From the NCBI GenBank assembly GCA_963663385.2, contig CAXXXD010000002.1, positions 1,280,001-1,344,000 on the forward strand: a stretch of DNA of 64,000 bases, written 5' to 3'. A program made the translations under genes and the position numbers. Under the pieces are notes generated by a model. That model worked only from the letters and a program-made list of their open reading frames with translations. It was not told the DNA's origin and searched no databases. Positions 1-64,000 of this stretch are shown here, one piece after another (the first letter of the stretch is position 1; each line of letters starts with the position of its first letter). The stretch is from Oceanispirochaeta sp. (GTDB taxonomy: Bacteria > Spirochaetota > Spirochaetia > DSM-2461).

Positions 1-323
1 TTCATTGTTTCGGAGAGGGATTCAATCCGGCGAAGCAGAACGGGATCGTTAAGGATGAGATCTCCTATTGTATTCCAGGAATCAACTGTGATCGGTAACA
101 GGGCGTCTCCTGTTATTACGGGAGTCTGGCGGAGAATATACTGTTCGGTTTTATAACGGCCTGTTGGCTGATTAGTATCTGATTCTATCGCTGCGGTCAG
201 ATCCAGTTGAAGAGTATTGTTCTCCCAGTCAACAACCGTATCAATCTGAATCCTTTCCTGTGCATTCACCTGCATTAAGGTGCAGAGAGATAATACAGCT
301 ATAAAAATGGGGGGTTTTATCAT
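1..323 (-). CDS. Secreted hypothetical protein, truncated by the window edge
   Basis: Manual translation from ATG at 323: MIKPPIFIAVLSLCTLMQVNAQERIQIDTVVDWENN..., open to the window start. Signal-peptide-like N-terminus; starts just after the transglycosylase stop. Confidence 0.7.
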   Translation of the reverse strand, partial: MIKPPIFIAVLSLCTLMQVNAQERIQIDTVVDWENNTLQLDLTAAIESDTNQPTGRYKTEQYILRQTPVITGDALLPITVDSWNTIGDLILNDPVLLRRIESLSETM

Positions 324-324
324 T

Positions 325-1665
325 CTATTCTCCCGGTGCCGGGACGAGGAGTTTCATTCCCGGTCTGATCGTTGATTCCAGAGGCAATCCATTTCCCGCA
401 GCAATTTCTTCCGGACTGCGGTTATGCTTCATCGCAATACGCCAAAGCGAGTCGCCCGCCTGAACCGTATACTCTCCGGACCAGGGTACCGAGTTCTCGT
501 CTGACAGAAATCCGGGCTTGTCCGGTATGGAGTCATCTATAATCGGTACCAGAAGGATCTGACCGATTCTGAGGTAACGGCTCTCGACTCCCGGATTGTA
601 TTCTTCAATATAAGTAACAGGGATTTTATACCATTGTGCAATTTCGGACAGGGTATCACCGGATTGTATTTTATATCTTTTGAAGCTTATAAGATCACTA
701 TCTTCGTTTAAGGCCGCTTCCAGCTGGGCTCTATACTGTTCGGGAACTTTTAAATAGTAGGAATTCCCCGGAGGAGGAGTTACACTGTAATTCAGTTCCC
801 TGTGAGCCAGGAAAAGAATATCCTCCGGTATTTCAGCCTTTCTGGCAACACGGCGAATATCCACACTCCTTTTAAGGGGAATACGATTCCATTGTACCGG
901 TTTATCCCAGCTCAGGCTGATTCCAGCCTTACCGCGGGATTCGCATATATAGGCAACAGCCGCCATTTTCGGGATGTAGTTCCTGGTTTCCCGGGGAAGG
1001 AGCCCTTTATCGCACAGTTCCCAGTAGTCGTTGATTCCGGATGATTCAACAGTACGCAGTATTTTGTTCAGGCCGCAGTTGTAGGCTGCCAGTGCCAGAA
1101 GCCAGTCTCCGGTTTTTGAGTAGTTATACTCCAGCTTTTCAAGAGCGCTTTCAGTTGCACGCCAGAAATCCCGCCTGTCATCCCGCCAGGCATCCACTGT
1201 TATATCGTAGGGATCTATACTGTTCATCATAAACTGCCACATCCCTGCTGCTCCCGATCGGGAGACAGCATCAGAACGGTAGGCTGACTCAATTAAGGGA
1301 AGATAGATTATCTCACGGGGCATTTTCTTCTCTGCCAGACGGGAATTGATAAAATCCCAAAAGGGTTCAGCCCTTTCCAGGCAGCGATTGATATAATCCA
1401 GGCCTTTCCCCTCACCAAAATAGAGAATATACTGGTCAATCAGATTTTTATCCGGCAGATTGACCGACCAGAGATCGATCTGGCGATGAATTTCCCGGGG
1501 GTTTTTGTTTATTGTTATATCAGTGGTGCCAACAGATGACGGCATACTGTGAAGGTTGCGGGGCGGAATCTTCTCTCCCGCCATAGCTGTAACGGGAAGT
1601 ATTCCGAATATGAGGTATGTAAGTATTAGAGGCGATCGCCGAAGTATATTCCTGCCCATTCCCAT
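325..1665 (-). CDS. Lytic murein transglycosylase (MltD-like, SLT domain plus 2 LysM)
   Basis: SLT motifs LPLIESAY, AAGMWQFM, ALAAYNCG, ETRNYIPK; two LysM repeats (YKIQSGDTLSEIA, YTVQAGDSLWRIA). Start placed at 1665 (or 1659) rather than ORF start 1743. Confidence 0.9.
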   Translation of the reverse strand: MGMGRNILRRSPLILTYLIFGILPVTAMAGEKIPPRNLHSMPSSVGTTDITINKNPREIHRQIDLWSVNLPDKNLIDQYILYFGEGKGLDYINRCLERAEPFWDFINSRLAEKKMPREIIYLPLIESAYRSDAVSRSGAAGMWQFMMNSIDPYDITVDAWRDDRRDFWRATESALEKLEYNYSKTGDWLLALAAYNCGLNKILRTVESSGINDYWELCDKGLLPRETRNYIPKMAAVAYICESRGKAGISLSWDKPVQWNRIPLKRSVDIRRVARKAEIPEDILFLAHRELNYSVTPPPGNSYYLKVPEQYRAQLEAALNEDSDLISFKRYKIQSGDTLSEIAQWYKIPVTYIEEYNPGVESRYLRIGQILLVPIIDDSIPDKPGFLSDENSVPWSGEYTVQAGDSLWRIAMKHNRSPEEIAAGNGLPLESTIRPGMKLLVPAPGE

Positions 1666-2672
1666 CTGCCGTTTATTTCCGGATCTATCGGGTATTTGAT
1701 CCGGTTGAAATACAGATACCAGATATTGATCCTGTACGACCATCCTCCGGTTCTGAGATATGCTTCCGATTCATTGGATCCCGATTCTAGGTTTCTATTA
1801 TACCAGACAGAAGATTTGAGAAAATAGGCCAGCTCCATCGGGATCTGGGTAAAGGGATCATAACGGTCCTGTCCCCATCCCATCATAAAGAAATCTTCCG
1901 CCATATACCTATTTAATCGGCTGCTGCTTCTGTTGTAGATAGCATATTTTATGGATTTGACAAGACCATCAAGGGTTTCCCTTGTCCAGTCCTTTTGGGA
2001 ATAGTGAAATTTCAGATAATGGTTGACTTCGTTATACACATTAGGCTCTCCCGGAATCTTGGTTACCGGAGCATCAAGGAATTTTCTGTAGGAATCGATC
2101 GATTCATCCCATAACCCCTGTTTCTCATAAGCCTTTGCCAGATTGTACAGTACCAGGCCCCTGTCGATATCAGGGGAAAAACGATCCAGCAGTTCCTGGT
2201 TGTATTCAATTTCCTGAAGGCTTCCCGGCCTCCAGGAAAGGAGCTTTTTCAAAGTGAACAGATGAATTGACCGGCCTTTAAGGATAAGATCATCATAATT
2301 TGTCAGCAGGCGGTTGTAGTATATGGATGCACTTTCTATAAGCCCCTCATCTTCGTAGAGGGAACCGAGTACCAGTAGGTAGTAGCAGTTGTAGGAGTCC
2401 TCCGGGTAATCGTGAAGGTATTGATTTAAAAACAGTTTCAGCTCTTTAATGAAAGATCCGGAACGATATTGGCAGATTATCTGTTCCATTATTCCGTATC
2501 TCTGTACTTCTTCCTGCTGTTCATTCAGCATGCTGTTCAGGTTTAACAGCTTTTTATCAATTTCTTTTTCTCCAGTCAGCCAGGGTAGTGTAATCTCACT
2601 GGTGGAACAGGCTGAAAGGAGGAGGACAGAACATAAAAAAAATATATAAAAAGGGTAAAAAGTCTTTCTCAT
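1626..2672 (-). CDS. TPR-containing lipoprotein
   Basis: Lipobox LLLSAC after MRKTFY...; TPR-like helices (YNLAKAYEKQGLWDESIDSYRKFL). Confidence 0.7.
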   Translation of the reverse strand: MRKTFYPFYIFFLCSVLLLSACSTSEITLPWLTGEKEIDKKLLNLNSMLNEQQEEVQRYGIMEQIICQYRSGSFIKELKLFLNQYLHDYPEDSYNCYYLLVLGSLYEDEGLIESASIYYNRLLTNYDDLILKGRSIHLFTLKKLLSWRPGSLQEIEYNQELLDRFSPDIDRGLVLYNLAKAYEKQGLWDESIDSYRKFLDAPVTKIPGEPNVYNEVNHYLKFHYSQKDWTRETLDGLVKSIKYAIYNRSSSRLNRYMAEDFFMMGWGQDRYDPFTQIPMELAYFLKSSVWYNRNLESGSNESEAYLRTGGWSYRINIWYLYFNRIKYPIDPEINGRWEWAGIYFGDRL

Positions 2673-2808
2673 TTTAAAATTGATAGTAGCATGAGGGGGA
2701 TTGCATGACAAGACATGAACTATTTTGGAACATTTGGAGAATTACTTTGACAGGGATTGAGATATTTTTTAAATTATTATTGGAAAGAAGTAAAAAAGGA
2801 GCATAGAA

Positions 2809-4899
2809 ATGGATCATAAATCTCATGATTTCATAGAAGGGACCAGGCAGCTTGTTGATAAGGCTCAGGAACATGTTGATGAGAGGCTCAGCCGGACTTT
2901 CCCCTCCTTTCGCCTGACTGCAGCTGTTGTCAGCAGCGGGATTTATACGGGGCTCGTTTTATTCAGTATGCTGCTGGACTCATTCGGGCTGGTGGAAGGA
3001 ATAAACGGTGTCGAAAAAAAGGCCATAATTCATTTCCTCGGTTTCTTTCTGATAGGGGAACTAGGTATACCTCTGCTGGGAATCAATCTTTTTATAAAAA
3101 TCTATCTGAAGCCGGTAAAAGAGCAGTATCAGGCCTATTTCAATACAAAGAAAATTGAGGATCAGGACTCTTACTGGAAAGCCGTTCGTCGTTTTGACAG
3201 GTTTAATACCTATCTGGCTGTAATCATTCTTTTCTTCTTTCTTTCAGGGAATTCATGGGGAATTGAAATTGGCGGGAATTCCGGGATGTCTGTCCTGTTC
3301 TATATTCTAACGAGGATCAGTCTTGTAACAGTTATGATTATTTTTAATGTGATCTGTATCAATTTATTTGTCAGAAGACGGCTGTTGTATATTCTGGATG
3401 TGTATGAAATAAAAACCAGGCTTAAGTTTACTCAAACCCAGATCTTTTACAATTCGATAATCCCTATTGTACTGATTTTAAATGTAATGTTCGTCTTTAC
3501 AGATGTCACTCTCCGGATTGTTGATACCGGACAGGACCGAATGGAGAAAATACAGGAAATGGCTCTGAAAATGACGGGAGGGTCCCATAAAATCAGTTAT
3601 GAAGATATGCCATTGCCTCCTCCCGGAGAAGGAATGAAGGAACTTTCAGCCCATCTGCTTGCTAAAGGGTATGCCATGCTGATTTTTTTACTACTTTGCC
3701 AGAGTGCACTTCTTTATACATTCCTTGGAATCCTTCAAAACAGACAGATGAAGGATCTGCACAGGAAAATGGCTGATATGGCTGACGGCAGCGGAGATCT
3801 TACCAAGCAGATTAAAATACTCGAGATTGATGATTTGGCAGTTGTTATTTCTCACTTTAACCAGTTTATTGGAAATATGAGAGAGAAGCTTCTTCTTGTA
3901 CAGAATGCAACCTCACGGGTAACTCGTTCTTCAGACACCCTGTTCAACGAGCTGCAGAATACTTCCGCCGCTACCGAGGAAATGGTAGCCTCGGTTGAGC
4001 AGATTAACAGAACGACCGGCAATCGGGCTTCCCTTGTGGAACAGACAGGGGATAATCTGCGAAGTATGATTGAATCTCTCAATCAGGTAAAAAACAGTGT
4101 GGATACGCAAGCTACTTTTGTGGAGCAGACTTCCAGTGCCATAAATCAGATGGCTGCCAGTATACAGTCCGTTACGCAGGCTACCGGAAAAGCCAACGAG
4201 CTGTCCAATCACCTGTCCGATGCCGCATCAGCGGGTGGAAAAGCTGTTAACGATTCCATTGCTGCTGTGAAGGATGTGGAAACCTCCTCGGAAGAGGTTA
4301 ACAATCTTGTGTCCACTATAACTAAAATCGCCAGTCAGACCAATATGCTGGCTATGAATGCAGCTATTGAAGCGGCCCATGCGGGGGACGCAGGACGGGG
4401 ATTTGCTGTTGTTGCAGAAGAGGTCAGGAATTTGGCGGAAAACAGCTCGAACAGCGCCAAACTGATCACCGATCAAATTCAGCAGATGGTCGGAGTCGTC
4501 AATAATGGTGTACAGATGTCGGAAAAGGCCGGAGATGCACTGGCCCGTGTTGTGGGTGATATTAATCAGACCACAGAACTTATCAACGGGATTGCTCTGG
4601 CTATGGACGAGCAGAATGCGGGGGCAACTGAAATCCTCAATTCAATTACATCCCTTGTCGAGGCTACTCAGATAATTAAAAAAATCTCTCAGGAAGAGAT
4701 GGATAAAAACGAGGATATGCAGAAATCCATTGATCAGATAATACAGGCTTTTCAGGAAATCCGGCTGGCTACGGAGGAGCAGACTCAGGGAACAAAAGAT
4801 ATGATACAAACTGTCTCACAACTTCAGGAAGTAGCTCAGGACAACCAGGAAATCGTGAAAATCCTGTCTGAAGCCTTCGGGGGCTTTAAATTGTCCTGA
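2809..4899 (+). CDS. Methyl-accepting chemotaxis protein (multi-TM, HAMP, MCP signal domain)
   Basis: Conserved tip [42 protein letters not shown]-like GSGDLTKQI; several N-terminal hydrophobic segments. Confidence 0.95.
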
Positions 4900-4910
4900 T
4901 GCCTGATGAA

Positions 4911-6104
4911 TCAGCAAATGCCTTCCAGTTCAAGGAAGGCTTTTGTAAAGTTTTCGGATTGATCGATACGGTCTCCCGAACCCTGCCAGAGAGGTCCTTT
5001 CCCTCCGCCTTTTCCTCCTATAAGGGATAGACAGTTCTTTTTAAACTGATCGAAGTGAAACTCACTGTCACGGGGAAGGTAGAGGGCCCACTGAATACGT
5101 TTTTTTGATTTCATGGTCAGAAGAAATGAGATTCCCTCTACTTCGCTCATCTTTTTTACAGTTTGTTTAAAAAACTCAGATGATCTTTCAGGAAGTTCCT
5201 GTGCGATAAGGGGCGGATAGTGGGTAATTGATTCACAAAGGGTTTTTACCATGTTTTCAGCAGATAAATTTTCCAGGTTTTTAATCCGTTCAGCCATTTC
5301 CGATTTCTCCTTTATTATATTATTGATTCGATCCGTGAGTGTATCGGTCTGTGAACACACCAGACTATTGATACAGTTCACTACAGTATGTTTCTGTCTG
5401 TAATCACTGTAGGCGGGGTCTCCGATTTTCCAGAAAAGGCGGAGCCTTCCCCGGATTTTTTCCATACCCGTATATTTGATTAAGCCTATTTCTCCAGTTC
5501 GGCCAACATGTACACCACCGCAGGCTGCTGCATCTTTATCGCCTATTTGAACAATTCGGATATTTGAAGCCAGTTTAGTCTCTCTTCTGATTGAGTACTT
5601 TGGAAGTTCAGAGGCATCGGCGGCGATATGGAAGTCTACAGGATGATTTTCACGTATCCACAGGTTTACGTTTTTTTCCACTTTTTCCAGGATATCCTCC
5701 GCCAAATCGGATCGATCCACTTCAATCGTTGTTGAATCTTTACCCAGATGAACAGACAGGGTATTGATGTCATCAGTTTCCTTCAGGGCTGCCGAAATCA
5801 GATGCTGACCCGTATGCTGGACCATAAAGTGATAGCGGGCGTCCCAGTCCAGTTCGCCCGTAACCGGACCTGTTCCGGGATTTTTTTCTGTTATATGGAT
5901 AATCCGGCCATTTTCCTTCTGCACATCCCTGACTGGTACACCGTTTAAAAAACCTCTATCTGCCGGCTGACCGCCACCTTCCGGATAAAAGAGGGTTTGA
6001 TTCAGCTCTATATGCCATGAGCCGTCTATTTCTTCAATTGATTTTATCCGGGCCTGAAACCGGGACTCGTAGGGTTTGATGTAGTACAATGCTGTTTCAT
6101 TCAT
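4911..6104 (-). CDS. Alanyl-tRNA editing protein (AlaX-like with DHHA1 C-terminus)
   Basis: TLFYPEGGGQPAD, zinc motifs QHTGQHL and ACGGVH, C-terminal GGKGGGK. Confidence 0.9.
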   Translation of the reverse strand: MNETALYYIKPYESRFQARIKSIEEIDGSWHIELNQTLFYPEGGGQPADRGFLNGVPVRDVQKENGRIIHITEKNPGTGPVTGELDWDARYHFMVQHTGQHLISAALKETDDINTLSVHLGKDSTTIEVDRSDLAEDILEKVEKNVNLWIRENHPVDFHIAADASELPKYSIRRETKLASNIRIVQIGDKDAAACGGVHVGRTGEIGLIKYTGMEKIRGRLRLFWKIGDPAYSDYRQKHTVVNCINSLVCSQTDTLTDRINNIIKEKSEMAERIKNLENLSAENMVKTLCESITHYPPLIAQELPERSSEFFKQTVKKMSEVEGISFLLTMKSKKRIQWALYLPRDSEFHFDQFKKNCLSLIGGKGGGKGPLWQGSGDRIDQSENFTKAFLELEGIC

Positions 6105-6500
6105 ACTTTAAGAATAACAGATCACCTTGGGGCTGGAAAGTGAAATTCCCCTTTGGGGCATAGTGTAAATCCACCATTTTGTATGAGTTGCCCGGTCTCT
6201 TTCGAAACCGGGCGGGGAAGACAATTGGTCCGGCCCTGTATCAAGCCGAATCAATCTCACAAGCATATACTCCTTTGTATATATTGGCAACGTTAGCGAT
6301 ATCATGACTGGTGCTGTAAATAAGGATACTCCTGTCTGCCTGGTCTGATTGTACCGCACCGCCTGTTACCGGCCTCTGAGCCGTACAGAATTGGTGTTCG
6401 GGAAAGGGGAAACGTTTACAGGCCTGCCTGCAGCACAGTTTCAGATGATAGAAATCCAGTTTCAGGCTTGCAGGAAGCAAAAATGTTATATAATTGGAAT

Positions 6501-7250
6501 ATGAGGAAATTTCTCATCCTGTTCCTTATACTTTTATTATCCCCTCTTGCTGCAGAGAAAGAGAATATAACATTGGCTACAGTGAACTGGCTTCCCTTTT
6601 TTGGAGAGGAACTGCCGAAGCAGGGATTTCTTTCTACTTTGTGCCGGGAAGCATTCCGAAGAGCCGGATACGAACTCGAAATAAGATTCATTCCCTGGAT
6701 ACGCGCTCTGGAAATGGCAAAATACGGGTATTACGACGGTGTTATGGGCGTTTATTACAGTGATGAAAGGACACGGTATTACCATTATACAGATCCTATT
6801 TATAAAATTCAGGAAGTTTTTGTTGTACGTAAGGATTTCCCGTTTGAGTATTCGGAGCTTGAAGATCTTATGGGCATGAGTGTCGGCATTATTAAGGGTT
6901 ATAGTTATGAACCGGAGCTAAGGGCCATGGGACTGCAGCTCGAAGCTACAATGGACGATACCCGGAATCTGAGACAGCTTTTTTACTCCAGAATTGATAT
7001 TGTCATTATTGAGCAGAACCGATTGCTATATCTTTTAAACAAGGATGAGAAGCTGCAGCCCTTTCGTGGCAAATACACCATTCTTGACATTCCTTTCAAG
7101 ACCTTTGATCTTTATTGCACCATAAGCCGAACCCGTGATGACGGAGCGGAAATTGTGGATAAATTCAACAAGGCACTGCGGGAGATGCGTGCTGACGGGG
7201 CCTATGAGGAGATCGAAAGGCGTTTTCGATTTTCATTTGCTCCGGATTAG
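6501..7250 (+). CDS. Periplasmic substrate-binding protein (amino-acid/PBPb family)
   Basis: Signal peptide MRKFLILF...AAE; motifs PWIRALEMAKYG and FNKALREMRADGAYEEI. Confidence 0.85.
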   Translation: MRKFLILFLILLLSPLAAEKENITLATVNWLPFFGEELPKQGFLSTLCREAFRRAGYELEIRFIPWIRALEMAKYGYYDGVMGVYYSDERTRYYHYTDPIYKIQEVFVVRKDFPFEYSELEDLMGMSVGIIKGYSYEPELRAMGLQLEATMDDTRNLRQLFYSRIDIVIIEQNRLLYLLNKDEKLQPFRGKYTILDIPFKTFDLYCTISRTRDDGAEIVDKFNKALREMRADGAYEEIERRFRFSFAPD

Positions 7251-7385
7251 TGAATTCCTTTCTGTTTCCGATTCCCTTTTAATACGGATAAACAAGGTAC
7301 AGAAATCACAAAAAAAGGTGGATATTTTCTAAATACGACCGGAAAAAACAGTCCTAACATGAATGAAAAAAACATGGAGGACTTT

Positions 7386-8354
7386 ATGAAAAAGTTATCA
7401 GTTGTATTTTTAATTGTGGCTCTTTGCAGCGGTTTTGCTTTTGCTGAAGGACAGCAGGAAGCCGCAGCGGATGATGGTAAATTGGTAGTCGGATTTGCCC
7501 AGATCGGACAGGAGTCTGGATGGAGAGATGCCGAAACTTCTTCTATTCAGTGGTACGCTTCAAGAAACCTGGATACAATCCAGCTGCATTTTGCCGATGC
7601 CCAGCAGAAACAGGAAAACCAGATCAAAGCGCTTCGTTCCTTTATCGATATGGGTGTCGATGTTATTGGTCTTGCTCCCGTTGTTGAAACCGGATTCGAC
7701 GCTGTTCTTATGGAAGCAAAAGAAGCCGGTATCCCTGTAATTTTTGTAGACCGGAAAGCCGATGTGGCAGATAATCTGTATACTTCTTTTATCGGTTCCG
7801 ACTTTATCCAGGAAGGACAGGATGCTGCAAAAGAGATGGCTGAACTGCTGGGTGGAAAAGGAAAAATCGTTGAACTGGAAGGTACAGTCGGGGCATCTGC
7901 CGCCAATGACAGAAAAACAGGTTTTCATCAGGCAGTCAATTCCAATTATCCGGGAATAGAAATTCTCGATTCACAGACCGGTGATTTTACCAGAGCCAGG
8001 GGCAAGGAAGTTATGGAATCCTTCCTTAAAACCTATGGAAACGAAATAAGCGGTGTTTACGCGCACAACGATGATATGATGCTCGGAGCTATTGAGGCTA
8101 TCAAAGAGGCTGGTCTGAAACCCTCTGTCGATATTAAAACAGTATCCATTGACGGTGTAAAAGGTATTTTCGAAGCCATGGCTTCCGGTGAAGCCAATGT
8201 TACGGTTGAATGTAATCCTCTTCTTGGACCCCAATTTTTCGAGGCTGCCATGTCTCTTAAAGCTGGTGAGACTCTTCCCAGATGGATCAAATCAGACGAA
8301 GGGATCTACAGAGCAGAAACTGCTGCTGCCGATCTGCCTACCAGATCTTATTAA
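7386..8354 (+). CDS. ytfQ: Sugar (galactofuranose-type) ABC transporter substrate-binding protein
   Basis: VGFAQIGQESGWRDAET, DAQQKQENQIKA, VECNPLLGPQ are YtfQ-like; GGAGG at 7376-7380. Confidence 0.85.
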   Translation: MKKLSVVFLIVALCSGFAFAEGQQEAAADDGKLVVGFAQIGQESGWRDAETSSIQWYASRNLDTIQLHFADAQQKQENQIKALRSFIDMGVDVIGLAPVVETGFDAVLMEAKEAGIPVIFVDRKADVADNLYTSFIGSDFIQEGQDAAKEMAELLGGKGKIVELEGTVGASAANDRKTGFHQAVNSNYPGIEILDSQTGDFTRARGKEVMESFLKTYGNEISGVYAHNDDMMLGAIEAIKEAGLKPSVDIKTVSIDGVKGIFEAMASGEANVTVECNPLLGPQFFEAAMSLKAGETLPRWIKSDEGIYRAETAAADLPTRSY

Positions 8355-8363
8355 AAATCTTAT

Positions 8364-8427
8364 GCTATCCGGAGTTGCAGCTTCGGGTAGTTATTTGCGA
8401 TCCATTGGCAGTCTGGAACAGACTGCC
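8364..8427 (+). other. Two intergenic stem-loops between the binding-protein and ATPase genes (possible mRNA stabiliser or partial terminator)
   Basis: gctatccggag...cttcgggtagt and ggcagtctg-gaa-cagactgcc inverted repeats. Confidence 0.45.
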
Positions 8428-8455
8428 TGGATACTTTTTTGAAAGGAGTTGATGA

Positions 8456-9964
8456 ATGGAGTCCGGTGATTTGCTGGAAATGCATCACATAACCAAGGAA
8501 TTTCCCGGAGTACTGGCGTTGAACAATGTCCACTTTAAACTGGCTCCAGGAGAGATCCATGCCCTTTTAGGGGAAAACGGCGCGGGTAAATCCACGCTGA
8601 TCAAAGTTCTTACAGGAGCGGAAACTCTTACCCAGGGGAATATTCTTCTTAATGGCAGGGAAATAACAGTAAATTCCCCCCTGCATGCCCAGAATCAGGG
8701 AATAAGTACGGTATATCAGGAAGTGAATCTTTGTCCCAACCTGTCGGTAGCGGAGAACATATATATAGGAAGGGAACCTCTTACGGCAGGGGGGCGTATT
8801 GACTGGAAAACAATGCAGTATCGATCACGGGAGCTGCTTGGTGAATTTGATATTGATATTGATGTTACAGTTACGCTGGATAATTACTCTGTTGCCATAC
8901 AGCAGATGGTCGCCATCGCGCGTTCCTGCGATATTTCGGCTAAGGTCCTGATCCTGGATGAACCCACATCCTCTTTGACAGAAGGGGAGGTTATTAAGCT
9001 TTTTGAAACCATGAGGCGGCTCAGGGATCAGGGAATGGGGATTGTTTTTGTGACCCATTTCCTGGACCAGGTGTATGAGGTCTGTGACAGGATAACAGTT
9101 CTGAGGAATGGAGAATATATCTGTACGGAACGCTGTGATGAGCTGAGCCGTATTGACCTTATCAGCCGTATGATAGGAAAAGATTTTTCCGCCTTTTCAG
9201 AAGAAAGTTCCTCATCAATTGCTGCCAAGGAGAAAGAACCTTTTCTTGTGGCAGAAAAAATGTGGGGAAGCAATCGGATCAAACCCTTTGATCTTGAGCT
9301 TTTCAAAGGAGAGATTCTGGGGTTCGCCGGACTGCTTGGTTCCGGCCGAAGCGAAATGGCCAGATTACTATTCGGTGCGGACAAGAGGGACGGAGGTAAC
9401 CTGAAAGTCCGGGGACGGGATATCAGTTTTACCGAACCCTCCGATGCCATACGAGAAGGAATTGCCTTCTGTCCGGAAGACAGGAAAGCCGAAGGGATCA
9501 TAGGGGAACTGTCCATTCGGGAAAATATAATCCTGGCTCTTCAGAGTAAACGGGGAATGACCCGTCCCATCCGGTATAACGAAGCCTGTCGCATTGCAGA
9601 CCGGTTTATCAAACTTTTAAGTATCAAAACACCGGGGCATCAGCAGCTTATCCGAAATCTCAGCGGAGGTAACCAGCAGAAAGTTATTCTGGCCCGCTGG
9701 CTGGCTGCAGAGCCGGAGCTTCTCATACTGGACGAGCCGACCAGAGGAATAGATGTGGGAACCAAACTGGAAATTCAGAAACTGATGAAATCCCTGGCAG
9801 GTGATGGGATGTCCGTTCTTTTTATCTCATCGGAAATTGATGAAATGATGCGTTGCTGTCAAAGGATGGTCGTTTTGCGTGAACGTGAGAAAACAGGTGA
9901 ACTGGCAGGGCAGGATCTGACAGAAACCCGGTTGATGAGGGCTATTGCAGGAGATGAGATATGA
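8456..9964 (+). CDS. ytfR: Sugar ABC transporter ATP-binding protein (two ABC domains)
   Basis: GENGAGKST, LILDEPT twice, LSGGNQQK. Confidence 0.9.
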   Translation: MESGDLLEMHHITKEFPGVLALNNVHFKLAPGEIHALLGENGAGKSTLIKVLTGAETLTQGNILLNGREITVNSPLHAQNQGISTVYQEVNLCPNLSVAENIYIGREPLTAGGRIDWKTMQYRSRELLGEFDIDIDVTVTLDNYSVAIQQMVAIARSCDISAKVLILDEPTSSLTEGEVIKLFETMRRLRDQGMGIVFVTHFLDQVYEVCDRITVLRNGEYICTERCDELSRIDLISRMIGKDFSAFSEESSSSIAAKEKEPFLVAEKMWGSNRIKPFDLELFKGEILGFAGLLGSGRSEMARLLFGADKRDGGNLKVRGRDISFTEPSDAIREGIAFCPEDRKAEGIIGELSIRENIILALQSKRGMTRPIRYNEACRIADRFIKLLSIKTPGHQQLIRNLSGGNQQKVILARWLAAEPELLILDEPTRGIDVGTKLEIQKLMKSLAGDGMSVLFISSEIDEMMRCCQRMVVLREREKTGELAGQDLTETRLMRAIAGDEI

Positions 9965-11007
9965 AATTGCTACATAAAGTGAGAAGGTCCGGGTATTTCT
10001 GGCCCATGGTGATCTTCCTGGTGATAATCCTGTTTAATATGATTATCTCAGGCGGAGAATTTACACGCATTACTGTAGTAGACGGGCACTATTACGGCAG
10101 GATTATCGATATTCTGAGGAATGGGAGCAAACTGATTCTGCTGGCAATCGGGATGACATTTGTCATCGCATCAGGAGGAATTGATATTTCTGTCGGTTCT
10201 GTGATGGCAATTTCAGGTGCCATTGCCTGTTCTGTCATAAATGGCAATATTCTGCCTTTTCTGAATGGAAATGTAGCCGCTGCGGTACTCCTGGCAGTCC
10301 TGGCAGGAGGTATCAGCGGAGCATGGAACGGTTTCCTTGTTTCCCGGATAAAGATTCAGCCCATGGTAGCCACCCTGATTCTCATGGTTGCCGGAAGAGG
10401 AATCGCCCAGCTGATCACCAAAGGAAAGATTATAACCGTTAACTCGGATTCCTTTTACTTTATCAATGGCGGATATATCTTTGGATTGCCGTTTCCTCTT
10501 TATCTGGTTCTATTCGTATTGGTTGTGTCTGTTCTGTTTACAAAAAAAAGCGCTTTCGGACTTTTTCTGGAATCCGCCGGATTGAACGGGGCATCCAGCC
10601 GGCTGGCGGGAATTCCAGTCTTCAGGGTAAAACTGCTGGCCTATATATTCTGTTCTGCCGCTGCCGCGGGAGCCGGTTTGATTGAATCGGCGGGGATACG
10701 CGGTGCAGACTGCAATAATGCCGGTCTTATGATAGAACTGGATGCTATTCTGGCTGTTGCTATAGGGGGGACATCCCTGAGCGGCGGTCGTTTTTCCCTG
10801 GCGGCCAGTGTATTCGGTGCCTTGATAATTCAGAGTATCACCACAACAATCTATGCCCTTGGTGTGCCGCCGGAGGTTATACAGCTGGTAAAGGCTATGC
10901 TGGTTATTATCATCTGCCTGTCCCAGTCTCCCGAAGTTAAAAAAATATCCCTTTCGCCCTTGTTTGTGGGATATTCGGCAATACAGAAAAAGGCGGCTCT
11001 CAAATGA
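9961..11007 (+). CDS. ytfT: Sugar ABC transporter permease
   Basis: GGIDISVGS, IQPMVATLILMVAGRGIAQLIT, ELDAILAVAIGG. Confidence 0.85.
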   Translation: MKLLHKVRRSGYFWPMVIFLVIILFNMIISGGEFTRITVVDGHYYGRIIDILRNGSKLILLAIGMTFVIASGGIDISVGSVMAISGAIACSVINGNILPFLNGNVAAAVLLAVLAGGISGAWNGFLVSRIKIQPMVATLILMVAGRGIAQLITKGKIITVNSDSFYFINGGYIFGLPFPLYLVLFVLVVSVLFTKKSAFGLFLESAGLNGASSRLAGIPVFRVKLLAYIFCSAAAAGAGLIESAGIRGADCNNAGLMIELDAILAVAIGGTSLSGGRFSLAASVFGALIIQSITTTIYALGVPPEVIQLVKAMLVIIICLSQSPEVKKISLSPLFVGYSAIQKKAALK

Positions 11008-11978
11008 ATATAAGACAAAGACTTAATCGGATTAGTATCCTGACCATCACGATAACCCTGTTCATCATCCTTTATCTTGGGGGGATTATGCGGTACGGTT
11101 TTAATGTATCCACCTTTCTCAATCTTTTTAACGATAATGCTTTTCTTGTAATTGCTACGGTGGGGATTTTTTTTGTCCTTCTGACCGGCGGGATTGATAT
11201 TTCCATATCTTCGGTTCTGGCTTTTACCTGTGTACTTTCTGCCTATATGCTGCAGAACGGTCATTCTCCCTATTTTATAATGCCGCTGGTATTGTTCATT
11301 GGGTTTACCTTTGGTGCCCTTCAGGGATTTCTGATTGTTCATTTCAAGCTGCAGCCCTTTATTGTGACACTGGCAGGCTTATTCTCAATGAGAGCTCTCT
11401 GTTCGGTAATCAGCAAGGCAGCCATACCAATCAAGGATCCCTTCTATCTGAAAATCGCACTGGCAAAATTCCGTTTCAAACTGGGAGGACATAATGCCAA
11501 ACTCTACTACTATGCAATCCTGGCGCTAATAGTTGTTCTTATCGCGGCTTATGTGCTCAGATTTTCCAAATTCGGAAGAACCGTTTACGCTGTAGGGGGA
11601 AATGAGCTTTCAGCCTCCCTTATGGGGCTTCCCGTTAAGCGGACAAAAATCCTGGTCTATGCCATTTCAGGTTTCTGCGCATCCCTGGGAGGTGTTCTTT
11701 ACAGCCTCTATACTCTGGCCGGCTATTCACTGCAGAATCTGGGGCTGGAACTTGATGCTATTTCGTCCGCGGTTATTGGTGGAACTCTTCTTACTGGTGG
11801 TGTCGGATCTGTGTTCGGAGCCATGATCGGCGTTCTGATACAGGGGTTGATACAAACGGTGGTAACCTATCAGAATCTGAATACCTGGTGGACGAAAGTA
11901 ACTATTGCCGGACTCTTATTTCTGTTTATCGTTATTCAACGACTTATGGCGGTAAAAAACCATCAGGTTAAAACATAA
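11004..11978 (+). CDS. yjfF: Sugar ABC transporter permease
   Basis: NLFNDNAFL, ELDAISSAVIGGTLLTGG, WWTK...LLFLFIVIQR. Confidence 0.85.
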   Translation: MNIRQRLNRISILTITITLFIILYLGGIMRYGFNVSTFLNLFNDNAFLVIATVGIFFVLLTGGIDISISSVLAFTCVLSAYMLQNGHSPYFIMPLVLFIGFTFGALQGFLIVHFKLQPFIVTLAGLFSMRALCSVISKAAIPIKDPFYLKIALAKFRFKLGGHNAKLYYYAILALIVVLIAAYVLRFSKFGRTVYAVGGNELSASLMGLPVKRTKILVYAISGFCASLGGVLYSLYTLAGYSLQNLGLELDAISSAVIGGTLLTGGVGSVFGAMIGVLIQGLIQTVVTYQNLNTWWTKVTIAGLLFLFIVIQRLMAVKNHQVKT

Positions 11979-12041
11979 CTTTACAAATTTTACCGGATAA
12001 CCTTACTATGGAGAAGCAAATTCAAGGAGGATTACCGTATC

Positions 12042-13820
12042 TTGAAGGAAATTCTGAATCTGTTTATGAACCAGCGGCTTCGAACAAAACTGATGTTTTC
12101 TTTTGTTCTGGCCGCTACCGTCCCTCTTCTGATCTACACCCTGGTGACTGCCGGTTACTATCTTAAAACGGCTAGGGAAACGGCGGTAGACTATACAAGA
12201 CAGATGACAAGTCAGGTTTCCGGAAGCCTCGGGATCCATATAGATGCGATTGAGGATATGGCGGATTATCTTGCTTCCCGACGGGATATCAGGACCTTTT
12301 TAAAACAGGGCGATCTGCAGGCTCCCGGATCGGCTGAAGTGCTGCAGGATGATATGGACCGTCTGCTGCAGGCTTATCCTGATATTGCCGGGATATTAAT
12401 CACCAGTCCGGAAGACCAGTGGCTGGCTTCCGGAATATCCCGATTCAGCCGGGATTCGGTTGCCGGGGCTTCCTGGTTTTATTCTGCAGTAGGGGAACCT
12501 GAAACGGCTCATATTATCAGCTCTTCCGCTGAGCGTCGGATCTTCCTGAATGACAGATTCGGCGGTGATTCCCTGTTTTATCTGATCAGGGCTGTTACGG
12601 ATGAATCCGGGGTCCTGGGGGTAATCCTCATAGACATGACCCACAAGGTTATTGAACAGGCCATAGAGAATATCTCTATTTATGAAAAGGGATTTGTTTT
12701 TGTTTATGACAGGGAGGACAGGATTGTTTATAGCCCGGTGAATGATATCGTTTACCGGGTTGATCCCGACTGGCTTCATAAGGAAAGCGGTCCCGTTACT
12801 GCAGCAATAGGAGGGGAAACGTATCAGATTGAAAGTTCTGTAATGGATCGAACCGGATGGAAGGTTATCGGTGTTTTCTCGGTCGATGAAATTCAGGGGG
12901 ACTTGAAGCAGGCTATTTATATATTGACTGCTGTCAGTATCCTCCTTATGTTCTTTTTCTTTCTGATATTTGCTTTCTTAACAAAAAGTCTGGTAGAGCC
13001 GATTTTGAATCTGCAGAATCTGATGAGTTCTGCAGCAGGCGGAAATCTCGATGTCCGTTTTTATGGGCATTATAATGATGAAGTGGGTGATCTCGGGCAG
13101 AGCTTTAATATCATGGCTGAGGAGATTAATGAGTTAATCCGGATGGTCTATCAGGAACAGCAGGAGAGGCAGGAAGCTCAGTTGAAATCCCTTCAGGAGC
13201 AGATAAAACCTCACTTTCTATATAATACACTTGATACTATCAGCTGGATGGCCCGTGGTTACAAAGCCGGTGATATTGTCTCCTTGATTAACGCTCTGAC
13301 AACGATGTTCCGTGTTGGACTCAGTCAAGGATTGGATATTATCTCTCTAAGAGATGAGCTGTCTCATGCATCCAACTACCTGTATATTCAGGGAATCCGC
13401 TACAGTGAAAAAATACGCTACAGGATTGATGTCCCCGATGAACTGCTGGATTTAACAGTGCCCAAGCTGATTCTTCAGCCTTTAATTGAAAATGCCATCT
13501 ATCACGGCCTGAAAGCCAAAGATGAAGGTGGAACAATAAAGATTGGAGGTTCAAAGGAAGAGAACGTTCTGATTCTGACAGTGGAAGATGATGGTTTGGG
13601 TATTTCACCCGACAAGCTGAAACAGATTCGACGGACTCTGAATAGTGAAGAAAAACGGGATAGTTTTGGTCTTTTTTATGTGAGTGATCGTATCCGACTT
13701 CATTGCGGAGAGCATTACGGTATCACCGTGGAGAGTGATGAGAATATCCGGACTGTTCTTACTCTGCGCTTACCCCTGAAAAAAACCGGAGGAGGTCCTT
13801 TATGTATAAGGCAATTGTAG
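12042..13820 (+). CDS. Sensor histidine kinase, YesM/LytS-like (Cache, HAMP, His_kinase)
   Basis: QIKPHFLYNTL, LILQPLIENAIYHG, EDDGLG; two TM segments. Confidence 0.92.
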   Translation: MKEILNLFMNQRLRTKLMFSFVLAATVPLLIYTLVTAGYYLKTARETAVDYTRQMTSQVSGSLGIHIDAIEDMADYLASRRDIRTFLKQGDLQAPGSAEVLQDDMDRLLQAYPDIAGILITSPEDQWLASGISRFSRDSVAGASWFYSAVGEPETAHIISSSAERRIFLNDRFGGDSLFYLIRAVTDESGVLGVILIDMTHKVIEQAIENISIYEKGFVFVYDREDRIVYSPVNDIVYRVDPDWLHKESGPVTAAIGGETYQIESSVMDRTGWKVIGVFSVDEIQGDLKQAIYILTAVSILLMFFFFLIFAFLTKSLVEPILNLQNLMSSAAGGNLDVRFYGHYNDEVGDLGQSFNIMAEEINELIRMVYQEQQERQEAQLKSLQEQIKPHFLYNTLDTISWMARGYKAGDIVSLINALTTMFRVGLSQGLDIISLRDELSHASNYLYIQGIRYSEKIRYRIDVPDELLDLTVPKLILQPLIENAIYHGLKAKDEGGTIKIGGSKEENVLILTVEDDGLGISPDKLKQIRRTLNSEEKRDSFGLFYVSDRIRLHCGEHYGITVESDENIRTVLTLRLPLKKTGGGPLCIRQL

Positions 13821-14974
13821 CTGATGATGAGGATATTATACGAAAGGGAATTGTCAGTTTTCTGGAGGAGGATCCGGAAATCTGTGTTGTTGCGGATGCG
13901 GCGGATGGAATAGCTGCTCTTAATCAGGCCAGACGATATAGTCCCGATATAATTTTTGTAGATATCAATATGCCCAAGATGGACGGTCTGGAACTGATTC
14001 AGAAACTGAATGAGCTGGATAAGGATATTCTGGTGATTGTTATAACGGGTTATTCAGATTTTACATATGCTCAGAAGGCTCTGAGGCTGGGTGTATTTGA
14101 TCTCTTTCTGAAACCTGTAATGGAGGACCCTTTCTATGAGACTTTAGGTAAGGCCAAGACTTCCCTGGCTGATAACCGGAAACAGAATGCCCTGGCCAGG
14201 CAGCTAAGGAAGAGTGCGGATTATATTGTGGAGCGTTGTCTGAATCTGAACGCTCTGGGAATTATGTCCGATGAGGCTTGTTTAAAAGAGCTGACATATC
14301 TTGCGGAAGAACCGGTTTCCCGATGGAATCTCCTGTTTTTCTATCCCGGAAGAGTGCAGGAAGATGATGATACAGGAATCAGCCGGTTGGGGGATGAAGA
14401 GATTCCCCACTATATTCGGCGTAGTGTAAAAGATGCTCTGGAAGGGGATGCCCTCCGGATCAGTTTTATATCAAGGGACGGATACGCTGTTTTTATCGGA
14501 CCGGTGCAGGACCAGGGCGTGTTAAAAAAAATCATCCGGGATCTGTCGCTTCCGGTTGAGGTCTATCAGTGTACCCTGACGTCCCTGGATGATATACCGC
14601 GTCTGTATAGGGAATCCCTTGATAAAATAGCCGGTTTATCCAGTTTTTCCCCGGCTATACAGTCCTCGATCAGTTATATCAGGGATCATTATCGAGATCC
14701 CCTTCTTTCTCTGGCAAGGCTTAGTGAGGTTTGCCATATCAGTCCGGGGTATCTGGGAAGGCTTTTTAAACAGGAGCTTCACAGTACACCCATGGATTAT
14801 CTGAGCCGGTACAGAATAGATAAGGCGGCAGCCCTCCTGACTAACCCCGATTTGAAAATCTATGAAGTGGCGGAACAGGTTGGATTTACCAGTCAGCACT
14901 ATTTCTGCCATGCTTTTAAAAAGATTATGGGGCAACCTCCGAAAGAGTACAGAAAGGAGCTTACGGTTATATGA
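13802..14974 (+). CDS. Response regulator, YesN-like (REC plus AraC HTH)
   Basis: ADDE...DINMPKMDG receiver; C-terminal YLGRLFK...IYEVAEQVGF...YFCHAFKK. Confidence 0.92.
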   Translation: MYKAIVADDEDIIRKGIVSFLEEDPEICVVADAADGIAALNQARRYSPDIIFVDINMPKMDGLELIQKLNELDKDILVIVITGYSDFTYAQKALRLGVFDLFLKPVMEDPFYETLGKAKTSLADNRKQNALARQLRKSADYIVERCLNLNALGIMSDEACLKELTYLAEEPVSRWNLLFFYPGRVQEDDDTGISRLGDEEIPHYIRRSVKDALEGDALRISFISRDGYAVFIGPVQDQGVLKKIIRDLSLPVEVYQCTLTSLDDIPRLYRESLDKIAGLSSFSPAIQSSISYIRDHYRDPLLSLARLSEVCHISPGYLGRLFKQELHSTPMDYLSRYRIDKAAALLTNPDLKIYEVAEQVGFTSQHYFCHAFKKIMGQPPKEYRKELTVI

Positions 14975-16833
14975 ATCTGAAACAAACGTTACTCTTTATC
15001 TGCTGTATCATTCTGTTTTTCTCCTGTCGGCAGGATAGGGAGGAGGTCGAGTTTCTTATCGGTGTGTCCAACTCCAGTATGCAGGAACAGTGGCGGGTTG
15101 TACTGAATCGTGAACTGAAGGAGGAAGCTGACAGACTGGATAATGTATCAATTGTGTTTGCAGATGCCGCATCCAGTGCGGATAAGCAGATATTCGATAT
15201 TGATCGTCTGATGGGATACGGTATTGATCTGCTGATTGTTTCACCCAGTGATACGGCCCGGCTTGCTGCCGTAATCAGTGATGTGTATCAGAAAATTCCT
15301 GTTATTATTCTGGATCGGGTCGTAGATGGTTTTGATTATACCCTGTTTATCGGTCCGGATAATGAGAACATCGGCCGTCTGGGCGGTAGAGCGCTGAATA
15401 CCGTATTGGGTGAAGACGGCGGGTATGTTCTGGAAGTATCCATGCCCGGGGAATTGTTGACAAGCCGCGGTAGAAGCCGGGGCCTTCGCCGGGAACTGGA
15501 TAAGAAATTCCCGGGTATCCATATTCTTGATACACTCTACACGGATTCGGACTTGAGAAAGGATGCCAAAGATCAGGCGGAAGATCTCCTTGTTGAATTT
15601 GAAAAGGAAAACCATTTATTAAAGGATATTGATGCCATCTATACCCATAGTGACGGCCTTTCTCTAGGGGTCTCCCGGGCTCTGATCCGCCTTGAACGTA
15701 CAGATATACCCGTTATCGGAACTGACGGATATGAGGGGGAAAACGGCGGACTGGAAATGCTTAGAAAAGGTCTTGTCCGGGAAGTTGTGGTCAGCAGTAC
15801 AGGGGGCCGTGAAGCCATGCGTTATGCCATGGATATCCTTAACAGAAAAAGCGGAGTTCCCAAGCAGGTAATTTTAAAAAGCCGCATCGTTACAAAGAAT
15901 ACTCTGGATGAGTATTACTCCGATCTGAACCGGAAGCTGCGTAAAATTGATCATCCAATCCGTCTTGGTTATTCTCAGGTGGGAAGCGAAAGCCAATGGC
16001 GCATCAGCAATACAAAATCTATTATTCAGGCAGCCAAGGAATTTGGAATTGAACTGCTCTACAGGGACGCCGATCAGGATCAGGAGAGACAGAAAGAGCA
16101 TCTAAGGGAGTTTATCACAGAAGGAGTGGATGTCATACTTCTCTCTCCCATTGTAGAAGACGGGTACAATCAGGTTCTGGAAGATGCAAAAAGAGCGGGT
16201 ATTCCGGTTCTGTTATCCGATCGCAAAGTGGATACGGGAGATGAGGAGTTGTACTCTACATTTATCGGGGGAGATTTCAAAGAGGAGGGACGGAGGGCCG
16301 CCCGGTGGATCCTTTCTGAATATTTAGATGATCCGGCTGATATTCTGGAGCTGCAGGGTACTCCGGGAGCAACTCCTACTGTTGAAAGACGGGAAGGGTT
16401 TCTCGACATTATTGAAAATCAGAACATTCATGTAATCAGGGCATCTCTTTTGGGGAATTATACATACGCGGCAGGATACAGTTTGACCGCCGATTACCTT
16501 TCCAGATCCGGATTGTCTTCGGTTGATGTGATTTTCGCTCACAATGACGATATGATTATTGGCGCTATAGATGCAGTAAAGGAAGCCGGCCTGAAGCCCG
16601 GATCGGATATAAAATTTGTTTCCATAGACGGGACAAAAGATGCCATGATCGCCCTGGATAAAGGGGAGATGAATTTTCTTGTGGAGTGTACGCCTCTGCT
16701 TGGCAATCAGGTGATGAGGGCTGTTACGGATCTGATGGAAGGAAAAAGTCTTCCCATGCGGATTGTTACCGATGAACGGACTTTTACCCCGGAACAGGTT
16801 ACTGAATCCCTTATCAGGAGTCGTACCTATTAA
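14971..16833 (+). CDS. Lipoprotein with two tandem type-I sugar-binding domains
   Basis: Lipobox ILFFSC; first domain IGVSNSSMQEQWR...; second YtfQ-like domain LGYSQVGSESQWR...VECTPLLG. Confidence 0.85.
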   Translation: MNLKQTLLFICCIILFFSCRQDREEVEFLIGVSNSSMQEQWRVVLNRELKEEADRLDNVSIVFADAASSADKQIFDIDRLMGYGIDLLIVSPSDTARLAAVISDVYQKIPVIILDRVVDGFDYTLFIGPDNENIGRLGGRALNTVLGEDGGYVLEVSMPGELLTSRGRSRGLRRELDKKFPGIHILDTLYTDSDLRKDAKDQAEDLLVEFEKENHLLKDIDAIYTHSDGLSLGVSRALIRLERTDIPVIGTDGYEGENGGLEMLRKGLVREVVVSSTGGREAMRYAMDILNRKSGVPKQVILKSRIVTKNTLDEYYSDLNRKLRKIDHPIRLGYSQVGSESQWRISNTKSIIQAAKEFGIELLYRDADQDQERQKEHLREFITEGVDVILLSPIVEDGYNQVLEDAKRAGIPVLLSDRKVDTGDEELYSTFIGGDFKEEGRRAARWILSEYLDDPADILELQGTPGATPTVERREGFLDIIENQNIHVIRASLLGNYTYAAGYSLTADYLSRSGLSSVDVIFAHNDDMIIGAIDAVKEAGLKPGSDIKFVSIDGTKDAMIALDKGEMNFLVECTPLLGNQVMRAVTDLMEGKSLPMRIVTDERTFTPEQVTESLIRSRTY

Positions 16834-16976
16834 GTGGAATCTTTCCGTGACTGGGGCTGAAGCTGATACGAGGGAAACCGTTTTATTAATCCATTTGTGA
16901 TAATCTCTACGGGCAGTTCCTGTAAAAATCCCTTATAATTCAAGTTGGAAAAGTGATTTGAATCGGGAGGTGTGCT

Positions 16977-17345
16977 GTGAAACATCATACAATGGATAAT
17001 CTGATCAAGCTGGAAGAGGTCGGGCTCTTTATTCTGACCATCTACCTTTTCAGCCTTCTGAAATACCCCTGGTGGCTCTTTCCCCTGGTACTGTTTCTAC
17101 CGGATGTGAGTATTCTGGGCTATATGGCCAGTGATATTACAGGGGCCTATATCTATAATTTCCTGCATCACCGGGGCATTGCCGTTATTGTTTATCTCGC
17201 CGGGATCCTGACATCCCAACCGGTTATGGCTCTGATCGGACTGATTATTTTTGCCCACTCTTCACTGGACAGGATATTCGGTTACGGGATGAAGCATACA
17301 AGCGGGTTTAAGGATACCCATCTGGGAAAGATAGGGAAGGGCTGA
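16977..17345 (+). CDS. DUF4260-like small membrane protein
   Basis: LIKLEE...PDVSILGY...YNFLHH...HSSLDRIFGYGMK...FKDTHLG pattern. Confidence 0.8.
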   Translation: MKHHTMDNLIKLEEVGLFILTIYLFSLLKYPWWLFPLVLFLPDVSILGYMASDITGAYIYNFLHHRGIAVIVYLAGILTSQPVMALIGLIIFAHSSLDRIFGYGMKHTSGFKDTHLGKIGKG

Positions 17346-17376
17346 CCCCGGAGAAGGTTCCTGATAAAATAGGGGC

Positions 17377-18213
17377 ATGAGTAAAACTGATTCAGCCCTG
17401 ATGCTGCCCAAAATAATAGCTGTCGATCTGGACGGCACCCTTCTGAGAAGTGACCACTCCATCTCGGATTATACGGTGGAAACATTAAAAAAAATGGAAG
17501 GACTGGGTTGTATCCCCGTTATCAGTACGGGACGCAGTTATGAAGCCCTGTCACATATAAAAGATCGGCTGGGACTCCAGTCACCTGTTATCTGCTATAA
17601 CGGCGCTATGATCTGTGATGGTCGAAATGGTAAGATCCTTCATGAAAAACGGCTTCCTTCGGATATTTCCCGGGAGGTGCTTCATACCTGCCGGGAACGG
17701 GGAATCCATTTTCAGGGGTTCAGCGGCGGGCAGCTCTATTACGAGAAGAAAAGGGAAGAGACCGATTTTTATGAAGCCCATACCGGTTTAAGCGGCGTGA
17801 CAGTAAACTTTGATAGCTGGGATAATCTGGAATTTACCAAAGTCCTGCTGATCGGTTCTCCCGCAAGGGCAAGTCGGGAATGGCCGGAACTCCTTCAGAT
17901 TCAAAGAGAAGTGAAAGAACGATTCGGGGACAGGATTTACACAGCCTTTTCCCGTGCCATGTATCTGGAAATGATCCACGGGGACAGTTCCAAAGGGCAT
18001 GCCCTGAAGCAGCTTGGAGAAGATCTCGGGGCGAAACAGAGTGATATCATGGCATTCGGAGACGGGTTTAATGACCTTGAGATGCTGCAGTATGCGGGCG
18101 TTTCGGTAGCCATGGCGAATGCTCCGGATGGTTTGAAGGAACAGACTACCCATACAACCGTATCCAATGATGAAGACGGCCTAGCCGTTTTTCTGGAGGA
18201 GCATTTTCTTTAA
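17377..18213 (+). CDS. Cof-type HAD-IIB hydrolase
   Basis: DLDGTLL, STGR, KG...AFGDGFNDLEM. Confidence 0.92.
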   Translation: MSKTDSALMLPKIIAVDLDGTLLRSDHSISDYTVETLKKMEGLGCIPVISTGRSYEALSHIKDRLGLQSPVICYNGAMICDGRNGKILHEKRLPSDISREVLHTCRERGIHFQGFSGGQLYYEKKREETDFYEAHTGLSGVTVNFDSWDNLEFTKVLLIGSPARASREWPELLQIQREVKERFGDRIYTAFSRAMYLEMIHGDSSKGHALKQLGEDLGAKQSDIMAFGDGFNDLEMLQYAGVSVAMANAPDGLKEQTTHTTVSNDEDGLAVFLEEHFL

Positions 18214-18256
18214 TACTTCTCTATAGAATGACCGGTGAAACAAAAAAGAACGTTTA

Positions 18257-19549
18257 TTATGTATCAATGATGATATAGGCCGATACACCAATATTATTTT
18301 TAAAAAAATTGATATCAATCCAGATGTATCCGTCATTAGCCCAGTCTGTTCCCCAGCTGTTCATTGTTTTAAAACCATAGGTTTCATCGTATCCGGTAAT
18401 ACACATGGCATGGCAACCGTAGGCCGTATCGAATGAGTTCCAAACATATTCGTTGAGTGTATTTTTTATAGATGGATAACAGAAGGTCGTATCTGTCAGA
18501 ACAGAAACTATTATGGGATATCCGGAGTCCAGATAGTCTTTCATCAGCTGAATTTCACTATCCGTAAATGTATAATAATTCTGATTAATCCTGTAGTAGT
18601 TTTCAATCTTATAATTACCGGCATTTGCTATAGCTGTACTGCTTGGTTGGGTCAGGTAATCATCATCGCTATAGGGCATATCCTCCCAGGTACAAATCCC
18701 TGTATTCATTAGTAAATCTAAAGCCTTTGTAATAGAAGAACCCTCATCCTTTCCACCATTAATCTGATTGTAGATAAAAGCCGGGCTGAATATATGATCA
18801 TATTTATAGGTAAAATCTCCTGCACAGTCCTGATAACCCAGGTTCCATGCTCTGTTCTTCTTTTCAAAGTAACTTTTTGCCGCAAAACCTATGGCCCATG
18901 CCGTACAGCTTCCCTGTTGTCCCTGACTGGAAGGGATGGGAAAAGAGCTGCTTTCAATCAGGGAACGGTTTAATAATGCTCTTGTATTATCAACTTCAAC
19001 TTGCGGGGCTATGGGAATATTATTAAAAACGTCTATTGGAGGATCAATACACCCTGTCGAGTAAACATTTTCTGAGAATTCTCCTCTGTTTAATTGCCTT
19101 CCCGTATTGGGGATAGTCTCCGGGTAGTATTCCTTTTCTGTATCGATAAAGTTGATAGAAATAGATTTATCCGAATCCATAATCAGGGATGCCTTTGTAT
19201 CATCAATAACCAGAAGATCTCCATTATTCCATCCGGAAATGTTATTTTCCCAACCACAGAAGCAAATCCCTTCTCCTGAAGTAATTTGTATGGTTATTTC
19301 TTCCCCTTTCTCATATTCTTCTTTTTCTGGAGTGATATTATAAGAACCAATCCCCTCACTTTGGTTCCCAATAGAAAGTGTATAGGTCGGAAATAATCCA
19401 CAATCTTTACTGACTGACTGAAAACTATTTGCTGATTGATCTTTATTTTCGTTTTGAAACAGTTCACAGGAAATCAGTTGTATGAATGTGATCCATACAA
19501 GAATTGTGATTATTATAGAAGTGTGTTTAAGGGATTTTATTCTTTTCAT
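18257..19549 (-). CDS. Papain-like C1 family cysteine peptidase, probable lipoprotein
   Basis: QGQQGSCTAWA (catalytic Cys), GCHAMCITGYD (His), NSWGTDW (Asn); N-terminal ...QLISC; AT-rich gene. Confidence 0.88.
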   Translation of the reverse strand: MKRIKSLKHTSIIITILVWITFIQLISCELFQNENKDQSANSFQSVSKDCGLFPTYTLSIGNQSEGIGSYNITPEKEEYEKGEEITIQITSGEGICFCGWENNISGWNNGDLLVIDDTKASLIMDSDKSISINFIDTEKEYYPETIPNTGRQLNRGEFSENVYSTGCIDPPIDVFNNIPIAPQVEVDNTRALLNRSLIESSSFPIPSSQGQQGSCTAWAIGFAAKSYFEKKNRAWNLGYQDCAGDFTYKYDHIFSPAFIYNQINGGKDEGSSITKALDLLMNTGICTWEDMPYSDDDYLTQPSSTAIANAGNYKIENYYRINQNYYTFTDSEIQLMKDYLDSGYPIIVSVLTDTTFCYPSIKNTLNEYVWNSFDTAYGCHAMCITGYDETYGFKTMNSWGTDWANDGYIWIDINFFKNNIGVSAYIIIDT

Positions 19550-19631
19550 GTTTAATCCTGTAAAATATCTAAAAATAGATCAGATGCAGTTCTATTTTAA
19601 ACAGCAATTATCTATTTGTGAATAATTAGAA

Positions 19632-19868
19632 CTAATAATTCACATCTTCCGGGTAGCGGTGTCTGATGATATCCAGGACCCGGAGCATATCCACCTGGTA
19701 TTTTGAGAATACATTTATCTCTTCGTGGAGCTCCATCAGGTCCCTTCCCTGAGAAACCCCTTCCATAACATACTTAAGCTCAAAGTTGGAGAGAAGGTGT
19801 GAGATCTGCTGCCAGGTGGCCATCTGGACTTCCCTGTTCTGATTGATAATCCATTCCTGAATAGTCAT
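19632..19868 (-). CDS. Small hypothetical protein
   Basis: 78-aa ORF filling an otherwise empty region, protein-like composition. Confidence 0.55.
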   Translation of the reverse strand: MTIQEWIINQNREVQMATWQQISHLLSNFELKYVMEGVSQGRDLMELHEEINVFSKYQVDMLRVLDIIRHRYPEDVNY

Positions 19869-20070
19869 GGCTTAGAAGCATACCTCCATTTTCAGGGAGA
19901 GTACAATCCCCAGGTTCTATAATATCCATAGGCTCGGATGAATCGATCATCTCTTTATCCGGAGTCTTCATACCTCCGCCGGCATTAAATTTATTTTTGG
20001 CCATTCTATTCATCCCCGTTAATAATTGGCTTATGGTAAAGTATAGAATATAAAATCAAAGGATAAATAG

Positions 20071-20565
20071 ATGATTCCCGATTCTTTTTTAGAAGGCTTT
20101 ACAGAGCTGTGTATTGATGCTTCCAGTATTATCTACCTCCTGAAGTCAGGATTGCTGGGTTCTCTGAGTGCGGAAGTCTCTCTTGTTTCCACTCCTCAGG
20201 TAAGGGATGAAACCGGTTGGCCCCATCTTCCTGTAGAGGCTCTTCCTCTGGATGAGTCCAGATTTCCCGCGGGATCTCTCAGTAATGACGACAGCCTTGT
20301 TGCCCTTGCGGTCGAACGCCGCAGTCCCGTGCTGTCAGAGGACTATGAAATCCTTATGAATGCAAAGGAAGCCGGTCTTGAATATTATAACACCCTGATG
20401 ATGCTGAATTATCTCCTGTTAAAGGGAAGGATTGCACCGGATGAGTATCCCGAATACCTTGAACGACTGAAAGAGTGCTCCCACTACAGTTCTCATGTAC
20501 TCGAACAGGGGAATCTTGTCTATAAGGATATCCTTCAATATATTGGTAGGAATGCACGATCCTGA
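20071..20565 (+). CDS. Hypothetical protein, possible PIN-like fold
   Basis: CIDASSIIYL...E...DD...LSED acidic pattern reminiscent of PIN domains. Confidence 0.55.
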   Translation: MIPDSFLEGFTELCIDASSIIYLLKSGLLGSLSAEVSLVSTPQVRDETGWPHLPVEALPLDESRFPAGSLSNDDSLVALAVERRSPVLSEDYEILMNAKEAGLEYYNTLMMLNYLLLKGRIAPDEYPEYLERLKECSHYSSHVLEQGNLVYKDILQYIGRNARS

Positions 20566-21895
20566 AACAATCTTTGAATCCGATTCCATCAACCGTCTCC
20601 TTCTGAAAATGTCCATTCCCGCTACAATCGGAATGATTGTCAACGCCCTGTACAATCTTGTGGATACGATCTTTGTCGGCCGAGGAGTGGGCGCGATGGG
20701 GATAGCCGGCCTTACCATTGCTCTGCCTGTTCAGATGATTATTGGGGCTGTCGGGATTACCCTGGGATCGGGAGCCGCTTCCGTTATTTCACGCCGCCTG
20801 GGAGAAAAACGGCAGGATGATGCGGCGCGTACGGCAGTAACGGCCTTTACACTCAGTTTCCTGTTCAGCTTCTTTATTTTTGCTGCAGGAGAAATCTTCA
20901 TTGATCCCATGCTGAGAATTTTCGGCGCCACCGAGTCCATACTGCCCCATGCCCGCTCCTACATGCGGATTATATTGATAGGGGCTTATTTTCTTTCATC
21001 GTCCATGGTTGGAAATAACATAACCAGAGCGGAAGGTCAGCCTAAAATTGCCATGCTGACCATGATTATCGGGGCGGGAATGAACATTATTCTGGATCCG
21101 ATTTTTATTTTCGCCCTGAAAATGGGAATACAGGGCGCTGCCCTGGCCACTATTATCAGCCAGTTTTTCTCCTACCTTTTTGTGATGCGCTTCCTCCTGA
21201 CCGGAAGAAGTCATCTCCCCCTGAAACTCCGTTATCTGAAACCGAAAGGGAGTCTTGTTTCGGAAATTCTGCTTCTGGGTCTGCCGACTTTTATTCGTCA
21301 GGCCGGGATGAGTCTGCTGGCACTTGTTATCAATAATGTGCTTAAGCACTACGGGGGGGATCTGGGGATTGCCTCCTACGGGATGCTGAATCGCCTTTTT
21401 ATGTTTACCCTGATGCCTATTTTCGGTATTGTCCATGGCTATCAGCCGATTGCCGGATACAGTTATGGAGCCAGGCGGCTGGACAGGCTGGAAGAAGTGA
21501 ATAAAAAGGCCATGCAGATTACTTCATTCATGTCCCTGATCGGCTTTCTGTTTCTGGAGGGAGGGGCCCGGATCCTTATATCCGTATTTACGAAAGACAA
21601 TGCTCTTATTGCTATGGCAGTACCTGCTTTGCGTATCGCCAGTCTCTGCATCTGGCTTCTGGGATTTCAGGTTATCGGTTCCACCTATTTTCTCAGTATT
21701 GGAAAGGCATTGCCCGCTTTTATGCTCGGACTGTCCCGTCAGTTCTTTTTTCTCATACCACTCGTCATATTTCTACCCCGGTTTTTTCAGCTTCGGGGGG
21801 TCTGGATCGCCATGCCTGCTGCGGATCTGCTCTCCACATCTGTTACGCTTATCTGGTTTCTCCACTCCTGGAAGAATCTTAAAAAAGGAGAGTAG
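20552..21895 (+). CDS. MATE family efflux transporter
   Basis: ALYNLVDTIFVG, NIILDPIFIF...GAALAT, about 12 TM segments. Confidence 0.92.
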   Translation: MHDPETIFESDSINRLLLKMSIPATIGMIVNALYNLVDTIFVGRGVGAMGIAGLTIALPVQMIIGAVGITLGSGAASVISRRLGEKRQDDAARTAVTAFTLSFLFSFFIFAAGEIFIDPMLRIFGATESILPHARSYMRIILIGAYFLSSSMVGNNITRAEGQPKIAMLTMIIGAGMNIILDPIFIFALKMGIQGAALATIISQFFSYLFVMRFLLTGRSHLPLKLRYLKPKGSLVSEILLLGLPTFIRQAGMSLLALVINNVLKHYGGDLGIASYGMLNRLFMFTLMPIFGIVHGYQPIAGYSYGARRLDRLEEVNKKAMQITSFMSLIGFLFLEGGARILISVFTKDNALIAMAVPALRIASLCIWLLGFQVIGSTYFLSIGKALPAFMLGLSRQFFFLIPLVIFLPRFFQLRGVWIAMPAADLLSTSVTLIWFLHSWKNLKKGE

Positions 21896-22007
21896 GCTGT
21901 TTGGTAGAATCATTAAAAAAACAGGAGATTTTTTAAATCCCTACTGGATAAAGATGCCTTTTTAACCGAATATAAAAAAAACTTTAAAACAGAAACAGGA
22001 GAACAAT

Positions 22008-22496
22008 ATGAATAATAAAATCTTAGTTCTGGCAGTACTGGCGCTTCTATTAGTCCCGGCTGCCGCATTTTCGGCCACCGGACTGGGTGCCGCCTATACA
22101 TTCGGTCTGAATAATGGTGATAACAGTACCGGTGCCGCTCTGTCAATTAATACACCGGCTATACCCGGTACGGTTCAGACCCTCCGATTCACTTTCAGCG
22201 GAGATGATTACTTCAGTTTTGCCCTGGCAGATGACTGGTGGGTGATTCAGGAAAATATTTCCGGATCTCTGGATTTCTATATCGGTCTGGGATTTTTCGC
22301 AGGTATAACATCTGTTGACGATACAACTGATTTCAGTCTGGGAGGCCGGATCCCTGTGGGGCTCAGTATGATGCCCCTGGATTTTGCCGAACTCTTTGCA
22401 GAGATTACTCCGGCGATGGGTCTGGGATTCGAACCCGAATTATACTTTCCCTCCTGGTCCGTACAGGGTGCTGTAGGTTTCCGTATCTGGTTCTGA
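22008..22496 (+). CDS. Putative small outer-membrane beta-barrel protein
   Basis: Signal peptide, alternating amphipathic strands, C-terminal GAVGFRIWF. Confidence 0.65.
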   Translation: MNNKILVLAVLALLLVPAAAFSATGLGAAYTFGLNNGDNSTGAALSINTPAIPGTVQTLRFTFSGDDYFSFALADDWWVIQENISGSLDFYIGLGFFAGITSVDDTTDFSLGGRIPVGLSMMPLDFAELFAEITPAMGLGFEPELYFPSWSVQGAVGFRIWF

Positions 22497-22545
22497 TCAG
22501 ATGTCCGAAATGACATGATTTCCCGAATCTGCTGACAGATTTAAC

Positions 22546-22586
22546 GGCTTGTTTCTATCCCTCGGGTAGAACAGGCCTTTTTTTTT
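22546..22586 (+). terminator. Rho-independent terminator
   Basis: ggcttgtttctatcc-ctc-gggtagaacaggcc followed by T9. Confidence 0.75.
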
Positions 22587-22716
22587 GCAAATTCAGCAAT
22601 GTATGAAATATTGTGATGCTTAAATCAGGATGATTTTTGACAGGATATATTCTCAATACATGGATATTCTGATAAAGGGTTGTATATTGATGGCATCATA
22701 AATGTTTGGAGATACT

Positions 22717-23499
22717 ATGAAAAAAATTGTCTTATGTATACTGATAACGTTTTCCGTGATATTGTCAGCAAACGCAGCAACCCTGAAAGGTATGTCATTA
22801 AACGGATCCACCGGGCTTGTCAGTATCCCTTCCGGAAGAATCGGCTGGGAGAAAAGTACCGATTTCGGTTTTGATCTCGGATACCATGCCATTATGGATG
22901 ATGACATTAATATCCATATCCCCAAAGCTTCCATCAGTCTTTTTAAAATGGCCGAATTGGGATTCGCCTATGATTCTCAGGATGATCCTGATAATGCGGA
23001 TATGATTATTAATGGTAAGCTCCAGCTTCCCATAAAGGGGAATTCGGCTGTAGCAATCGGCGGAAATGCACAGATGCTGAAACAGAATGATGTTGACAGC
23101 AATATAACCCAGATTTATCTGGCTGTAACTTATCCGGGGGAGTTTTTCAATATGCCTGCAGAAACCACTGCGGTAGTCGGAAAACGCTTTGGAGAGAATG
23201 CTCCTGATGATGCCATTGACTTCGGGATGGGATTTGACTTGAATCTCTTTCCCAAAACATTTCAGGGGTATATCCACTGGATAAATGATTTTTCCAATTT
23301 CTCATATCAGTCCCAGGCTTTTTACGGAGCAAATGCTGATTCGAGAGGAGTTTTTAATACAGGAATCAGAATTGATTTTGCCAGTATACCCGAATTGTCA
23401 AAATACAAGTTTGCCGTGGATGCTATCGTGACAGATGCCCTTGACGATAACCGGGCGTTTTGCCTTGGACTCGCTTTCGGAGCACCTTTAGGGAATTAA
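22717..23499 (+). CDS. Secreted, putative outer-membrane protein
   Basis: Signal peptide ...SANA; GSTGLVSIPSG N-terminal motif; beta-strand-rich; GGAGA upstream. Confidence 0.7.
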   Translation: MKKIVLCILITFSVILSANAATLKGMSLNGSTGLVSIPSGRIGWEKSTDFGFDLGYHAIMDDDINIHIPKASISLFKMAELGFAYDSQDDPDNADMIINGKLQLPIKGNSAVAIGGNAQMLKQNDVDSNITQIYLAVTYPGEFFNMPAETTAVVGKRFGENAPDDAIDFGMGFDLNLFPKTFQGYIHWINDFSNFSYQSQAFYGANADSRGVFNTGIRIDFASIPELSKYKFAVDAIVTDALDDNRAFCLGLAFGAPLGN

Positions 23500-23511
23500 A
23501 AAAATACTAAT

Positions 23512-23565
23512 GGGATACTGCTGCAAAAGGTATTTTCTTGCAGCAGGATCCTCTCTGTTTTTTTA
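23512..23565 (+). terminator. Probable terminator hairpin
   Basis: ggatactgctgcaa...ttgcagcaggatcc followed by a T-rich tract. Confidence 0.5.
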
Positions 23566-23694
23566 TATGGTGACAGAATATAAAGACAGTTTTATATATG
23601 TTTAACCCATAAAGAATCTATTTCCGCAAATTTCCACTGTCCCCTATCTGTTCTGTATCTTTCCGTTAATCTGCCTTTTCGATAGAATAGCCTT

Positions 23695-24171
23695 ATGAAA
23701 AGGACTGTATTGATTTTCTGGTTTTGTACTTCAGGTTTTCTATCTATTCTGGCAGCTCAGGATTCCCCCGGTATTGCCGGTTTTCTGAATGAGTATGCTT
23801 CCCTTCTCGGTATGACAATAGATCAGGCCTATGAAAAATTCGGTTCTCCCGATCATCTGTACACATATCAGAATGAACGGGATGCTGCAGGAAGCGTTGT
23901 TTTTTCCTATGCCAGCTCCTTTTCTTTTTTCTGGGTAGATGACCGGGTCTGGCAGCTGCGTCTGGATGAAGCTTTCAGTGATCCGGAACATCCTCTTCTT
24001 ATCGGTCAGCCTATGGGGCGCTTCCTTTCTGAATGGGGTGAGCCTGTCTATAAAAACGGAGAGCTTCTGATATATGAAGTGGCCGATGCGGATTTCCCCA
24101 TCCGCTGCGCCCTTTATTTTAATGAAGCGGATATCCTGATTGATCTCTATCTGTTCAGGAGCGATTACTGA
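23695..24171 (+). CDS. Secreted hypothetical protein
   Basis: Signal peptide; stop overlaps the aroD-aroE start (TGATG). Confidence 0.7.
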   Translation: MKRTVLIFWFCTSGFLSILAAQDSPGIAGFLNEYASLLGMTIDQAYEKFGSPDHLYTYQNERDAAGSVVFSYASSFSFFWVDDRVWQLRLDEAFSDPEHPLLIGQPMGRFLSEWGEPVYKNGELLIYEVADADFPIRCALYFNEADILIDLYLFRSDY

Positions 24172-25613
24172 TGACACGTTTATGTCTGACCCTGAGCGCT
24201 GACACGCTGGAGGAGAATCTTCAAATACTCGGGGAAAACAAGCCGGATATGGCCGAACTCCGGGTAGATTTTCTGGATCCGGGATGCGCCGGATCTATTG
24301 TCGAATTTTCCAGAGATATAAGGATTCCCCTGATTTTAACCTGTCGTAAAACCGCAGACGGCGGTGTCTGGAAAGGGTCGGATAAGGAACGGGAGGAGTA
24401 CCTTCTGAGCTGCCTGGAAGGTGATTTTGATTTTATTGACCTGGAAGAGGATGAAACATCCGCTGCATTAAGGGAAAAAGCCTCTGAGCGGGGATGCAGA
24501 ATTATCCGGTCATTTCATGATTTTGAAAAAGTCCCGGAAAATCTGGAAGAGAGGCTTCAGGTCATGGAAAAGCAGGGGGATCTGGTAAAAGCCGCTGTAA
24601 TGCCGACGGGCATCGCCGACCTGTATCGTCTGTTCCGTATAGGAAGGGAATGGAAGAAGGATAATCTGATTCTGCTGGGGATGGGCGATTACGGTGTCCC
24701 CTCACGTATCCTCGCTTCCCGGATGAACAGTTTCCTTACTTTCTGTTCCCCCAGGGGAAAATCCGCTGCTCCGGGGCATATGAGTCCGGATGTTCTCCGG
24801 GGTATCTACCGGGTGGACAAACTGGATGGAAAAACCCGTTTATACGGTATTATAGGGAATCCGGTGCTTCATACACGTTCCCCCCGGATCCATAATGACG
24901 GACTGGCCGCAACGGGGCAGAATGGGATCTATGTCCCCTTTACTGTTGATGATCCGGAAGAATTTTTCAAGCTGGCCCGTTTTCTGGGCATCAGAGGATT
25001 TTCTGTTACAGTTCCCCATAAACAATCGGTTCTGGCTCTTCTCGACCGGCAGGATGATGCGGTTAGGAAAATAGGGGCCTGTAATACGGTTGTCAGGGAA
25101 GGTAACTCCTGGTGCGGGTACAATACGGATGCGACGGGATTTATAATCCCCCTCAAGAGGAAGAAAGGAAATCTTAAAGGATTGAAGGCCGCTGTTCTGG
25201 GAGCTGGAGGTGCGTCCCGTTCGGCTGTGTATGCCCTGGTCCGGGAAGGCTGTGAGACTGTCGTCTATAATAGAACCGGGAGCAAAGCCGCTGCTCTGGC
25301 TGAAGAGATGGGCTGTTTGTCCGGATCTCTTGAAGATTTCTGTTCCCTGCTTCCGGGATCTTTTGATCTGATAATACAGACGACGAGTTCAGGGATGGAA
25401 GGATCTTCATCGGACAATCCTGTCCCGAACTATGAGTTTGCCGGAAATGAGTTGGTTTACGATATTATCTACACCCCTCCTGTCACACCTTTTATGGATA
25501 AGGCAGAACAGGCTGGATGCCCCGTACTGGGAGGCTGGCCCATGCTTGTGGAACAGGCCCGGGAGCAGTTTCGTTTATTTACAGGAAAAACCCTGCCGCC
25601 GCAAAACTCTTAA
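24171..25613 (+). CDS. aroE: Bifunctional type I 3-dehydroquinate dehydratase / shikimate dehydrogenase (aroD-aroE fusion)
   Basis: N-half AELRVD, SFHDF, GMG...SR, AAPGH; C-half GNPVLHTRSP, SVTVPHK, GYNTD, GAGGA. Confidence 0.9.
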   Translation: MTRLCLTLSADTLEENLQILGENKPDMAELRVDFLDPGCAGSIVEFSRDIRIPLILTCRKTADGGVWKGSDKEREEYLLSCLEGDFDFIDLEEDETSAALREKASERGCRIIRSFHDFEKVPENLEERLQVMEKQGDLVKAAVMPTGIADLYRLFRIGREWKKDNLILLGMGDYGVPSRILASRMNSFLTFCSPRGKSAAPGHMSPDVLRGIYRVDKLDGKTRLYGIIGNPVLHTRSPRIHNDGLAATGQNGIYVPFTVDDPEEFFKLARFLGIRGFSVTVPHKQSVLALLDRQDDAVRKIGACNTVVREGNSWCGYNTDATGFIIPLKRKKGNLKGLKAAVLGAGGASRSAVYALVREGCETVVYNRTGSKAAALAEEMGCLSGSLEDFCSLLPGSFDLIIQTTSSGMEGSSSDNPVPNYEFAGNELVYDIIYTPPVTPFMDKAEQAGCPVLGGWPMLVEQAREQFRLFTGKTLPPQNS

Positions 25614-25861
25614 AACCCCAGTGATGTCATAAGGATAATCATTATAACACAGAACAATACTCCCCCGAATGTGACAATCCCTGTAATCCAGACAACAGCC
25701 CGGTCAAAATCATTCAGGGCATCGGGGCCTTTCGGTTTTCTGTTCTTGAAGGGACTTTTTTTCCCTAATTTCTTTATTCTATCGATAAAGGACATCTTTC
25801 CCGCAGATACATCTGCTTTTTGGGGAAGAACCTCTTCATTCTCAATTATTTCTTCTGTCAT
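25610..25861 (-). CDS. Small membrane protein (C-terminal TM)
   Basis: Charged N-terminus and hydrophobic C-terminus; convergent overlap with the aroE stop. Confidence 0.55.
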   Translation of the reverse strand: MTEEIIENEEVLPQKADVSAGKMSFIDRIKKLGKKSPFKNRKPKGPDALNDFDRAVVWITGIVTFGGVLFCVIMIILMTSLGF

Positions 25862-25962
25862 ATCTATTCCCGGCTCCAATCATAACCCTTTTTATTCGGA
25901 CAGTAAAGGTATCTTTTGCACTCCGGTGCGAAGATGACTGATAATTAAGGCAGGGGGTATCC

Positions 25963-26937
25963 ATGTATAGCGCTGTTTTGCTGGCCGGATATAACAACAG
26001 GAGGGCAGTTGAAAAGTACAGCCGTATTGTTGCCGAATCCTACCATGAAAAATTCATTGAAACAGGGTACAAACCGCTGCGGGAATTTTCCCTTCATTAC
26101 CATGGCAGGCATGTGACAAAACCACTGATACTCTTTACCCTTGAAGAGCTTTTCCGGGATGAGCTGATCGGGGATATTGTGATTGTCGGGCATAAGTCCC
26201 TTCTGGAAGCCCGTCTGGGAGATTTCCTTGAATCTCAGGAAAAATCATGGGTTATTGTGGATCAGAACAAATCCCTCTCTCCTGAACTTGTTGAGGATTT
26301 CCATATCAGGACTAAAACATTTGCCCCTGATTCGGTGGGAGGAAATATCCTTAAGGGATATGCCGCCGCCAGGGCTTTCCGGACCAGGGATAAAGCCCTC
26401 TTCGCTGCTTCTGATTCACCCATGACCCGGGCAGGTTTTATCAATGCTTTTCTGAAAGGTTCCGGGATGTTTCCCGAGGAGGCTGCCCTGATTCTACCGG
26501 CTGTCCCTGTTGGAACTAAACACGACAGGATGGGACGGCGCCCCCTTCTGCTGCTGAATGACAGCGGTGTAAACCTGCCCTGTCACAGAGACCGTTACGG
26601 GCGCTGCGGATTCAGGCTTTCTTCCCTGATCCTGTGTAACCTGTATAGATTGGATGTAAACAGGATCAACGATGTATACAGTCTGCGGAAAGCTCTCAGC
26701 CCGAAGGTCCAATTCCAGATTTTCAGAATATGCCGTGATCTGGGGTATCCCGGGATTTACAGCAAATACTTCAGGAAAAAGGATCTCTCCGTAGGGGAGT
26801 GCGAGAATATTCTCTCCGGTTTTCTGAAAGGGCGGGTAAAGGCACTTCCCATTAAAGGAGAGGAAACCACTTACGATTATGACGGGACAGCAAAAGAGTT
26901 GAAACTTATTACACGTATGCTGCGGAGAAAAATCTGA
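25963..26937 (+). CDS. Hypothetical protein, nucleotidyltransferase-like N-terminus
   Basis: AVLLAG...KPL...IVIVG...ASDSP...YDYD pattern resembles the NTP-transferase/MobA fold. Confidence 0.6.
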   Translation: MYSAVLLAGYNNRRAVEKYSRIVAESYHEKFIETGYKPLREFSLHYHGRHVTKPLILFTLEELFRDELIGDIVIVGHKSLLEARLGDFLESQEKSWVIVDQNKSLSPELVEDFHIRTKTFAPDSVGGNILKGYAAARAFRTRDKALFAASDSPMTRAGFINAFLKGSGMFPEEAALILPAVPVGTKHDRMGRRPLLLLNDSGVNLPCHRDRYGRCGFRLSSLILCNLYRLDVNRINDVYSLRKALSPKVQFQIFRICRDLGYPGIYSKYFRKKDLSVGECENILSGFLKGRVKALPIKGEETTYDYDGTAKELKLITRMLRRKI

Positions 26938-26953
26938 AAAGTATTTCTTTGTT

Positions 26954-27002
26954 ATTGATCTATTCATAAATAAGGGTGTAGAATATTTCTGAATAGATCA
27001 AT
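26954..27002 (+). promoter_or_regulatory. 13-bp perfect inverted repeat over the putative gcvT promoter
   Basis: attgatctattca (26954-26966) and tgaatagatcaat (26990-27002); TTGATC-N18-TAGAAT within. Confidence 0.55.
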
Positions 27003-27041
27003 CATTTGCAAAATAATAGATGATAAGGTAAGGGGTCAGAC

Positions 27042-28139
27042 ATGAAGAAAACTGCGCTTTATACCAGCCATACCGGGGCGGGAGCAAAAATGGTTCCCTT
27101 CGCAGGATGGGAAATGCCTCTCTACTACCCGAATGGAGCAACCGAAGAACACCGTCTGGTGCGAAGAAGCGCCGGATTGTTTGATGTTTCCCATATGGGT
27201 ACTTTTGAAATCCGTGGAAAGGGGAGTACTGACTACCTTAACAGGATGATTACATCGGGCATCCATAGGCTGGAAACGGGAATGTCCGGATACGGTGTTC
27301 TTCTGAATGAAAAGGGAACTATCCTGGATGATATATTCCTCTATCATACGGGAGAGGATGAGTGGGTTCTGGTTGTAAATGCCTCCAATCTTGAAAAAGA
27401 CTGGAAATGGCTGAAAAGCCATGTTGGGGATTTTGACTGTATCCTGACTGATGTTTCTTCCGATACATCCCTGCTGGCTCTTCAGGGACCTTCTGTTATC
27501 AGCTGTCTGAGCCAACTGACAGGTGAAGACCTGAGCGGCTGGACCCGTTTCGGTATCCGGGAACTGACGATTGAAGGCATCTCTTTCCGCAGCGGACGCA
27601 CCGGGTATACCGGCGAAGACGGAGTGGAAATCTTTGTTTCAAATGAATCAGCCCCTGAGTTATGGGAGCTTCTGCTTGAGAAAGGGGGAGCCTATTGTGA
27701 GATCGGTCCCTGCGGCCTGGCAGCCAGAGACAGCCTGCGCTTCGAACCGGGCTTCCCCCTGTACGGACATGAGCTGGACGAAACGGTAATGCCTCCCGAG
27801 GCCCTGTTAAAGTGGGCCTGTGATTTTGATACCGATTTTATCGGTAAGGCTCCGGTTGAAGCTCTTCTGGAAAAAGGACTGACCCGGAAACTGATTACTT
27901 TCAAGCTGATAGATAAGGGTGTCCCCCGGGAGGGTTATGAGATCCTCTCTGCAGAAGGGGACGGTATTGGAAAGGTTGTCAGCGGGCTCTATGCTCCAAC
28001 CGCCGATCTTTATTGCGGTAATGGTTATGTTCCTCTGGAATATGCCGGAGTTGGAACAGAAATCGGCATCAGTGTCAGGGGGCGGGTTAAAAAAGCTGAG
28101 GTGGTTAAACGGCCTCTGTATAGACCGGCTTACCGTTAA
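27042..28139 (+). CDS. gcvT: Glycine cleavage system T protein (aminomethyltransferase)
   Basis: FAGWEMP, LFDVSHMG, RTGYTGEDG, GLAARDSLRFE. Confidence 0.97.
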   Translation: MKKTALYTSHTGAGAKMVPFAGWEMPLYYPNGATEEHRLVRRSAGLFDVSHMGTFEIRGKGSTDYLNRMITSGIHRLETGMSGYGVLLNEKGTILDDIFLYHTGEDEWVLVVNASNLEKDWKWLKSHVGDFDCILTDVSSDTSLLALQGPSVISCLSQLTGEDLSGWTRFGIRELTIEGISFRSGRTGYTGEDGVEIFVSNESAPELWELLLEKGGAYCEIGPCGLAARDSLRFEPGFPLYGHELDETVMPPEALLKWACDFDTDFIGKAPVEALLEKGLTRKLITFKLIDKGVPREGYEILSAEGDGIGKVVSGLYAPTADLYCGNGYVPLEYAGVGTEIGISVRGRVKKAEVVKRPLYRPAYR

Positions 28140-28184
28140 TTCTTATAGTGAATAAAAAGAACTTATTGAGGAGAGGTTTTAATT

Positions 28185-28559
28185 ATGGATATCAGGTATG
28201 CAAAATCCCATGAATGGGCCGCCAGGGAAGGTGATCTTTATGTGTGCGGACTCAGCGATTATGCTCAGGAAAAAATAGGGGATGTGGTTTTTGTAGAACT
28301 GCCGGAAGTCGGTAAAGAGGTTATTCAGGGCGAAACATTTGGTGTTATTGAATCTGTAAAAGCTGCCAATGATCTATACAGCCCTCTGAACGGTGAAGTT
28401 GTGGAAGTCAACGAAGAACTGGAAGATCAGCCTGAACTGGTTAACTCTTCCCCTCTGGGAGAGGGATGGATCTGTAAGGTGAAAATGAGTGACGACAGCT
28501 TCAATAATCTTATGAACGAAGAAGAATACAACGCTTTCCTGGAAGAACAGGACGACTAA
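28185..28559 (+). CDS. gcvH: Glycine cleavage system H protein
   Basis: HEW, GDVVFVELP, lipoyl motif IESVKAA. Confidence 0.97.
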   Translation: MDIRYAKSHEWAAREGDLYVCGLSDYAQEKIGDVVFVELPEVGKEVIQGETFGVIESVKAANDLYSPLNGEVVEVNEELEDQPELVNSSPLGEGWICKVKMSDDSFNNLMNEEEYNAFLEEQDD

Positions 28560-28571
28560 GGGAGTACTTTT

Positions 28572-29873
28572 GTGAGTTATACGCCTCATACCCGGTCAGA
28601 CCGGGAAAAAATGATGGAATTCATTGGGATTGACAGTCTGGATGAACTGTTTCAGCCGATTCCCGAAACCCATCGCTATCCGGAATTATCCCTCAGGAAA
28701 GGCCGCTCCGAACAGGAGGTGCTGAAAGAGCTTCGCTCTCTGGCGGATAAAAATACCACTGCCGCCAATACCAGCTGGTTTCTGGGAGGAGGCGTATATC
28801 GTCATTATATTCCTTCCCTTGTGGACAGTATCCTGTCCAGGGGTGAGTTCTTCACCGCCTATACCCCGTATCAGCCGGAAGTCAGCCAGGGAACACTCCA
28901 GGCGATTTTTGAGTTTCAAACCATGGTGGCGGAGCTTTACGGCATGGAAGTTGTCAATGCGTCCCACTATGACGGAGCAACCGCCATGGCAGAAGCGGCT
29001 CTGATGGCTCTCCGCTGCAGGAGCGGACGGAAAAAAATCCTTCTGGATGAAGGGATTCATCCGGAATACAGGGAAGTGCTGGAAACATACCTCAGCGGAT
29101 CCGACGGCTATATCGGAGAGGGGGAGGTGGATAGTGAAACCGCCTGTTTTATTACGGCCTTTCCCTCTTTTACAGGAGAATTGAAGGACCTGAAGGCCCT
29201 GGGAGAAAAGGTCCATGCGGAAAATGCGCTTTTTCTAGTCCATGCGGATCCTCTGGCCTGCGGACTGTTTATTCCTCCCGGGGAGTGCGGCGCCGATATC
29301 GTTACAGGAGAGGGACAGCCTCTGGGTATTGCCATGAACAGCGGCGGTCCGCTGCTGGGACTCTTTGCCACAACAAAAAAGCTGATAAGGAAAATGCCCG
29401 GCCGTGTGGTGGGGCAAACCAGTGACAATGCCGGAAAAACCGGATGTGTGCTGACCTTTTCTGCACGGGAACAGCATATCCGCCGGGAAAAGGCCACCAG
29501 TAATATCTGTTCCAATCAGGGGCTGATGGCTCTGGCGGCTGCCGTATATATGGCAGCTATGGGGAAACAGGGAATCTGTGATACCGCCAGGCTCTGTTAT
29601 GACAAGACAGCTTATGCCGCCTCACTCATCAACAGTCTGGAAGGATTTTCTGTGGATCTCTCAAAAAAACGGTTCCGGGAAATAGAGGTGACCTGTCCTG
29701 TGGATGCGGATATTCTGGCGGATAAGCTGAGAGAAAAAGGGATAATTGCCGGGCTGCCTCTGGGGAGCTTTGACAGGGACAAAGAGAATGTCCTCCTTGT
29801 CTGTGTGACAGAAATGAACGATAAGGAAGAGATTGATAATCTGGCAAAAGCCATGAAGGAGGCTGTTCTATGA
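28572..29873 (+). CDS. gcvPA: Glycine dehydrogenase subunit 1
   Basis: TAYTPYQPEVSQG, REQHIRREKATSNICSNQ. Confidence 0.97.
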   Translation: MSYTPHTRSDREKMMEFIGIDSLDELFQPIPETHRYPELSLRKGRSEQEVLKELRSLADKNTTAANTSWFLGGGVYRHYIPSLVDSILSRGEFFTAYTPYQPEVSQGTLQAIFEFQTMVAELYGMEVVNASHYDGATAMAEAALMALRCRSGRKKILLDEGIHPEYREVLETYLSGSDGYIGEGEVDSETACFITAFPSFTGELKDLKALGEKVHAENALFLVHADPLACGLFIPPGECGADIVTGEGQPLGIAMNSGGPLLGLFATTKKLIRKMPGRVVGQTSDNAGKTGCVLTFSAREQHIRREKATSNICSNQGLMALAAAVYMAAMGKQGICDTARLCYDKTAYAASLINSLEGFSVDLSKKRFREIEVTCPVDADILADKLREKGIIAGLPLGSFDRDKENVLLVCVTEMNDKEEIDNLAKAMKEAVL

Positions 29874-31324
29874 ATCAGGATAAAATATCCTCCCTCTGGG
29901 AGCTGAGCAAACCCGGCAGAAGGGCTGTTGAGGTTCCCGCTTCCGATGTGCCGGGAGCAGAACTGCCTGATGATCTGCTGCGCAGGGAGGCTCCGGATCT
30001 GCCTGAAGTCAGCACTCTGGATCTGGTCAGGCACTATACAAATCTGTCCCGCCTTAACTTCAGCATTGACTCTCATTTCTATCCCCTGGGTTCCTGTACC
30101 ATGAAGTACAATCCCCGGATAAATGAGAAAACAGCCCGGCTGGAAGGTTTTACAGAGTCTCATCCCTATCTGCCGGAATCAGAACTTCAGGGATCTATTG
30201 AGCTTATGTACAAGCTTCAGAACAATCTGGCCGAACTGGCCGGTTTTACAGCCTGCAGCCTTCAGCCGGCAGCCGGTGCTCACGGAGAGCTGGCCGGTGT
30301 TATGATGATCAAGAAATATCATGAATCCCGGGGGGATGCCGGGCGTACCCGTTTTCTGATTCCCGATTCTGCTCACGGTACCAATCCCGCTTCGGTTGCC
30401 ATGGCCGGCTATGAGGCTGTGGAGGTTCCTTCGGACGAACGGGGGAATATCAACCTTGAGAAATTGAAAGAGTTATGTGACTCTTCCATTGCGGGAATTA
30501 TGATTACCAATCCCAATACACTGGGGCTCTTTGAGGAGAGGATCCTGGAAGTGCTCGAAGCGGTTCATGCCTGCGGCGCTCTGGCTTACGGGGACGGAGC
30601 CAATTTCAATGCCATCATGGGGATTGTTAAACCCGGTGAACTGGGATTTGATGTAATGCACTATAATGTCCATAAAACCCTGAGTACCCCTCACGGGGGA
30701 GGCGGACCCGGGGCCGGCCCTGTTGGAGTCAACGACAAACTGAAGCCCTTTCTGCCCGGACCGATTGCCCTAAAAAATGAGGACCCCCGGGTCAAGGAAG
30801 AGTACAGTCTCTTTATGCCCGATGATTCCATGGGCCGGTTGAAAAGTTTTTATGGGAATTTCGGAGTTCTTGTCCGCGCCTACACCTACATTGTCTCCCT
30901 GGGAGCTGATGGTCTGAAAGAGGCTTCAGAGATGGCTGTTCTCAACGCCAACTATCTGATGGAGAAGGTCCGGGATGTTTTCCCCGCCTGGTATGACCGC
31001 CGCTGTATGCACGAATTCGTCTCTTCCGGAGAAAGCGCTCCCGACGGCATTCATACCATGGATATCGCCAAGCGGCTGATTGACTACGGGTTCCATCCGC
31101 CAACGGTTTACTTTCCCCTGATTGTTCCGGAAGCCCTTATGGTGGAGCCCACGGAAACAGAGAGTCTGGAAATGCTGGATGCTTTTTCCGATGCCCTCCA
31201 CGCCATAGCCGCGGAAGCTGTATCCAATCCGGACCTGCTTCATGAGGCACCCCATAAGGAGCTGGTGAACAGGCTGGATGAAGTGAAAGCTGTGCGGAAT
31301 CCCGTACTGACAGAAACAAAATAA
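29870..31324 (+). CDS. gcvPB: Glycine dehydrogenase subunit 2
   Basis: PLGSCTMKYNP, SAHGTNPAS, PLP motif HKTLSTPHGGGGPG. Confidence 0.97.
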   Translation: MNQDKISSLWELSKPGRRAVEVPASDVPGAELPDDLLRREAPDLPEVSTLDLVRHYTNLSRLNFSIDSHFYPLGSCTMKYNPRINEKTARLEGFTESHPYLPESELQGSIELMYKLQNNLAELAGFTACSLQPAAGAHGELAGVMMIKKYHESRGDAGRTRFLIPDSAHGTNPASVAMAGYEAVEVPSDERGNINLEKLKELCDSSIAGIMITNPNTLGLFEERILEVLEAVHACGALAYGDGANFNAIMGIVKPGELGFDVMHYNVHKTLSTPHGGGGPGAGPVGVNDKLKPFLPGPIALKNEDPRVKEEYSLFMPDDSMGRLKSFYGNFGVLVRAYTYIVSLGADGLKEASEMAVLNANYLMEKVRDVFPAWYDRRCMHEFVSSGESAPDGIHTMDIAKRLIDYGFHPPTVYFPLIVPEALMVEPTETESLEMLDAFSDALHAIAAEAVSNPDLLHEAPHKELVNRLDEVKAVRNPVLTETK

Positions 31325-31350
31325 GGTTTGCAACAACAGCCCGGATCAAG

Positions 31351-31524
31351 ACCCCTCTCGATCTCCCTCTGATTGCATAGGCGAGCAGGAAGCTTGCTTC
31401 CGACCAGCCCCTCAGGGGAGAAGTAAATTTGATTCCCCCTCCTCGAGGAGGGGGTTAGGGGGAGGTCTGGGAGCTGGCTGGTAAAACCCTCACCCTTTAA
31501 TTCCCTCTCCCAGAGGGAGAGGGA
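31351..31524. repeat. Cluster of C-rich/G-rich REP-like palindromes between convergent genes
   Basis: ccccctcctc/gaggaggggg (31435-31454) and ccctctccc-aga-gggagaggg (31503-31523); related copies at 59090-59180 and 62031-62807. Confidence 0.8.
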
Positions 31525-31530
31525 GTGTTA

Positions 31531-33528
31531 TTAAAACAGTGACGAACGGATCTTCCGTATCCGGCTGATTTTGCGGACGGGGCACTGAAAGGGCTTATCC
31601 GGAACTTCCGTGCCCGTCAGCATGGCCTGAGACTCTTTTTCCTGCTCCAGTGAACGGGGAATAATGCGATGGATTATCAGGTCATAATCATCTGTGGGCA
31701 GGGTAATTTCCAGCTGATAGGCTCTGTTTCCAAGAACAGACTGAATCATCCTCAGTTTTCCCTGATAGTCCAGACCTTTTACAGTGGTGATCTCCCGGCG
31801 TATCATCCCCGGACGGATCTGATCTTTCGCATAGACAACTCCCCGGGAGATTCTCCCTCTCATTTCCTCTTTCTCTTCATCGGAAAATTCTCCTTCCTTT
31901 TCCACGCAGTCAAACAGAGTCTGAAGTTCTTCGTCGGGAAGCGGGGGGATTAAATCCTCTTTCGTACCAGCTGTCCTGTCGGGAAAAAGGGAGGGGAGTG
32001 TTTCATAATTCAGAGCGTAGTCTGCGGGTGAAGAGATTTTTCGACCCGGAGATTCCGTACGGGGGATGGTTTCGATTCCCATATCGTGCATGGCATCTTC
32101 CCATTCACGGCGGTCTTCCGCTGCCAGCAGATAGACTCCCTCCGCCAGTTTTCGGCGTATCAGAGTCAAAAGACGGCTGTTCTGCTGTATCAGGGGTATC
32201 CTGTCAGGTCTGACCTCTAGAATGACTCCTTCCCACAGGCGGAGTCCGTAATAATCCTCCTCCCAGTCCTTCAGGGAAAAACGGATATTCTGGGGCAGGC
32301 TGAGCTGAAAACGGTTCCGGATATCCTCTTCCAGTTCTTCCAGACTCAACCCGGCTTTCAGAAAGCGGCGGAAGGATGCATCGCTTATCTTCAGCTGGGC
32401 AAAGGAGTCGTAACGGTCCGGCTTCAGTACAAGAGACAGGGGAAGACTGAACGGTGTATCAGGAGTCAGGTTGGCATCGAAGGTGGCATGAAGAAACAGA
32501 GTCCCTGCTGCCTGACTCTCCTCATTGAAAAAAGAGGGGATCATGGGATGAACGGAGTAGATTCCGTTATTTTCCAGAAAGAAACCGAATCGTTTCAGAA
32601 CCCGGATAATGTGTCCCGGGCTTATGGATGCGCTTTCGCCGGAAAGGCGTTCGCTTAAAAGGAGAATCAGAGTTTCCAGGTCTTTCTCATTAAGGGCCGC
32701 CCCTTCCGGTATCTGATCGGCCAGGGAGGCAATCAGCTGACTGCAGCTGCTTACCCTGGAACGTTCTCTGGTACAGAGGGCACCCCAAAGCCACAGGAGC
32801 TGATCTTTCCGGTTCCGGGCGGAAAACTTTTTAAGATTTTCCACCTTCAGACGCCACTCTCTGCCGCTCTCCTTCAGCAGGGAGAGGGTTTTCAGGGAAT
32901 TCAGCAGCAGGTGCAAAACCTCATTTGGTTCATCCGTAAAACCGGCGGAAGGAAAAACTCTGATCAGGGAGGCTGTAAAGCGCTTTTTTATGGATCCGTC
33001 ACTATTGCAGATCTGACTGTCTTCGTTCAGAAGAGAGAGAAAACAGATCAGAAAGGAGCCATTAATCAGAGGGATTTCCGCTGGTGCGGGAACACTGCCG
33101 TTCCGGAACCGGATAAACTGAACGGGACCGAGCTTTCCTCTGATTTCATCGGGAATCAGGGGGGAGAGGATGAGGCCCATCTTATGGCCGGTTTTGTCAA
33201 AAAAAATCAGAAGCCTCTCTTCCAGGTTCATCAGACTGCTGCGGATTGTACTCGGAGAGAGGATCCCGCTGAAAAAATCAATCAGCGTACTATGATCGGG
33301 ATGGTCGAACCACTGAATGGCGGAGAGAATCTTGAGATCCCGGGAACTGATACGCAGGGCAATTTTCCGTGTATTGGCCGGAAGGGTCAGGAAGCCTGCC
33401 AGTCTGGCAAGGAGCTCATTCTTGTCATAGGGCGTTTGTACTCCTCCCAGATAGTTATTCATAATCTCCATAAAGACACTGTCCGGGAGATTTCTCATCA
33501 GTCTGTTCCACTCATCCCGCTTGTTCAT
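31531..33528 (-). CDS. XPB-associated protein (Helicase_C_3-like domain)
   Basis: Coupled to XPB (ATGA overlap); LPQNIRFSLKDWEEDY motif typical of the XPB partner domain. Confidence 0.75.
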   Translation of the reverse strand: MNKRDEWNRLMRNLPDSVFMEIMNNYLGGVQTPYDKNELLARLAGFLTLPANTRKIALRISSRDLKILSAIQWFDHPDHSTLIDFFSGILSPSTIRSSLMNLEERLLIFFDKTGHKMGLILSPLIPDEIRGKLGPVQFIRFRNGSVPAPAEIPLINGSFLICFLSLLNEDSQICNSDGSIKKRFTASLIRVFPSAGFTDEPNEVLHLLLNSLKTLSLLKESGREWRLKVENLKKFSARNRKDQLLWLWGALCTRERSRVSSCSQLIASLADQIPEGAALNEKDLETLILLLSERLSGESASISPGHIIRVLKRFGFFLENNGIYSVHPMIPSFFNEESQAAGTLFLHATFDANLTPDTPFSLPLSLVLKPDRYDSFAQLKISDASFRRFLKAGLSLEELEEDIRNRFQLSLPQNIRFSLKDWEEDYYGLRLWEGVILEVRPDRIPLIQQNSRLLTLIRRKLAEGVYLLAAEDRREWEDAMHDMGIETIPRTESPGRKISSPADYALNYETLPSLFPDRTAGTKEDLIPPLPDEELQTLFDCVEKEGEFSDEEKEEMRGRISRGVVYAKDQIRPGMIRREITTVKGLDYQGKLRMIQSVLGNRAYQLEITLPTDDYDLIIHRIIPRSLEQEKESQAMLTGTEVPDKPFQCPVRKISRIRKIRSSLF

Positions 33529-35198
33529 AGATCCTCCAGTCCCAGAGAAATGGTGTACTGATACCCCTGTTCGGTAAGGAACTTCTGACGGTTTCCCGCG
33601 TACTGCTCTTCAATGGTATAGCGGCTTACAAGGGAGTAGAACCAGGAGTCCTTTTCTTTCGGTCTGAGGATACGGCCCAGGCGCTGGGCCTCCTCCTGAC
33701 GGGAGCCGAAGGTTCCTGAAATCTGGATGGCCAGGGACGCATCGGGAAGGTCTATGGCAAAGTTTGCCACTTTTGATACGACAATTACCCGGGAGCGGCC
33801 CTGCCGGAAATCTTCGTATATGGATTCACGCTCCTTATTGGGAGTCTGGCCTGTAATAAGCGGCGCCTTCAGGATTTTTGCTATTGTTTTAAGCTGCTGA
33901 ACATACTGACCTATTATCAGAGTAGCATCATCCGGGTGACGTTCCAGAATCTCTTTAACCATCTCCATTTTGGCCGGGTTTTCTGCGGCCAGCCGGAATT
34001 TCTGTCTTTTATCGGCTATGGCATAGGGTATCTTAAGTTCTTCGGGAAGATCCAGTCGAATCTCATGACACCAGGCTGTGGCGATCCACCCCCCCGCTTC
34101 CAGCTCTTTCCAGGGCACGTCGTATCGTTTGGGACCTACAAGAGAGAACACATCCTCTTCCGCTCCGTCTTCCCTGACCAGGGTTGCTGTCAGTCCCAGG
34201 CGGCGGACAGCCTGAATCTCTGCGGTCACCCTGAATACGGGTGCCGGCAGAAGGTGTACCTCATCGTAAATAATAAGGCCCCAGTTACCTTTGCGGAAGA
34301 GGGAGAAGTGCAGGTATTCACTCTCCCTGTCCTTTCGCCAGATAAGGATCTGGTAGGTTCCGATGGTGACAGGCCTGATGTCTTTTCTCTCACCCGTATA
34401 TTCACCAATGTCCTCTTCCCGCAGGTCTGTTTTTTCCAGAAGTTCCCGGCGCCATTGATGGACCGCTGCCACGTTGGTTGTCAAAATAAGGGTGCTGGTC
34501 TGCAGGCGGCTCATGGTTGTCATACCGATAACCGTTTTTCCGCCGCCGCAGGGAACCACTACCGTCCCGAAACCGGTACCGGGCTGGTTTTTACCGATAA
34601 AGGATTTAACCGCATCTTCCTGATAGTCTCTGATGCAAAATGGTTTTCCCCCGGGGAGTTCCTTCTTCAGGTTGATCTGACAGGGATCGCCATCTTTAAG
34701 AGGGGCCAGATCTTCGACGGGAAATCCGGCTTTAATCAGAATAAGCTTAATGGTTCCCCTGTCCACCAGATTCAGAAAAAAACCCTCCTCACCGGTGGTC
34801 AGGTACTTTTTCAGGGTTTTAAGATGGCTGATTTCCAGAAGAAGCACAGGATTCTCAATCCGAAGGAAGAGTACGTTTTCATCTTCAGTTGCTTCCAGTT
34901 TCAGCATCCCGTAGCGAGATAGAGTACTTCTAATAAAATAATTCACGTTCTCAGGTACGGGGAAACGGGAGTGGCGGTTCAGATTCTCAATAATTTCCTC
35001 TTCTCCCATACCGGCGGAAGCGGCATTCCAGAGGGAGAGGGGGCTCATACGGTAGGTATGAATATGTTCAGGAGATTTTTCCAGTTCAGCAAAAGGGCTT
35101 ATATCGGATCGGGCTTCATCAAAACCCGGATTGTGAACATCCAGCAGCAGGGAGTGGTCTCCCTGAACAATAAGAGGGCGAATTCCTGTATCAGTCAT
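33525..35198 (-). CDS. XPB/Ssl2-family DNA repair helicase
   Basis: PLIVQGD, ELEKSPEHIHTY, PCGGGKT, DEVH, GLTAT, QEEAQRLGRILRPK. Confidence 0.93.
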   Translation of the reverse strand: MTDTGIRPLIVQGDHSLLLDVHNPGFDEARSDISPFAELEKSPEHIHTYRMSPLSLWNAASAGMGEEEIIENLNRHSRFPVPENVNYFIRSTLSRYGMLKLEATEDENVLFLRIENPVLLLEISHLKTLKKYLTTGEEGFFLNLVDRGTIKLILIKAGFPVEDLAPLKDGDPCQINLKKELPGGKPFCIRDYQEDAVKSFIGKNQPGTGFGTVVVPCGGGKTVIGMTTMSRLQTSTLILTTNVAAVHQWRRELLEKTDLREEDIGEYTGERKDIRPVTIGTYQILIWRKDRESEYLHFSLFRKGNWGLIIYDEVHLLPAPVFRVTAEIQAVRRLGLTATLVREDGAEEDVFSLVGPKRYDVPWKELEAGGWIATAWCHEIRLDLPEELKIPYAIADKRQKFRLAAENPAKMEMVKEILERHPDDATLIIGQYVQQLKTIAKILKAPLITGQTPNKERESIYEDFRQGRSRVIVVSKVANFAIDLPDASLAIQISGTFGSRQEEAQRLGRILRPKEKDSWFYSLVSRYTIEEQYAGNRQKFLTEQGYQYTISLGLEDL

Positions 35199-35353
35199 AA
35201 CCAGCTATTCTATATCTTATGGCAGATAATGACAATAATGACCTGATTCCCGGGAACCATGATTGACTTTTACGGTATTCGAAGATTAAGCTGGGAAAAC
35301 AAACTCATTATTATAATTTAAATATAGCGTAAAAAACAGGATAATATATTGTT

Positions 35354-37282
35354 ATGAAACGAAGAAAATGGTTTTATCCCCTGATCATTCTTATCTATGT
35401 ATTTTTCATGATGCCTTTTGTATATTATCACTACCATCATACCAAAACCGATATTCTTAACCATCTGGATTCAGAGCTGTATAAGGCGGCCTGCAACCTT
35501 GAGATTCTCCTTGAAAAGGATTTTTTCGATACCTGGAATCCGGAGAGGCCATTACCTGAAGCAGATTATCAAATAGTGAAAAACAGACTCAACCGGTATG
35601 TCAGCAACCTTGACATAGAGTACGTGTATTCTATGGTTAAGCGGGAAAACGGTATCTATTTTGTTGTGAGCAACGAAACCGAAGAAGATATTAAAAGGGG
35701 AACACCAAGCCTTTTCTACACCCCCTATCCTGTTCCTCCGGAAGATCTGCTTAAGGCATTTGAAACGGGAAAAGTCGTATACCATTCATCCTATACCAAT
35801 ATCTGGAACAGTTACTACTCTGTTTTTGTCCCCAGGTACACAAAAGCCGGTTTACCCTATGTACTGGCCGCAGATATTAAAATGGAAGATCAGAAAAGTG
35901 CATTGAACGATAGTGTTTCCCAGCTGATTTTAACGATTCTATTACTGCTACTGCCGATTATTCCCTTTTACATAATCCTGTCTGTTCAGGGAAAGAACCG
36001 GGAGCAGGAGCTATTGAATCAGTTATTTACCGACTCACTGACGGGTCTTCCCAACAGAAAGAAATTTATCAGGGATAAGGAGTTTTCCTTTCTGCCCGGG
36101 ACCTCGGCCATAATGCTGGATATAGATTCCTTTCGGGAGATTAATAACCTGTTTGGAGGACGAACAGGCGATCGTGTTCTGTGTCATACAGCGGAAATAC
36201 TGAAATCCCACTGTGGTTCCGGAGATATCCTCTACAAGTTTCCGGCCGATGAATTTGTCATCCTGGTACAGAACAGGAGCCGGCGGGAGATTCAGGAACT
36301 GACAACCCGTATCCTCCAGGCTTTTTCCAACAGCCCCTTCCTTACAAAAGGGCAGTCCCTGAGCCTGTCTATCAGCGCAGGTATTGCTTTTGAACCGGAA
36401 TCTCAGAGAAAACTCCTTTCTTCCGCCAATATTGCCAAAAATCAGGCTAAAAGGGACAGGAAAGGTTATGTCCTGTACGAAGAATCCATGAATCTGGAGG
36501 ATCAGTACTCCATGAACTACTTCTGGCTGAACTCCCTGAAGGAAGCCCTGCTGGAGGAGCGTATACTTCCCTATTACCAGCCTATCTACCATAATCCTTC
36601 CGGCAGGATCAACAAGTTTGAAGCTCTTGTACGCCTTATAGACAAGGACGGGAATGCTGTTACTCCTGATAGATTCCTGCCTGTCGCCAAAAAGAGCAAA
36701 CTGTATAAACAGATTACTTTTGCAATGGTAAAAAGGGTTTTTCGGGATTTCATGAAAAACTCCCACAGGGTAAGCATAAACCTTTCTGTCAGAGATCTGC
36801 TGGATGATGACACGATCAGCTATCTTCTGGATATGGTGGAGGAATATCAGATGCAGGGCCGTCTTGTGGTGGAACTCCTGGAATCGGAATCCCTGCTGGG
36901 GATGGATAATCTGAAAAGCCTGCTCTGCAGCCTGCGCAGGAAGGGAATTGCCATTGCCATTGATGACTTCGGGAGCGGTTACTCCAATTTCTCCTATCTT
37001 TCAAACATTCCTGTGGATTTTATGAAAATAGACGGCTCCCTGATCCGGAGCCTGATGAGCAACAAGTCTTCCGAAGCGGTGGTTACAGCCATTTCCGCTT
37101 TTTCAAAAGATCTGGGCATTCCCCTTATTGCCGAATTTGTCCCGGACGGGGATACCCTTGAAAAGCTGATTTCTCTGGGAGTGGAATTCTCACAGGGTTA
37201 CTACATCGGCCGGCCTGTCCCCATTGAAGAACTGTCTATCCAGGCGGATTTCAGGCTTCTGAAGGATGGAAGCAGGCTGTAA
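35354..37282 (+). CDS. Membrane GGDEF-EAL protein (degenerate GGDEF: PADEF)
   Basis: TDSLTGLPNR, KFPADEF, FEALVRL, DDFGSGYS. Confidence 0.9.
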   Translation: MKRRKWFYPLIILIYVFFMMPFVYYHYHHTKTDILNHLDSELYKAACNLEILLEKDFFDTWNPERPLPEADYQIVKNRLNRYVSNLDIEYVYSMVKRENGIYFVVSNETEEDIKRGTPSLFYTPYPVPPEDLLKAFETGKVVYHSSYTNIWNSYYSVFVPRYTKAGLPYVLAADIKMEDQKSALNDSVSQLILTILLLLLPIIPFYIILSVQGKNREQELLNQLFTDSLTGLPNRKKFIRDKEFSFLPGTSAIMLDIDSFREINNLFGGRTGDRVLCHTAEILKSHCGSGDILYKFPADEFVILVQNRSRREIQELTTRILQAFSNSPFLTKGQSLSLSISAGIAFEPESQRKLLSSANIAKNQAKRDRKGYVLYEESMNLEDQYSMNYFWLNSLKEALLEERILPYYQPIYHNPSGRINKFEALVRLIDKDGNAVTPDRFLPVAKKSKLYKQITFAMVKRVFRDFMKNSHRVSINLSVRDLLDDDTISYLLDMVEEYQMQGRLVVELLESESLLGMDNLKSLLCSLRRKGIAIAIDDFGSGYSNFSYLSNIPVDFMKIDGSLIRSLMSNKSSEAVVTAISAFSKDLGIPLIAEFVPDGDTLEKLISLGVEFSQGYYIGRPVPIEELSIQADFRLLKDGSRL

Positions 37283-38246
37283 AGTGCCTTTCTCCTTTTT
37301 CTTCCATGGGAGGGAAACCCAGGCACTTTTCCGATCTCGATCCGCAGCGGTGATAAAAGGGACAGCCTTTTAACTCTTTCGTGGCGTCAAATGGTTCGAA
37401 TCCGCTTAAATTCAGGTTCCTGTCCATACGGGACGGGATACTGTCATAAAGCAGCCTGGTATAGGGGTGGTAACGATTCCGCACCAGGCTCCCGGCAGGG
37501 GCTTCCTCCATAAGACGTCCCCGGTACATAACCCCGATTCTGTCACAGAGGTAGGTGGTCACGGTCAGATCGTGAGCGATAAACAGCATGGTGAGGCGGA
37601 ATTTCTCCTTCAGTTCAAGCAGAAGGTTCAGAATCTGGCTCTGAATGGAAACATCCAGGGCGGAAACAACCTCATCGCAGATGAGAAGTTCCGGTTTCAT
37701 TATCAGGGCGCGGGCTATGGATATCCTCTGCCGCTGACCGCCGGAAAAATCCGAGGGACGGCGGTTCAGGTCATCCGGAGAGAGGCCTACGGTTCGCATC
37801 ATTTCAGCCGCTTCCTCTCTTGCCCTGTTCTCTCCGGGCCAGGCGGGAGACTGCTTGTATCCGGCTGTCAGGATCCGGTAGATGGTCATACGGGGATTCA
37901 GAGAGCGGGCCGGATCCTGAAATACATACTTGACTCTGCTTCGGTATTCAAACAGTTCCTTTTTTCTCAGTTCAGAGAGTTTGAGGACCCGGTTTTCCTT
38001 TTGGGTGGAACCGCCCCTGTAATAGAGAATTTCCCCCCCGTCCTGCCTGTACATCTGAATGGCCAGACGGGCCAGGGTTGTTTTCCCGCAGCCCGATTCG
38101 CCCACCAGGCCGTAACATTCCCCCCGGTGGAGTTTGATGCTCACATCGTTTACGGCATACACAAAGCGTCCGTACCTGGCAAAAAGACCTGCTTCCAGGG
38201 GAAAGTGCTTTTCCAGATTATTCATTTCCAGCAGCAGTTCACTCAT
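37251..38246 (-). CDS. Oligopeptide ABC transporter ATP-binding protein (OppF/DppF-like)
   Basis: GESGCGKT, FSGGQRQR, HPYT, C-terminal Cys cluster. Confidence 0.92.
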   Translation of the reverse strand: MSELLLEMNNLEKHFPLEAGLFARYGRFVYAVNDVSIKLHRGECYGLVGESGCGKTTLARLAIQMYRQDGGEILYYRGGSTQKENRVLKLSELRKKELFEYRSRVKYVFQDPARSLNPRMTIYRILTAGYKQSPAWPGENRAREEAAEMMRTVGLSPDDLNRRPSDFSGGQRQRISIARALIMKPELLICDEVVSALDVSIQSQILNLLLELKEKFRLTMLFIAHDLTVTTYLCDRIGVMYRGRLMEEAPAGSLVRNRYHPYTRLLYDSIPSRMDRNLNLSGFEPFDATKELKGCPFYHRCGSRSEKCLGFPPMEEKGERHFTACFHPSEA

Positions 38247-39207
38247 GGGCATTCCCCCTCAGGATGCAGCGTATTTTCCTTCCATCCTCTTTCTTTACGG
38301 AAGGGATGTTTTCCGTACAGCCTGAAAGGGCTTCGGGGCAGCGGGGGGCAAAGGGGCAGCCCGGTTCCGGGTTGATCGGATCGGGAACCGTGCCGGGAAT
38401 GGCTGTAAGTTTATCCGTTGTATAGTGGCTCCCGAAGGAGGGCATGGCATGAAGAAGCCCTTTGCTGTAGGGATGAAGCGGTTTTTTGTATATCTTTTCC
38501 GAGTCCCCCTCTTCCATAATCAGTCCCCCGTACATAACAAGTATCCGGTCGGCCACACGGCTTACAAGGTCCAGGTCGTGACTGATAAAGATTATCCCCA
38601 TTCCCCTTGACTCCCGCAGCTTCAGAAGCAACTCAATAATCTGGGCCTGAATGGTAACGTCCAGGGCTGTTGTCGCCTCGTCTGCAATAAGCAGCCGGGG
38701 ATCGGATGCCAGAGCCAGGGCAATCATCATCCTCTGGAGCTGGCCTCCCGAAAACTGATGGGGGAAGTTTCCCAGCCTGTTCTCTGGCTGGGGGATCTGA
38801 ACTTCCCTCATCAGCTCCAGAGTCCTCTCCCTCAGTTTTTCATCCGGTTCTCCGGTGTACTGCAGGCGCAGGGTTTCCCGGAAGGTTTTCTCCATATTGT
38901 AGAGGGGATCAAAAGATCGTCCGGGTTCCTGAAAGATCATGGCAATCTTTTTGCCCCGGAATTCCGGGAGCTCTTTTTTCTCCAGATGACCCACATTAAT
39001 CCCGTCTAACAGGATGTCCCCTTCTATCCGGGCGTAATCCGGCAGCAGGCGCATCAGCGACTGGGCTGTTACGGATTTTCCCGATCCGCTCTCACCTACG
39101 ATTCCCAGAATCTCTCCCTGCTCCATGGAGAGGCTTACTCCTCTGACGGCTTTGAGTTCTCCCCGTCTGAGAGGGAAGGTCACTTTAAGATTTTCAACTT
39201 CCAGCAT
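38239..39207 (-). CDS. Oligopeptide ABC transporter ATP-binding protein (OppD/DppD-like)
   Basis: GESGSGKS, PHQFSGG, TALDVTIQAQI. Confidence 0.92.
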   Translation of the reverse strand: MLEVENLKVTFPLRRGELKAVRGVSLSMEQGEILGIVGESGSGKSVTAQSLMRLLPDYARIEGDILLDGINVGHLEKKELPEFRGKKIAMIFQEPGRSFDPLYNMEKTFRETLRLQYTGEPDEKLRERTLELMREVQIPQPENRLGNFPHQFSGGQLQRMMIALALASDPRLLIADEATTALDVTIQAQIIELLLKLRESRGMGIIFISHDLDLVSRVADRILVMYGGLIMEEGDSEKIYKKPLHPYSKGLLHAMPSFGSHYTTDKLTAIPGTVPDPINPEPGCPFAPRCPEALSGCTENIPSVKKEDGRKIRCILRGNAHE

Positions 39208-40286
39208 TATCTGAGCCCTCCCTTATCACGGTGCCAGGGATCCAGGTAGTCCCGCAGCAGGTCGCCCAGAAAGTTGAATGCCAGGGTCGTGATGAGCAGA
39301 AAAAGACCTGGAATCAAAAACCAGGGGAAATTCATCAGGTTGCTGAGAGTGGAAATCTCCCGGTTAATCAGGCTTCCCCAGCTGACGGCGGGATCCACAA
39401 TCCCCAGCCCCAGATAGGAGAGAACGGTCTCTCCCAGGATAAAGCCGGGAATTCCCAGAGCTATGCTCACGATAATGATGGACGACATCTGGGGGATGAT
39501 CTGCCGGAAGATAATGGAGAGGGTGGGGATCCCCTCCAGTACGGCGTTGGAGATAAAATCCTCCCGTTTTATGCTGTGCACCAGTCCCCGTATCAGACGG
39601 GCCGATCCGGGCCAGCCCACAAAGGAGAGGATTACGACAATGACCATATAGGACTGTCCGCTGGTCATGCTCCGGGACAGGATGGACCGCAGAAAGAGGA
39701 TCAGGTACAGTCCGGGGATCAGGATGAAAAACTCGGAAAACCGCATAATAAGCCAATCCACCTTTCCCCCGTAGAACCCCGCCAGGCCTCCGAAGGTAAT
39801 GGCCAGGGTCATGGAGATGGCTATGCCGATAAAACCGATTGTAAGGCTGATGCGGCTGCCGTAGAGGATACGGGAGAAGAGGTCCCGTCCCAGGTTGTCC
39901 GATCCCATAAGGAATACCGGGTAGGCTTCAGAATCAGAACTCCCTTCAATCCCGAATAAATGGCGTTTCATTGGTATAGCATTCCATAATTTGTATGGAG
40001 TCCCTTTCGGAAAAAAACGAACCTTTATATATTCTCCTTTTATTCGTGCATATTCCCAGGTTAGTTCATTAATAACCTGTCTTTGCTGGATTTGTGGCCC
40101 GAACCCCAGTTCATGGGAGTACCATTGCAGATTCGGTGGATGGTAGCTGTGGTGAGCAAAGCTATTGGAGGGAGTGTACGGAGAAATAAACTCGGCAAAA
40201 ATCAGCATGAAATATAACAGGAAGAGTATAATAAGAGAAATAAACGCTGTCGGTCTGTGAAGGGATGCTTTTAAGAAGCTTTTCAT
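39207..40286 (-). CDS. Oligopeptide ABC transporter permease (OppC-like)
   Basis: GSDNLGRDLFSRILYGSRISL, LSYLGLG, FNFLGDLLRD. Confidence 0.92.
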   Translation of the reverse strand: MKSFLKASLHRPTAFISLIILFLLYFMLIFAEFISPYTPSNSFAHHSYHPPNLQWYSHELGFGPQIQQRQVINELTWEYARIKGEYIKVRFFPKGTPYKLWNAIPMKRHLFGIEGSSDSEAYPVFLMGSDNLGRDLFSRILYGSRISLTIGFIGIAISMTLAITFGGLAGFYGGKVDWLIMRFSEFFILIPGLYLILFLRSILSRSMTSGQSYMVIVVILSFVGWPGSARLIRGLVHSIKREDFISNAVLEGIPTLSIIFRQIIPQMSSIIIVSIALGIPGFILGETVLSYLGLGIVDPAVSWGSLINREISTLSNLMNFPWFLIPGLFLLITTLAFNFLGDLLRDYLDPWHRDKGGLR

Positions 40287-41347
40287 GATTTACTATACCT
40301 TATTCGAGGATCGACAAGAGCAAGTAAAATATCTGCCAGTGTCATCCCTAAAAGAACCAGAAATGAGATAAACATTATATTGGTTAAAACTAGATTTATA
40401 TCTTCCTGTAAGACTGCTTCATACATTAGTCTTCCCAGACCAGGATAGGAAAAAATAATTTCCAGAATCAAAGAACCAGAGAATAAACTGGCTAGTAGAT
40501 TGGCGCTGCTGGTTATATAGGGATTCAATGTATTCCGGAAGGCATGAGAGAAATAGACTCTGTACTCGCTAATTCCCCGTGCTCTTAATGCCGTAATATA
40601 GGGCTGCCCCAGCTGATCCAGCATAGTGGCCCGTATCATTCTCATTGTTCCTCCTATACCGCCAAGAAAAGCCGCCAGAAGCGGGAGGAATATGTGATAA
40701 AGATAGGAAAAGGTGAAGGCTACCGGGGCTTCGCTATAGGGGAATCCCGGATAGGCTGTCACAGGGAACCAACCGGTAATGGCAGCCATCAGCTGAAGAA
40801 GAATTAATAGAAGAATACCTGGAAATGAGTGCAAAAACAGAGCAATGAATGTGGCGGCCAGATCCGTTTTTGTTCCAACTTTTGAGGAAAAATAGATTCC
40901 CAGCGCAAAGGAGATAACTGTTAGAAAAACAAGAGATATCATGTTCAGGATCAGTGAATTCCGGAGCCTGTCTTTTATCAGGAACAGAATTGGAGCACGA
41001 CTGATCATGGATTTACCCAAATCCTGTTTAACTATGACTTGATTCAGCCAGTTGAAATATTGCCTGTAAAAGGGCTTGTCCAAACCCAGTCGTGCTTTTT
41101 CAGCGGCTATTATTTCCGGGCTGATCAGATTATTCTCTCCACGGTATTCAGTCATATTCATTATTTGGTTCTTTACATAATTATCAACGATATCTCCTGG
41201 AGAGAGTGCCATTAAACCAAATACGGCAAAACCGAGTATGAAAAGCAGTGTTGCCATTGATATGATCCTGAGAAGAATAAACGATATAAGGGGATTCTTC
41301 TTCTGAAAGACGTAATAGCCTTGAATGATTTTATTTGATTTTTTCAT
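40283..41347 (-). CDS. Oligopeptide ABC transporter permease (OppB-like)
   Basis: LGLDKP, YITALRARG, DILLALVDPRIR. Confidence 0.92.
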   Translation of the reverse strand: MKKSNKIIQGYYVFQKKNPLISFILLRIISMATLLFILGFAVFGLMALSPGDIVDNYVKNQIMNMTEYRGENNLISPEIIAAEKARLGLDKPFYRQYFNWLNQVIVKQDLGKSMISRAPILFLIKDRLRNSLILNMISLVFLTVISFALGIYFSSKVGTKTDLAATFIALFLHSFPGILLLILLQLMAAITGWFPVTAYPGFPYSEAPVAFTFSYLYHIFLPLLAAFLGGIGGTMRMIRATMLDQLGQPYITALRARGISEYRVYFSHAFRNTLNPYITSSANLLASLFSGSLILEIIFSYPGLGRLMYEAVLQEDINLVLTNIMFISFLVLLGMTLADILLALVDPRIRYSKS

Positions 41348-43176
41348 TAGTTAAATTCTTTTAAATAGACTTTTTCAGGTTCAAGTCCGCCAAACCCCGA
41401 CAGGACATCATAGGTTACGTTTTCCCACTTATCCTTGACTGCTGCAAAGGAAATCCCATGAAAAAGGTATATAAGGGGCAGTTCTTCCAATAGAATGGAC
41501 TGGTACTCATCCCAGATCGGTTTTGCCTGTTCATCATCAACAGTATAGGTTCCCGTTTCATACAATTCATCAATACGTGCTTCCCAATCGGTCGCTGGTG
41601 TTTCCTGCAGAGGTCGCCATATATGGAAATTCCCTTTTGACGGCCAGACATTGCTTCCGGATGTGGGCCAGTAGTTAGATCCCAGGGAAACCATTACAGA
41701 TTGCCAGTCGTAAGAATTCATTATCATATCAACCATTTTCTGAAAATCGATGGGTTTTATATTAATTGTGATTCCGATTTTAGAAGCCTCATCGGCCAGA
41801 ATATTGGCTAAATCAATTCCTGATGAACCTTCGATCCCCATATTCAAATCAAATATAATCTGATTCCCCGAAGAATCGGTCATTTTCCCCTCATCATTCG
41901 GTTCTATGCCTATCTCTGATAACAGTCTTATGGCTCTTTCCGGATCATAGGTGTAAGCCATTTTAATTGACTCGTCATAAAAGGGGTTGGCAGTCGCAAA
42001 AAAATGCAGGGCAGGTTCTGCCAACCCCCGATAGACCTGACGTATTATCCTGTCTCTGTTAAGAAGGCAACTGATGGCCTGTCGGAATTTTTTTTGAGTA
42101 AACCAGGAATAGTACTTCTCATCCAGATTATCAGGATTCTGGTTGAAGGTTATGAATCCGGCAACCAGACTTGAGCCCCCGTTGTAAACCGAATAATCTT
42201 TGTCTTCTGTCATTACAAGTTCTTCCAAATCTTCTGCCCGTGCTCCATAAGCTTCTGTTTCACCATTTTTAAAAAGCAGAAATTGTGTATTATCATTAGG
42301 AACTATTTTGAGAATCCTTGTTTCAATATAAGGGAGCTGAACTCCCTGAGCATCTTTTTTCCAGTACCAGGGATTCCTTGTTTTTACTACACGGACTCCG
42401 GGTGTGTACTCAGTAATATGGTAGGGGCCCATTGATGGTATTTCCCTAACATCCGTGTCTATGCTGAATAGCTCCAGCAATCCTTCAACTCCTTCCTCCT
42501 CTTTAACTTTCTGATATATATACCGGGGCCCAAAGGACATATTTGTACTGAGAATCGGGTTGGCGATAACTCTGGGAATATGGAAATAAAATGTTCTCTG
42601 GTTGATTCTATATATATCTATCCGTTCTTCCCTGCCATCAGGCATGGTTACGAATTGTCCCGGATAACCCGGAAGCTGCAGTTTGGGATCTCCATTGATT
42701 TCATCATACCAGAATATGACATCTTCTGAGGTTACTTTTTCTTTTACAGAACCGTCGGATGTTGTCCAGAACAGATCGTCCCTCAATGTATAATAGACAT
42801 CAAGTGTACCATCAGTATTTTCTCTTACATCGGCTTCGGCTATATTAGAATAAAATTCTCTTTTATAGGGATCATACCCCTGTAAATTCTGAAATAAATC
42901 ATTCAGAACATCTCCTGTTGTCCCATCTCTGGCTGTTAGGGTATTGAACGTTTTGGGGTCGGAAGTTATTGAACTATGCCATGTTCCCCCTGGTGCTCCC
43001 GCCTTATATGCCTGTCCACCCGGCCTGGTTATGGTACGGGATAAGAGGTCCCCCTTGTTTTCCTCTTTCAGGGTTTCCGCCTCTTCCAGTGTCATCTCCT
43101 GTTCCTGTTTTCCGCAGGCGGAAAATAATAACAGAATTGAACCGAGCAAAATAAGAAATCCTTTTCTGATTGTCAT
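41347..43176 (-). CDS. Oligopeptide ABC transporter substrate-binding lipoprotein (family 5)
   Basis: Lipobox LLFSAC; DPKTFN, GPY, RNPWYWK. Confidence 0.9.
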   Translation of the reverse strand: MTIRKGFLILLGSILLLFSACGKQEQEMTLEEAETLKEENKGDLLSRTITRPGGQAYKAGAPGGTWHSSITSDPKTFNTLTARDGTTGDVLNDLFQNLQGYDPYKREFYSNIAEADVRENTDGTLDVYYTLRDDLFWTTSDGSVKEKVTSEDVIFWYDEINGDPKLQLPGYPGQFVTMPDGREERIDIYRINQRTFYFHIPRVIANPILSTNMSFGPRYIYQKVKEEEGVEGLLELFSIDTDVREIPSMGPYHITEYTPGVRVVKTRNPWYWKKDAQGVQLPYIETRILKIVPNDNTQFLLFKNGETEAYGARAEDLEELVMTEDKDYSVYNGGSSLVAGFITFNQNPDNLDEKYYSWFTQKKFRQAISCLLNRDRIIRQVYRGLAEPALHFFATANPFYDESIKMAYTYDPERAIRLLSEIGIEPNDEGKMTDSSGNQIIFDLNMGIEGSSGIDLANILADEASKIGITINIKPIDFQKMVDMIMNSYDWQSVMVSLGSNYWPTSGSNVWPSKGNFHIWRPLQETPATDWEARIDELYETGTYTVDDEQAKPIWDEYQSILLEELPLIYLFHGISFAAVKDKWENVTYDVLSGFGGLEPEKVYLKEFN

Positions 43177-43274
43177 AATGTAGGCCTCCCTGAGTCGAGA
43201 TAATCTTTTCTTATATGAATTCTAATATATTGTTATCTTAGAAATCGGCAAAAAAGGAAGGTTTTCTGAATATT

Positions 43275-45323
43275 TTACTGCCTTTCTGTCTGTTTCGGAA
43301 AGCTTATCAGGAATTCGGCTCCCCCGTTCTGACAATCCGTGCATTCAATAGTACCTCCCAGTTTTTCTGTTACCAGTTTATAAACCTTATGCAGTCCCAA
43401 TCCGATTTTTCCGCTGTAACGGTCGGTTGTTGTAAAAGGCTCAAAGAGTACTTCCAGCATTTCTGTCGAAATTCCCACTCCGTTGTCCCTGTACTCGATA
43501 AGACCGATTCTGTCGTTATCCGGATCACTGCTCAGGGTTATGGTTATTATTTTGTCCTCCACCATCTCCCGGGGAAAAGCATGTTCCCTGGAGTTCATCA
43601 GGATGTTGGTCAGTATTCCGTAAAATATCGCTTTGGAGGAGGAAACAGACAGGTGATCCCCTGAAAGCCTTATGGTAATCCTGTCTTCGGAAAAATTCTT
43701 CCTGTATGTTCCGATTAACTCTTCGATATAATCGTACAGGTTGAATTCGCTGAGAATCAGCTGGTCCCCGCTCCCCGATATAGTTTTAAAATTATCCACA
43801 AGCGAGGCCGCTCTTTTCAGATTATCAATCGTTAATGCCATCCCTTCATCAAAATTCTGCAGACACTCCTCCAGTTCCTCCTGAGTCAGGGAATCATCGG
43901 CCAGATCCTGTTCCACGTTCTGCATTTTATGGGCCACATGGGTTGAACTGGTAATGGCAATTCCCAGAGGCGTATTAATCTCATGTGCCATCCCGCTCAA
44001 AAGAGAGCCTATGGCTGCCTGTCTCTCCTGATTTATCAACTGGTTCTGTGTGCGATGAAGGCGTCCCAGAGTCGTTTTAAGTGAATCATTGATTTCTGCC
44101 AGTTCCATTGTTCTTTCTTCGACTCTCCTGTCCAGCATATCCCTTTCTTCCCGCAGTATTTTCTGTGTCGAATGAAGCTTCAGATTAGTTTGCTGTAAAA
44201 GGGCGATCATAAGAATCAGGATAATAATGAAAACAAGAATACCCAGAAGTTCCGTTTTATAGGTGTAGAATATCGTGTCGGGCTGATTAATAAGGGTATA
44301 TCCGGCGGGCAGCCTTTTTTGAGAGATATTAAATTCAAGGAGTTTGTTATAATCAAAAACATCGGTATGAGGGGTCTCCCATATAATCTTAACCTTACCG
44401 GCATCTCCCGCTTTCAATGCTTTAACAGCCTGTTCGGCTGCCATCCTGCCCTGTTCAAATCCGCTTACCAGATGTCCTCCGATAATCCCCTCTCCCAAAG
44501 AGAAATCCCAGGTTCCCACAACCGGAACTTCATCAGCCGCTTCTGATATCCGCCGGGTGCTTTCATCATATTCAAGAAAATTTCCTATGCTGTCATGGAA
44601 AAAATAGGTAAAAAAAACAACTGACGAATCATCCAGAGCATCCAGAGTCTTTTCCAGATCCTGGATGGCAATATCCTGAAGGATGGTAATGGAATCAAAC
44701 CGGTCCCTGAAAATATTGCTTCCCGCCTTAAGTTCACGGTACATGATCTGACCGGTGCTTGATATATCTGTAATACAGACCAGATTCTTCCTGTCGGGAA
44801 ATATCTTCCGGATCATGCTGAAACTGCCGGCTATATCGGGATTTTCGTTCACTCCGGTCATATTGGGGTCCTGGGCAGGAAGGGACGGATCCAGGTAATT
44901 TACACCGCAGAATACAACGGGTATGTCCGGAAACGTTTTCCGTCCATACAAGTTGAAAAAATCGAAAGCATAATTGTCCGCTGTTATAATCAGGCTATAG
45001 GCAGATTCATCATGTTTGGCTTTCAGGATTTTATCAAGAAGGTCAAGATACGTCTCGGGGGAGATCCCCCCCGTACCCATATAGCGTTTTGTATCCATAT
45101 ACTCAATCCGGATATCAGCCTGCTCTCCCAGGATGCTCAGAACCCCGCGTGTAATATCATCAGTCCATTTATACCCCTGATGGTAGGAGTGAAGGAGAAG
45201 AATCTGTGGTTTCCTGTTTTCCCGTTCCTGTGAAGACAGAGGGGACGGCATTACAGCTGATAAAAACATGAAAAAGAGAATGGATAAGGAAAATCCTGTT
45301 TGTCTGCGTGCGCTATACTTCAC
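43275..45323 (-). CDS. Sensor histidine kinase with periplasmic ABC-substrate-binding-like domain
   Basis: LLHSYHQGYKWTD N-terminal domain; H-box GMAHEINTPLG; DNGVG, FEPFTTT, GLGL. Confidence 0.9.
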   Translation of the reverse strand: MKYSARRQTGFSLSILFFMFLSAVMPSPLSSQERENRKPQILLLHSYHQGYKWTDDITRGVLSILGEQADIRIEYMDTKRYMGTGGISPETYLDLLDKILKAKHDESAYSLIITADNYAFDFFNLYGRKTFPDIPVVFCGVNYLDPSLPAQDPNMTGVNENPDIAGSFSMIRKIFPDRKNLVCITDISSTGQIMYRELKAGSNIFRDRFDSITILQDIAIQDLEKTLDALDDSSVVFFTYFFHDSIGNFLEYDESTRRISEAADEVPVVGTWDFSLGEGIIGGHLVSGFEQGRMAAEQAVKALKAGDAGKVKIIWETPHTDVFDYNKLLEFNISQKRLPAGYTLINQPDTIFYTYKTELLGILVFIIILILMIALLQQTNLKLHSTQKILREERDMLDRRVEERTMELAEINDSLKTTLGRLHRTQNQLINQERQAAIGSLLSGMAHEINTPLGIAITSSTHVAHKMQNVEQDLADDSLTQEELEECLQNFDEGMALTIDNLKRAASLVDNFKTISGSGDQLILSEFNLYDYIEELIGTYRKNFSEDRITIRLSGDHLSVSSSKAIFYGILTNILMNSREHAFPREMVEDKIITITLSSDPDNDRIGLIEYRDNGVGISTEMLEVLFEPFTTTDRYSGKIGLGLHKVYKLVTEKLGGTIECTDCQNGGAEFLISFPKQTERQ

Positions 45324-45472
45324 ATTTACTATTATAGGATAAATCAGGGACGAATTTTACGGAAAATCTTAATATAGGATATTTTCACCTTCCAGTTCGA
45401 AGCGGGGCTGTGTTTTCTGTTGTCGAGTATGGGGAGATTGATAGGGGTTTGGAGACTGAGAGGCGGCTTGAA

Positions 45473-47440
45473 TCACTCCTGGACTGCTGCCAGCTCTTCA
45501 GCCGCTTCCTCCCAGCGGAGGGTTAACTCCTCCTGTCTGGCTTCCAGTTCCATTATCCTGGCATTGACCTCTTTGGCTCTGTCCGCGTCGGAGTACACTT
45601 CAGGTGTTCCCATCTGCTCATGACAGTCGGCCAGCTCCGTTTCGCAGGCATCCAGCTCTTCCATCAGAGCAGCTTCAGTCCGTTCCAGACGGCGGATTTC
45701 AGCTTTTCTTTTTTTATCTTTCTCCCGGCTCTCTCTGGCAGAGAACTCCTGCATTACAGAGGACAGCTCCTCATTTTTTAACGGACCGGACAGGGACGAT
45801 TCCCGAGGCGCTGGCCCGTTATCGCCGCAGTTTTCTTTTTTCCAGCGGTAGTACTCGTAATCCCCTTCAAAATATTCAGCTTTTCCCGGTGTCAGTTCCA
45901 TAACGGAACCGGCCAGCTTTTCTATAAAATACCGGTCGTGAGAGACAAACACCAGAGTTCCCTCATAGCGGGAGAGGGCATCCAGCAGAACATCCTTGGA
46001 GTGAATATCCAGGTGGTTGGTAGGCTCATCCAGGATAAGAAGGTTTACCGGTTTTAAAAGCAGTTTCAGCAGGGCCAGGCGATTTTTCTCCCCACCGCTC
46101 AATACGGCGCACTTTTTGAATATATCATCATCGCTGAAAAGGAAAGCCCCCAGCATACTCCTTAATCTGGGGATCATTTCGGTAGGGGCTTCTTCCTCCA
46201 GTGTTTCCAGAACGCTCAAAGCCGGATTAAGCACAAGGTCCTGATCCTGACTGAAGTACCCTATTTTCACATCTGTACCCAGCTTGCAGATACCGGAAAA
46301 ATCCCTGTCTTCCCCGCTGATTATACGCATAAGAGTACTCTTTCCCGCCCCGTTCACACCGGCCAGGTTCAGTCTGTCACCCTTCCGGATTTCAAGGTTG
46401 ACATCCTTGAGAACATGATGATCACCGTAGCTCTTGTTGATTCCTTCCAGGGTCATTACTTTCTTCCCTGAATGGGGGGGAGGGGGAAAGGTGAAATGTA
46501 TCTTTTTCATATTGGAAGGGAGTTCTATCCTCTCCATTTTTTCAAGCATCTTAATACGGCTCTGAACCTGGGATGCCTTGCTGTCCTTATAGCGGAAACG
46601 GCGGATGAAATCCTCTATCCGGGCTATCTCCTCCTGCTGCTGGACATAGAGCTTTTCCAGCTGTTCCAGTTCCAGTCTCCGCCTGGCTTCATAGGTGCTG
46701 TAGTTCCCCTTGTATACCTTCAGGGTGCCCTGAAAAAGTTCCGCTGTCTCTTTACTTACCCTGTCCAGAAAAAAACGGTCATGGGAGACAACCAGAACGC
46801 CACCGGGAAATCCGGCCAGGAATTCCTCCAGCCAGTCTCTTGCCTCCAGATCCAGGTAGTTTGTCGGTTCGTCCAGCAGGAGGACATCAGGCATCTCCAG
46901 CAGAATTCTGGCCAGGGCAATACGCATCTGCCATCCGCCGGAAAAAGTTCCCGTGTCCCTGTCCAGGTCGTCCGGGGAAAACCCCAAACCTGTCAGAACC
47001 CTGTAGATCATGGCTTCCCTTTCGTAATATCCGCTGGCTGTAATCATCTCCTGAATTTCATGATGTCTCTCAAGGAGGTTTGCCATCTTTGAATCTTCAC
47101 CGGGCAGTTCGGTCATTCGAAAGGCAATTTCGTCCCGTTCCACCTCAAGATCCGCAATATGGGAGTAGGCTGTTTCCACTTCATGCCGCAGACTCCTGTC
47201 CTTATAGGTCAGCCCCGACTGGGGCAGGTACCCTATTCGGGCGCTTCTGGACTGGGACCGCTCTCCCAGATCGCTTTCGATCAGACCGGCAATAACCTTC
47301 ATGAATGTGGTTTTACCGCTTCCGTTCGCGCCGGCAAGGGCAATTCTGGATTTATGGGAAAGGTTGATATGGACGTTTTTAAGGATATCCCTGTCTCCGA
47401 AGGCGAGGGATACACCGCTCAGTTGGACGAATGCACTCAT
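45473..47440 (-). CDS. ABC-F family ATP-binding protein
   Basis: Two ABC domains (GANGSGKTT, FSGGWQMR, DEPTN; GVNGAGKST, LSGGEK), no TM segments, coiled-coil tail. Confidence 0.93.
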   Translation of the reverse strand: MSAFVQLSGVSLAFGDRDILKNVHINLSHKSRIALAGANGSGKTTFMKVIAGLIESDLGERSQSRSARIGYLPQSGLTYKDRSLRHEVETAYSHIADLEVERDEIAFRMTELPGEDSKMANLLERHHEIQEMITASGYYEREAMIYRVLTGLGFSPDDLDRDTGTFSGGWQMRIALARILLEMPDVLLLDEPTNYLDLEARDWLEEFLAGFPGGVLVVSHDRFFLDRVSKETAELFQGTLKVYKGNYSTYEARRRLELEQLEKLYVQQQEEIARIEDFIRRFRYKDSKASQVQSRIKMLEKMERIELPSNMKKIHFTFPPPPHSGKKVMTLEGINKSYGDHHVLKDVNLEIRKGDRLNLAGVNGAGKSTLMRIISGEDRDFSGICKLGTDVKIGYFSQDQDLVLNPALSVLETLEEEAPTEMIPRLRSMLGAFLFSDDDIFKKCAVLSGGEKNRLALLKLLLKPVNLLILDEPTNHLDIHSKDVLLDALSRYEGTLVFVSHDRYFIEKLAGSVMELTPGKAEYFEGDYEYYRWKKENCGDNGPAPRESSLSGPLKNEELSSVMQEFSARESREKDKKRKAEIRRLERTEAALMEELDACETELADCHEQMGTPEVYSDADRAKEVNARIMELEARQEELTLRWEEAAEELAAVQE

Positions 47441-47473
47441 AATCAGGGATTGTACTGCTTTTTTCCGGGGACT

Positions 47474-49483
47474 TCAATCATACTCAAACAGAGGAATAAG
47501 GCATGTCTTTTCAAAATCATCCGCTTCCATGGGTTTATGAAAGTAATATCCCTGAAAGAGGTTGCAGCCGTTGACACTCAGAAAATCAACCTGTTCCGAA
47601 TTTTCCACTCCCTCTGCAATAACCGAGTAGTTCAGGTTGTGAGCCAGGTCTATTATGGACCGGACAATACAGCCGGCAGATGACTGACGGGGTATTCCGT
47701 CAATAAAGGATTTATCTATTTTCAGGGTATCCAGCGGGTAGGATCCCAGTCGGGTCATGGAGGAGTACCCCTTGCCGAAGTCATCAATGGAGATGGTAAT
47801 TCCCATTTCCTTCAGATCCTTCAGTTTTTCAATACAATCCGTCTCATTTTCCATAATGCCGCTTTCGGTTATCTCTATTCCGATCCATCGGGAGGACACA
47901 TCCGTTTCACCGATAATCCTTTTAATCTGTCTGGAAAAATCCTTCTGGCCAAACTGGCGGGGGCTGACATTTATGGTAATACGGAAAGGCTCATACCCCT
48001 TATCGGACCAGATTTTCGCCTGTCTGCAGACCATTTCAAAAATATGGTATCCCAGTGAGATGATTACGCCGCAGTCTTCTGCAATGGGGATGAAAAGATC
48101 CGGACGGACCGGACCCAGTACGGCCGAATCCCAGCGAAGGAGACTCTCAACACCTTTCAGCTTACCCGCTTTGTCGACCTTGGGCTGATAGACCATTCTG
48201 AATTCCCTGAGGGAGAGGGCATTATACAACTCATTCTCAATCCTGATGCGCTGGTTCATTTCATCCTGCATGGAAGAGTCGTACAGATTGAAACGGTTTT
48301 TTCCATCAGATTTTGCCTTATACATGGCTGCTTCCGATTTCTTTATCAATTCTGAAATGCTTTCACCATCATTGGGGTAGGTACAGATTCCCGCACTGGC
48401 TGTTATCTTGATCATCTGATCCCCGATTGTATAAGGCGATTCGAACAGGCTCTGTGTTTTCCGGATAATCTCCGGGATATTGTAGCTGGATTTAAGATCC
48501 GAAAGGAGAATCAGAAATTTATCTCCCATAAAACGGCAGATAAAATCATCATCCCGGAAGGATGTGTCTATTCTCATCCCCACATCCTGAAGAACCTGAC
48601 TCCCGATCTCGGTTCCATACAGATGGTTTACATTTTTAAAGGAGTCCAGTCCCAGGCACATGAGGGCGAAGATCTGTTTGCGGGAGGATGCTTTTTCCAG
48701 CTGTCCTCTGGCTCTCTCTTCAAAATGGATAAAATTGGGAAGCTGGGTCAGCTTGTCGTATTTTTCAAAAAAAGCCGCCTTCTGTTCAGACCGTTTCTTG
48801 TCTTCCTTGATTCTTGTCAGTTTCGTAATGGAATCGTTCAGCTGACGCATCAGAATCTGCTGCCGGGCTGTAATGGTATGCAGGAGTATCCCCACCAGCA
48901 TAAAGGAGGCAATATGTATGGACACCACATCCAGAGTGATGATCCTGTGTGAAAAGGTTTCCGAGCTGACCATTACGGGATATCCCTCCCTGCCGGCAAA
49001 AAAAAGCAGGATCAGGTATTCCAGACTGACAAGAGATCCCGCATAGAGGGGCACATAGGGCTGCTGGTATAAGCCGCTGATCAGAATGGGGATAAAGTAG
49101 GCCGACAGGGTTGCTGTCCGTGCGGTATGAACAAAGCCCTCCGTAAGGCTGTAACCCGCAATAACAATGGTAATTGCGGTTACCGCCGTAAAAATTGTCA
49201 GGTATTTGATTATTCCTGAGTGTTTATTGGCTCTGATAAAGAAATAAATGATCAGCGTATAGAGACTGAAGAACAGCAGCCCTGCCATATTGCTTGGCAA
49301 GCCGCCTGTTCTAAAAGAGGAATCTGAGAAAAGGAGCAGAAACATAATGAAACATAAAAAAGCTAATATGATTCGAAAGCTGATTTTAATAATCCGTTTT
49401 TCCGCATTTATCTCTTCATTTTTAAATATAAGACGGAGAATATCCGAATCATCCTGCCTGAGTCTACCAAAATCAAATTTCAT
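47474..49483 (-). CDS. Membrane GGDEF-EAL protein (MGDKF, ESL variants)
   Basis: About 5-6 TM segments, YDKLTQLPN, RFMGDKF, VESLLRW, DDFGKGYS. Confidence 0.9.
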   Translation of the reverse strand: MKFDFGRLRQDDSDILRLIFKNEEINAEKRIIKISFRIILAFLCFIMFLLLFSDSSFRTGGLPSNMAGLLFFSLYTLIIYFFIRANKHSGIIKYLTIFTAVTAITIVIAGYSLTEGFVHTARTATLSAYFIPILISGLYQQPYVPLYAGSLVSLEYLILLFFAGREGYPVMVSSETFSHRIITLDVVSIHIASFMLVGILLHTITARQQILMRQLNDSITKLTRIKEDKKRSEQKAAFFEKYDKLTQLPNFIHFEERARGQLEKASSRKQIFALMCLGLDSFKNVNHLYGTEIGSQVLQDVGMRIDTSFRDDDFICRFMGDKFLILLSDLKSSYNIPEIIRKTQSLFESPYTIGDQMIKITASAGICTYPNDGESISELIKKSEAAMYKAKSDGKNRFNLYDSSMQDEMNQRIRIENELYNALSLREFRMVYQPKVDKAGKLKGVESLLRWDSAVLGPVRPDLFIPIAEDCGVIISLGYHIFEMVCRQAKIWSDKGYEPFRITINVSPRQFGQKDFSRQIKRIIGETDVSSRWIGIEITESGIMENETDCIEKLKDLKEMGITISIDDFGKGYSSMTRLGSYPLDTLKIDKSFIDGIPRQSSAGCIVRSIIDLAHNLNYSVIAEGVENSEQVDFLSVNGCNLFQGYYFHKPMEADDFEKTCLIPLFEYD

Positions 49484-49554
49484 GATATTTCAATTTTAGT
49501 TTACCCGGGGCAGGATATCAAAGAAAGCTTTTGCCTTTTTGAACAGGCTTTCTC

Positions 49555-50931
49555 TTATTCTTCCGGTTCTTCCTCATTTGACTGAGCCTCATCTCCTTCC
49601 CTCTTTTCGTCAGCATTTACAAAGGCATTTTTGTCAGGGAAGGTGAAGTACATCTGGATGGGATCAAAGAACTGATCGGTTGTGACAACCCTGTCTTCGA
49701 TATAGCGTTCGTTCACATAGAGGAGAGACGCTCCGGCATCCCGGATGGAATAGAGGAAATCCGCCGCTTCGCCGCTGTCAAAACGGAAGGTCATAACACC
49801 GTCATAGTGACTCTGAATCCTGGTCTGGGGAAACATCTCAAAGCTTACACGGCCGCTGTTTCCGGCGGAGACTGTCAGAACCTGCTGGCTGATAAGGGAG
49901 GATTTATCAATCCAGGTGAATCGGCCGGAGTTTTCAAAAAGGATGGTGCCGTAGGCCTGGCTGCTCATCTCGGGACCGCGGGTTATAAAATCCTGAAGCA
50001 GCTCTTCCCGCCGCAGAACTTCATTTGCAATGACTTCGTTTACATCGCTGCTGATTTTAAGGAAAGCTTCGGATACTTCCAGACCCTCGTGCTTGTACTG
50101 AACCGATACAAAGTATTCACTGTTAATGGTTATCCGGAAGGAAGTTCCCGCAAAGTCATAGCGGTTGGCTCCAATTCTGGTTACGCTGTCGAAGTTTGCC
50201 TGAACAGCTCTTTCGGGTGTATTCAGAGTAATCGTACTGGTCGCCCGGTCAATAAAAAGCCCGTAATCCGGCTTGAACAGCTTCAGGTCAATCTGTTTCC
50301 GGGTCAGCATATCCTGAAAGTATTCAGGACGCCACTGGGTATCCAGAAAGGCTTCCAGCTGGGGATCAGAGGAGTCCTTCTCGTTCTGAACCACCATTTC
50401 CTGCTTATCGTTCAGACTGTAAACAGTCAGATAGGCGTCAAAACAGTACCCTTCCGCCCCGTCGTCCGTGAGAACTTCATACCAGTACCCGGTAAAGCGT
50501 CCCACTTCCATCTCTTCGCCCCTGCCCAGAACTTTGATCTCCTGACCTTCCCGGAGTTTGTATACCCTGTCAGAGGAGGCATCGGGCTTTTCCCGCATAG
50601 GGAGGCTGGCTTTATCAGTAAAGGCGTAAACCGACGCCCACTCTTTAAATTCGGCGGCAAACTCCTCGGCGGGAGCCGCTTTTTCAAAGAACTTCACACG
50701 CCAGGCGGGCAGCTCAAAACGGTCCTTTGTCCCCTTGATCTGGACAATATAGGATTTTCGGATCTGGGATTCCGAAAGGATATCCGTAACAGCGCCGGTG
50801 GGCAGGCCTTCCTGGTCGCTCCATACAATAACCCCATGGCCGACCCGGCGGCTGCAACCGCCAAGGGAAAGGATAAGGGATGTGAGAAATATGAAAAAGA
50901 GGATGTTTCGGGATCTCTGTTTTATCTGCAT
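49555..50931 (-). CDS. SH3-like domain lipoprotein
   Basis: Lipobox LSLGGC; LPMREKPD...WYEVLTDDGAEGYCF SH3b-like segment. Confidence 0.75.
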   Translation of the reverse strand: MQIKQRSRNILFFIFLTSLILSLGGCSRRVGHGVIVWSDQEGLPTGAVTDILSESQIRKSYIVQIKGTKDRFELPAWRVKFFEKAAPAEEFAAEFKEWASVYAFTDKASLPMREKPDASSDRVYKLREGQEIKVLGRGEEMEVGRFTGYWYEVLTDDGAEGYCFDAYLTVYSLNDKQEMVVQNEKDSSDPQLEAFLDTQWRPEYFQDMLTRKQIDLKLFKPDYGLFIDRATSTITLNTPERAVQANFDSVTRIGANRYDFAGTSFRITINSEYFVSVQYKHEGLEVSEAFLKISSDVNEVIANEVLRREELLQDFITRGPEMSSQAYGTILFENSGRFTWIDKSSLISQQVLTVSAGNSGRVSFEMFPQTRIQSHYDGVMTFRFDSGEAADFLYSIRDAGASLLYVNERYIEDRVVTTDQFFDPIQMYFTFPDKNAFVNADEKREGDEAQSNEEEPEE

Positions 50932-50992
50932 AATAATACCTTTGCTTTTTAAGAATCAATGGAAATTATTGTAGCCGTCTTTGGGTGACGGG

Positions 50993-51373
50993 TCAAACCC
51001 CTTTGTAGTGTTCAAAATGGGTAACCCTGCTGTTTCCTTCCAGCACGATACAGACTGCGTCCAGCCTGGCCTCTCCGTTGTAATGTTTAAAGGCCATATA
51101 CAGTTCTGCGGTTTTCCGCATCCTATTCAGTTTCTTCTGATTCAGGGTCTCTTCGGGCATCCCCCTGTCCCGGACGGATTTTGTTCTTACCTCCACAAAA
51201 ACAAGAGTTTCCCCTTCCCGGGCGAGAATATCGATATCCGAGTGGCCGATCCTTTCGTTACGGGCAATAACGGCATAACCCCTGTCGGTCAGATACTCCT
51301 CCGCCAGATCCTCTCCCCTGATACCCAGATCAATCTTCTCCCTACTTTTGCTTTCTCCATCATCCCTGTTCAT
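50993..51373 (-). CDS. yraN: YraN family endonuclease
   Basis: LGIRGEDLA, DIDILA...LVFVEVRT, RLDAV. Confidence 0.92.
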   Translation of the reverse strand: MNRDDGESKSREKIDLGIRGEDLAEEYLTDRGYAVIARNERIGHSDIDILAREGETLVFVEVRTKSVRDRGMPEETLNQKKLNRMRKTAELYMAFKHYNGEARLDAVCIVLEGNSRVTHFEHYKGV

Positions 51374-52899
51374 TCATTTATCCTGGGGCGGTACTGAAGG
51401 GCCTCGGCCATATGCTGCGCGGCCACCTCCTTTTCTCCTTCCAGATCGGCAATGGTCCGGGCCAGTTTAATAACCTTCAGATAGGAGCGGGCCGATAGCT
51501 GGAAAGCTTCCGCCGCCTCGGCCAGCATCATACGGGGTTCCTTTTCCAGCTTTACATGTTCCTTTATCTGCCTGTTTTTCATCTCCGAATTGGTCTGGAT
51601 CGTGTCGTTTCTAAACCGTTCCCTCTGGATTTTTCTGGCGGCGGCGACCCTCTCCCGGATACGGCTCGAAGGTTCTTTTCTGCCGGAACCTTCCATTCCC
51701 CGGCTGAGCTTGCGGATATCCACAACCGGTACATCCACATGAAGGTCAATCCGGTCCAGAATCGGTCCGGAGAGCTTCTTCCGGTAACGGTGTATCTCCC
51801 GGGGGGTGCAGACACACTCCTTTGACTCATCGTTCAGAAAGCCGCAGGGACAGGGGTTGGCCGCCGCTATAAGGATAAACCGGGAGGGGTAGGTGACCCT
51901 CTCCAGACTCCGGGCAATGGTCAGCTGCCCGTCTTCCAGGGGCTGACGCAGGGCTTCGATGGTGGAACGGGGAAATTCGTTGAACTCATCCAGAAAGAGG
52001 ATCCCCCTGTGGGCCAGGCTGATCTCTCCCGGCTGGGGATGGGAACCGCCTCCCACAAGACCGGCCTGGGAGATGATATGGTGGGGGGATCGGAAGGGCC
52101 TTGCCGTAATAAGGGAACCCCCCGGGGGGATGTTTCCGGTGCTGGAGTATATCCTGGTTACTTCCAGGGACTCCTCTTCGCTTAAGGGAGGAAGGATTCC
52201 CGGCAGGGCCCGGGCCAGCATGGTTTTTCCCGAACCCGGCGAACCCACCATCAGAACATTGTGGCCCCCGGCCGCGGCGATTTCCAGGGCCCGTTTCGCC
52301 TGTTCCTGACCCACCACGTCGGCCATATCAAATTCCGTCTGAGACCTGTCCGTCCTGTTCTGAGAACGGTACACCGCCGGTTCCAGTTCGGTCTCCTCCT
52401 CCAGGAAGCGGACAATCTGTTTCAGGTCCTTTACCGGGTATATCCTGATGCCCCTGACCACCGAAGCTTCATTGGCGGACTCCTCGGGGACGAAAACCGA
52501 ATGCATCCCCATCTCTTTGGCAAAAAGAGCCGCCAGGAGAGCCCCTTTGGTATGCCTCAGGGAACCGTCCAGGGAGAGTTCTCCGAAAAACAGGGAATCA
52601 TCGGGGATATCGAACCCCACAATATCCGACAGGATGCCCAGAGCAATGGGGAAGTCATAGAACGCTCCGTTTTTGGGTACGTCTCCCGGAGCCAGGTTGA
52701 CCGTTATCCGGCGCATGGGAAAGCTGAAGCCGCCGTTGACCAGAGCGGTTTTAACCCTCTCCCGGCTCTCGCCGACAGCCTTGTTGGGCATCCCCACCAG
52801 GTCGAAGGCGGGCAATCCCTTACTGGCAATATTGACTTCCACATCGATTTTAATGGTATTCAGCCCCGAAAAGGAGACCGAGGTGACTTTTATCAACAC
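51370..52899 (-). CDS. comM: ComM/YifB Mg-chelatase-like AAA+ ATPase
   Basis: ESRERV, ITVNLAP, GELSLDG, GSPGSGKTML, PGEISLAHRG, NPCPCG, SGPILDRID. Confidence 0.95.
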   Translation of the reverse strand: MLIKVTSVSFSGLNTIKIDVEVNIASKGLPAFDLVGMPNKAVGESRERVKTALVNGGFSFPMRRITVNLAPGDVPKNGAFYDFPIALGILSDIVGFDIPDDSLFFGELSLDGSLRHTKGALLAALFAKEMGMHSVFVPEESANEASVVRGIRIYPVKDLKQIVRFLEEETELEPAVYRSQNRTDRSQTEFDMADVVGQEQAKRALEIAAAGGHNVLMVGSPGSGKTMLARALPGILPPLSEEESLEVTRIYSSTGNIPPGGSLITARPFRSPHHIISQAGLVGGGSHPQPGEISLAHRGILFLDEFNEFPRSTIEALRQPLEDGQLTIARSLERVTYPSRFILIAAANPCPCGFLNDESKECVCTPREIHRYRKKLSGPILDRIDLHVDVPVVDIRKLSRGMEGSGRKEPSSRIRERVAAARKIQRERFRNDTIQTNSEMKNRQIKEHVKLEKEPRMMLAEAAEAFQLSARSYLKVIKLARTIADLEGEKEVAAQHMAEALQYRPRINE

Positions 52900-53820
52900 G
52901 GCCTGCCTCCCGCCTTTTCTGCAAGCAGTTCCGCAGCCAGAGGGGAGTAGCGGCCATCCTGAAAAACGAGGACCCCCTTCAGGGTCAGTACGGTCAGTTC
53001 CGCTCCGATCCGGGAGGAGGACTCCCCCAGGTTACGGGTGATTTCATCGGCGGTCATGGGCTCCCGGAAGAGGCGTTCCAGGATGGCCCTCTGCAGTTTA
53101 TTGAGCTTCAGGGGGAATCCTTCGATTTTCCGGTTCCGGAAAGGCCCGTTTTCTCCGCCGTACTCCTTCAGGATATCAGCGGATTCCGTTACAACCGAAG
53201 CCCCCTGTTTCAAAAGCAGGGCCGTTCCCCGGGAGACGCTGCTGGTCAGAGGGCCGGGCAGAGCGTATATTTTTTTGTTGTACCGACGGGCGATTTTTGC
53301 TGTAATCAGGGCGCCGCTTTTAATCCCCGCCTCTATCACCAGAAGCAGAGGGGCAAGCCCTGCCACAATCCTGTTCCGCCGGGGGTAGGTCCAGAGGGCA
53401 GGCGGGGTATTCCCCGGGTATTCGGAGAGGATCAGTCCGCCGCTGTCCAGTATTTTCCCGTACAGTTCATCCTGATAGTCCGGATGGATACGCTCTATCC
53501 CGCAGGGCATGACGGCTATGGTCCGTCCCCCTGCACTGACCGCAGCTGCATGGGCTGCGGCGTCTATGCCGTACATAAAACCGGATATGACCGTAACCCC
53601 CGCTTCGGCTATATCCCTGACCAGTGATCCTGTCATATTTTCCCCGTACCGGGTCATTTTGCGGGCGCCCCACCACACTGACGGTTTTTTCAAATAGTTC
53701 CGGGTTCCATTCGCCCCGGCAGTAGAGGATATCCGGGGGGTCTTTTATCTGTTTTAGAAGAGCAGGGTACTCATGGCTTTTGATATCTATTTCCTTAATA
53801 CTAAGTATATCTTTCATCAA
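52893..53820 (-). pseudogene. dprA: DNA-processing protein DprA, split by a +1 frameshift (or sequencing error)
   Basis: ORF 53467-53820 gives YPALLKQIKDPP...VSVVG; ORF 52893-53693 continues ARKMTRYG...RNRIVAGL...EAGIKSGALITA. Removing one base of the C4 run at 53668-53671 gives one 308-aa frame. Confidence 0.88.
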
Positions 53821-53967
53821 TCCCTTTTACGGGGAATGGGAAAGGGCTGCTTCAACAGTTGTTGAAAATATCTGCTTTTTGAAGAATTTCGCCCATTTTA
53901 TTGAATTGAATGGCAAGTTCCTGCTGTTATTGACTGTAAATACAGAGTAAAATTAAAGGAGATTACA

Positions 53968-54421
53968 GTGGGAGAAGCAGAGGTGGACCAGAATCAGCTG
54001 GAACAGATTGGGGATTATGTCAAAAGTAATATCGGTCAGTGGCTGAGAGATCAGCATATAATACCCTTTCCCGAAAGGGATAGAGGACTTGACCGGGAAT
54101 TGCTTGACCGCATGATTACGGTCGAACAGCAGTTGAAGTTTCAGAATGAGAAAATTGAGATGATGCTTGATCAGTCCGCAAAAAACTTTGATGCCATGGA
54201 AAAACGGTTTGAAACTGTAGATAAACGGTTTTGAGGAAATGCACTACTCAATGGATAAACGTTTTGAAGCAGTCGATAAACGTTTTGAAGCAGTCGATAA
54301 GCGTTTTGAAGACATGCAGCACTATATGGATAAGCGGTTTAATGTGATGACCGGTTTTATGGCATTTGGTTTTACCCTGATCACAGTTCTTATGTCTTTA
54401 TACAAATTTATTGTGGTGTAG
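53968..54421 (+). pseudogene. DKRFE-repeat coiled-coil protein with C-terminal TM (Bdr/DUF1640-like), +1 frameshift
   Basis: ORFs 53968-54234 and 54239-54421 join into 150 aa by removing one T of tttt at 54229-54232; colinear with the intact paralog at 61271-61702. Confidence 0.8.
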
Positions 54422-54451
54422 ACTTTTTTTATGACTAATTCCTTGTCACCG

Positions 54452-56222
54452 TCAGGGGAGTAAATCCTCCTCTTTCTTCAACAGATTCTGGAATTTCCGG
54501 ATATCCTCCTTTCGTACGGCAAATCTCCGTCCTTCCATACGGGAGAAAAGGGGCGAATCCATACCGTTCAGGTAATCAGCCAGAGTCCTGTCCTCCTCTG
54601 TGAGAACATATACCACCCAGTCCGCTTCTATCCTCAGTTTCACAAAGCGCTTCATAACCCGGGCGCGGAACTCCTCCCAGACCGGCGGCAGGGATTGGCC
54701 GCAGTACCGTTCCAGAGCGGCAAAGCGTGCTTCATAGTCCTCCCGGGTAGGGCAGGACCGGGCCAGAAGTTCCTCGTTTACCAGAAAAATATTGTTCCCC
54801 ACGGGGGTTCCGATGCTCCTGAAGAAGCCGGCGGCCGCTTTGTCTTCCGGATCCACCCGGGCCGTCAGAAACCGTTCATCCAGTGTTACCTGTTTTTTAC
54901 CTGTCTTTACGGTCCCATCATAATTCTCTTTCAGGCCGAACACATAGCGGCCCAGGGGGGTCATCCTGACAGCATGGAAAAGGTCTCCCTCTGCGGCACC
55001 CGGCCCGTCATCCCAGGCCAGCTCAAAAAGTCCCAGGGCGGCCCAGAGGACAAAGAGAGCCCGGAAAAAGGGCCTGTAGACCTCATTCCTGTAGTCCAGT
55101 TCGCTGTACAGGTAGACTTTCTCTTTATAGCTATGGCCAATATCGTAAAAAGTCTCCTCCACATAGTGCATATCCCCGTCGGGCATAAGGGGCAGGGCCG
55201 TGGACATCCTGCCGAAGACATTCAGGCAGGCCTCGGGATTCACCCAGCCCTGAAAGGGCCATTTTGTAAAAAGGACTTCGAAGTGGGGCATATGACTGCG
55301 CCGGAACTCACGGCTACTCTCCAGATAGTACGCTTTGGACTTTACCCTGATATGGGGCAGGAGGGTCCGCATATCAAAACTCGGTCTGACCGCTCCGGAA
55401 ATAGGCGCTTACCGCCTCTTTCAGAAATGTAAGGGCCTGTGTATCATCCGCAGGAGGTTCGGGGACAGGTTTTTTTTCTGAGGAGCAGTGGAAGCTGATA
55501 AATTCCAGGATCATTCTGAGCCTTCTGAAACCGTCATAACTGTCTGTATCGAAACCGAAGGGGGTCAGGATTCCCATGGCGGCTGCTTTTTTCAGGAGCG
55601 GTTTGGGTACCTTCTCCGTATAAGAGCGTTTAAAAAATCCCAGGTCCTTCAGCCTGTTTACAAGGGCGTGATAGTTCTGAAGAAATTCCTCTCCCTCTTC
55701 TTCTGTAAAGCGGAATTCCCCCGGGTTTGTCTCCCGGTCCAGGTCTTTCTCTTTGGGGGGGCGCCATAAACTCCGAAAAATTTCCCGCAGACCGGGGTGG
55801 ATAAACACGGAGCGTCCATAATGCTGCTTCAGATAGAAGGGCGCCGGCAGGTCCAGGTTTCCCGACGAATGAAAACCGCCGTATCCTCCGCTTTTTTCAG
55901 GGGGAATCTCAAAGGCTTCGGCCAGTTCCGGGCCGTCCTGCATGCCGTCCCAGGCGCAGAGACGGATAATCTCCCGGGCGGTCTCCCCCAGGCTGACTAT
56001 AAGGGCCTCAAAAAGACGGGCGTTCCCGTAGAGCCTGGCCACCAGGGAGCAGAGATCGGCCTTTCGGGTTATATGCCTGTCCAGGGTGTAAAAGTTCAAA
56101 GCTCCCAGTATTTTTTTCAGTTCATCCACCGTATGAATCCCGGCGGTCTCCTCGATCAGATCCCGGGAGGGCTCTGCGGATTCAAGGAGTTGATACAGCT
56201 CTTCCATTTCCAGTAAATCCAT
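54452..56222 (-). pseudogene. Large hypothetical SNF2-partner protein (~589 aa), +1 frameshift
   Basis: ORFs 55374-56252 and 54452-55372 join (GQTEF-DMRTLLP) by removing one A of aaaa at 55376-55379; starts 1 nt after the SNF2 stop with GGAGG upstream. Confidence 0.7.
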
Positions 56223-56223
56223 C

Positions 56224-59054
56224 CTACACCTCCCTCTGAAGCAGGTAGTCAATATCTTCCCCGCTCAGGGCTTTTACCGCCCCGCTGTCCGAAGAGATCA
56301 GGGCCGAGACCAGCTCTGTTTTTTTTGCCTGCAGTTCCAGCATCTTCTCTTCGATGGTACCCCGGCTGATCAGACGGTAGCAGAACACATTGTTTTTCTG
56401 GCCTATCCGGTGGGTCCGGTCTATGGCCTGCTGTTCCGCCCCCCGGTTCCACCAGGGGTCCAGAATATACACATAGTCCGCTCCGGTCAGGTTCAGGCCC
56501 ACCCCTCCTGTTTTCAGGGTCATAAGAAACACCTTATACTCCCGGGAGTCCTGAAAGGCCTCCACCAGTTCCGCCCGGTTGCGGGTGGCCCCGGTCATGG
56601 TCAGCCAGGGAATCCCCGCCTCTTCCAGTTTTCTCTCCATTATCTCCACGCTTCCCAGAAAGTTTGTAAAAATCAGACAGCGGTGCCCCTCGGCGGTTAC
56701 CTCTCCCAGATGGTCCAGCAGGGCGTCCCACTTGGCCGAAGCCACTTCCCCGTCGGTTTTCGATTCGGGTACCGATGCCAGCTGCCGCAGCTCCAGCAGC
56801 CCCTGGAGAATGAGGAACCGGGACTTTTCCACCCCTTCTACGGCAATCTTCTCTTTTATTACCTTCTCGTAAAAACGGCGCCTCTCCTCATAGAGGCGCA
56901 GCTGTTCCCCTTCCATCTCCACAAAAAGGGTCTGTTCGCTCTTTTCGGGCAGTTCCGCCGCCACCTGCTGTTTCAGCCTTCTCAGGGTAAAGGGGGCAAT
57001 CCGGCCGGAAAGGATTCTCAGGGCGGTTTCATCCCCGTTTTTCTGTATGGGAGAGGCAAACTCCCGGTTAAAGGCCGACTCTGTTCCCAGCAGGGCGGGG
57101 TTCAGAAAGCGGAAGAGCGAATACACTTCGCTCAGCCTGTTTTCCACGGGGGTGCCGCTCAGGGCCAGCCGGTGTTCTCCCTTCAGTAGCATGACCGCCC
57201 GGGATATCCGGGATGAACTGTTGCGGATGGCCTGGGCTTCATCCAGAACAATATAGGCAAAATCCCTTAACTGCAGAGCTTCGATGTCGTTCCGCACCAG
57301 GGCGTAGGTTGTCAGGATAATCCTGCTTTTCTCCGCCTCTTCCAGATCACGCTGCGCACCGTAGTAGGTATGAACCGTCAAATCCGGAGCAAAGCGTTTC
57401 AGCTCGGTCTTCCAGTTGTAAAGGAGGCTGCGGGGCAGCACAATCAGACTGGGATGCTTTACTTTTTTCTTTGTGCTTCCATTGTAATAATCTGCCAGCA
57501 GGGCGATGGTCTGGATGGTTTTACCCAGACCCATATCGTCGGCCAGGCACCCTCCCAGTTTATGCTTCTGCAGATAGGCCAGCCACTTAACCCCGTAAAC
57601 CTGATAGTCCCGGAGGGTTCCCTTCAGCCCTCTGCATCCGGGAGGGAGGGGGCTTTCTTCTATCCGGTTGAATCCTTCGAACAGTTCCCGGCTCCGGTCC
57701 ATCCCGGCTCCTGTAATTTTTGCGTCTATCAGCTGTTCCAGCAGGGGCAGGTCAAAGAGGGACACCCGGTAGTTCCCCTCCTTTTTCCGGTATTTCCCCA
57801 CCAGTCGGCGCAGGGCTTTTATATACCCTGTATCCAGAATGGCTTTGCTGCCGTCGGAGAGGGTATGTAGAGGTTTTCATCATAAAGCTTCAGGGCTTCT
57901 TCCAGGGGAAAGCTCTCCTCCCCCAGCTCCAGGGTTCCGGTTCCCTCAAAATAATCAATTCCCGATCCCGTCTGAAAGCTGAACCGGGGGTTTACCTTTT
58001 TCAGTTTAAGTTTCTGCAGGGCTTCTGTGCCGAAAAGCCGGTACCGGGAGGCTATCTCCCCAATGTGGGCGCTCAAAAAAGGAAGGGCCAGTTCGGCGGA
58101 GAGGTAGAAGGCCTCGTCCTCCACGGCGTAACCGCTGCTCAGGCCTTCCTGTTTCTCCAGTTTTTTCAGGGTGTGCACAAACCCTTTCAGGGAGTCCTCC
58201 TTTTCCGGGTAGCGGAGCTCCCTCCGGGTAAAGCGCTTTTTCTCATGATCCGCCCGGATCAGCGACACGGGCCGGTAGGTTGTTATAAAATCCAGGGGAT
58301 ACCCTTCAAGATACCACCGGGCCGTTACCTTCAGGGCTCCTTCTTCTGTAAGGGAATCAAAACACAGGGCATGCTCCGCTTCGGCCGGGCCGGTTTCCGC
58401 CCACTCATACCCCTCCATCCGGATGGCCACATGGGAAAACAGGGAGGAGAAGAGGGAGAGTGTCCGGTCCAGTTCATCCCTCCCGATCCATCCTGTCAGG
58501 TCCCCGAGCCTGTTGTAATGACTCCCCAGGGAGGCCGTGTTATAGAGTTCGTCCGACGAGAGCACCAGATCCCGGGAGAGGGCCCGCCCAAAGGGTTTCT
58601 CCTCTCCGGCGGAGCGGAGGGTCAGCTTCAGTGTGAATCCCTCCCGGCGGGGAGCAAGCTGCAGAACAGGCTGTGCCCCGGCCCCCGTATCCCGCAGCGG
58701 GCTCTGGGGGTTCCGCCAGTACAGGGAAATCCCCGCTTCCCGTATATCCTGCAGGAGCCCGGGGTACTCATCCAGGTAGAGGCCGTCCTTCTCCCCCGTC
58801 CAGGAGAAGTTTCCTGTCCGGCCGGCCTGAATATCCAGTATCTGGCGGTTGACGGAGCGCCGGGCGGGATCATCTTCCCGGCCGTGGGGCAGCCGTTCCC
58901 GGCCCCGTGCGTCTGTAAGGCGGATAAAGCAGCGGTCCGATGAATCGGGTTCCAGTATAAAAAAGAGCTCTTCTTCCGCTCCTGCGGGGGAAGGGATGCC
59001 TGTTTCTGCTTCTGCCAGGCGGCAGATTGTGTCAAAGGGGGAGGGGCTGTTCAT
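56224..59054 (-). pseudogene. SNF2-family helicase (~943 aa), -1 frameshift
   Basis: LRDYQ, LADDMGLGKT, DEAQ, LSGTPVEN, GGVGLNL, QAIDRTHRIGQ. Adding one base to ggg at 57861-57863 restores YIPLSDGSKAILDTGYIKALRRLVGKY. Confidence 0.88.
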
Positions 59055-59089
59055 GGGAAAATTATAGGGGGAAAGTTTTATTGAATCAA

Positions 59090-59180
59090 ACCCCTCTCAA
59101 TCTCCCCACAGGGGAGACGTCAATTCGGTTTCCCTTCCTGTGAAGGGGTCAGGGGAGGCCGCGAGGAGTGGGGGAGGTCG
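59090..59180. repeat. REP-like C-rich/G-rich palindromic element
   Basis: acccctctcaatctcccc-aca-ggggaga...ggggtcaggggaggcc; colinear with 31351-31467 but lacking the ~40-nt insert. Confidence 0.7.
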
Positions 59181-59201
59181 GGAGAGGTAAGACAAATACT
59201 C

Positions 59202-60140
59202 TCAAATAAATAGTTGAAACCTTTTTTCGAATAGTTCCAGGTATTTCTGCCTGGATGAGTCTTTCAGGAGTGAATCCTGTATAATCTGCTGTGTGGCCTC
59301 TCTTCTTTTTTCAAATCTTTTATGAATATTCATTATCTGCTTTTCTGTCAGTGTTAAGGAATCACCCAACGCAATGAAATCCCCAAGTTTGAGTTTTCTT
59401 CTTTTCCCGTTTATGGAGAGAGCGGATTCATCGGGGTCATTTTTTTCAGGGATAACAAGCCGAGTGTTCAGCAGATCATAGGCTGGAGCCAGGGTCGTAC
59501 CGGATTCAGTGTAGATAAGGGAGTAGTTTTTCAGGTGCATATCCGAATTCCCGGTCAGATAGGAAAATAGAACCAGTTCGTAAAAACGGAGAGCGTCAAG
59601 GAGTCTGTTTTCACAGTTTTTCAGTATGATTTTGCCTATCTGCTCTACCGATCCCCTGTATTTATCTTCCGTCATCTTTTCCAGGAGCTGAGCCATATCC
59701 TCCATATGGATCTTTTTATTTTTCATCCGGTCAATTCGTTTTGTAACATAGGCAATCTCTCCCGAAGCCATCGGCAGCAGGGCATGAGGAACAGTCTGAA
59801 TTCCTAATGAATCGGCCAGGCACATGGTCAAAAACTCATTTTCCGGAAGCTGTTCATACTGTTCCACCTGAGGTTTCAGAATATAATCTCCCCATAAACC
59901 CACAAATGTCAGCTTGTTCTCATGGGACTCTTTTTGTATTGTCAGAGACAGTTTTTTTTGTACGCCTGTCATGGCTGTCTTCTGACGGATTATCCGGCCG
60001 GCCAGTTTTTTCAGATCCTTTGTATCAAAAGGTATTTTGGGCGGTTTGGTCATCCCGAACATTTTACGGGAACAGGATGGGTGGTAGCGCTGTTCCTCTT
60101 TTAAACACGGCTTTCCGCAGATAAGGCAGATTTCACTCAT
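59202..60140 (-). CDS. HipA-family kinase toxin (HipA_C / HipT-like)
   Basis: TGVQKKL, YILKP, GNSDMHLKNYS, LAPAYDLL; N-terminal CxxC...HxxC. Confidence 0.92.
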   Translation of the reverse strand: MSEICLICGKPCLKEEQRYHPSCSRKMFGMTKPPKIPFDTKDLKKLAGRIIRQKTAMTGVQKKLSLTIQKESHENKLTFVGLWGDYILKPQVEQYEQLPENEFLTMCLADSLGIQTVPHALLPMASGEIAYVTKRIDRMKNKKIHMEDMAQLLEKMTEDKYRGSVEQIGKIILKNCENRLLDALRFYELVLFSYLTGNSDMHLKNYSLIYTESGTTLAPAYDLLNTRLVIPEKNDPDESALSINGKRRKLKLGDFIALGDSLTLTEKQIMNIHKRFEKRREATQQIIQDSLLKDSSRQKYLELFEKRFQLFI

Positions 60141-60466
60141 TATTCGGTTCTCTCCATGGGGTAAACCGAAACGGCGCCGATACAGTCCTTGCAGCAGCTC
60201 AGAAGGAGACCCATTCTATCCCTTTCGTTCAGTTTCCAGTTGGATTCGGCAATCCTGAGAAGCCATCCTTCCGGAATCAGTCCGTCAAAAAAAGGAAAGA
60301 GTGTTTTATTGTAAAAGGAGGCTTTCTGCAGGGGGAGGGTAAGACTGATACAGTGCGGGGTATCAGACTTTAAATACTCTTCATGGTAGGTAAAATGGTA
60401 TCCATCATCATTCTCAACAAGAATCCCTGCCGCCTGCTCCCGGTAGAATATTTCAGCTTTGCGCAT
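60140..60466 (-). CDS. HipA N-terminal domain protein (Couple_hipA / HipS-like)
   Basis: AGILVE...YHFTY...ISLTLP...LFPFFDGLIPEGW...DCIGAVS. Confidence 0.9.
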   Translation of the reverse strand: MRKAEIFYREQAAGILVENDDGYHFTYHEEYLKSDTPHCISLTLPLQKASFYNKTLFPFFDGLIPEGWLLRIAESNWKLNERDRMGLLLSCCKDCIGAVSVYPMERTE

Positions 60467-60665
60467 AATCCATCCTTGCAGGAACCATTTTCATTCCAAA
60501 AAGGGCCAGAACCTGATTTATTTTGTCCAGTCTGAGACTCTCCTTTCCCTGTTCCATATCGCGAATAAACCGTAAACCCACACCGGCCCTGTCGGCCAGG
60601 TCCTGCTGGGTCATTCCCAGCTGAGATCGTTTCTGCTTTAATACTTGAATCAGCTCTTCGGTCAT
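60453..60665 (-). CDS. HipB-like XRE/HTH regulator
   Basis: KRSQLGMTQQDLADRAGVGLRFIRDMEQGK...LRLDKINQVL. Confidence 0.9.
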   Translation of the reverse strand: MTEELIQVLKQKRSQLGMTQQDLADRAGVGLRFIRDMEQGKESLRLDKINQVLALFGMKMVPARMDYAQS

Positions 60666-60667
60666 AC

Positions 60668-60765
60668 TATACCATATCGGGTATAAAATGTGTTTTCAAT
60701 AAGAAATTATACCCGATATGGTATAAAGTGGTACTTTTGGAAGAAAATATACCTGATCGGGTATA
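60668..60765. promoter_or_regulatory. Three TATACC-N6-GGTATA operators and putative promoter of the hip operon
   Basis: Sites at 60668-60685, 60708-60725, 60748-60765; minus strand reads TTGAAA-N17-TATGGT-N5-ATG. Confidence 0.8.
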
Positions 60766-60780
60766 TTTGGAGCTTTTCTG

Positions 60781-61095
60781 TCAGTTATTTTTTTCAGAAA
60801 AAACAGCGGGGGAGACATTAAAGCGTTTGCTCAGGTTTTCGATATGTTCCCGGTTCAGTTTTCTTTTGCCTCTTAGAATTTCAGAGACAACCCCCTGGGA
60901 TCCTATCTCCTGATAAAGATCTTTCTGCTTAAGCCCGTACTCTTTCATAAAATATTTCAACATGGAAATTCCGTCAGGTTCATCTATTACAGAATGAGCA
61001 TCATCATAGATTTCAATAATAAGTGTAAGCAGTTCCATCACGGGATACAGTGTGTGTTCTCTGTTTCCATTGACCTTTTCATTTATTCTTGTCAT
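60781..61095 (-). CDS. HigA-like HTH antitoxin/regulator, no cognate toxin adjacent
   Basis: LTLIIEIYD...LKYFMKEYGLKQKDL...IGSQGVVSEILRGKRKLNREHIENLSKRFNVSPAVF. Confidence 0.8.
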   Translation of the reverse strand: MTRINEKVNGNREHTLYPVMELLTLIIEIYDDAHSVIDEPDGISMLKYFMKEYGLKQKDLYQEIGSQGVVSEILRGKRKLNREHIENLSKRFNVSPAVFSEKNN

Positions 61096-61270
61096 GCTCT
61101 GCCTGTGTTAAAAATATCCTATATGAGATATTTGTCAATGTTTAAATTTTTAAGCATCTCTCATCAGGAATTCAGATAAAATCAGACTTTTAATACTTAT
61201 ATTCTGAAGCAGTACCGGAATTTGGTCTGTTAATAGCTGTGAAAACGCAGTAATATTAATGGAGACTATT

Positions 61271-61702
61271 ATGGGAGAAGCTCAGGTGGATCAGAATCAA
61301 CTGGATCAGATAGGTAGTTATGTTAGAAGCCATATTGGACAATGGCTCCGTGAACAGAATATCCTGCCTTTTCCGGAAAGGGAAAGAGGACTTGATCGGG
61401 AAATCCTTGACCGGATAATAACAGTGGAACAACAGCTGAAATTTCAGAATGAAAAAATAGAGATGATGATGGTGCAGTCTGATAAACGTTTTGAGTCCAT
61501 GGATAAAAGATTTGAGTCCATGGATAAAAGGTTTGAGTCCATGGATAAAAGGTTTACAGATATGCAGTTGTATATGGATAAACGATTTGAGGCTTCCCAG
61601 AAGAATATGAGTCAGAGTTTTAACAGAGTTTATGGATTACTGACAATTATATTTGCGGGTATGCTGAGCGGATTTGTTACTTTGATTGTTAAACTGGTTT
61701 GA
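61271..61702 (+). CDS. DKRFE-repeat coiled-coil protein with C-terminal TM (Bdr/DUF1640-like)
   Basis: (MDKRFES)n heptads, hydrophobic C-terminus, GGAGA upstream; paralog of 53968-54421. Confidence 0.8.
   Translation: MGEAQVDQNQLDQIGSYVRSHIGQWLREQNILPFPERERGLDREILDRIITVEQQLKFQNEKIEMMMVQSDKRFESMDKRFESMDKRFESMDKRFTDMQLYMDKRFEASQKNMSQSFNRVYGLLTIIFAGMLSGFVTLIVKLV
61481..61564 (+). repeat. 21-bp in-frame tandem repeat (about 4 copies)
   Basis: gataaaNgNtttgagtccatg units encoding DKRFESM. Confidence 0.85.
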
Positions 61703-62049
61703 TGATTGAGATACAAATCATCGCTTAATTAATCACTTAGTCAAAATAAATGAAAGAATATTTTTCACTCGTATAACTCCCTTTCTTAAAAAGATTTATC
61801 ATTACGTAATGTTCAACTCATGAACAAAATCAATAAAATCAGCTTATTTCTTATTGTTAAACTCTTTTTGTTGTGATATGTTCATTAACTGAACAAAGAC
61901 CGGTTTTACTCCGGTTTGCGGGGTTAATGAGTCTTATCAGTTTAAGCTTGTGTTTCGGCCGGTTTGAACAGGGGGCTCTACAGGTTTGGTTTTGCGCTGT
62001 TTTTTTGATGACAGCGGGTGGGGGTGGTTTGACCTCCCCCCGGCCCCCT

Positions 62050-62252
62050 CCTCAAGGAGGGGGAGAAGAGTCTTGTTTTTTTCTTCGTAGTATAGTGACT
62101 CTATCCCTTGTCCATCGGTCTCCCTAATCCCTCAAGGAGGGGGAGAAGAGTCTTGTTTTTTTCTTTGTAGTATAGTGACTCTATCCCTTGTCCATCGGTC
62201 TCCCTAATCCCTCAAGGAGGGGGAGAAGAGTCTTGTTTTTTTTCTTTGTAGT
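62050..62252. repeat. 80-bp tandem repeat, about 2.5 copies
   Basis: ctcaaggagggggagaagagtcttg... recurs at 62051, 62131 and 62211, nearly identical. Confidence 0.92.
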
Positions 62253-62352
62253 GATAGCGGTTTTATTCCTGGCTCTATATCTCGACTATGCTGCTATACG
62301 CAGTTCGCTCGGTATTTAGCGCTTGGGAATCATCCGGGCCTCCTTCTGGCCA

Positions 62353-62807
62353 GACCTCCCCCGGCTCTGGTCATTCCGCTACGTTGCATTGCTCGAGTAT
62401 GCATAAATCAGATTCACCCTACTATTCCGGTCAGTTTCAGGAATCTAATGATGAATCAGATATAAACATGCTGTGTTCGATACGAGATCTCAGGTTTTGA
62501 GATGTGGTTTTAGTGAACCCCTCTCCCCCTTCATATCGACTACGTTCGATGACTTGTTGGTACCCCTCTCCCCCGACCCCTTGATCACAAACTTCGTTTG
62601 TTGCACAGGCAGGCGTCCGGCCTCTCCCAGAGTGAGAGGGGAGGAATGTTTATTGTGGAAACCCTCTCCCTTTAATTCCCTCTCCCAGAGTGCGAGGGAT
62701 TAGATATTAAGATATGGATAAAAAACTGATAATGGCCTCCCCTGACCCTGGTCATTCCGCTTCGCTGCATTGCTCGGACATGCAGCCGGGCCCCTCCGGA
62801 GGAGGGG
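62353..62807. repeat. Cluster of REP-like palindromes carrying nested ~40-nt structured inserts
   Basis: Hosts at 62353, 62562, 62659 and 62734; inserts at 62367-62411, 62581-62620 and 62748-62790. Confidence 0.75.
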
Positions 62808-62814
62808 AATAAAT

Positions 62815-63330
62815 ATGGACAAAGAGTTAATAATTCTGGAACAGATACAAAACAATCCTCATGTTAATCAACGGGATTTGGCTACGGTTACCAGGGCTTC
62901 CCTGGGGATGACTAATGCTATTCTCAAGCGCTTTGCGGAGAAGGGGTTGATTACGATTAAGAAGGTGAATAACCGGAATATTCGTTATGCTCTAACTTCC
63001 GAGGGGATGGAGGAGATTAATCGCCGGTCCTGGGGGTACTTTAAGCGTACAATCAAGAATGTGGTGGATTATAAGGATGCTATTGGTGAGGTGATTCGTC
63101 AGGCCAAGGCTGACGGGTATGAAGGGATTACTCTTATTGGTGAGAGTGATTTTGATTTTATTATTGAACATCTTTGTTATAAGATGAGTATGCCTTTTTT
63201 GTACCTGGAAGATGCTGAGGGAGGGATTCCGAAAACTCAGTATCGCTTTGTTGCGGAGACTTTGGAGTCTGAGGCTTTGAAAGCTGAAATGGAAGATGAG
63301 TTTAATCTTAAGCGTTTAATTGTCGGTTGA
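62815..63330 (+). CDS. MarR-like winged-helix regulator (polysaccharide-locus associated type)
   Basis: NQRDLA...SLGMTNAILKRFAEKGLITIKKVN...YALTSEG; lies upstream of gmd. Confidence 0.8.
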   Translation: MDKELIILEQIQNNPHVNQRDLATVTRASLGMTNAILKRFAEKGLITIKKVNNRNIRYALTSEGMEEINRRSWGYFKRTIKNVVDYKDAIGEVIRQAKADGYEGITLIGESDFDFIIEHLCYKMSMPFLYLEDAEGGIPKTQYRFVAETLESEALKAEMEDEFNLKRLIVG

Positions 63331-63641
63331 TGTATGTGTAGGGATGGAGGAGATTCATCGACGGTGCTGGGGTTATTAGGATATTCTTGCTATGAATAAT
63401 AGCAAGAATGTTATAAGTGTCGAAAAGCAACGACAATTACCGAACAAGGTTCTTCAAGTTTACTTGAATGATCTTATAGCATTGAAATAAAAATGATAAT
63501 GATAGATAAGAATAAGATAGTTTGTTTCTAAGAAAAAAACTAATCTTGTTTTTTGAATAAAATAACAGCTGGGATAATTAACTACTTTCTCAACTTAATA
63601 TATTGAAAATAATTCTTCTACTTAAAATGGAGTGAAATGGA

Positions 63642-64000
63642 ATGAAAAAAGCAATAATTACAGGTGTTACTGGTCAAGATGGTGCATATCTTTCTGAATT
63701 TCTTTTAAATAAAGGTTATGAAGTCCATGGAATAAAGCGAAGATCCTCCAGTTTTAATACAGGGCGAGTTGATCATTTATATCATGACCCTCATACCAAA
63801 GATAATAAATATTTTCTTCATTATGGGGATTTAACAGATACGTCAAATCTTATCCGGATCATTCAGGAAGTTAAACCGGATGAAATATATAATCTAGGGG
63901 CTCAAAGTCATGTCCATGTATCATTTGAAGTCCCTGAATATACTGTAGATACCGATGGTGTGGGAACTTTAAGGCTTTTGGAAGCGATACGGATTCTTGG
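63642..64000 (+). CDS. gmd: GDP-mannose 4,6-dehydratase, truncated by the window edge
   Basis: Manual translation [42 protein letters not shown]...HYGDLTD...[10 protein letters not shown]. Confidence 0.96.

Follow-up and report, generated by a model that had tools for sequence, protein, structure and literature searches.

The 64,000-nucleotide stretch of the Oceanispirochaeta genome analysed here (the window) carries four copies of a short repeat, which probably represents a new family of mobile hairpin elements that are ultra-small and non-autonomous, with new copies arising at sites that match the element's own basal stem. Covariance-model searches gave a total of 34 matches in this genome (E ≤ 0.001) and further copies in related genomes, and a strict sequence pattern gave 17 genome matches versus one for a reversed-pattern control. 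A preliminary description of the window had proposed a tiny, non-autonomous, repeated element that was not recognised as a described family. This much is borne out. The copies are insertion-like, with clean filled and empty pairs, and no Rfam family matches them. The copies and their filled and unfilled host palindromes are located as follows.

31352..31421, minus strand: G-type host palindrome, filled by copy A (from genome comparison of the host family)
31365..31411, minus strand: copy A, GG-class, in which GG+C pairs with GCC as the basal stem; it occupies the G-rich arm of the host palindrome (sequence; 54.0 bits)
31485..31530, plus strand: unfilled C-type host, leader and C-rich palindrome (from comparison with filled hosts)
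59091..59117, minus strand: unfilled G-type host palindrome (sequence and host-family comparison)
62363..62412, plus strand: copy B, CT-class, with 5' flank GCT and internal GAGT (20.5 bits, E = 0.0017)
62577..62624, plus strand: copy D, CC-class, T-initial and degenerate, before a C-rich palindrome (44.1 bits)
62659..62700, plus strand: unfilled C-type host (sequence)
62744..62793, plus strand: copy C, between a C-rich leader and a hairpin with a ribosome-binding site (30.9 bits, E = 2e-6)

The four copies had originally been placed at 31369-31407 (minus), 62367-62411, 62581-62620 and 62748-62790, and reading of the sequence confirms both these places and the common layout claimed for them. 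Empty host palindromes are also present, as proposed, at about 59090, 31485, 62659 and 62031. When a covariance model trained without copies B and C was used to scan the 64 kb, matches were returned at exactly these four places, and the next-best match scored 9.5 bits (E = 1.8); this agreement is far beyond chance. Copies B and C have an unusual middle hairpin in common, which in copy B is 7 bp long and imperfect, and the 3' tail of copy B is atypical. The sub-family of copy D has at least seven further copies in the genome, and the gene downstream of the hairpin and ribosome-binding site at copy C starts at about 62816. The GNA loops seen on the opposite strand of copies B to D follow from their TAC/TTC loops. 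No clean polymorphism of a single unit is evident among contigs from four sequencing runs over 58001-64000. In one contig of low depth from this region, copy B is joined to copy C.

Covariation, RNAalifold and the folding of single copies agree that the unit forms, on one strand, a single interrupted hairpin, and folding programs given no preset structure reach the same hairpin. The conserved bases of the alignment are YTGGTC, TGCTC and an ATGCA-NCC tail. Two to three bases located 5' of YTGGTC, together with its Y, form a variable basal stem with bases 3-6 of the eight-base stretch that follows TGC. Above this stem is an invariant GGT:GCT segment (G.U, G:C and U.G) with two wobble pairs, and above that a 6-bp middle stem that is free to vary in sequence, whereas the ATGCA-NCC tail 3' of the hairpin is conserved and unpaired. 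Changes on both sides are evident for four of four basal-stem pairs and for all six pairs of the middle hairpin, which had correctly been described as varying while remaining self-complementary. In the hairpin model 95.5% of cells are paired, and its covariation score is 0.555 versus 0.183 in shuffles, with 0 of 500 shuffles reaching that value, although the copies are kin and the significance is thus overstated. The two conserved G.U pairs are almost invariant (49/52 each), and wobbles of this kind are as compatible with an RNA as with a DNA strand.

The three-way junction originally proposed for this sequence was rejected. Its closing stem and its TGC/GCA stem can be paired on paper only, with covariation in none of four and none of three pairs, respectively, and the supposed eight-base loop is actually one strand of a helix that covaries with the 5' flank. 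RNAalifold and single folds instead give one extended hairpin, and it is this hairpin, not the junction, that the few informative variants fit. A descriptor built from structure only was likewise set aside as too loose, given that it matched 2414 places in the genome versus 2461 in the reversed genome.

The compactness of the motif and its conserved unpaired bases might suggest a small ribozyme that cleaves itself, or a pseudoknot of a known, riboswitch-like type, and a pseudoknot would result if the two stems of the three-way junction formed as well. These pseudoknot stems, however, never covary, the core motifs of hammerhead, twister and pistol ribozymes are not seen in the element, and Rfam searches of short stretches yielded no match even at E up to 10. 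We therefore regard this explanation as exceedingly improbable. The window as a whole has no Rfam match at the gathering score, and even with E values of up to 10 allowed, no match overlaps the element; for the host palindromes, Whalefall-1 RNA scores 27.3 bits at 31433-31467, which is below the Rfam gathering threshold of 37. We found no description of the element in the literature, including by text match to 14-letter core strings.

Evidence for insertion comes from comparing filled with empty sites, which reveals clean 42-base differences; all of these pairs are paralogues, and none comes from isogenic strains. A filled site is longer by about 42 bases, composed of a unit of 39-41 bases and a junction repeat of 2-3 bases. 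Near-identical group II intron paralogues include two 42-base insertions between identical flanks, with a two-base ambiguity at the junction. One of the intron insertions lies in frame within the reverse-transcriptase gene, where the open frames reach 465 instead of 451 amino acids in at least four copies. At a third intron site the inserted 42 bases bring their own CC and there is no junction repeat, and therefore the leader may travel with the element instead of coming from the target. By site number, intron sites 1 and 3, as well as the nested and host sites, are scored as having the 2-3-base repeat, and intron site 2 as lacking it. The ends of the element are alike in inverted order in only part of the aligned copies.

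The element also inserts into itself. Copy A aligns with a nested pair at C2:1395815-1395965 as its paralogue without an insert; in that pair a 42-base copy (42 alignment columns relative to copy A) occupies the corresponding internal site. Seven nested copies (six in this genome and two in L157, with one counted per place) share the same internal site, and all are CT-class. Among G-type hosts in the genome, 30 are unfilled versus few filled, those named as filled being the host of copy A and C2:1395826-1395937. The spacer that holds copy A is 217 bases long here versus 16-69 bases in seven congeners, and sequences 98-100% identical to copy A are found at other places in a congener whose flanking genes are about 75% identical. 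Because many of the filled hosts share one sub-family, host and element may have spread together, and the independent events may be fewer than the copies.

Sub-families with different basal stems (GG, CC, CT and others) reside in different, matching targets. GG-class copies are found in G-runs and Shine-Dalgarno-like sites, CC-class copies in C-rich palindromes and CT-class copies in the invariant GCT of other copies; GTG with GCAC is a further class, in another family. The suggestion that the element targets another repeat is correct in so far as C-rich palindromes hold 10 of 31 copies versus 3.5% of random intergenic 42-mers in this genome, but it is too narrow, as other target classes exist besides the host palindromes. 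Flank and stem pair in 71 of 87 cells when 29 distinct flank/loop combinations are considered, versus 39.0 ± 4.7 in permutations, none of 10,000 of which reaches 71, with the caveat that kinship among the copies overstates this significance. Shifting the register by one, two or three bases lowers the pairing from 121 to 83, 62 and 52 of 138, respectively. Among 120 metagenomic copies picked for the GCCC class alone, the preceding two bases are G in 113/120 and 113/120, and the fourth is random. Several copies break the rule (AGA, GGG with GGGT, and AAC).

Our preferred explanation is that insertion would occur where two or three bases of the site can pair with the 3' strand of the element's basal stem, or equal a dinucleotide that the element carries. 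The bases of the site match the basal stem, and so the stem would act as a short address. The intermediate may be single-stranded, and the enzyme might be the host replication and repair machinery, through template switching at microhomology, or some trans-acting protein; we suspect that it is neither a Y1/Y2 HUH transposase nor any reverse transcriptase that the Pfam model RVT_1 detects. A bolder version, which we hold to be doubtful, is that of a self-addressed mobile nucleic acid whose 3' basal-stem strand is a programmable guide of 2-4 bases that selects the insertion site through base pairing, with no dedicated transposase or reverse transcriptase.

The choice among possible enzymes depends largely on which genes accompany the element. 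Among the family genomes, Y1, Y2, group II maturase and reverse-transcriptase genes show no co-occurrence with it, and no autonomous partner was found in this genome, in the family genomes or in metagenomic neighbourhoods. A search of this genome for a full-length element with the same ends yielded only two chance-like pairs of end motifs 0.5-3.5 kb apart, and the element is unlike a MITE in that no such full-length element with a transposase gene was found. No recurrent neighbour gene is present beside at least 123 metagenomic copies, the largest cluster comprising six loci. The genes between two same-strand copies on contig C1 are ordinary, encoding an acyltransferase and a phosphodiester glycosidase.

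An HUH/REP-type transposase had been suggested as the mover, and the element could accordingly be of the REP or IS200/IS605 type (REP, REPIN, PATE), cut out and inserted in single-stranded form by an enzyme of the Y1 (RAYT/TnpA) or Y2 (IS91-type) kind, with internal bases that, as in IS608, guide it to the site of cleavage or to the target. In IS200/IS605 elements, internal bases pair with bases outside the left end, and changing them is expected to change the target. The present element likewise has a few internal bases complementary to bases outside its left end, as well as a hairpin with a conserved single-stranded tag; moreover, this genome has five Y1 genes, and some metagenomic copies lie within or next to genes for IS91-like Y2 proteins and relaxases. 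However, the inverted repeat found at the borders of the five Y1 genes, when the motif was sought there, is a different one and not the element, and copies within Y2 and relaxase genes disrupt the reading frame instead of bordering it. Y1 genes are present in only 10 of 31 relatives, and genomes G012, G017 and G018 carry 32, 20 and 22 copies, respectively, with no Y1 or Y2 match at 95-99% completeness, whereas G002 has seven Y2 matches and a single copy. Furthermore, the alignment lacks a GTAG or CGTC tag, the copies exhibit no replication-strand bias (15 versus 16 by GC-skew strand), and, unlike IS200/IS605, the element has one hairpin instead of two and a junction repeat. On these grounds we consider an HUH transposase very unlikely.

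Copying through RNA, with reverse transcription by the enzyme of the host group II introns or by another reverse transcriptase, would fit the conserved G.U-type wobbles and the copies located inside group II introns at no fewer than four positions, and both this genome and G007 are rich in introns (10 and 13 maturase matches) and in copies. Against this, RVT_1 finds nothing in G005, G014, G033 and G032, which carry 4-10 copies, the only such match in G018 (22 copies) is a 69-amino-acid fragment with a stop, and the maturase domain is absent from G008 and G018. Conversely, G042 has nine reverse-transcriptase matches and no copy. We judge this route to be very unlikely indeed.

A different possibility is that the motif is a structured RNA module in transcripts, acting in translation, mRNA stability or protein binding and multiplied by duplication, such that its mobile appearance is secondary. 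The strand-specific fold with its two almost invariant G.U pairs, together with conserved junction and tail bases and covarying stems, resembles functional RNAs. Sense-oriented arrays are located in relatives between a stop codon and the ribosome-binding site of the next gene, and 17 of 25 intergenic copies share the strand of their upstream gene. Nevertheless, no gene class is tied to the element, 6 of the 25 are antisense to both neighbours, and GGAG or GAGG occurs within 16 bases in only 10 of 120 metagenomic copies. Copies also reside within ORFs in both orientations (12/104), in intron RNA and in each other, relatives carry anything from 0 to 35 of them, and Rfam offers no match. We view an RNA module as unlikely, and insertion of a mobile hairpin element at stem-matching sites as the better account.

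The distribution of the element is patchy. Within the same family, the covariance model found matches in 28 of 38 genomes (0-35 copies each), versus 6 of 151 genomes in a sample of the phylum. Two distant genomes, G092 and G191, are rich in the element. A scan of metagenomes, many of which contain it, yielded at least 123 stretches with the element. A scan of contigs gave about eight stretches with convincing copies among the 118 listed, the rest being mostly chance matches in GC-rich genomes; among the matches listed, the MAGs with convincing copies bear the titles Geobacteraceae, Bacillota, Clostridiaceae and Spirochaetaceae. In this genome, a crude calling of ORFs places 24 of the 31 full-length copies between genes. 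Blastn with one copy (a 48-base query) found no match in plasmid and phage collections at E 0.01.

By behaviour rather than by sequence, one close parallel is with the GC clusters of yeast mitochondrial DNA (e.g. GC42), which are described as 42-bp hairpin-forming units that number in the dozens and duplicate a 2-base target, with presence/absence polymorphism, a constraint on the hairpin, no transposase of their own and an unsettled mechanism (PMC4478555). The two are alike in size, in the hairpin and the constraint on it, in copy number, in 2-base duplication and in the lack of an own transposase, whereas GC clusters are organellar, eukaryotic and directed to a fixed AG target, and the target dinucleotide of our element varies by sub-family and matches its own stem. 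The element additionally nests in its own copies at a fixed site and is found in several bacterial phyla. Tandem arrays of 41-43-base units occur in our family, and such arrays of GC clusters are reportedly named in the title of a 1989 paper by Weiller.

REP, BIME and REPIN sequences are presented as short imperfect intergenic palindromes with many copies, which combine with other repeats into clusters and mosaics and whose stems undergo compensatory changes (PMC3116915, PMC3733652). The element resembles REP and REPIN in being a short imperfect palindrome with 34 mostly intergenic copies and a covariation-supported hairpin, but it differs in having neither the GTAG/CGTC tag nor an element-flanked RAYT, in being abundant without any Y1 gene, and in also inserting into ORFs and structured RNA genes. 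Elhai et al. are said to have described in 2008 cyanobacterial mobile repeats of about 20-30 nt that insert into other repeats and hairpins. These differ from the element in sequence and fold, and we know of no transposase, stem-matched target or cross-phylum spread for them. Rickettsia palindromic elements (RPE) become part of protein-coding genes by in-frame insertion and are translated, but they are 100-150 bp long and restricted to one lineage; the present unit is 42 bases.

These units have practical consequences. Arrays at contig ends break assemblies, insertions add 14 residues to proteins, and copies before genes could pass for small RNAs or riboswitches. If the self-addressed reading is true, single stem mutations would create new sub-families with new targets, one sub-family would parasitise the invariant core of its own relatives, and the folded strand would perhaps participate in the chemistry. 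The family bears on the question of how little sequence mobility requires, and the defined fold, the naturally 'retargeted' sub-families, the fixed self-nesting site, the in-frame insertions and the cross-phylum spread provide handles on it. If the stem sets the address, the element would be a minimal natural case of target choice by base pairing and a possible bacterial counterpart of mitochondrial GC clusters.

The element analysed here is a mobile hairpin of about 42 bases, with conserved YTGGTC and TGCT segments, an eight-base internal stretch (N8) between TGC and GCA, and a tail of the form ATGCA-NCC. The window holds four copies.

31369-31407, minus strand: copy A
62367-62411: copy B
62581-62620: copy D
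62748-62790: copy C

Both the positions and the layout of these sequences had been given exactly in the preliminary description, and the unfilled host palindromes claimed there are likewise present in the window. A scan of the 64-kb window with R1, a covariance model trained on 52 copies, A and D among them but neither B nor C, returned four places only (A 54.0, D 44.1, C 30.9 and B 20.5 bits), with a best score elsewhere of 9.5 bits (E = 1.8). Membership of a known Rfam family is not borne out, as there are no matches at gathering score across the window, and none overlapping the element at E values up to 10.

The genome of 5.31 Mb contains 18 matches to a strict pattern, 31 full-length copies by nhmmer, and 34 copies by R1 at E ≤ 0.001. 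Within the same taxonomic family, R1 finds the element in 28 of 38 genomes, at 0 to 35 copies each (35 in the congener G007, 32 in G012, one in G002, and none in G011, G016 and G049). An even sample of the phylum has it in 6 of 151 genomes at E ≤ 1e-5, with two distant families carrying 18 and 32 copies, and at least 123 metagenomic stretches match a stricter pattern. When single representatives of each species were scanned for the exact pattern, the matches listed were mostly chance, yet convincing copies stand among them in metagenome-assembled genomes titled Geobacteraceae, Bacillota (three), Clostridiaceae and Spirochaetaceae. Relatives also have arrays in which 2 to 6 units follow each other in tandem at a period of 41-43 bases; some reach contig ends, and arrays run straight into a ribosome-binding site and start codon. 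At places other than that of copy A, G007 carries copies that match A at 98-100% identity across 37-45 bases; its versions of the genes flanking A's place are about 75% identical to ours, and therefore constraint, continued activity or transfer is needed to explain the likeness.

The fold was assessed by pair counts in an alignment of 52 distinct copies, selected with a pattern requiring five or more middle-hairpin pairs and taking no account of the flank; this inflates the paired share of the middle hairpin, although not its compensatory changes. The self-complementarity proposed for that hairpin is upheld by both-sided changes at all six pairs. The closing stem of the preliminary description has such changes at none of four pairs (79.3% of cells paired), and its TGC/GCA stem at none of three. 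A basal helix has them at all four pairs; it joins bases 3-6 of N8 to the four bases whose last is the Y of YTGGTC, and its second pair is GC in 34 copies, CG in 16, AU in two and never unpaired. RNAalifold and six single-sequence folds, all given structure-free input, return an unknotted extended hairpin in which a U/C mismatch separates the basal stem from GGU:GCU (G.U, G:C, U.G), and a C/U mismatch separates that segment from the middle hairpin. This model pairs 95.5% of cells and has a covariation score of 0.555, compared with 0.183 for shuffled alignments (0 of 500 that high) and 0.058-0.160 for slid registers. The few informative variants (U to C giving C:G twice, G to A giving U:A once, and U to C giving G:C once) fit the extended hairpin rather than the three-way junction first proposed, as do the folds, and the junction is therefore a possible arrangement without support. 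For the conserved ATGCA-NCC tail, a single-stranded state is the best reading. Each of the two wobble pairs is retained in 49 of 52 rows, and thus the fold is specific to the strand as written.

The most unusual trait of the element is that its basal stem co-varies with its insertion site. As a pattern this co-variation is demonstrated; any mechanism for it is an inference. Pairing between the internal four bases and the stretch made up of the three bases 5' of the element plus its first base holds in 71 of 87 cells over 29 distinct combinations, compared with 39.0 ± 4.7 when loops are permuted (0 of 10000 permutations get as high). With the flank shifted by 1, 2 or 3 bases, pairing falls from 121 of 138 to 83, 62 and 52.

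Flank classes and corresponding internal bases.
GG(G): GCC(Y)
CC(C): GGG or AGG
GCT: GAGT
GAA: GTTC
GGA: GTCC
GCC: GGGT
GGT: GACC
GGC: GGCT
GTG: GCAC, seen in another family

The rule is broken by AGA, by GGG with GGGT, by AAC and by a mutated flank at one locus (L201). Among the metagenomic matches listed, 120 distinct copies, for which the GCCC class was the sole selection criterion, have G at the two preceding bases in 113/120 and 113/120 and at the third in 69/120, with a random fourth base; they carry 85 distinct middle hairpins. The places occupied match the class: GG-class copies lie in palindrome G-runs and purine-rich sites adjoining start codons, CC-class copies in the C-run 5' of C-rich palindromes, and CT-class copies in the invariant GCT of other element copies. 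When C2:1395815-1395965 is aligned with copy A, a further element occupies a 42-column gap within the N8 region. Six nested copies in this genome and two at locus L157 of G003 share one site, just past the invariant TGCT, and all come from the sub-family with internal bases GAGT.

Near-identical group II intron paralogues of G007 and this genome carry 42-base insertions at three sites. At site 1 (domain I), the insertion is present in two copies, with identical flanks, and at site 3 the insertion lies in the reverse-transcriptase gene of four of six intron copies, in frame and stop-free within the conserved IPK..GG.R.LGIP stretch. Both sites have a two-base (GG) junction ambiguity. The target might provide the two bases, which would then have to pair with the stem of the element; alternatively, the element might bring them and join only at identical bases, as a crossover core or microhomology. 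The site 2 insertion, whose flanks are less alike than elsewhere, carries its own CC with an unambiguous junction, which argues against simple target duplication and favours two bases carried by the element. With the insertion, the reverse-transcriptase frame has 465 residues (up to 473 in some copies) versus 451 without it, and the match to the RVT_1 model spans 669 versus 627 bases. Intact 465-473-codon frames occur in at least four or five element-bearing copies, and in two G007 loci (L154, L155) compared with L156 the element is a 14-residue in-frame addition in the finger region. The enzyme must tolerate the insertion, or else the introns are mobile with help in trans. Group II introns cluster at C2:1.654-1.687 Mb and at locus L140; the genome has ten maturase matches, several tail to head within 35 kb.

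The proposed association with host palindromes is sustained: for 10 of 31 copies a perfect C-rich palindrome of 6 bp is no more than 45 bases away, compared with 3.5% of random intergenic 42-mers. The G-type host has 30 unfilled copies in this genome, and filled ones are seen at copy A, C2:1395826, C2:1793540, C2:1093166 and, truncated, C2:1403777. The spacer with copy A and its hosts measures 217 bases here; in seven congeners the corresponding gene pair is only 16-69 bases apart. By eye, window 62040-62250 holds a unit of about 80 bases three times in tandem, each a host-type C-rich/G-rich hairpin followed by a T-run. The host palindrome and downstream G-rich box at 31433-31467 resemble Whalefall-1 RNA (RF01762), whose sole known source so far is whale-fall metagenomes, at 27.3 bits, under the 37-bit threshold. 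Whalefall-1 'RNA' may itself be a repeat of the host-palindrome kind. A single contig of depth 2, from a run containing a related strain, fuses copy B to copy C (window 62402-62773), with 370 bases skipped and six different letters between; recombination between element copies seems to have occurred.

By crude ORF calls, 24 of the 31 copies in this genome are intergenic. Of 25 copies, 17 share their strand with the upstream gene and 11 with the downstream gene; six are antisense to both neighbours, and there is no replication-strand bias (15 versus 16). Among the metagenomic matches listed, GGAG or GAGG lies within 16 bases of only 10/120 copies, and 12/104, one of them in a relaxase gene, lie in either orientation inside a frame that stays open for 60 or more codons to each side. 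Three relaxase genes hold one copy in their open frame. Copies also interrupt IS91-like Y2 transposase genes, three in the one at metagenomic locus L223 and two in the one at L194 (genome G105). Across loci L203-L325, 53 of the 104 copies listed lack a stop in every one of the six frames. Among the matches listed, the share for distinct hairpins that pair well is 59% versus 47 ± 5% with arms shuffled, a weak signal. The conserved G.U-type pairs lean towards an RNA-level element, and the antisense copies and both orientations inside ORFs towards a DNA-level one.

A Y1 (HUH) transposase gene flanked by the element was not found, as each of the five Y1 (IS200/RAYT-like) genes of this genome is flanked by another inverted repeat.

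C2:636477
C2:486153
C4:803924
C2:1217534
C4:603892

These genes (165-176 codons) all differ, and have GGGGACGGAGG-type repeats upstream with the inverted form downstream; they constitute a second repeat system, separate from the element. The distribution of the element among relatives is not tracked by Y1, Y2, the group II maturase domain or RVT_1. Genomes G012, G017 and G018 have neither Y1 nor Y2 despite 32, 20 and 22 copies, the maturase domain is absent from G008 and G018, and RVT_1 from G005, G014, G032 and G033 (4-10 copies each); G042 has nine reverse-transcriptase matches and zero copies. No neighbouring gene recurs across the 123 metagenomic copies listed, the largest cluster being six loci, nor does any pair of element ends in this genome enclose a gene of transposase size. 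An IS110-family element, whose frame spans 422 codons, is present here in ten identical copies (e.g. C2:1015886).

The element does not qualify as a REP/RAYT system, an IS200/IS605 mini-element or a MITE with a known parent. Small dispersed repeats of cyanobacteria, as they are reported, come close to it. The nearest bacterial systems are REP/REPIN elements (PMC3116915, PMC3733652). In behaviour it most resembles the GC clusters of yeast mitochondria; one of these, GC42, is a hairpin of 42 bp that duplicates an AG target and has stems under constraint, and its mechanism is unsettled (PMC4478555). No earlier description of the element was found in the open-access literature. The family of ultra-small mobile hairpin elements is real and widespread, and is apparently new to the literature.
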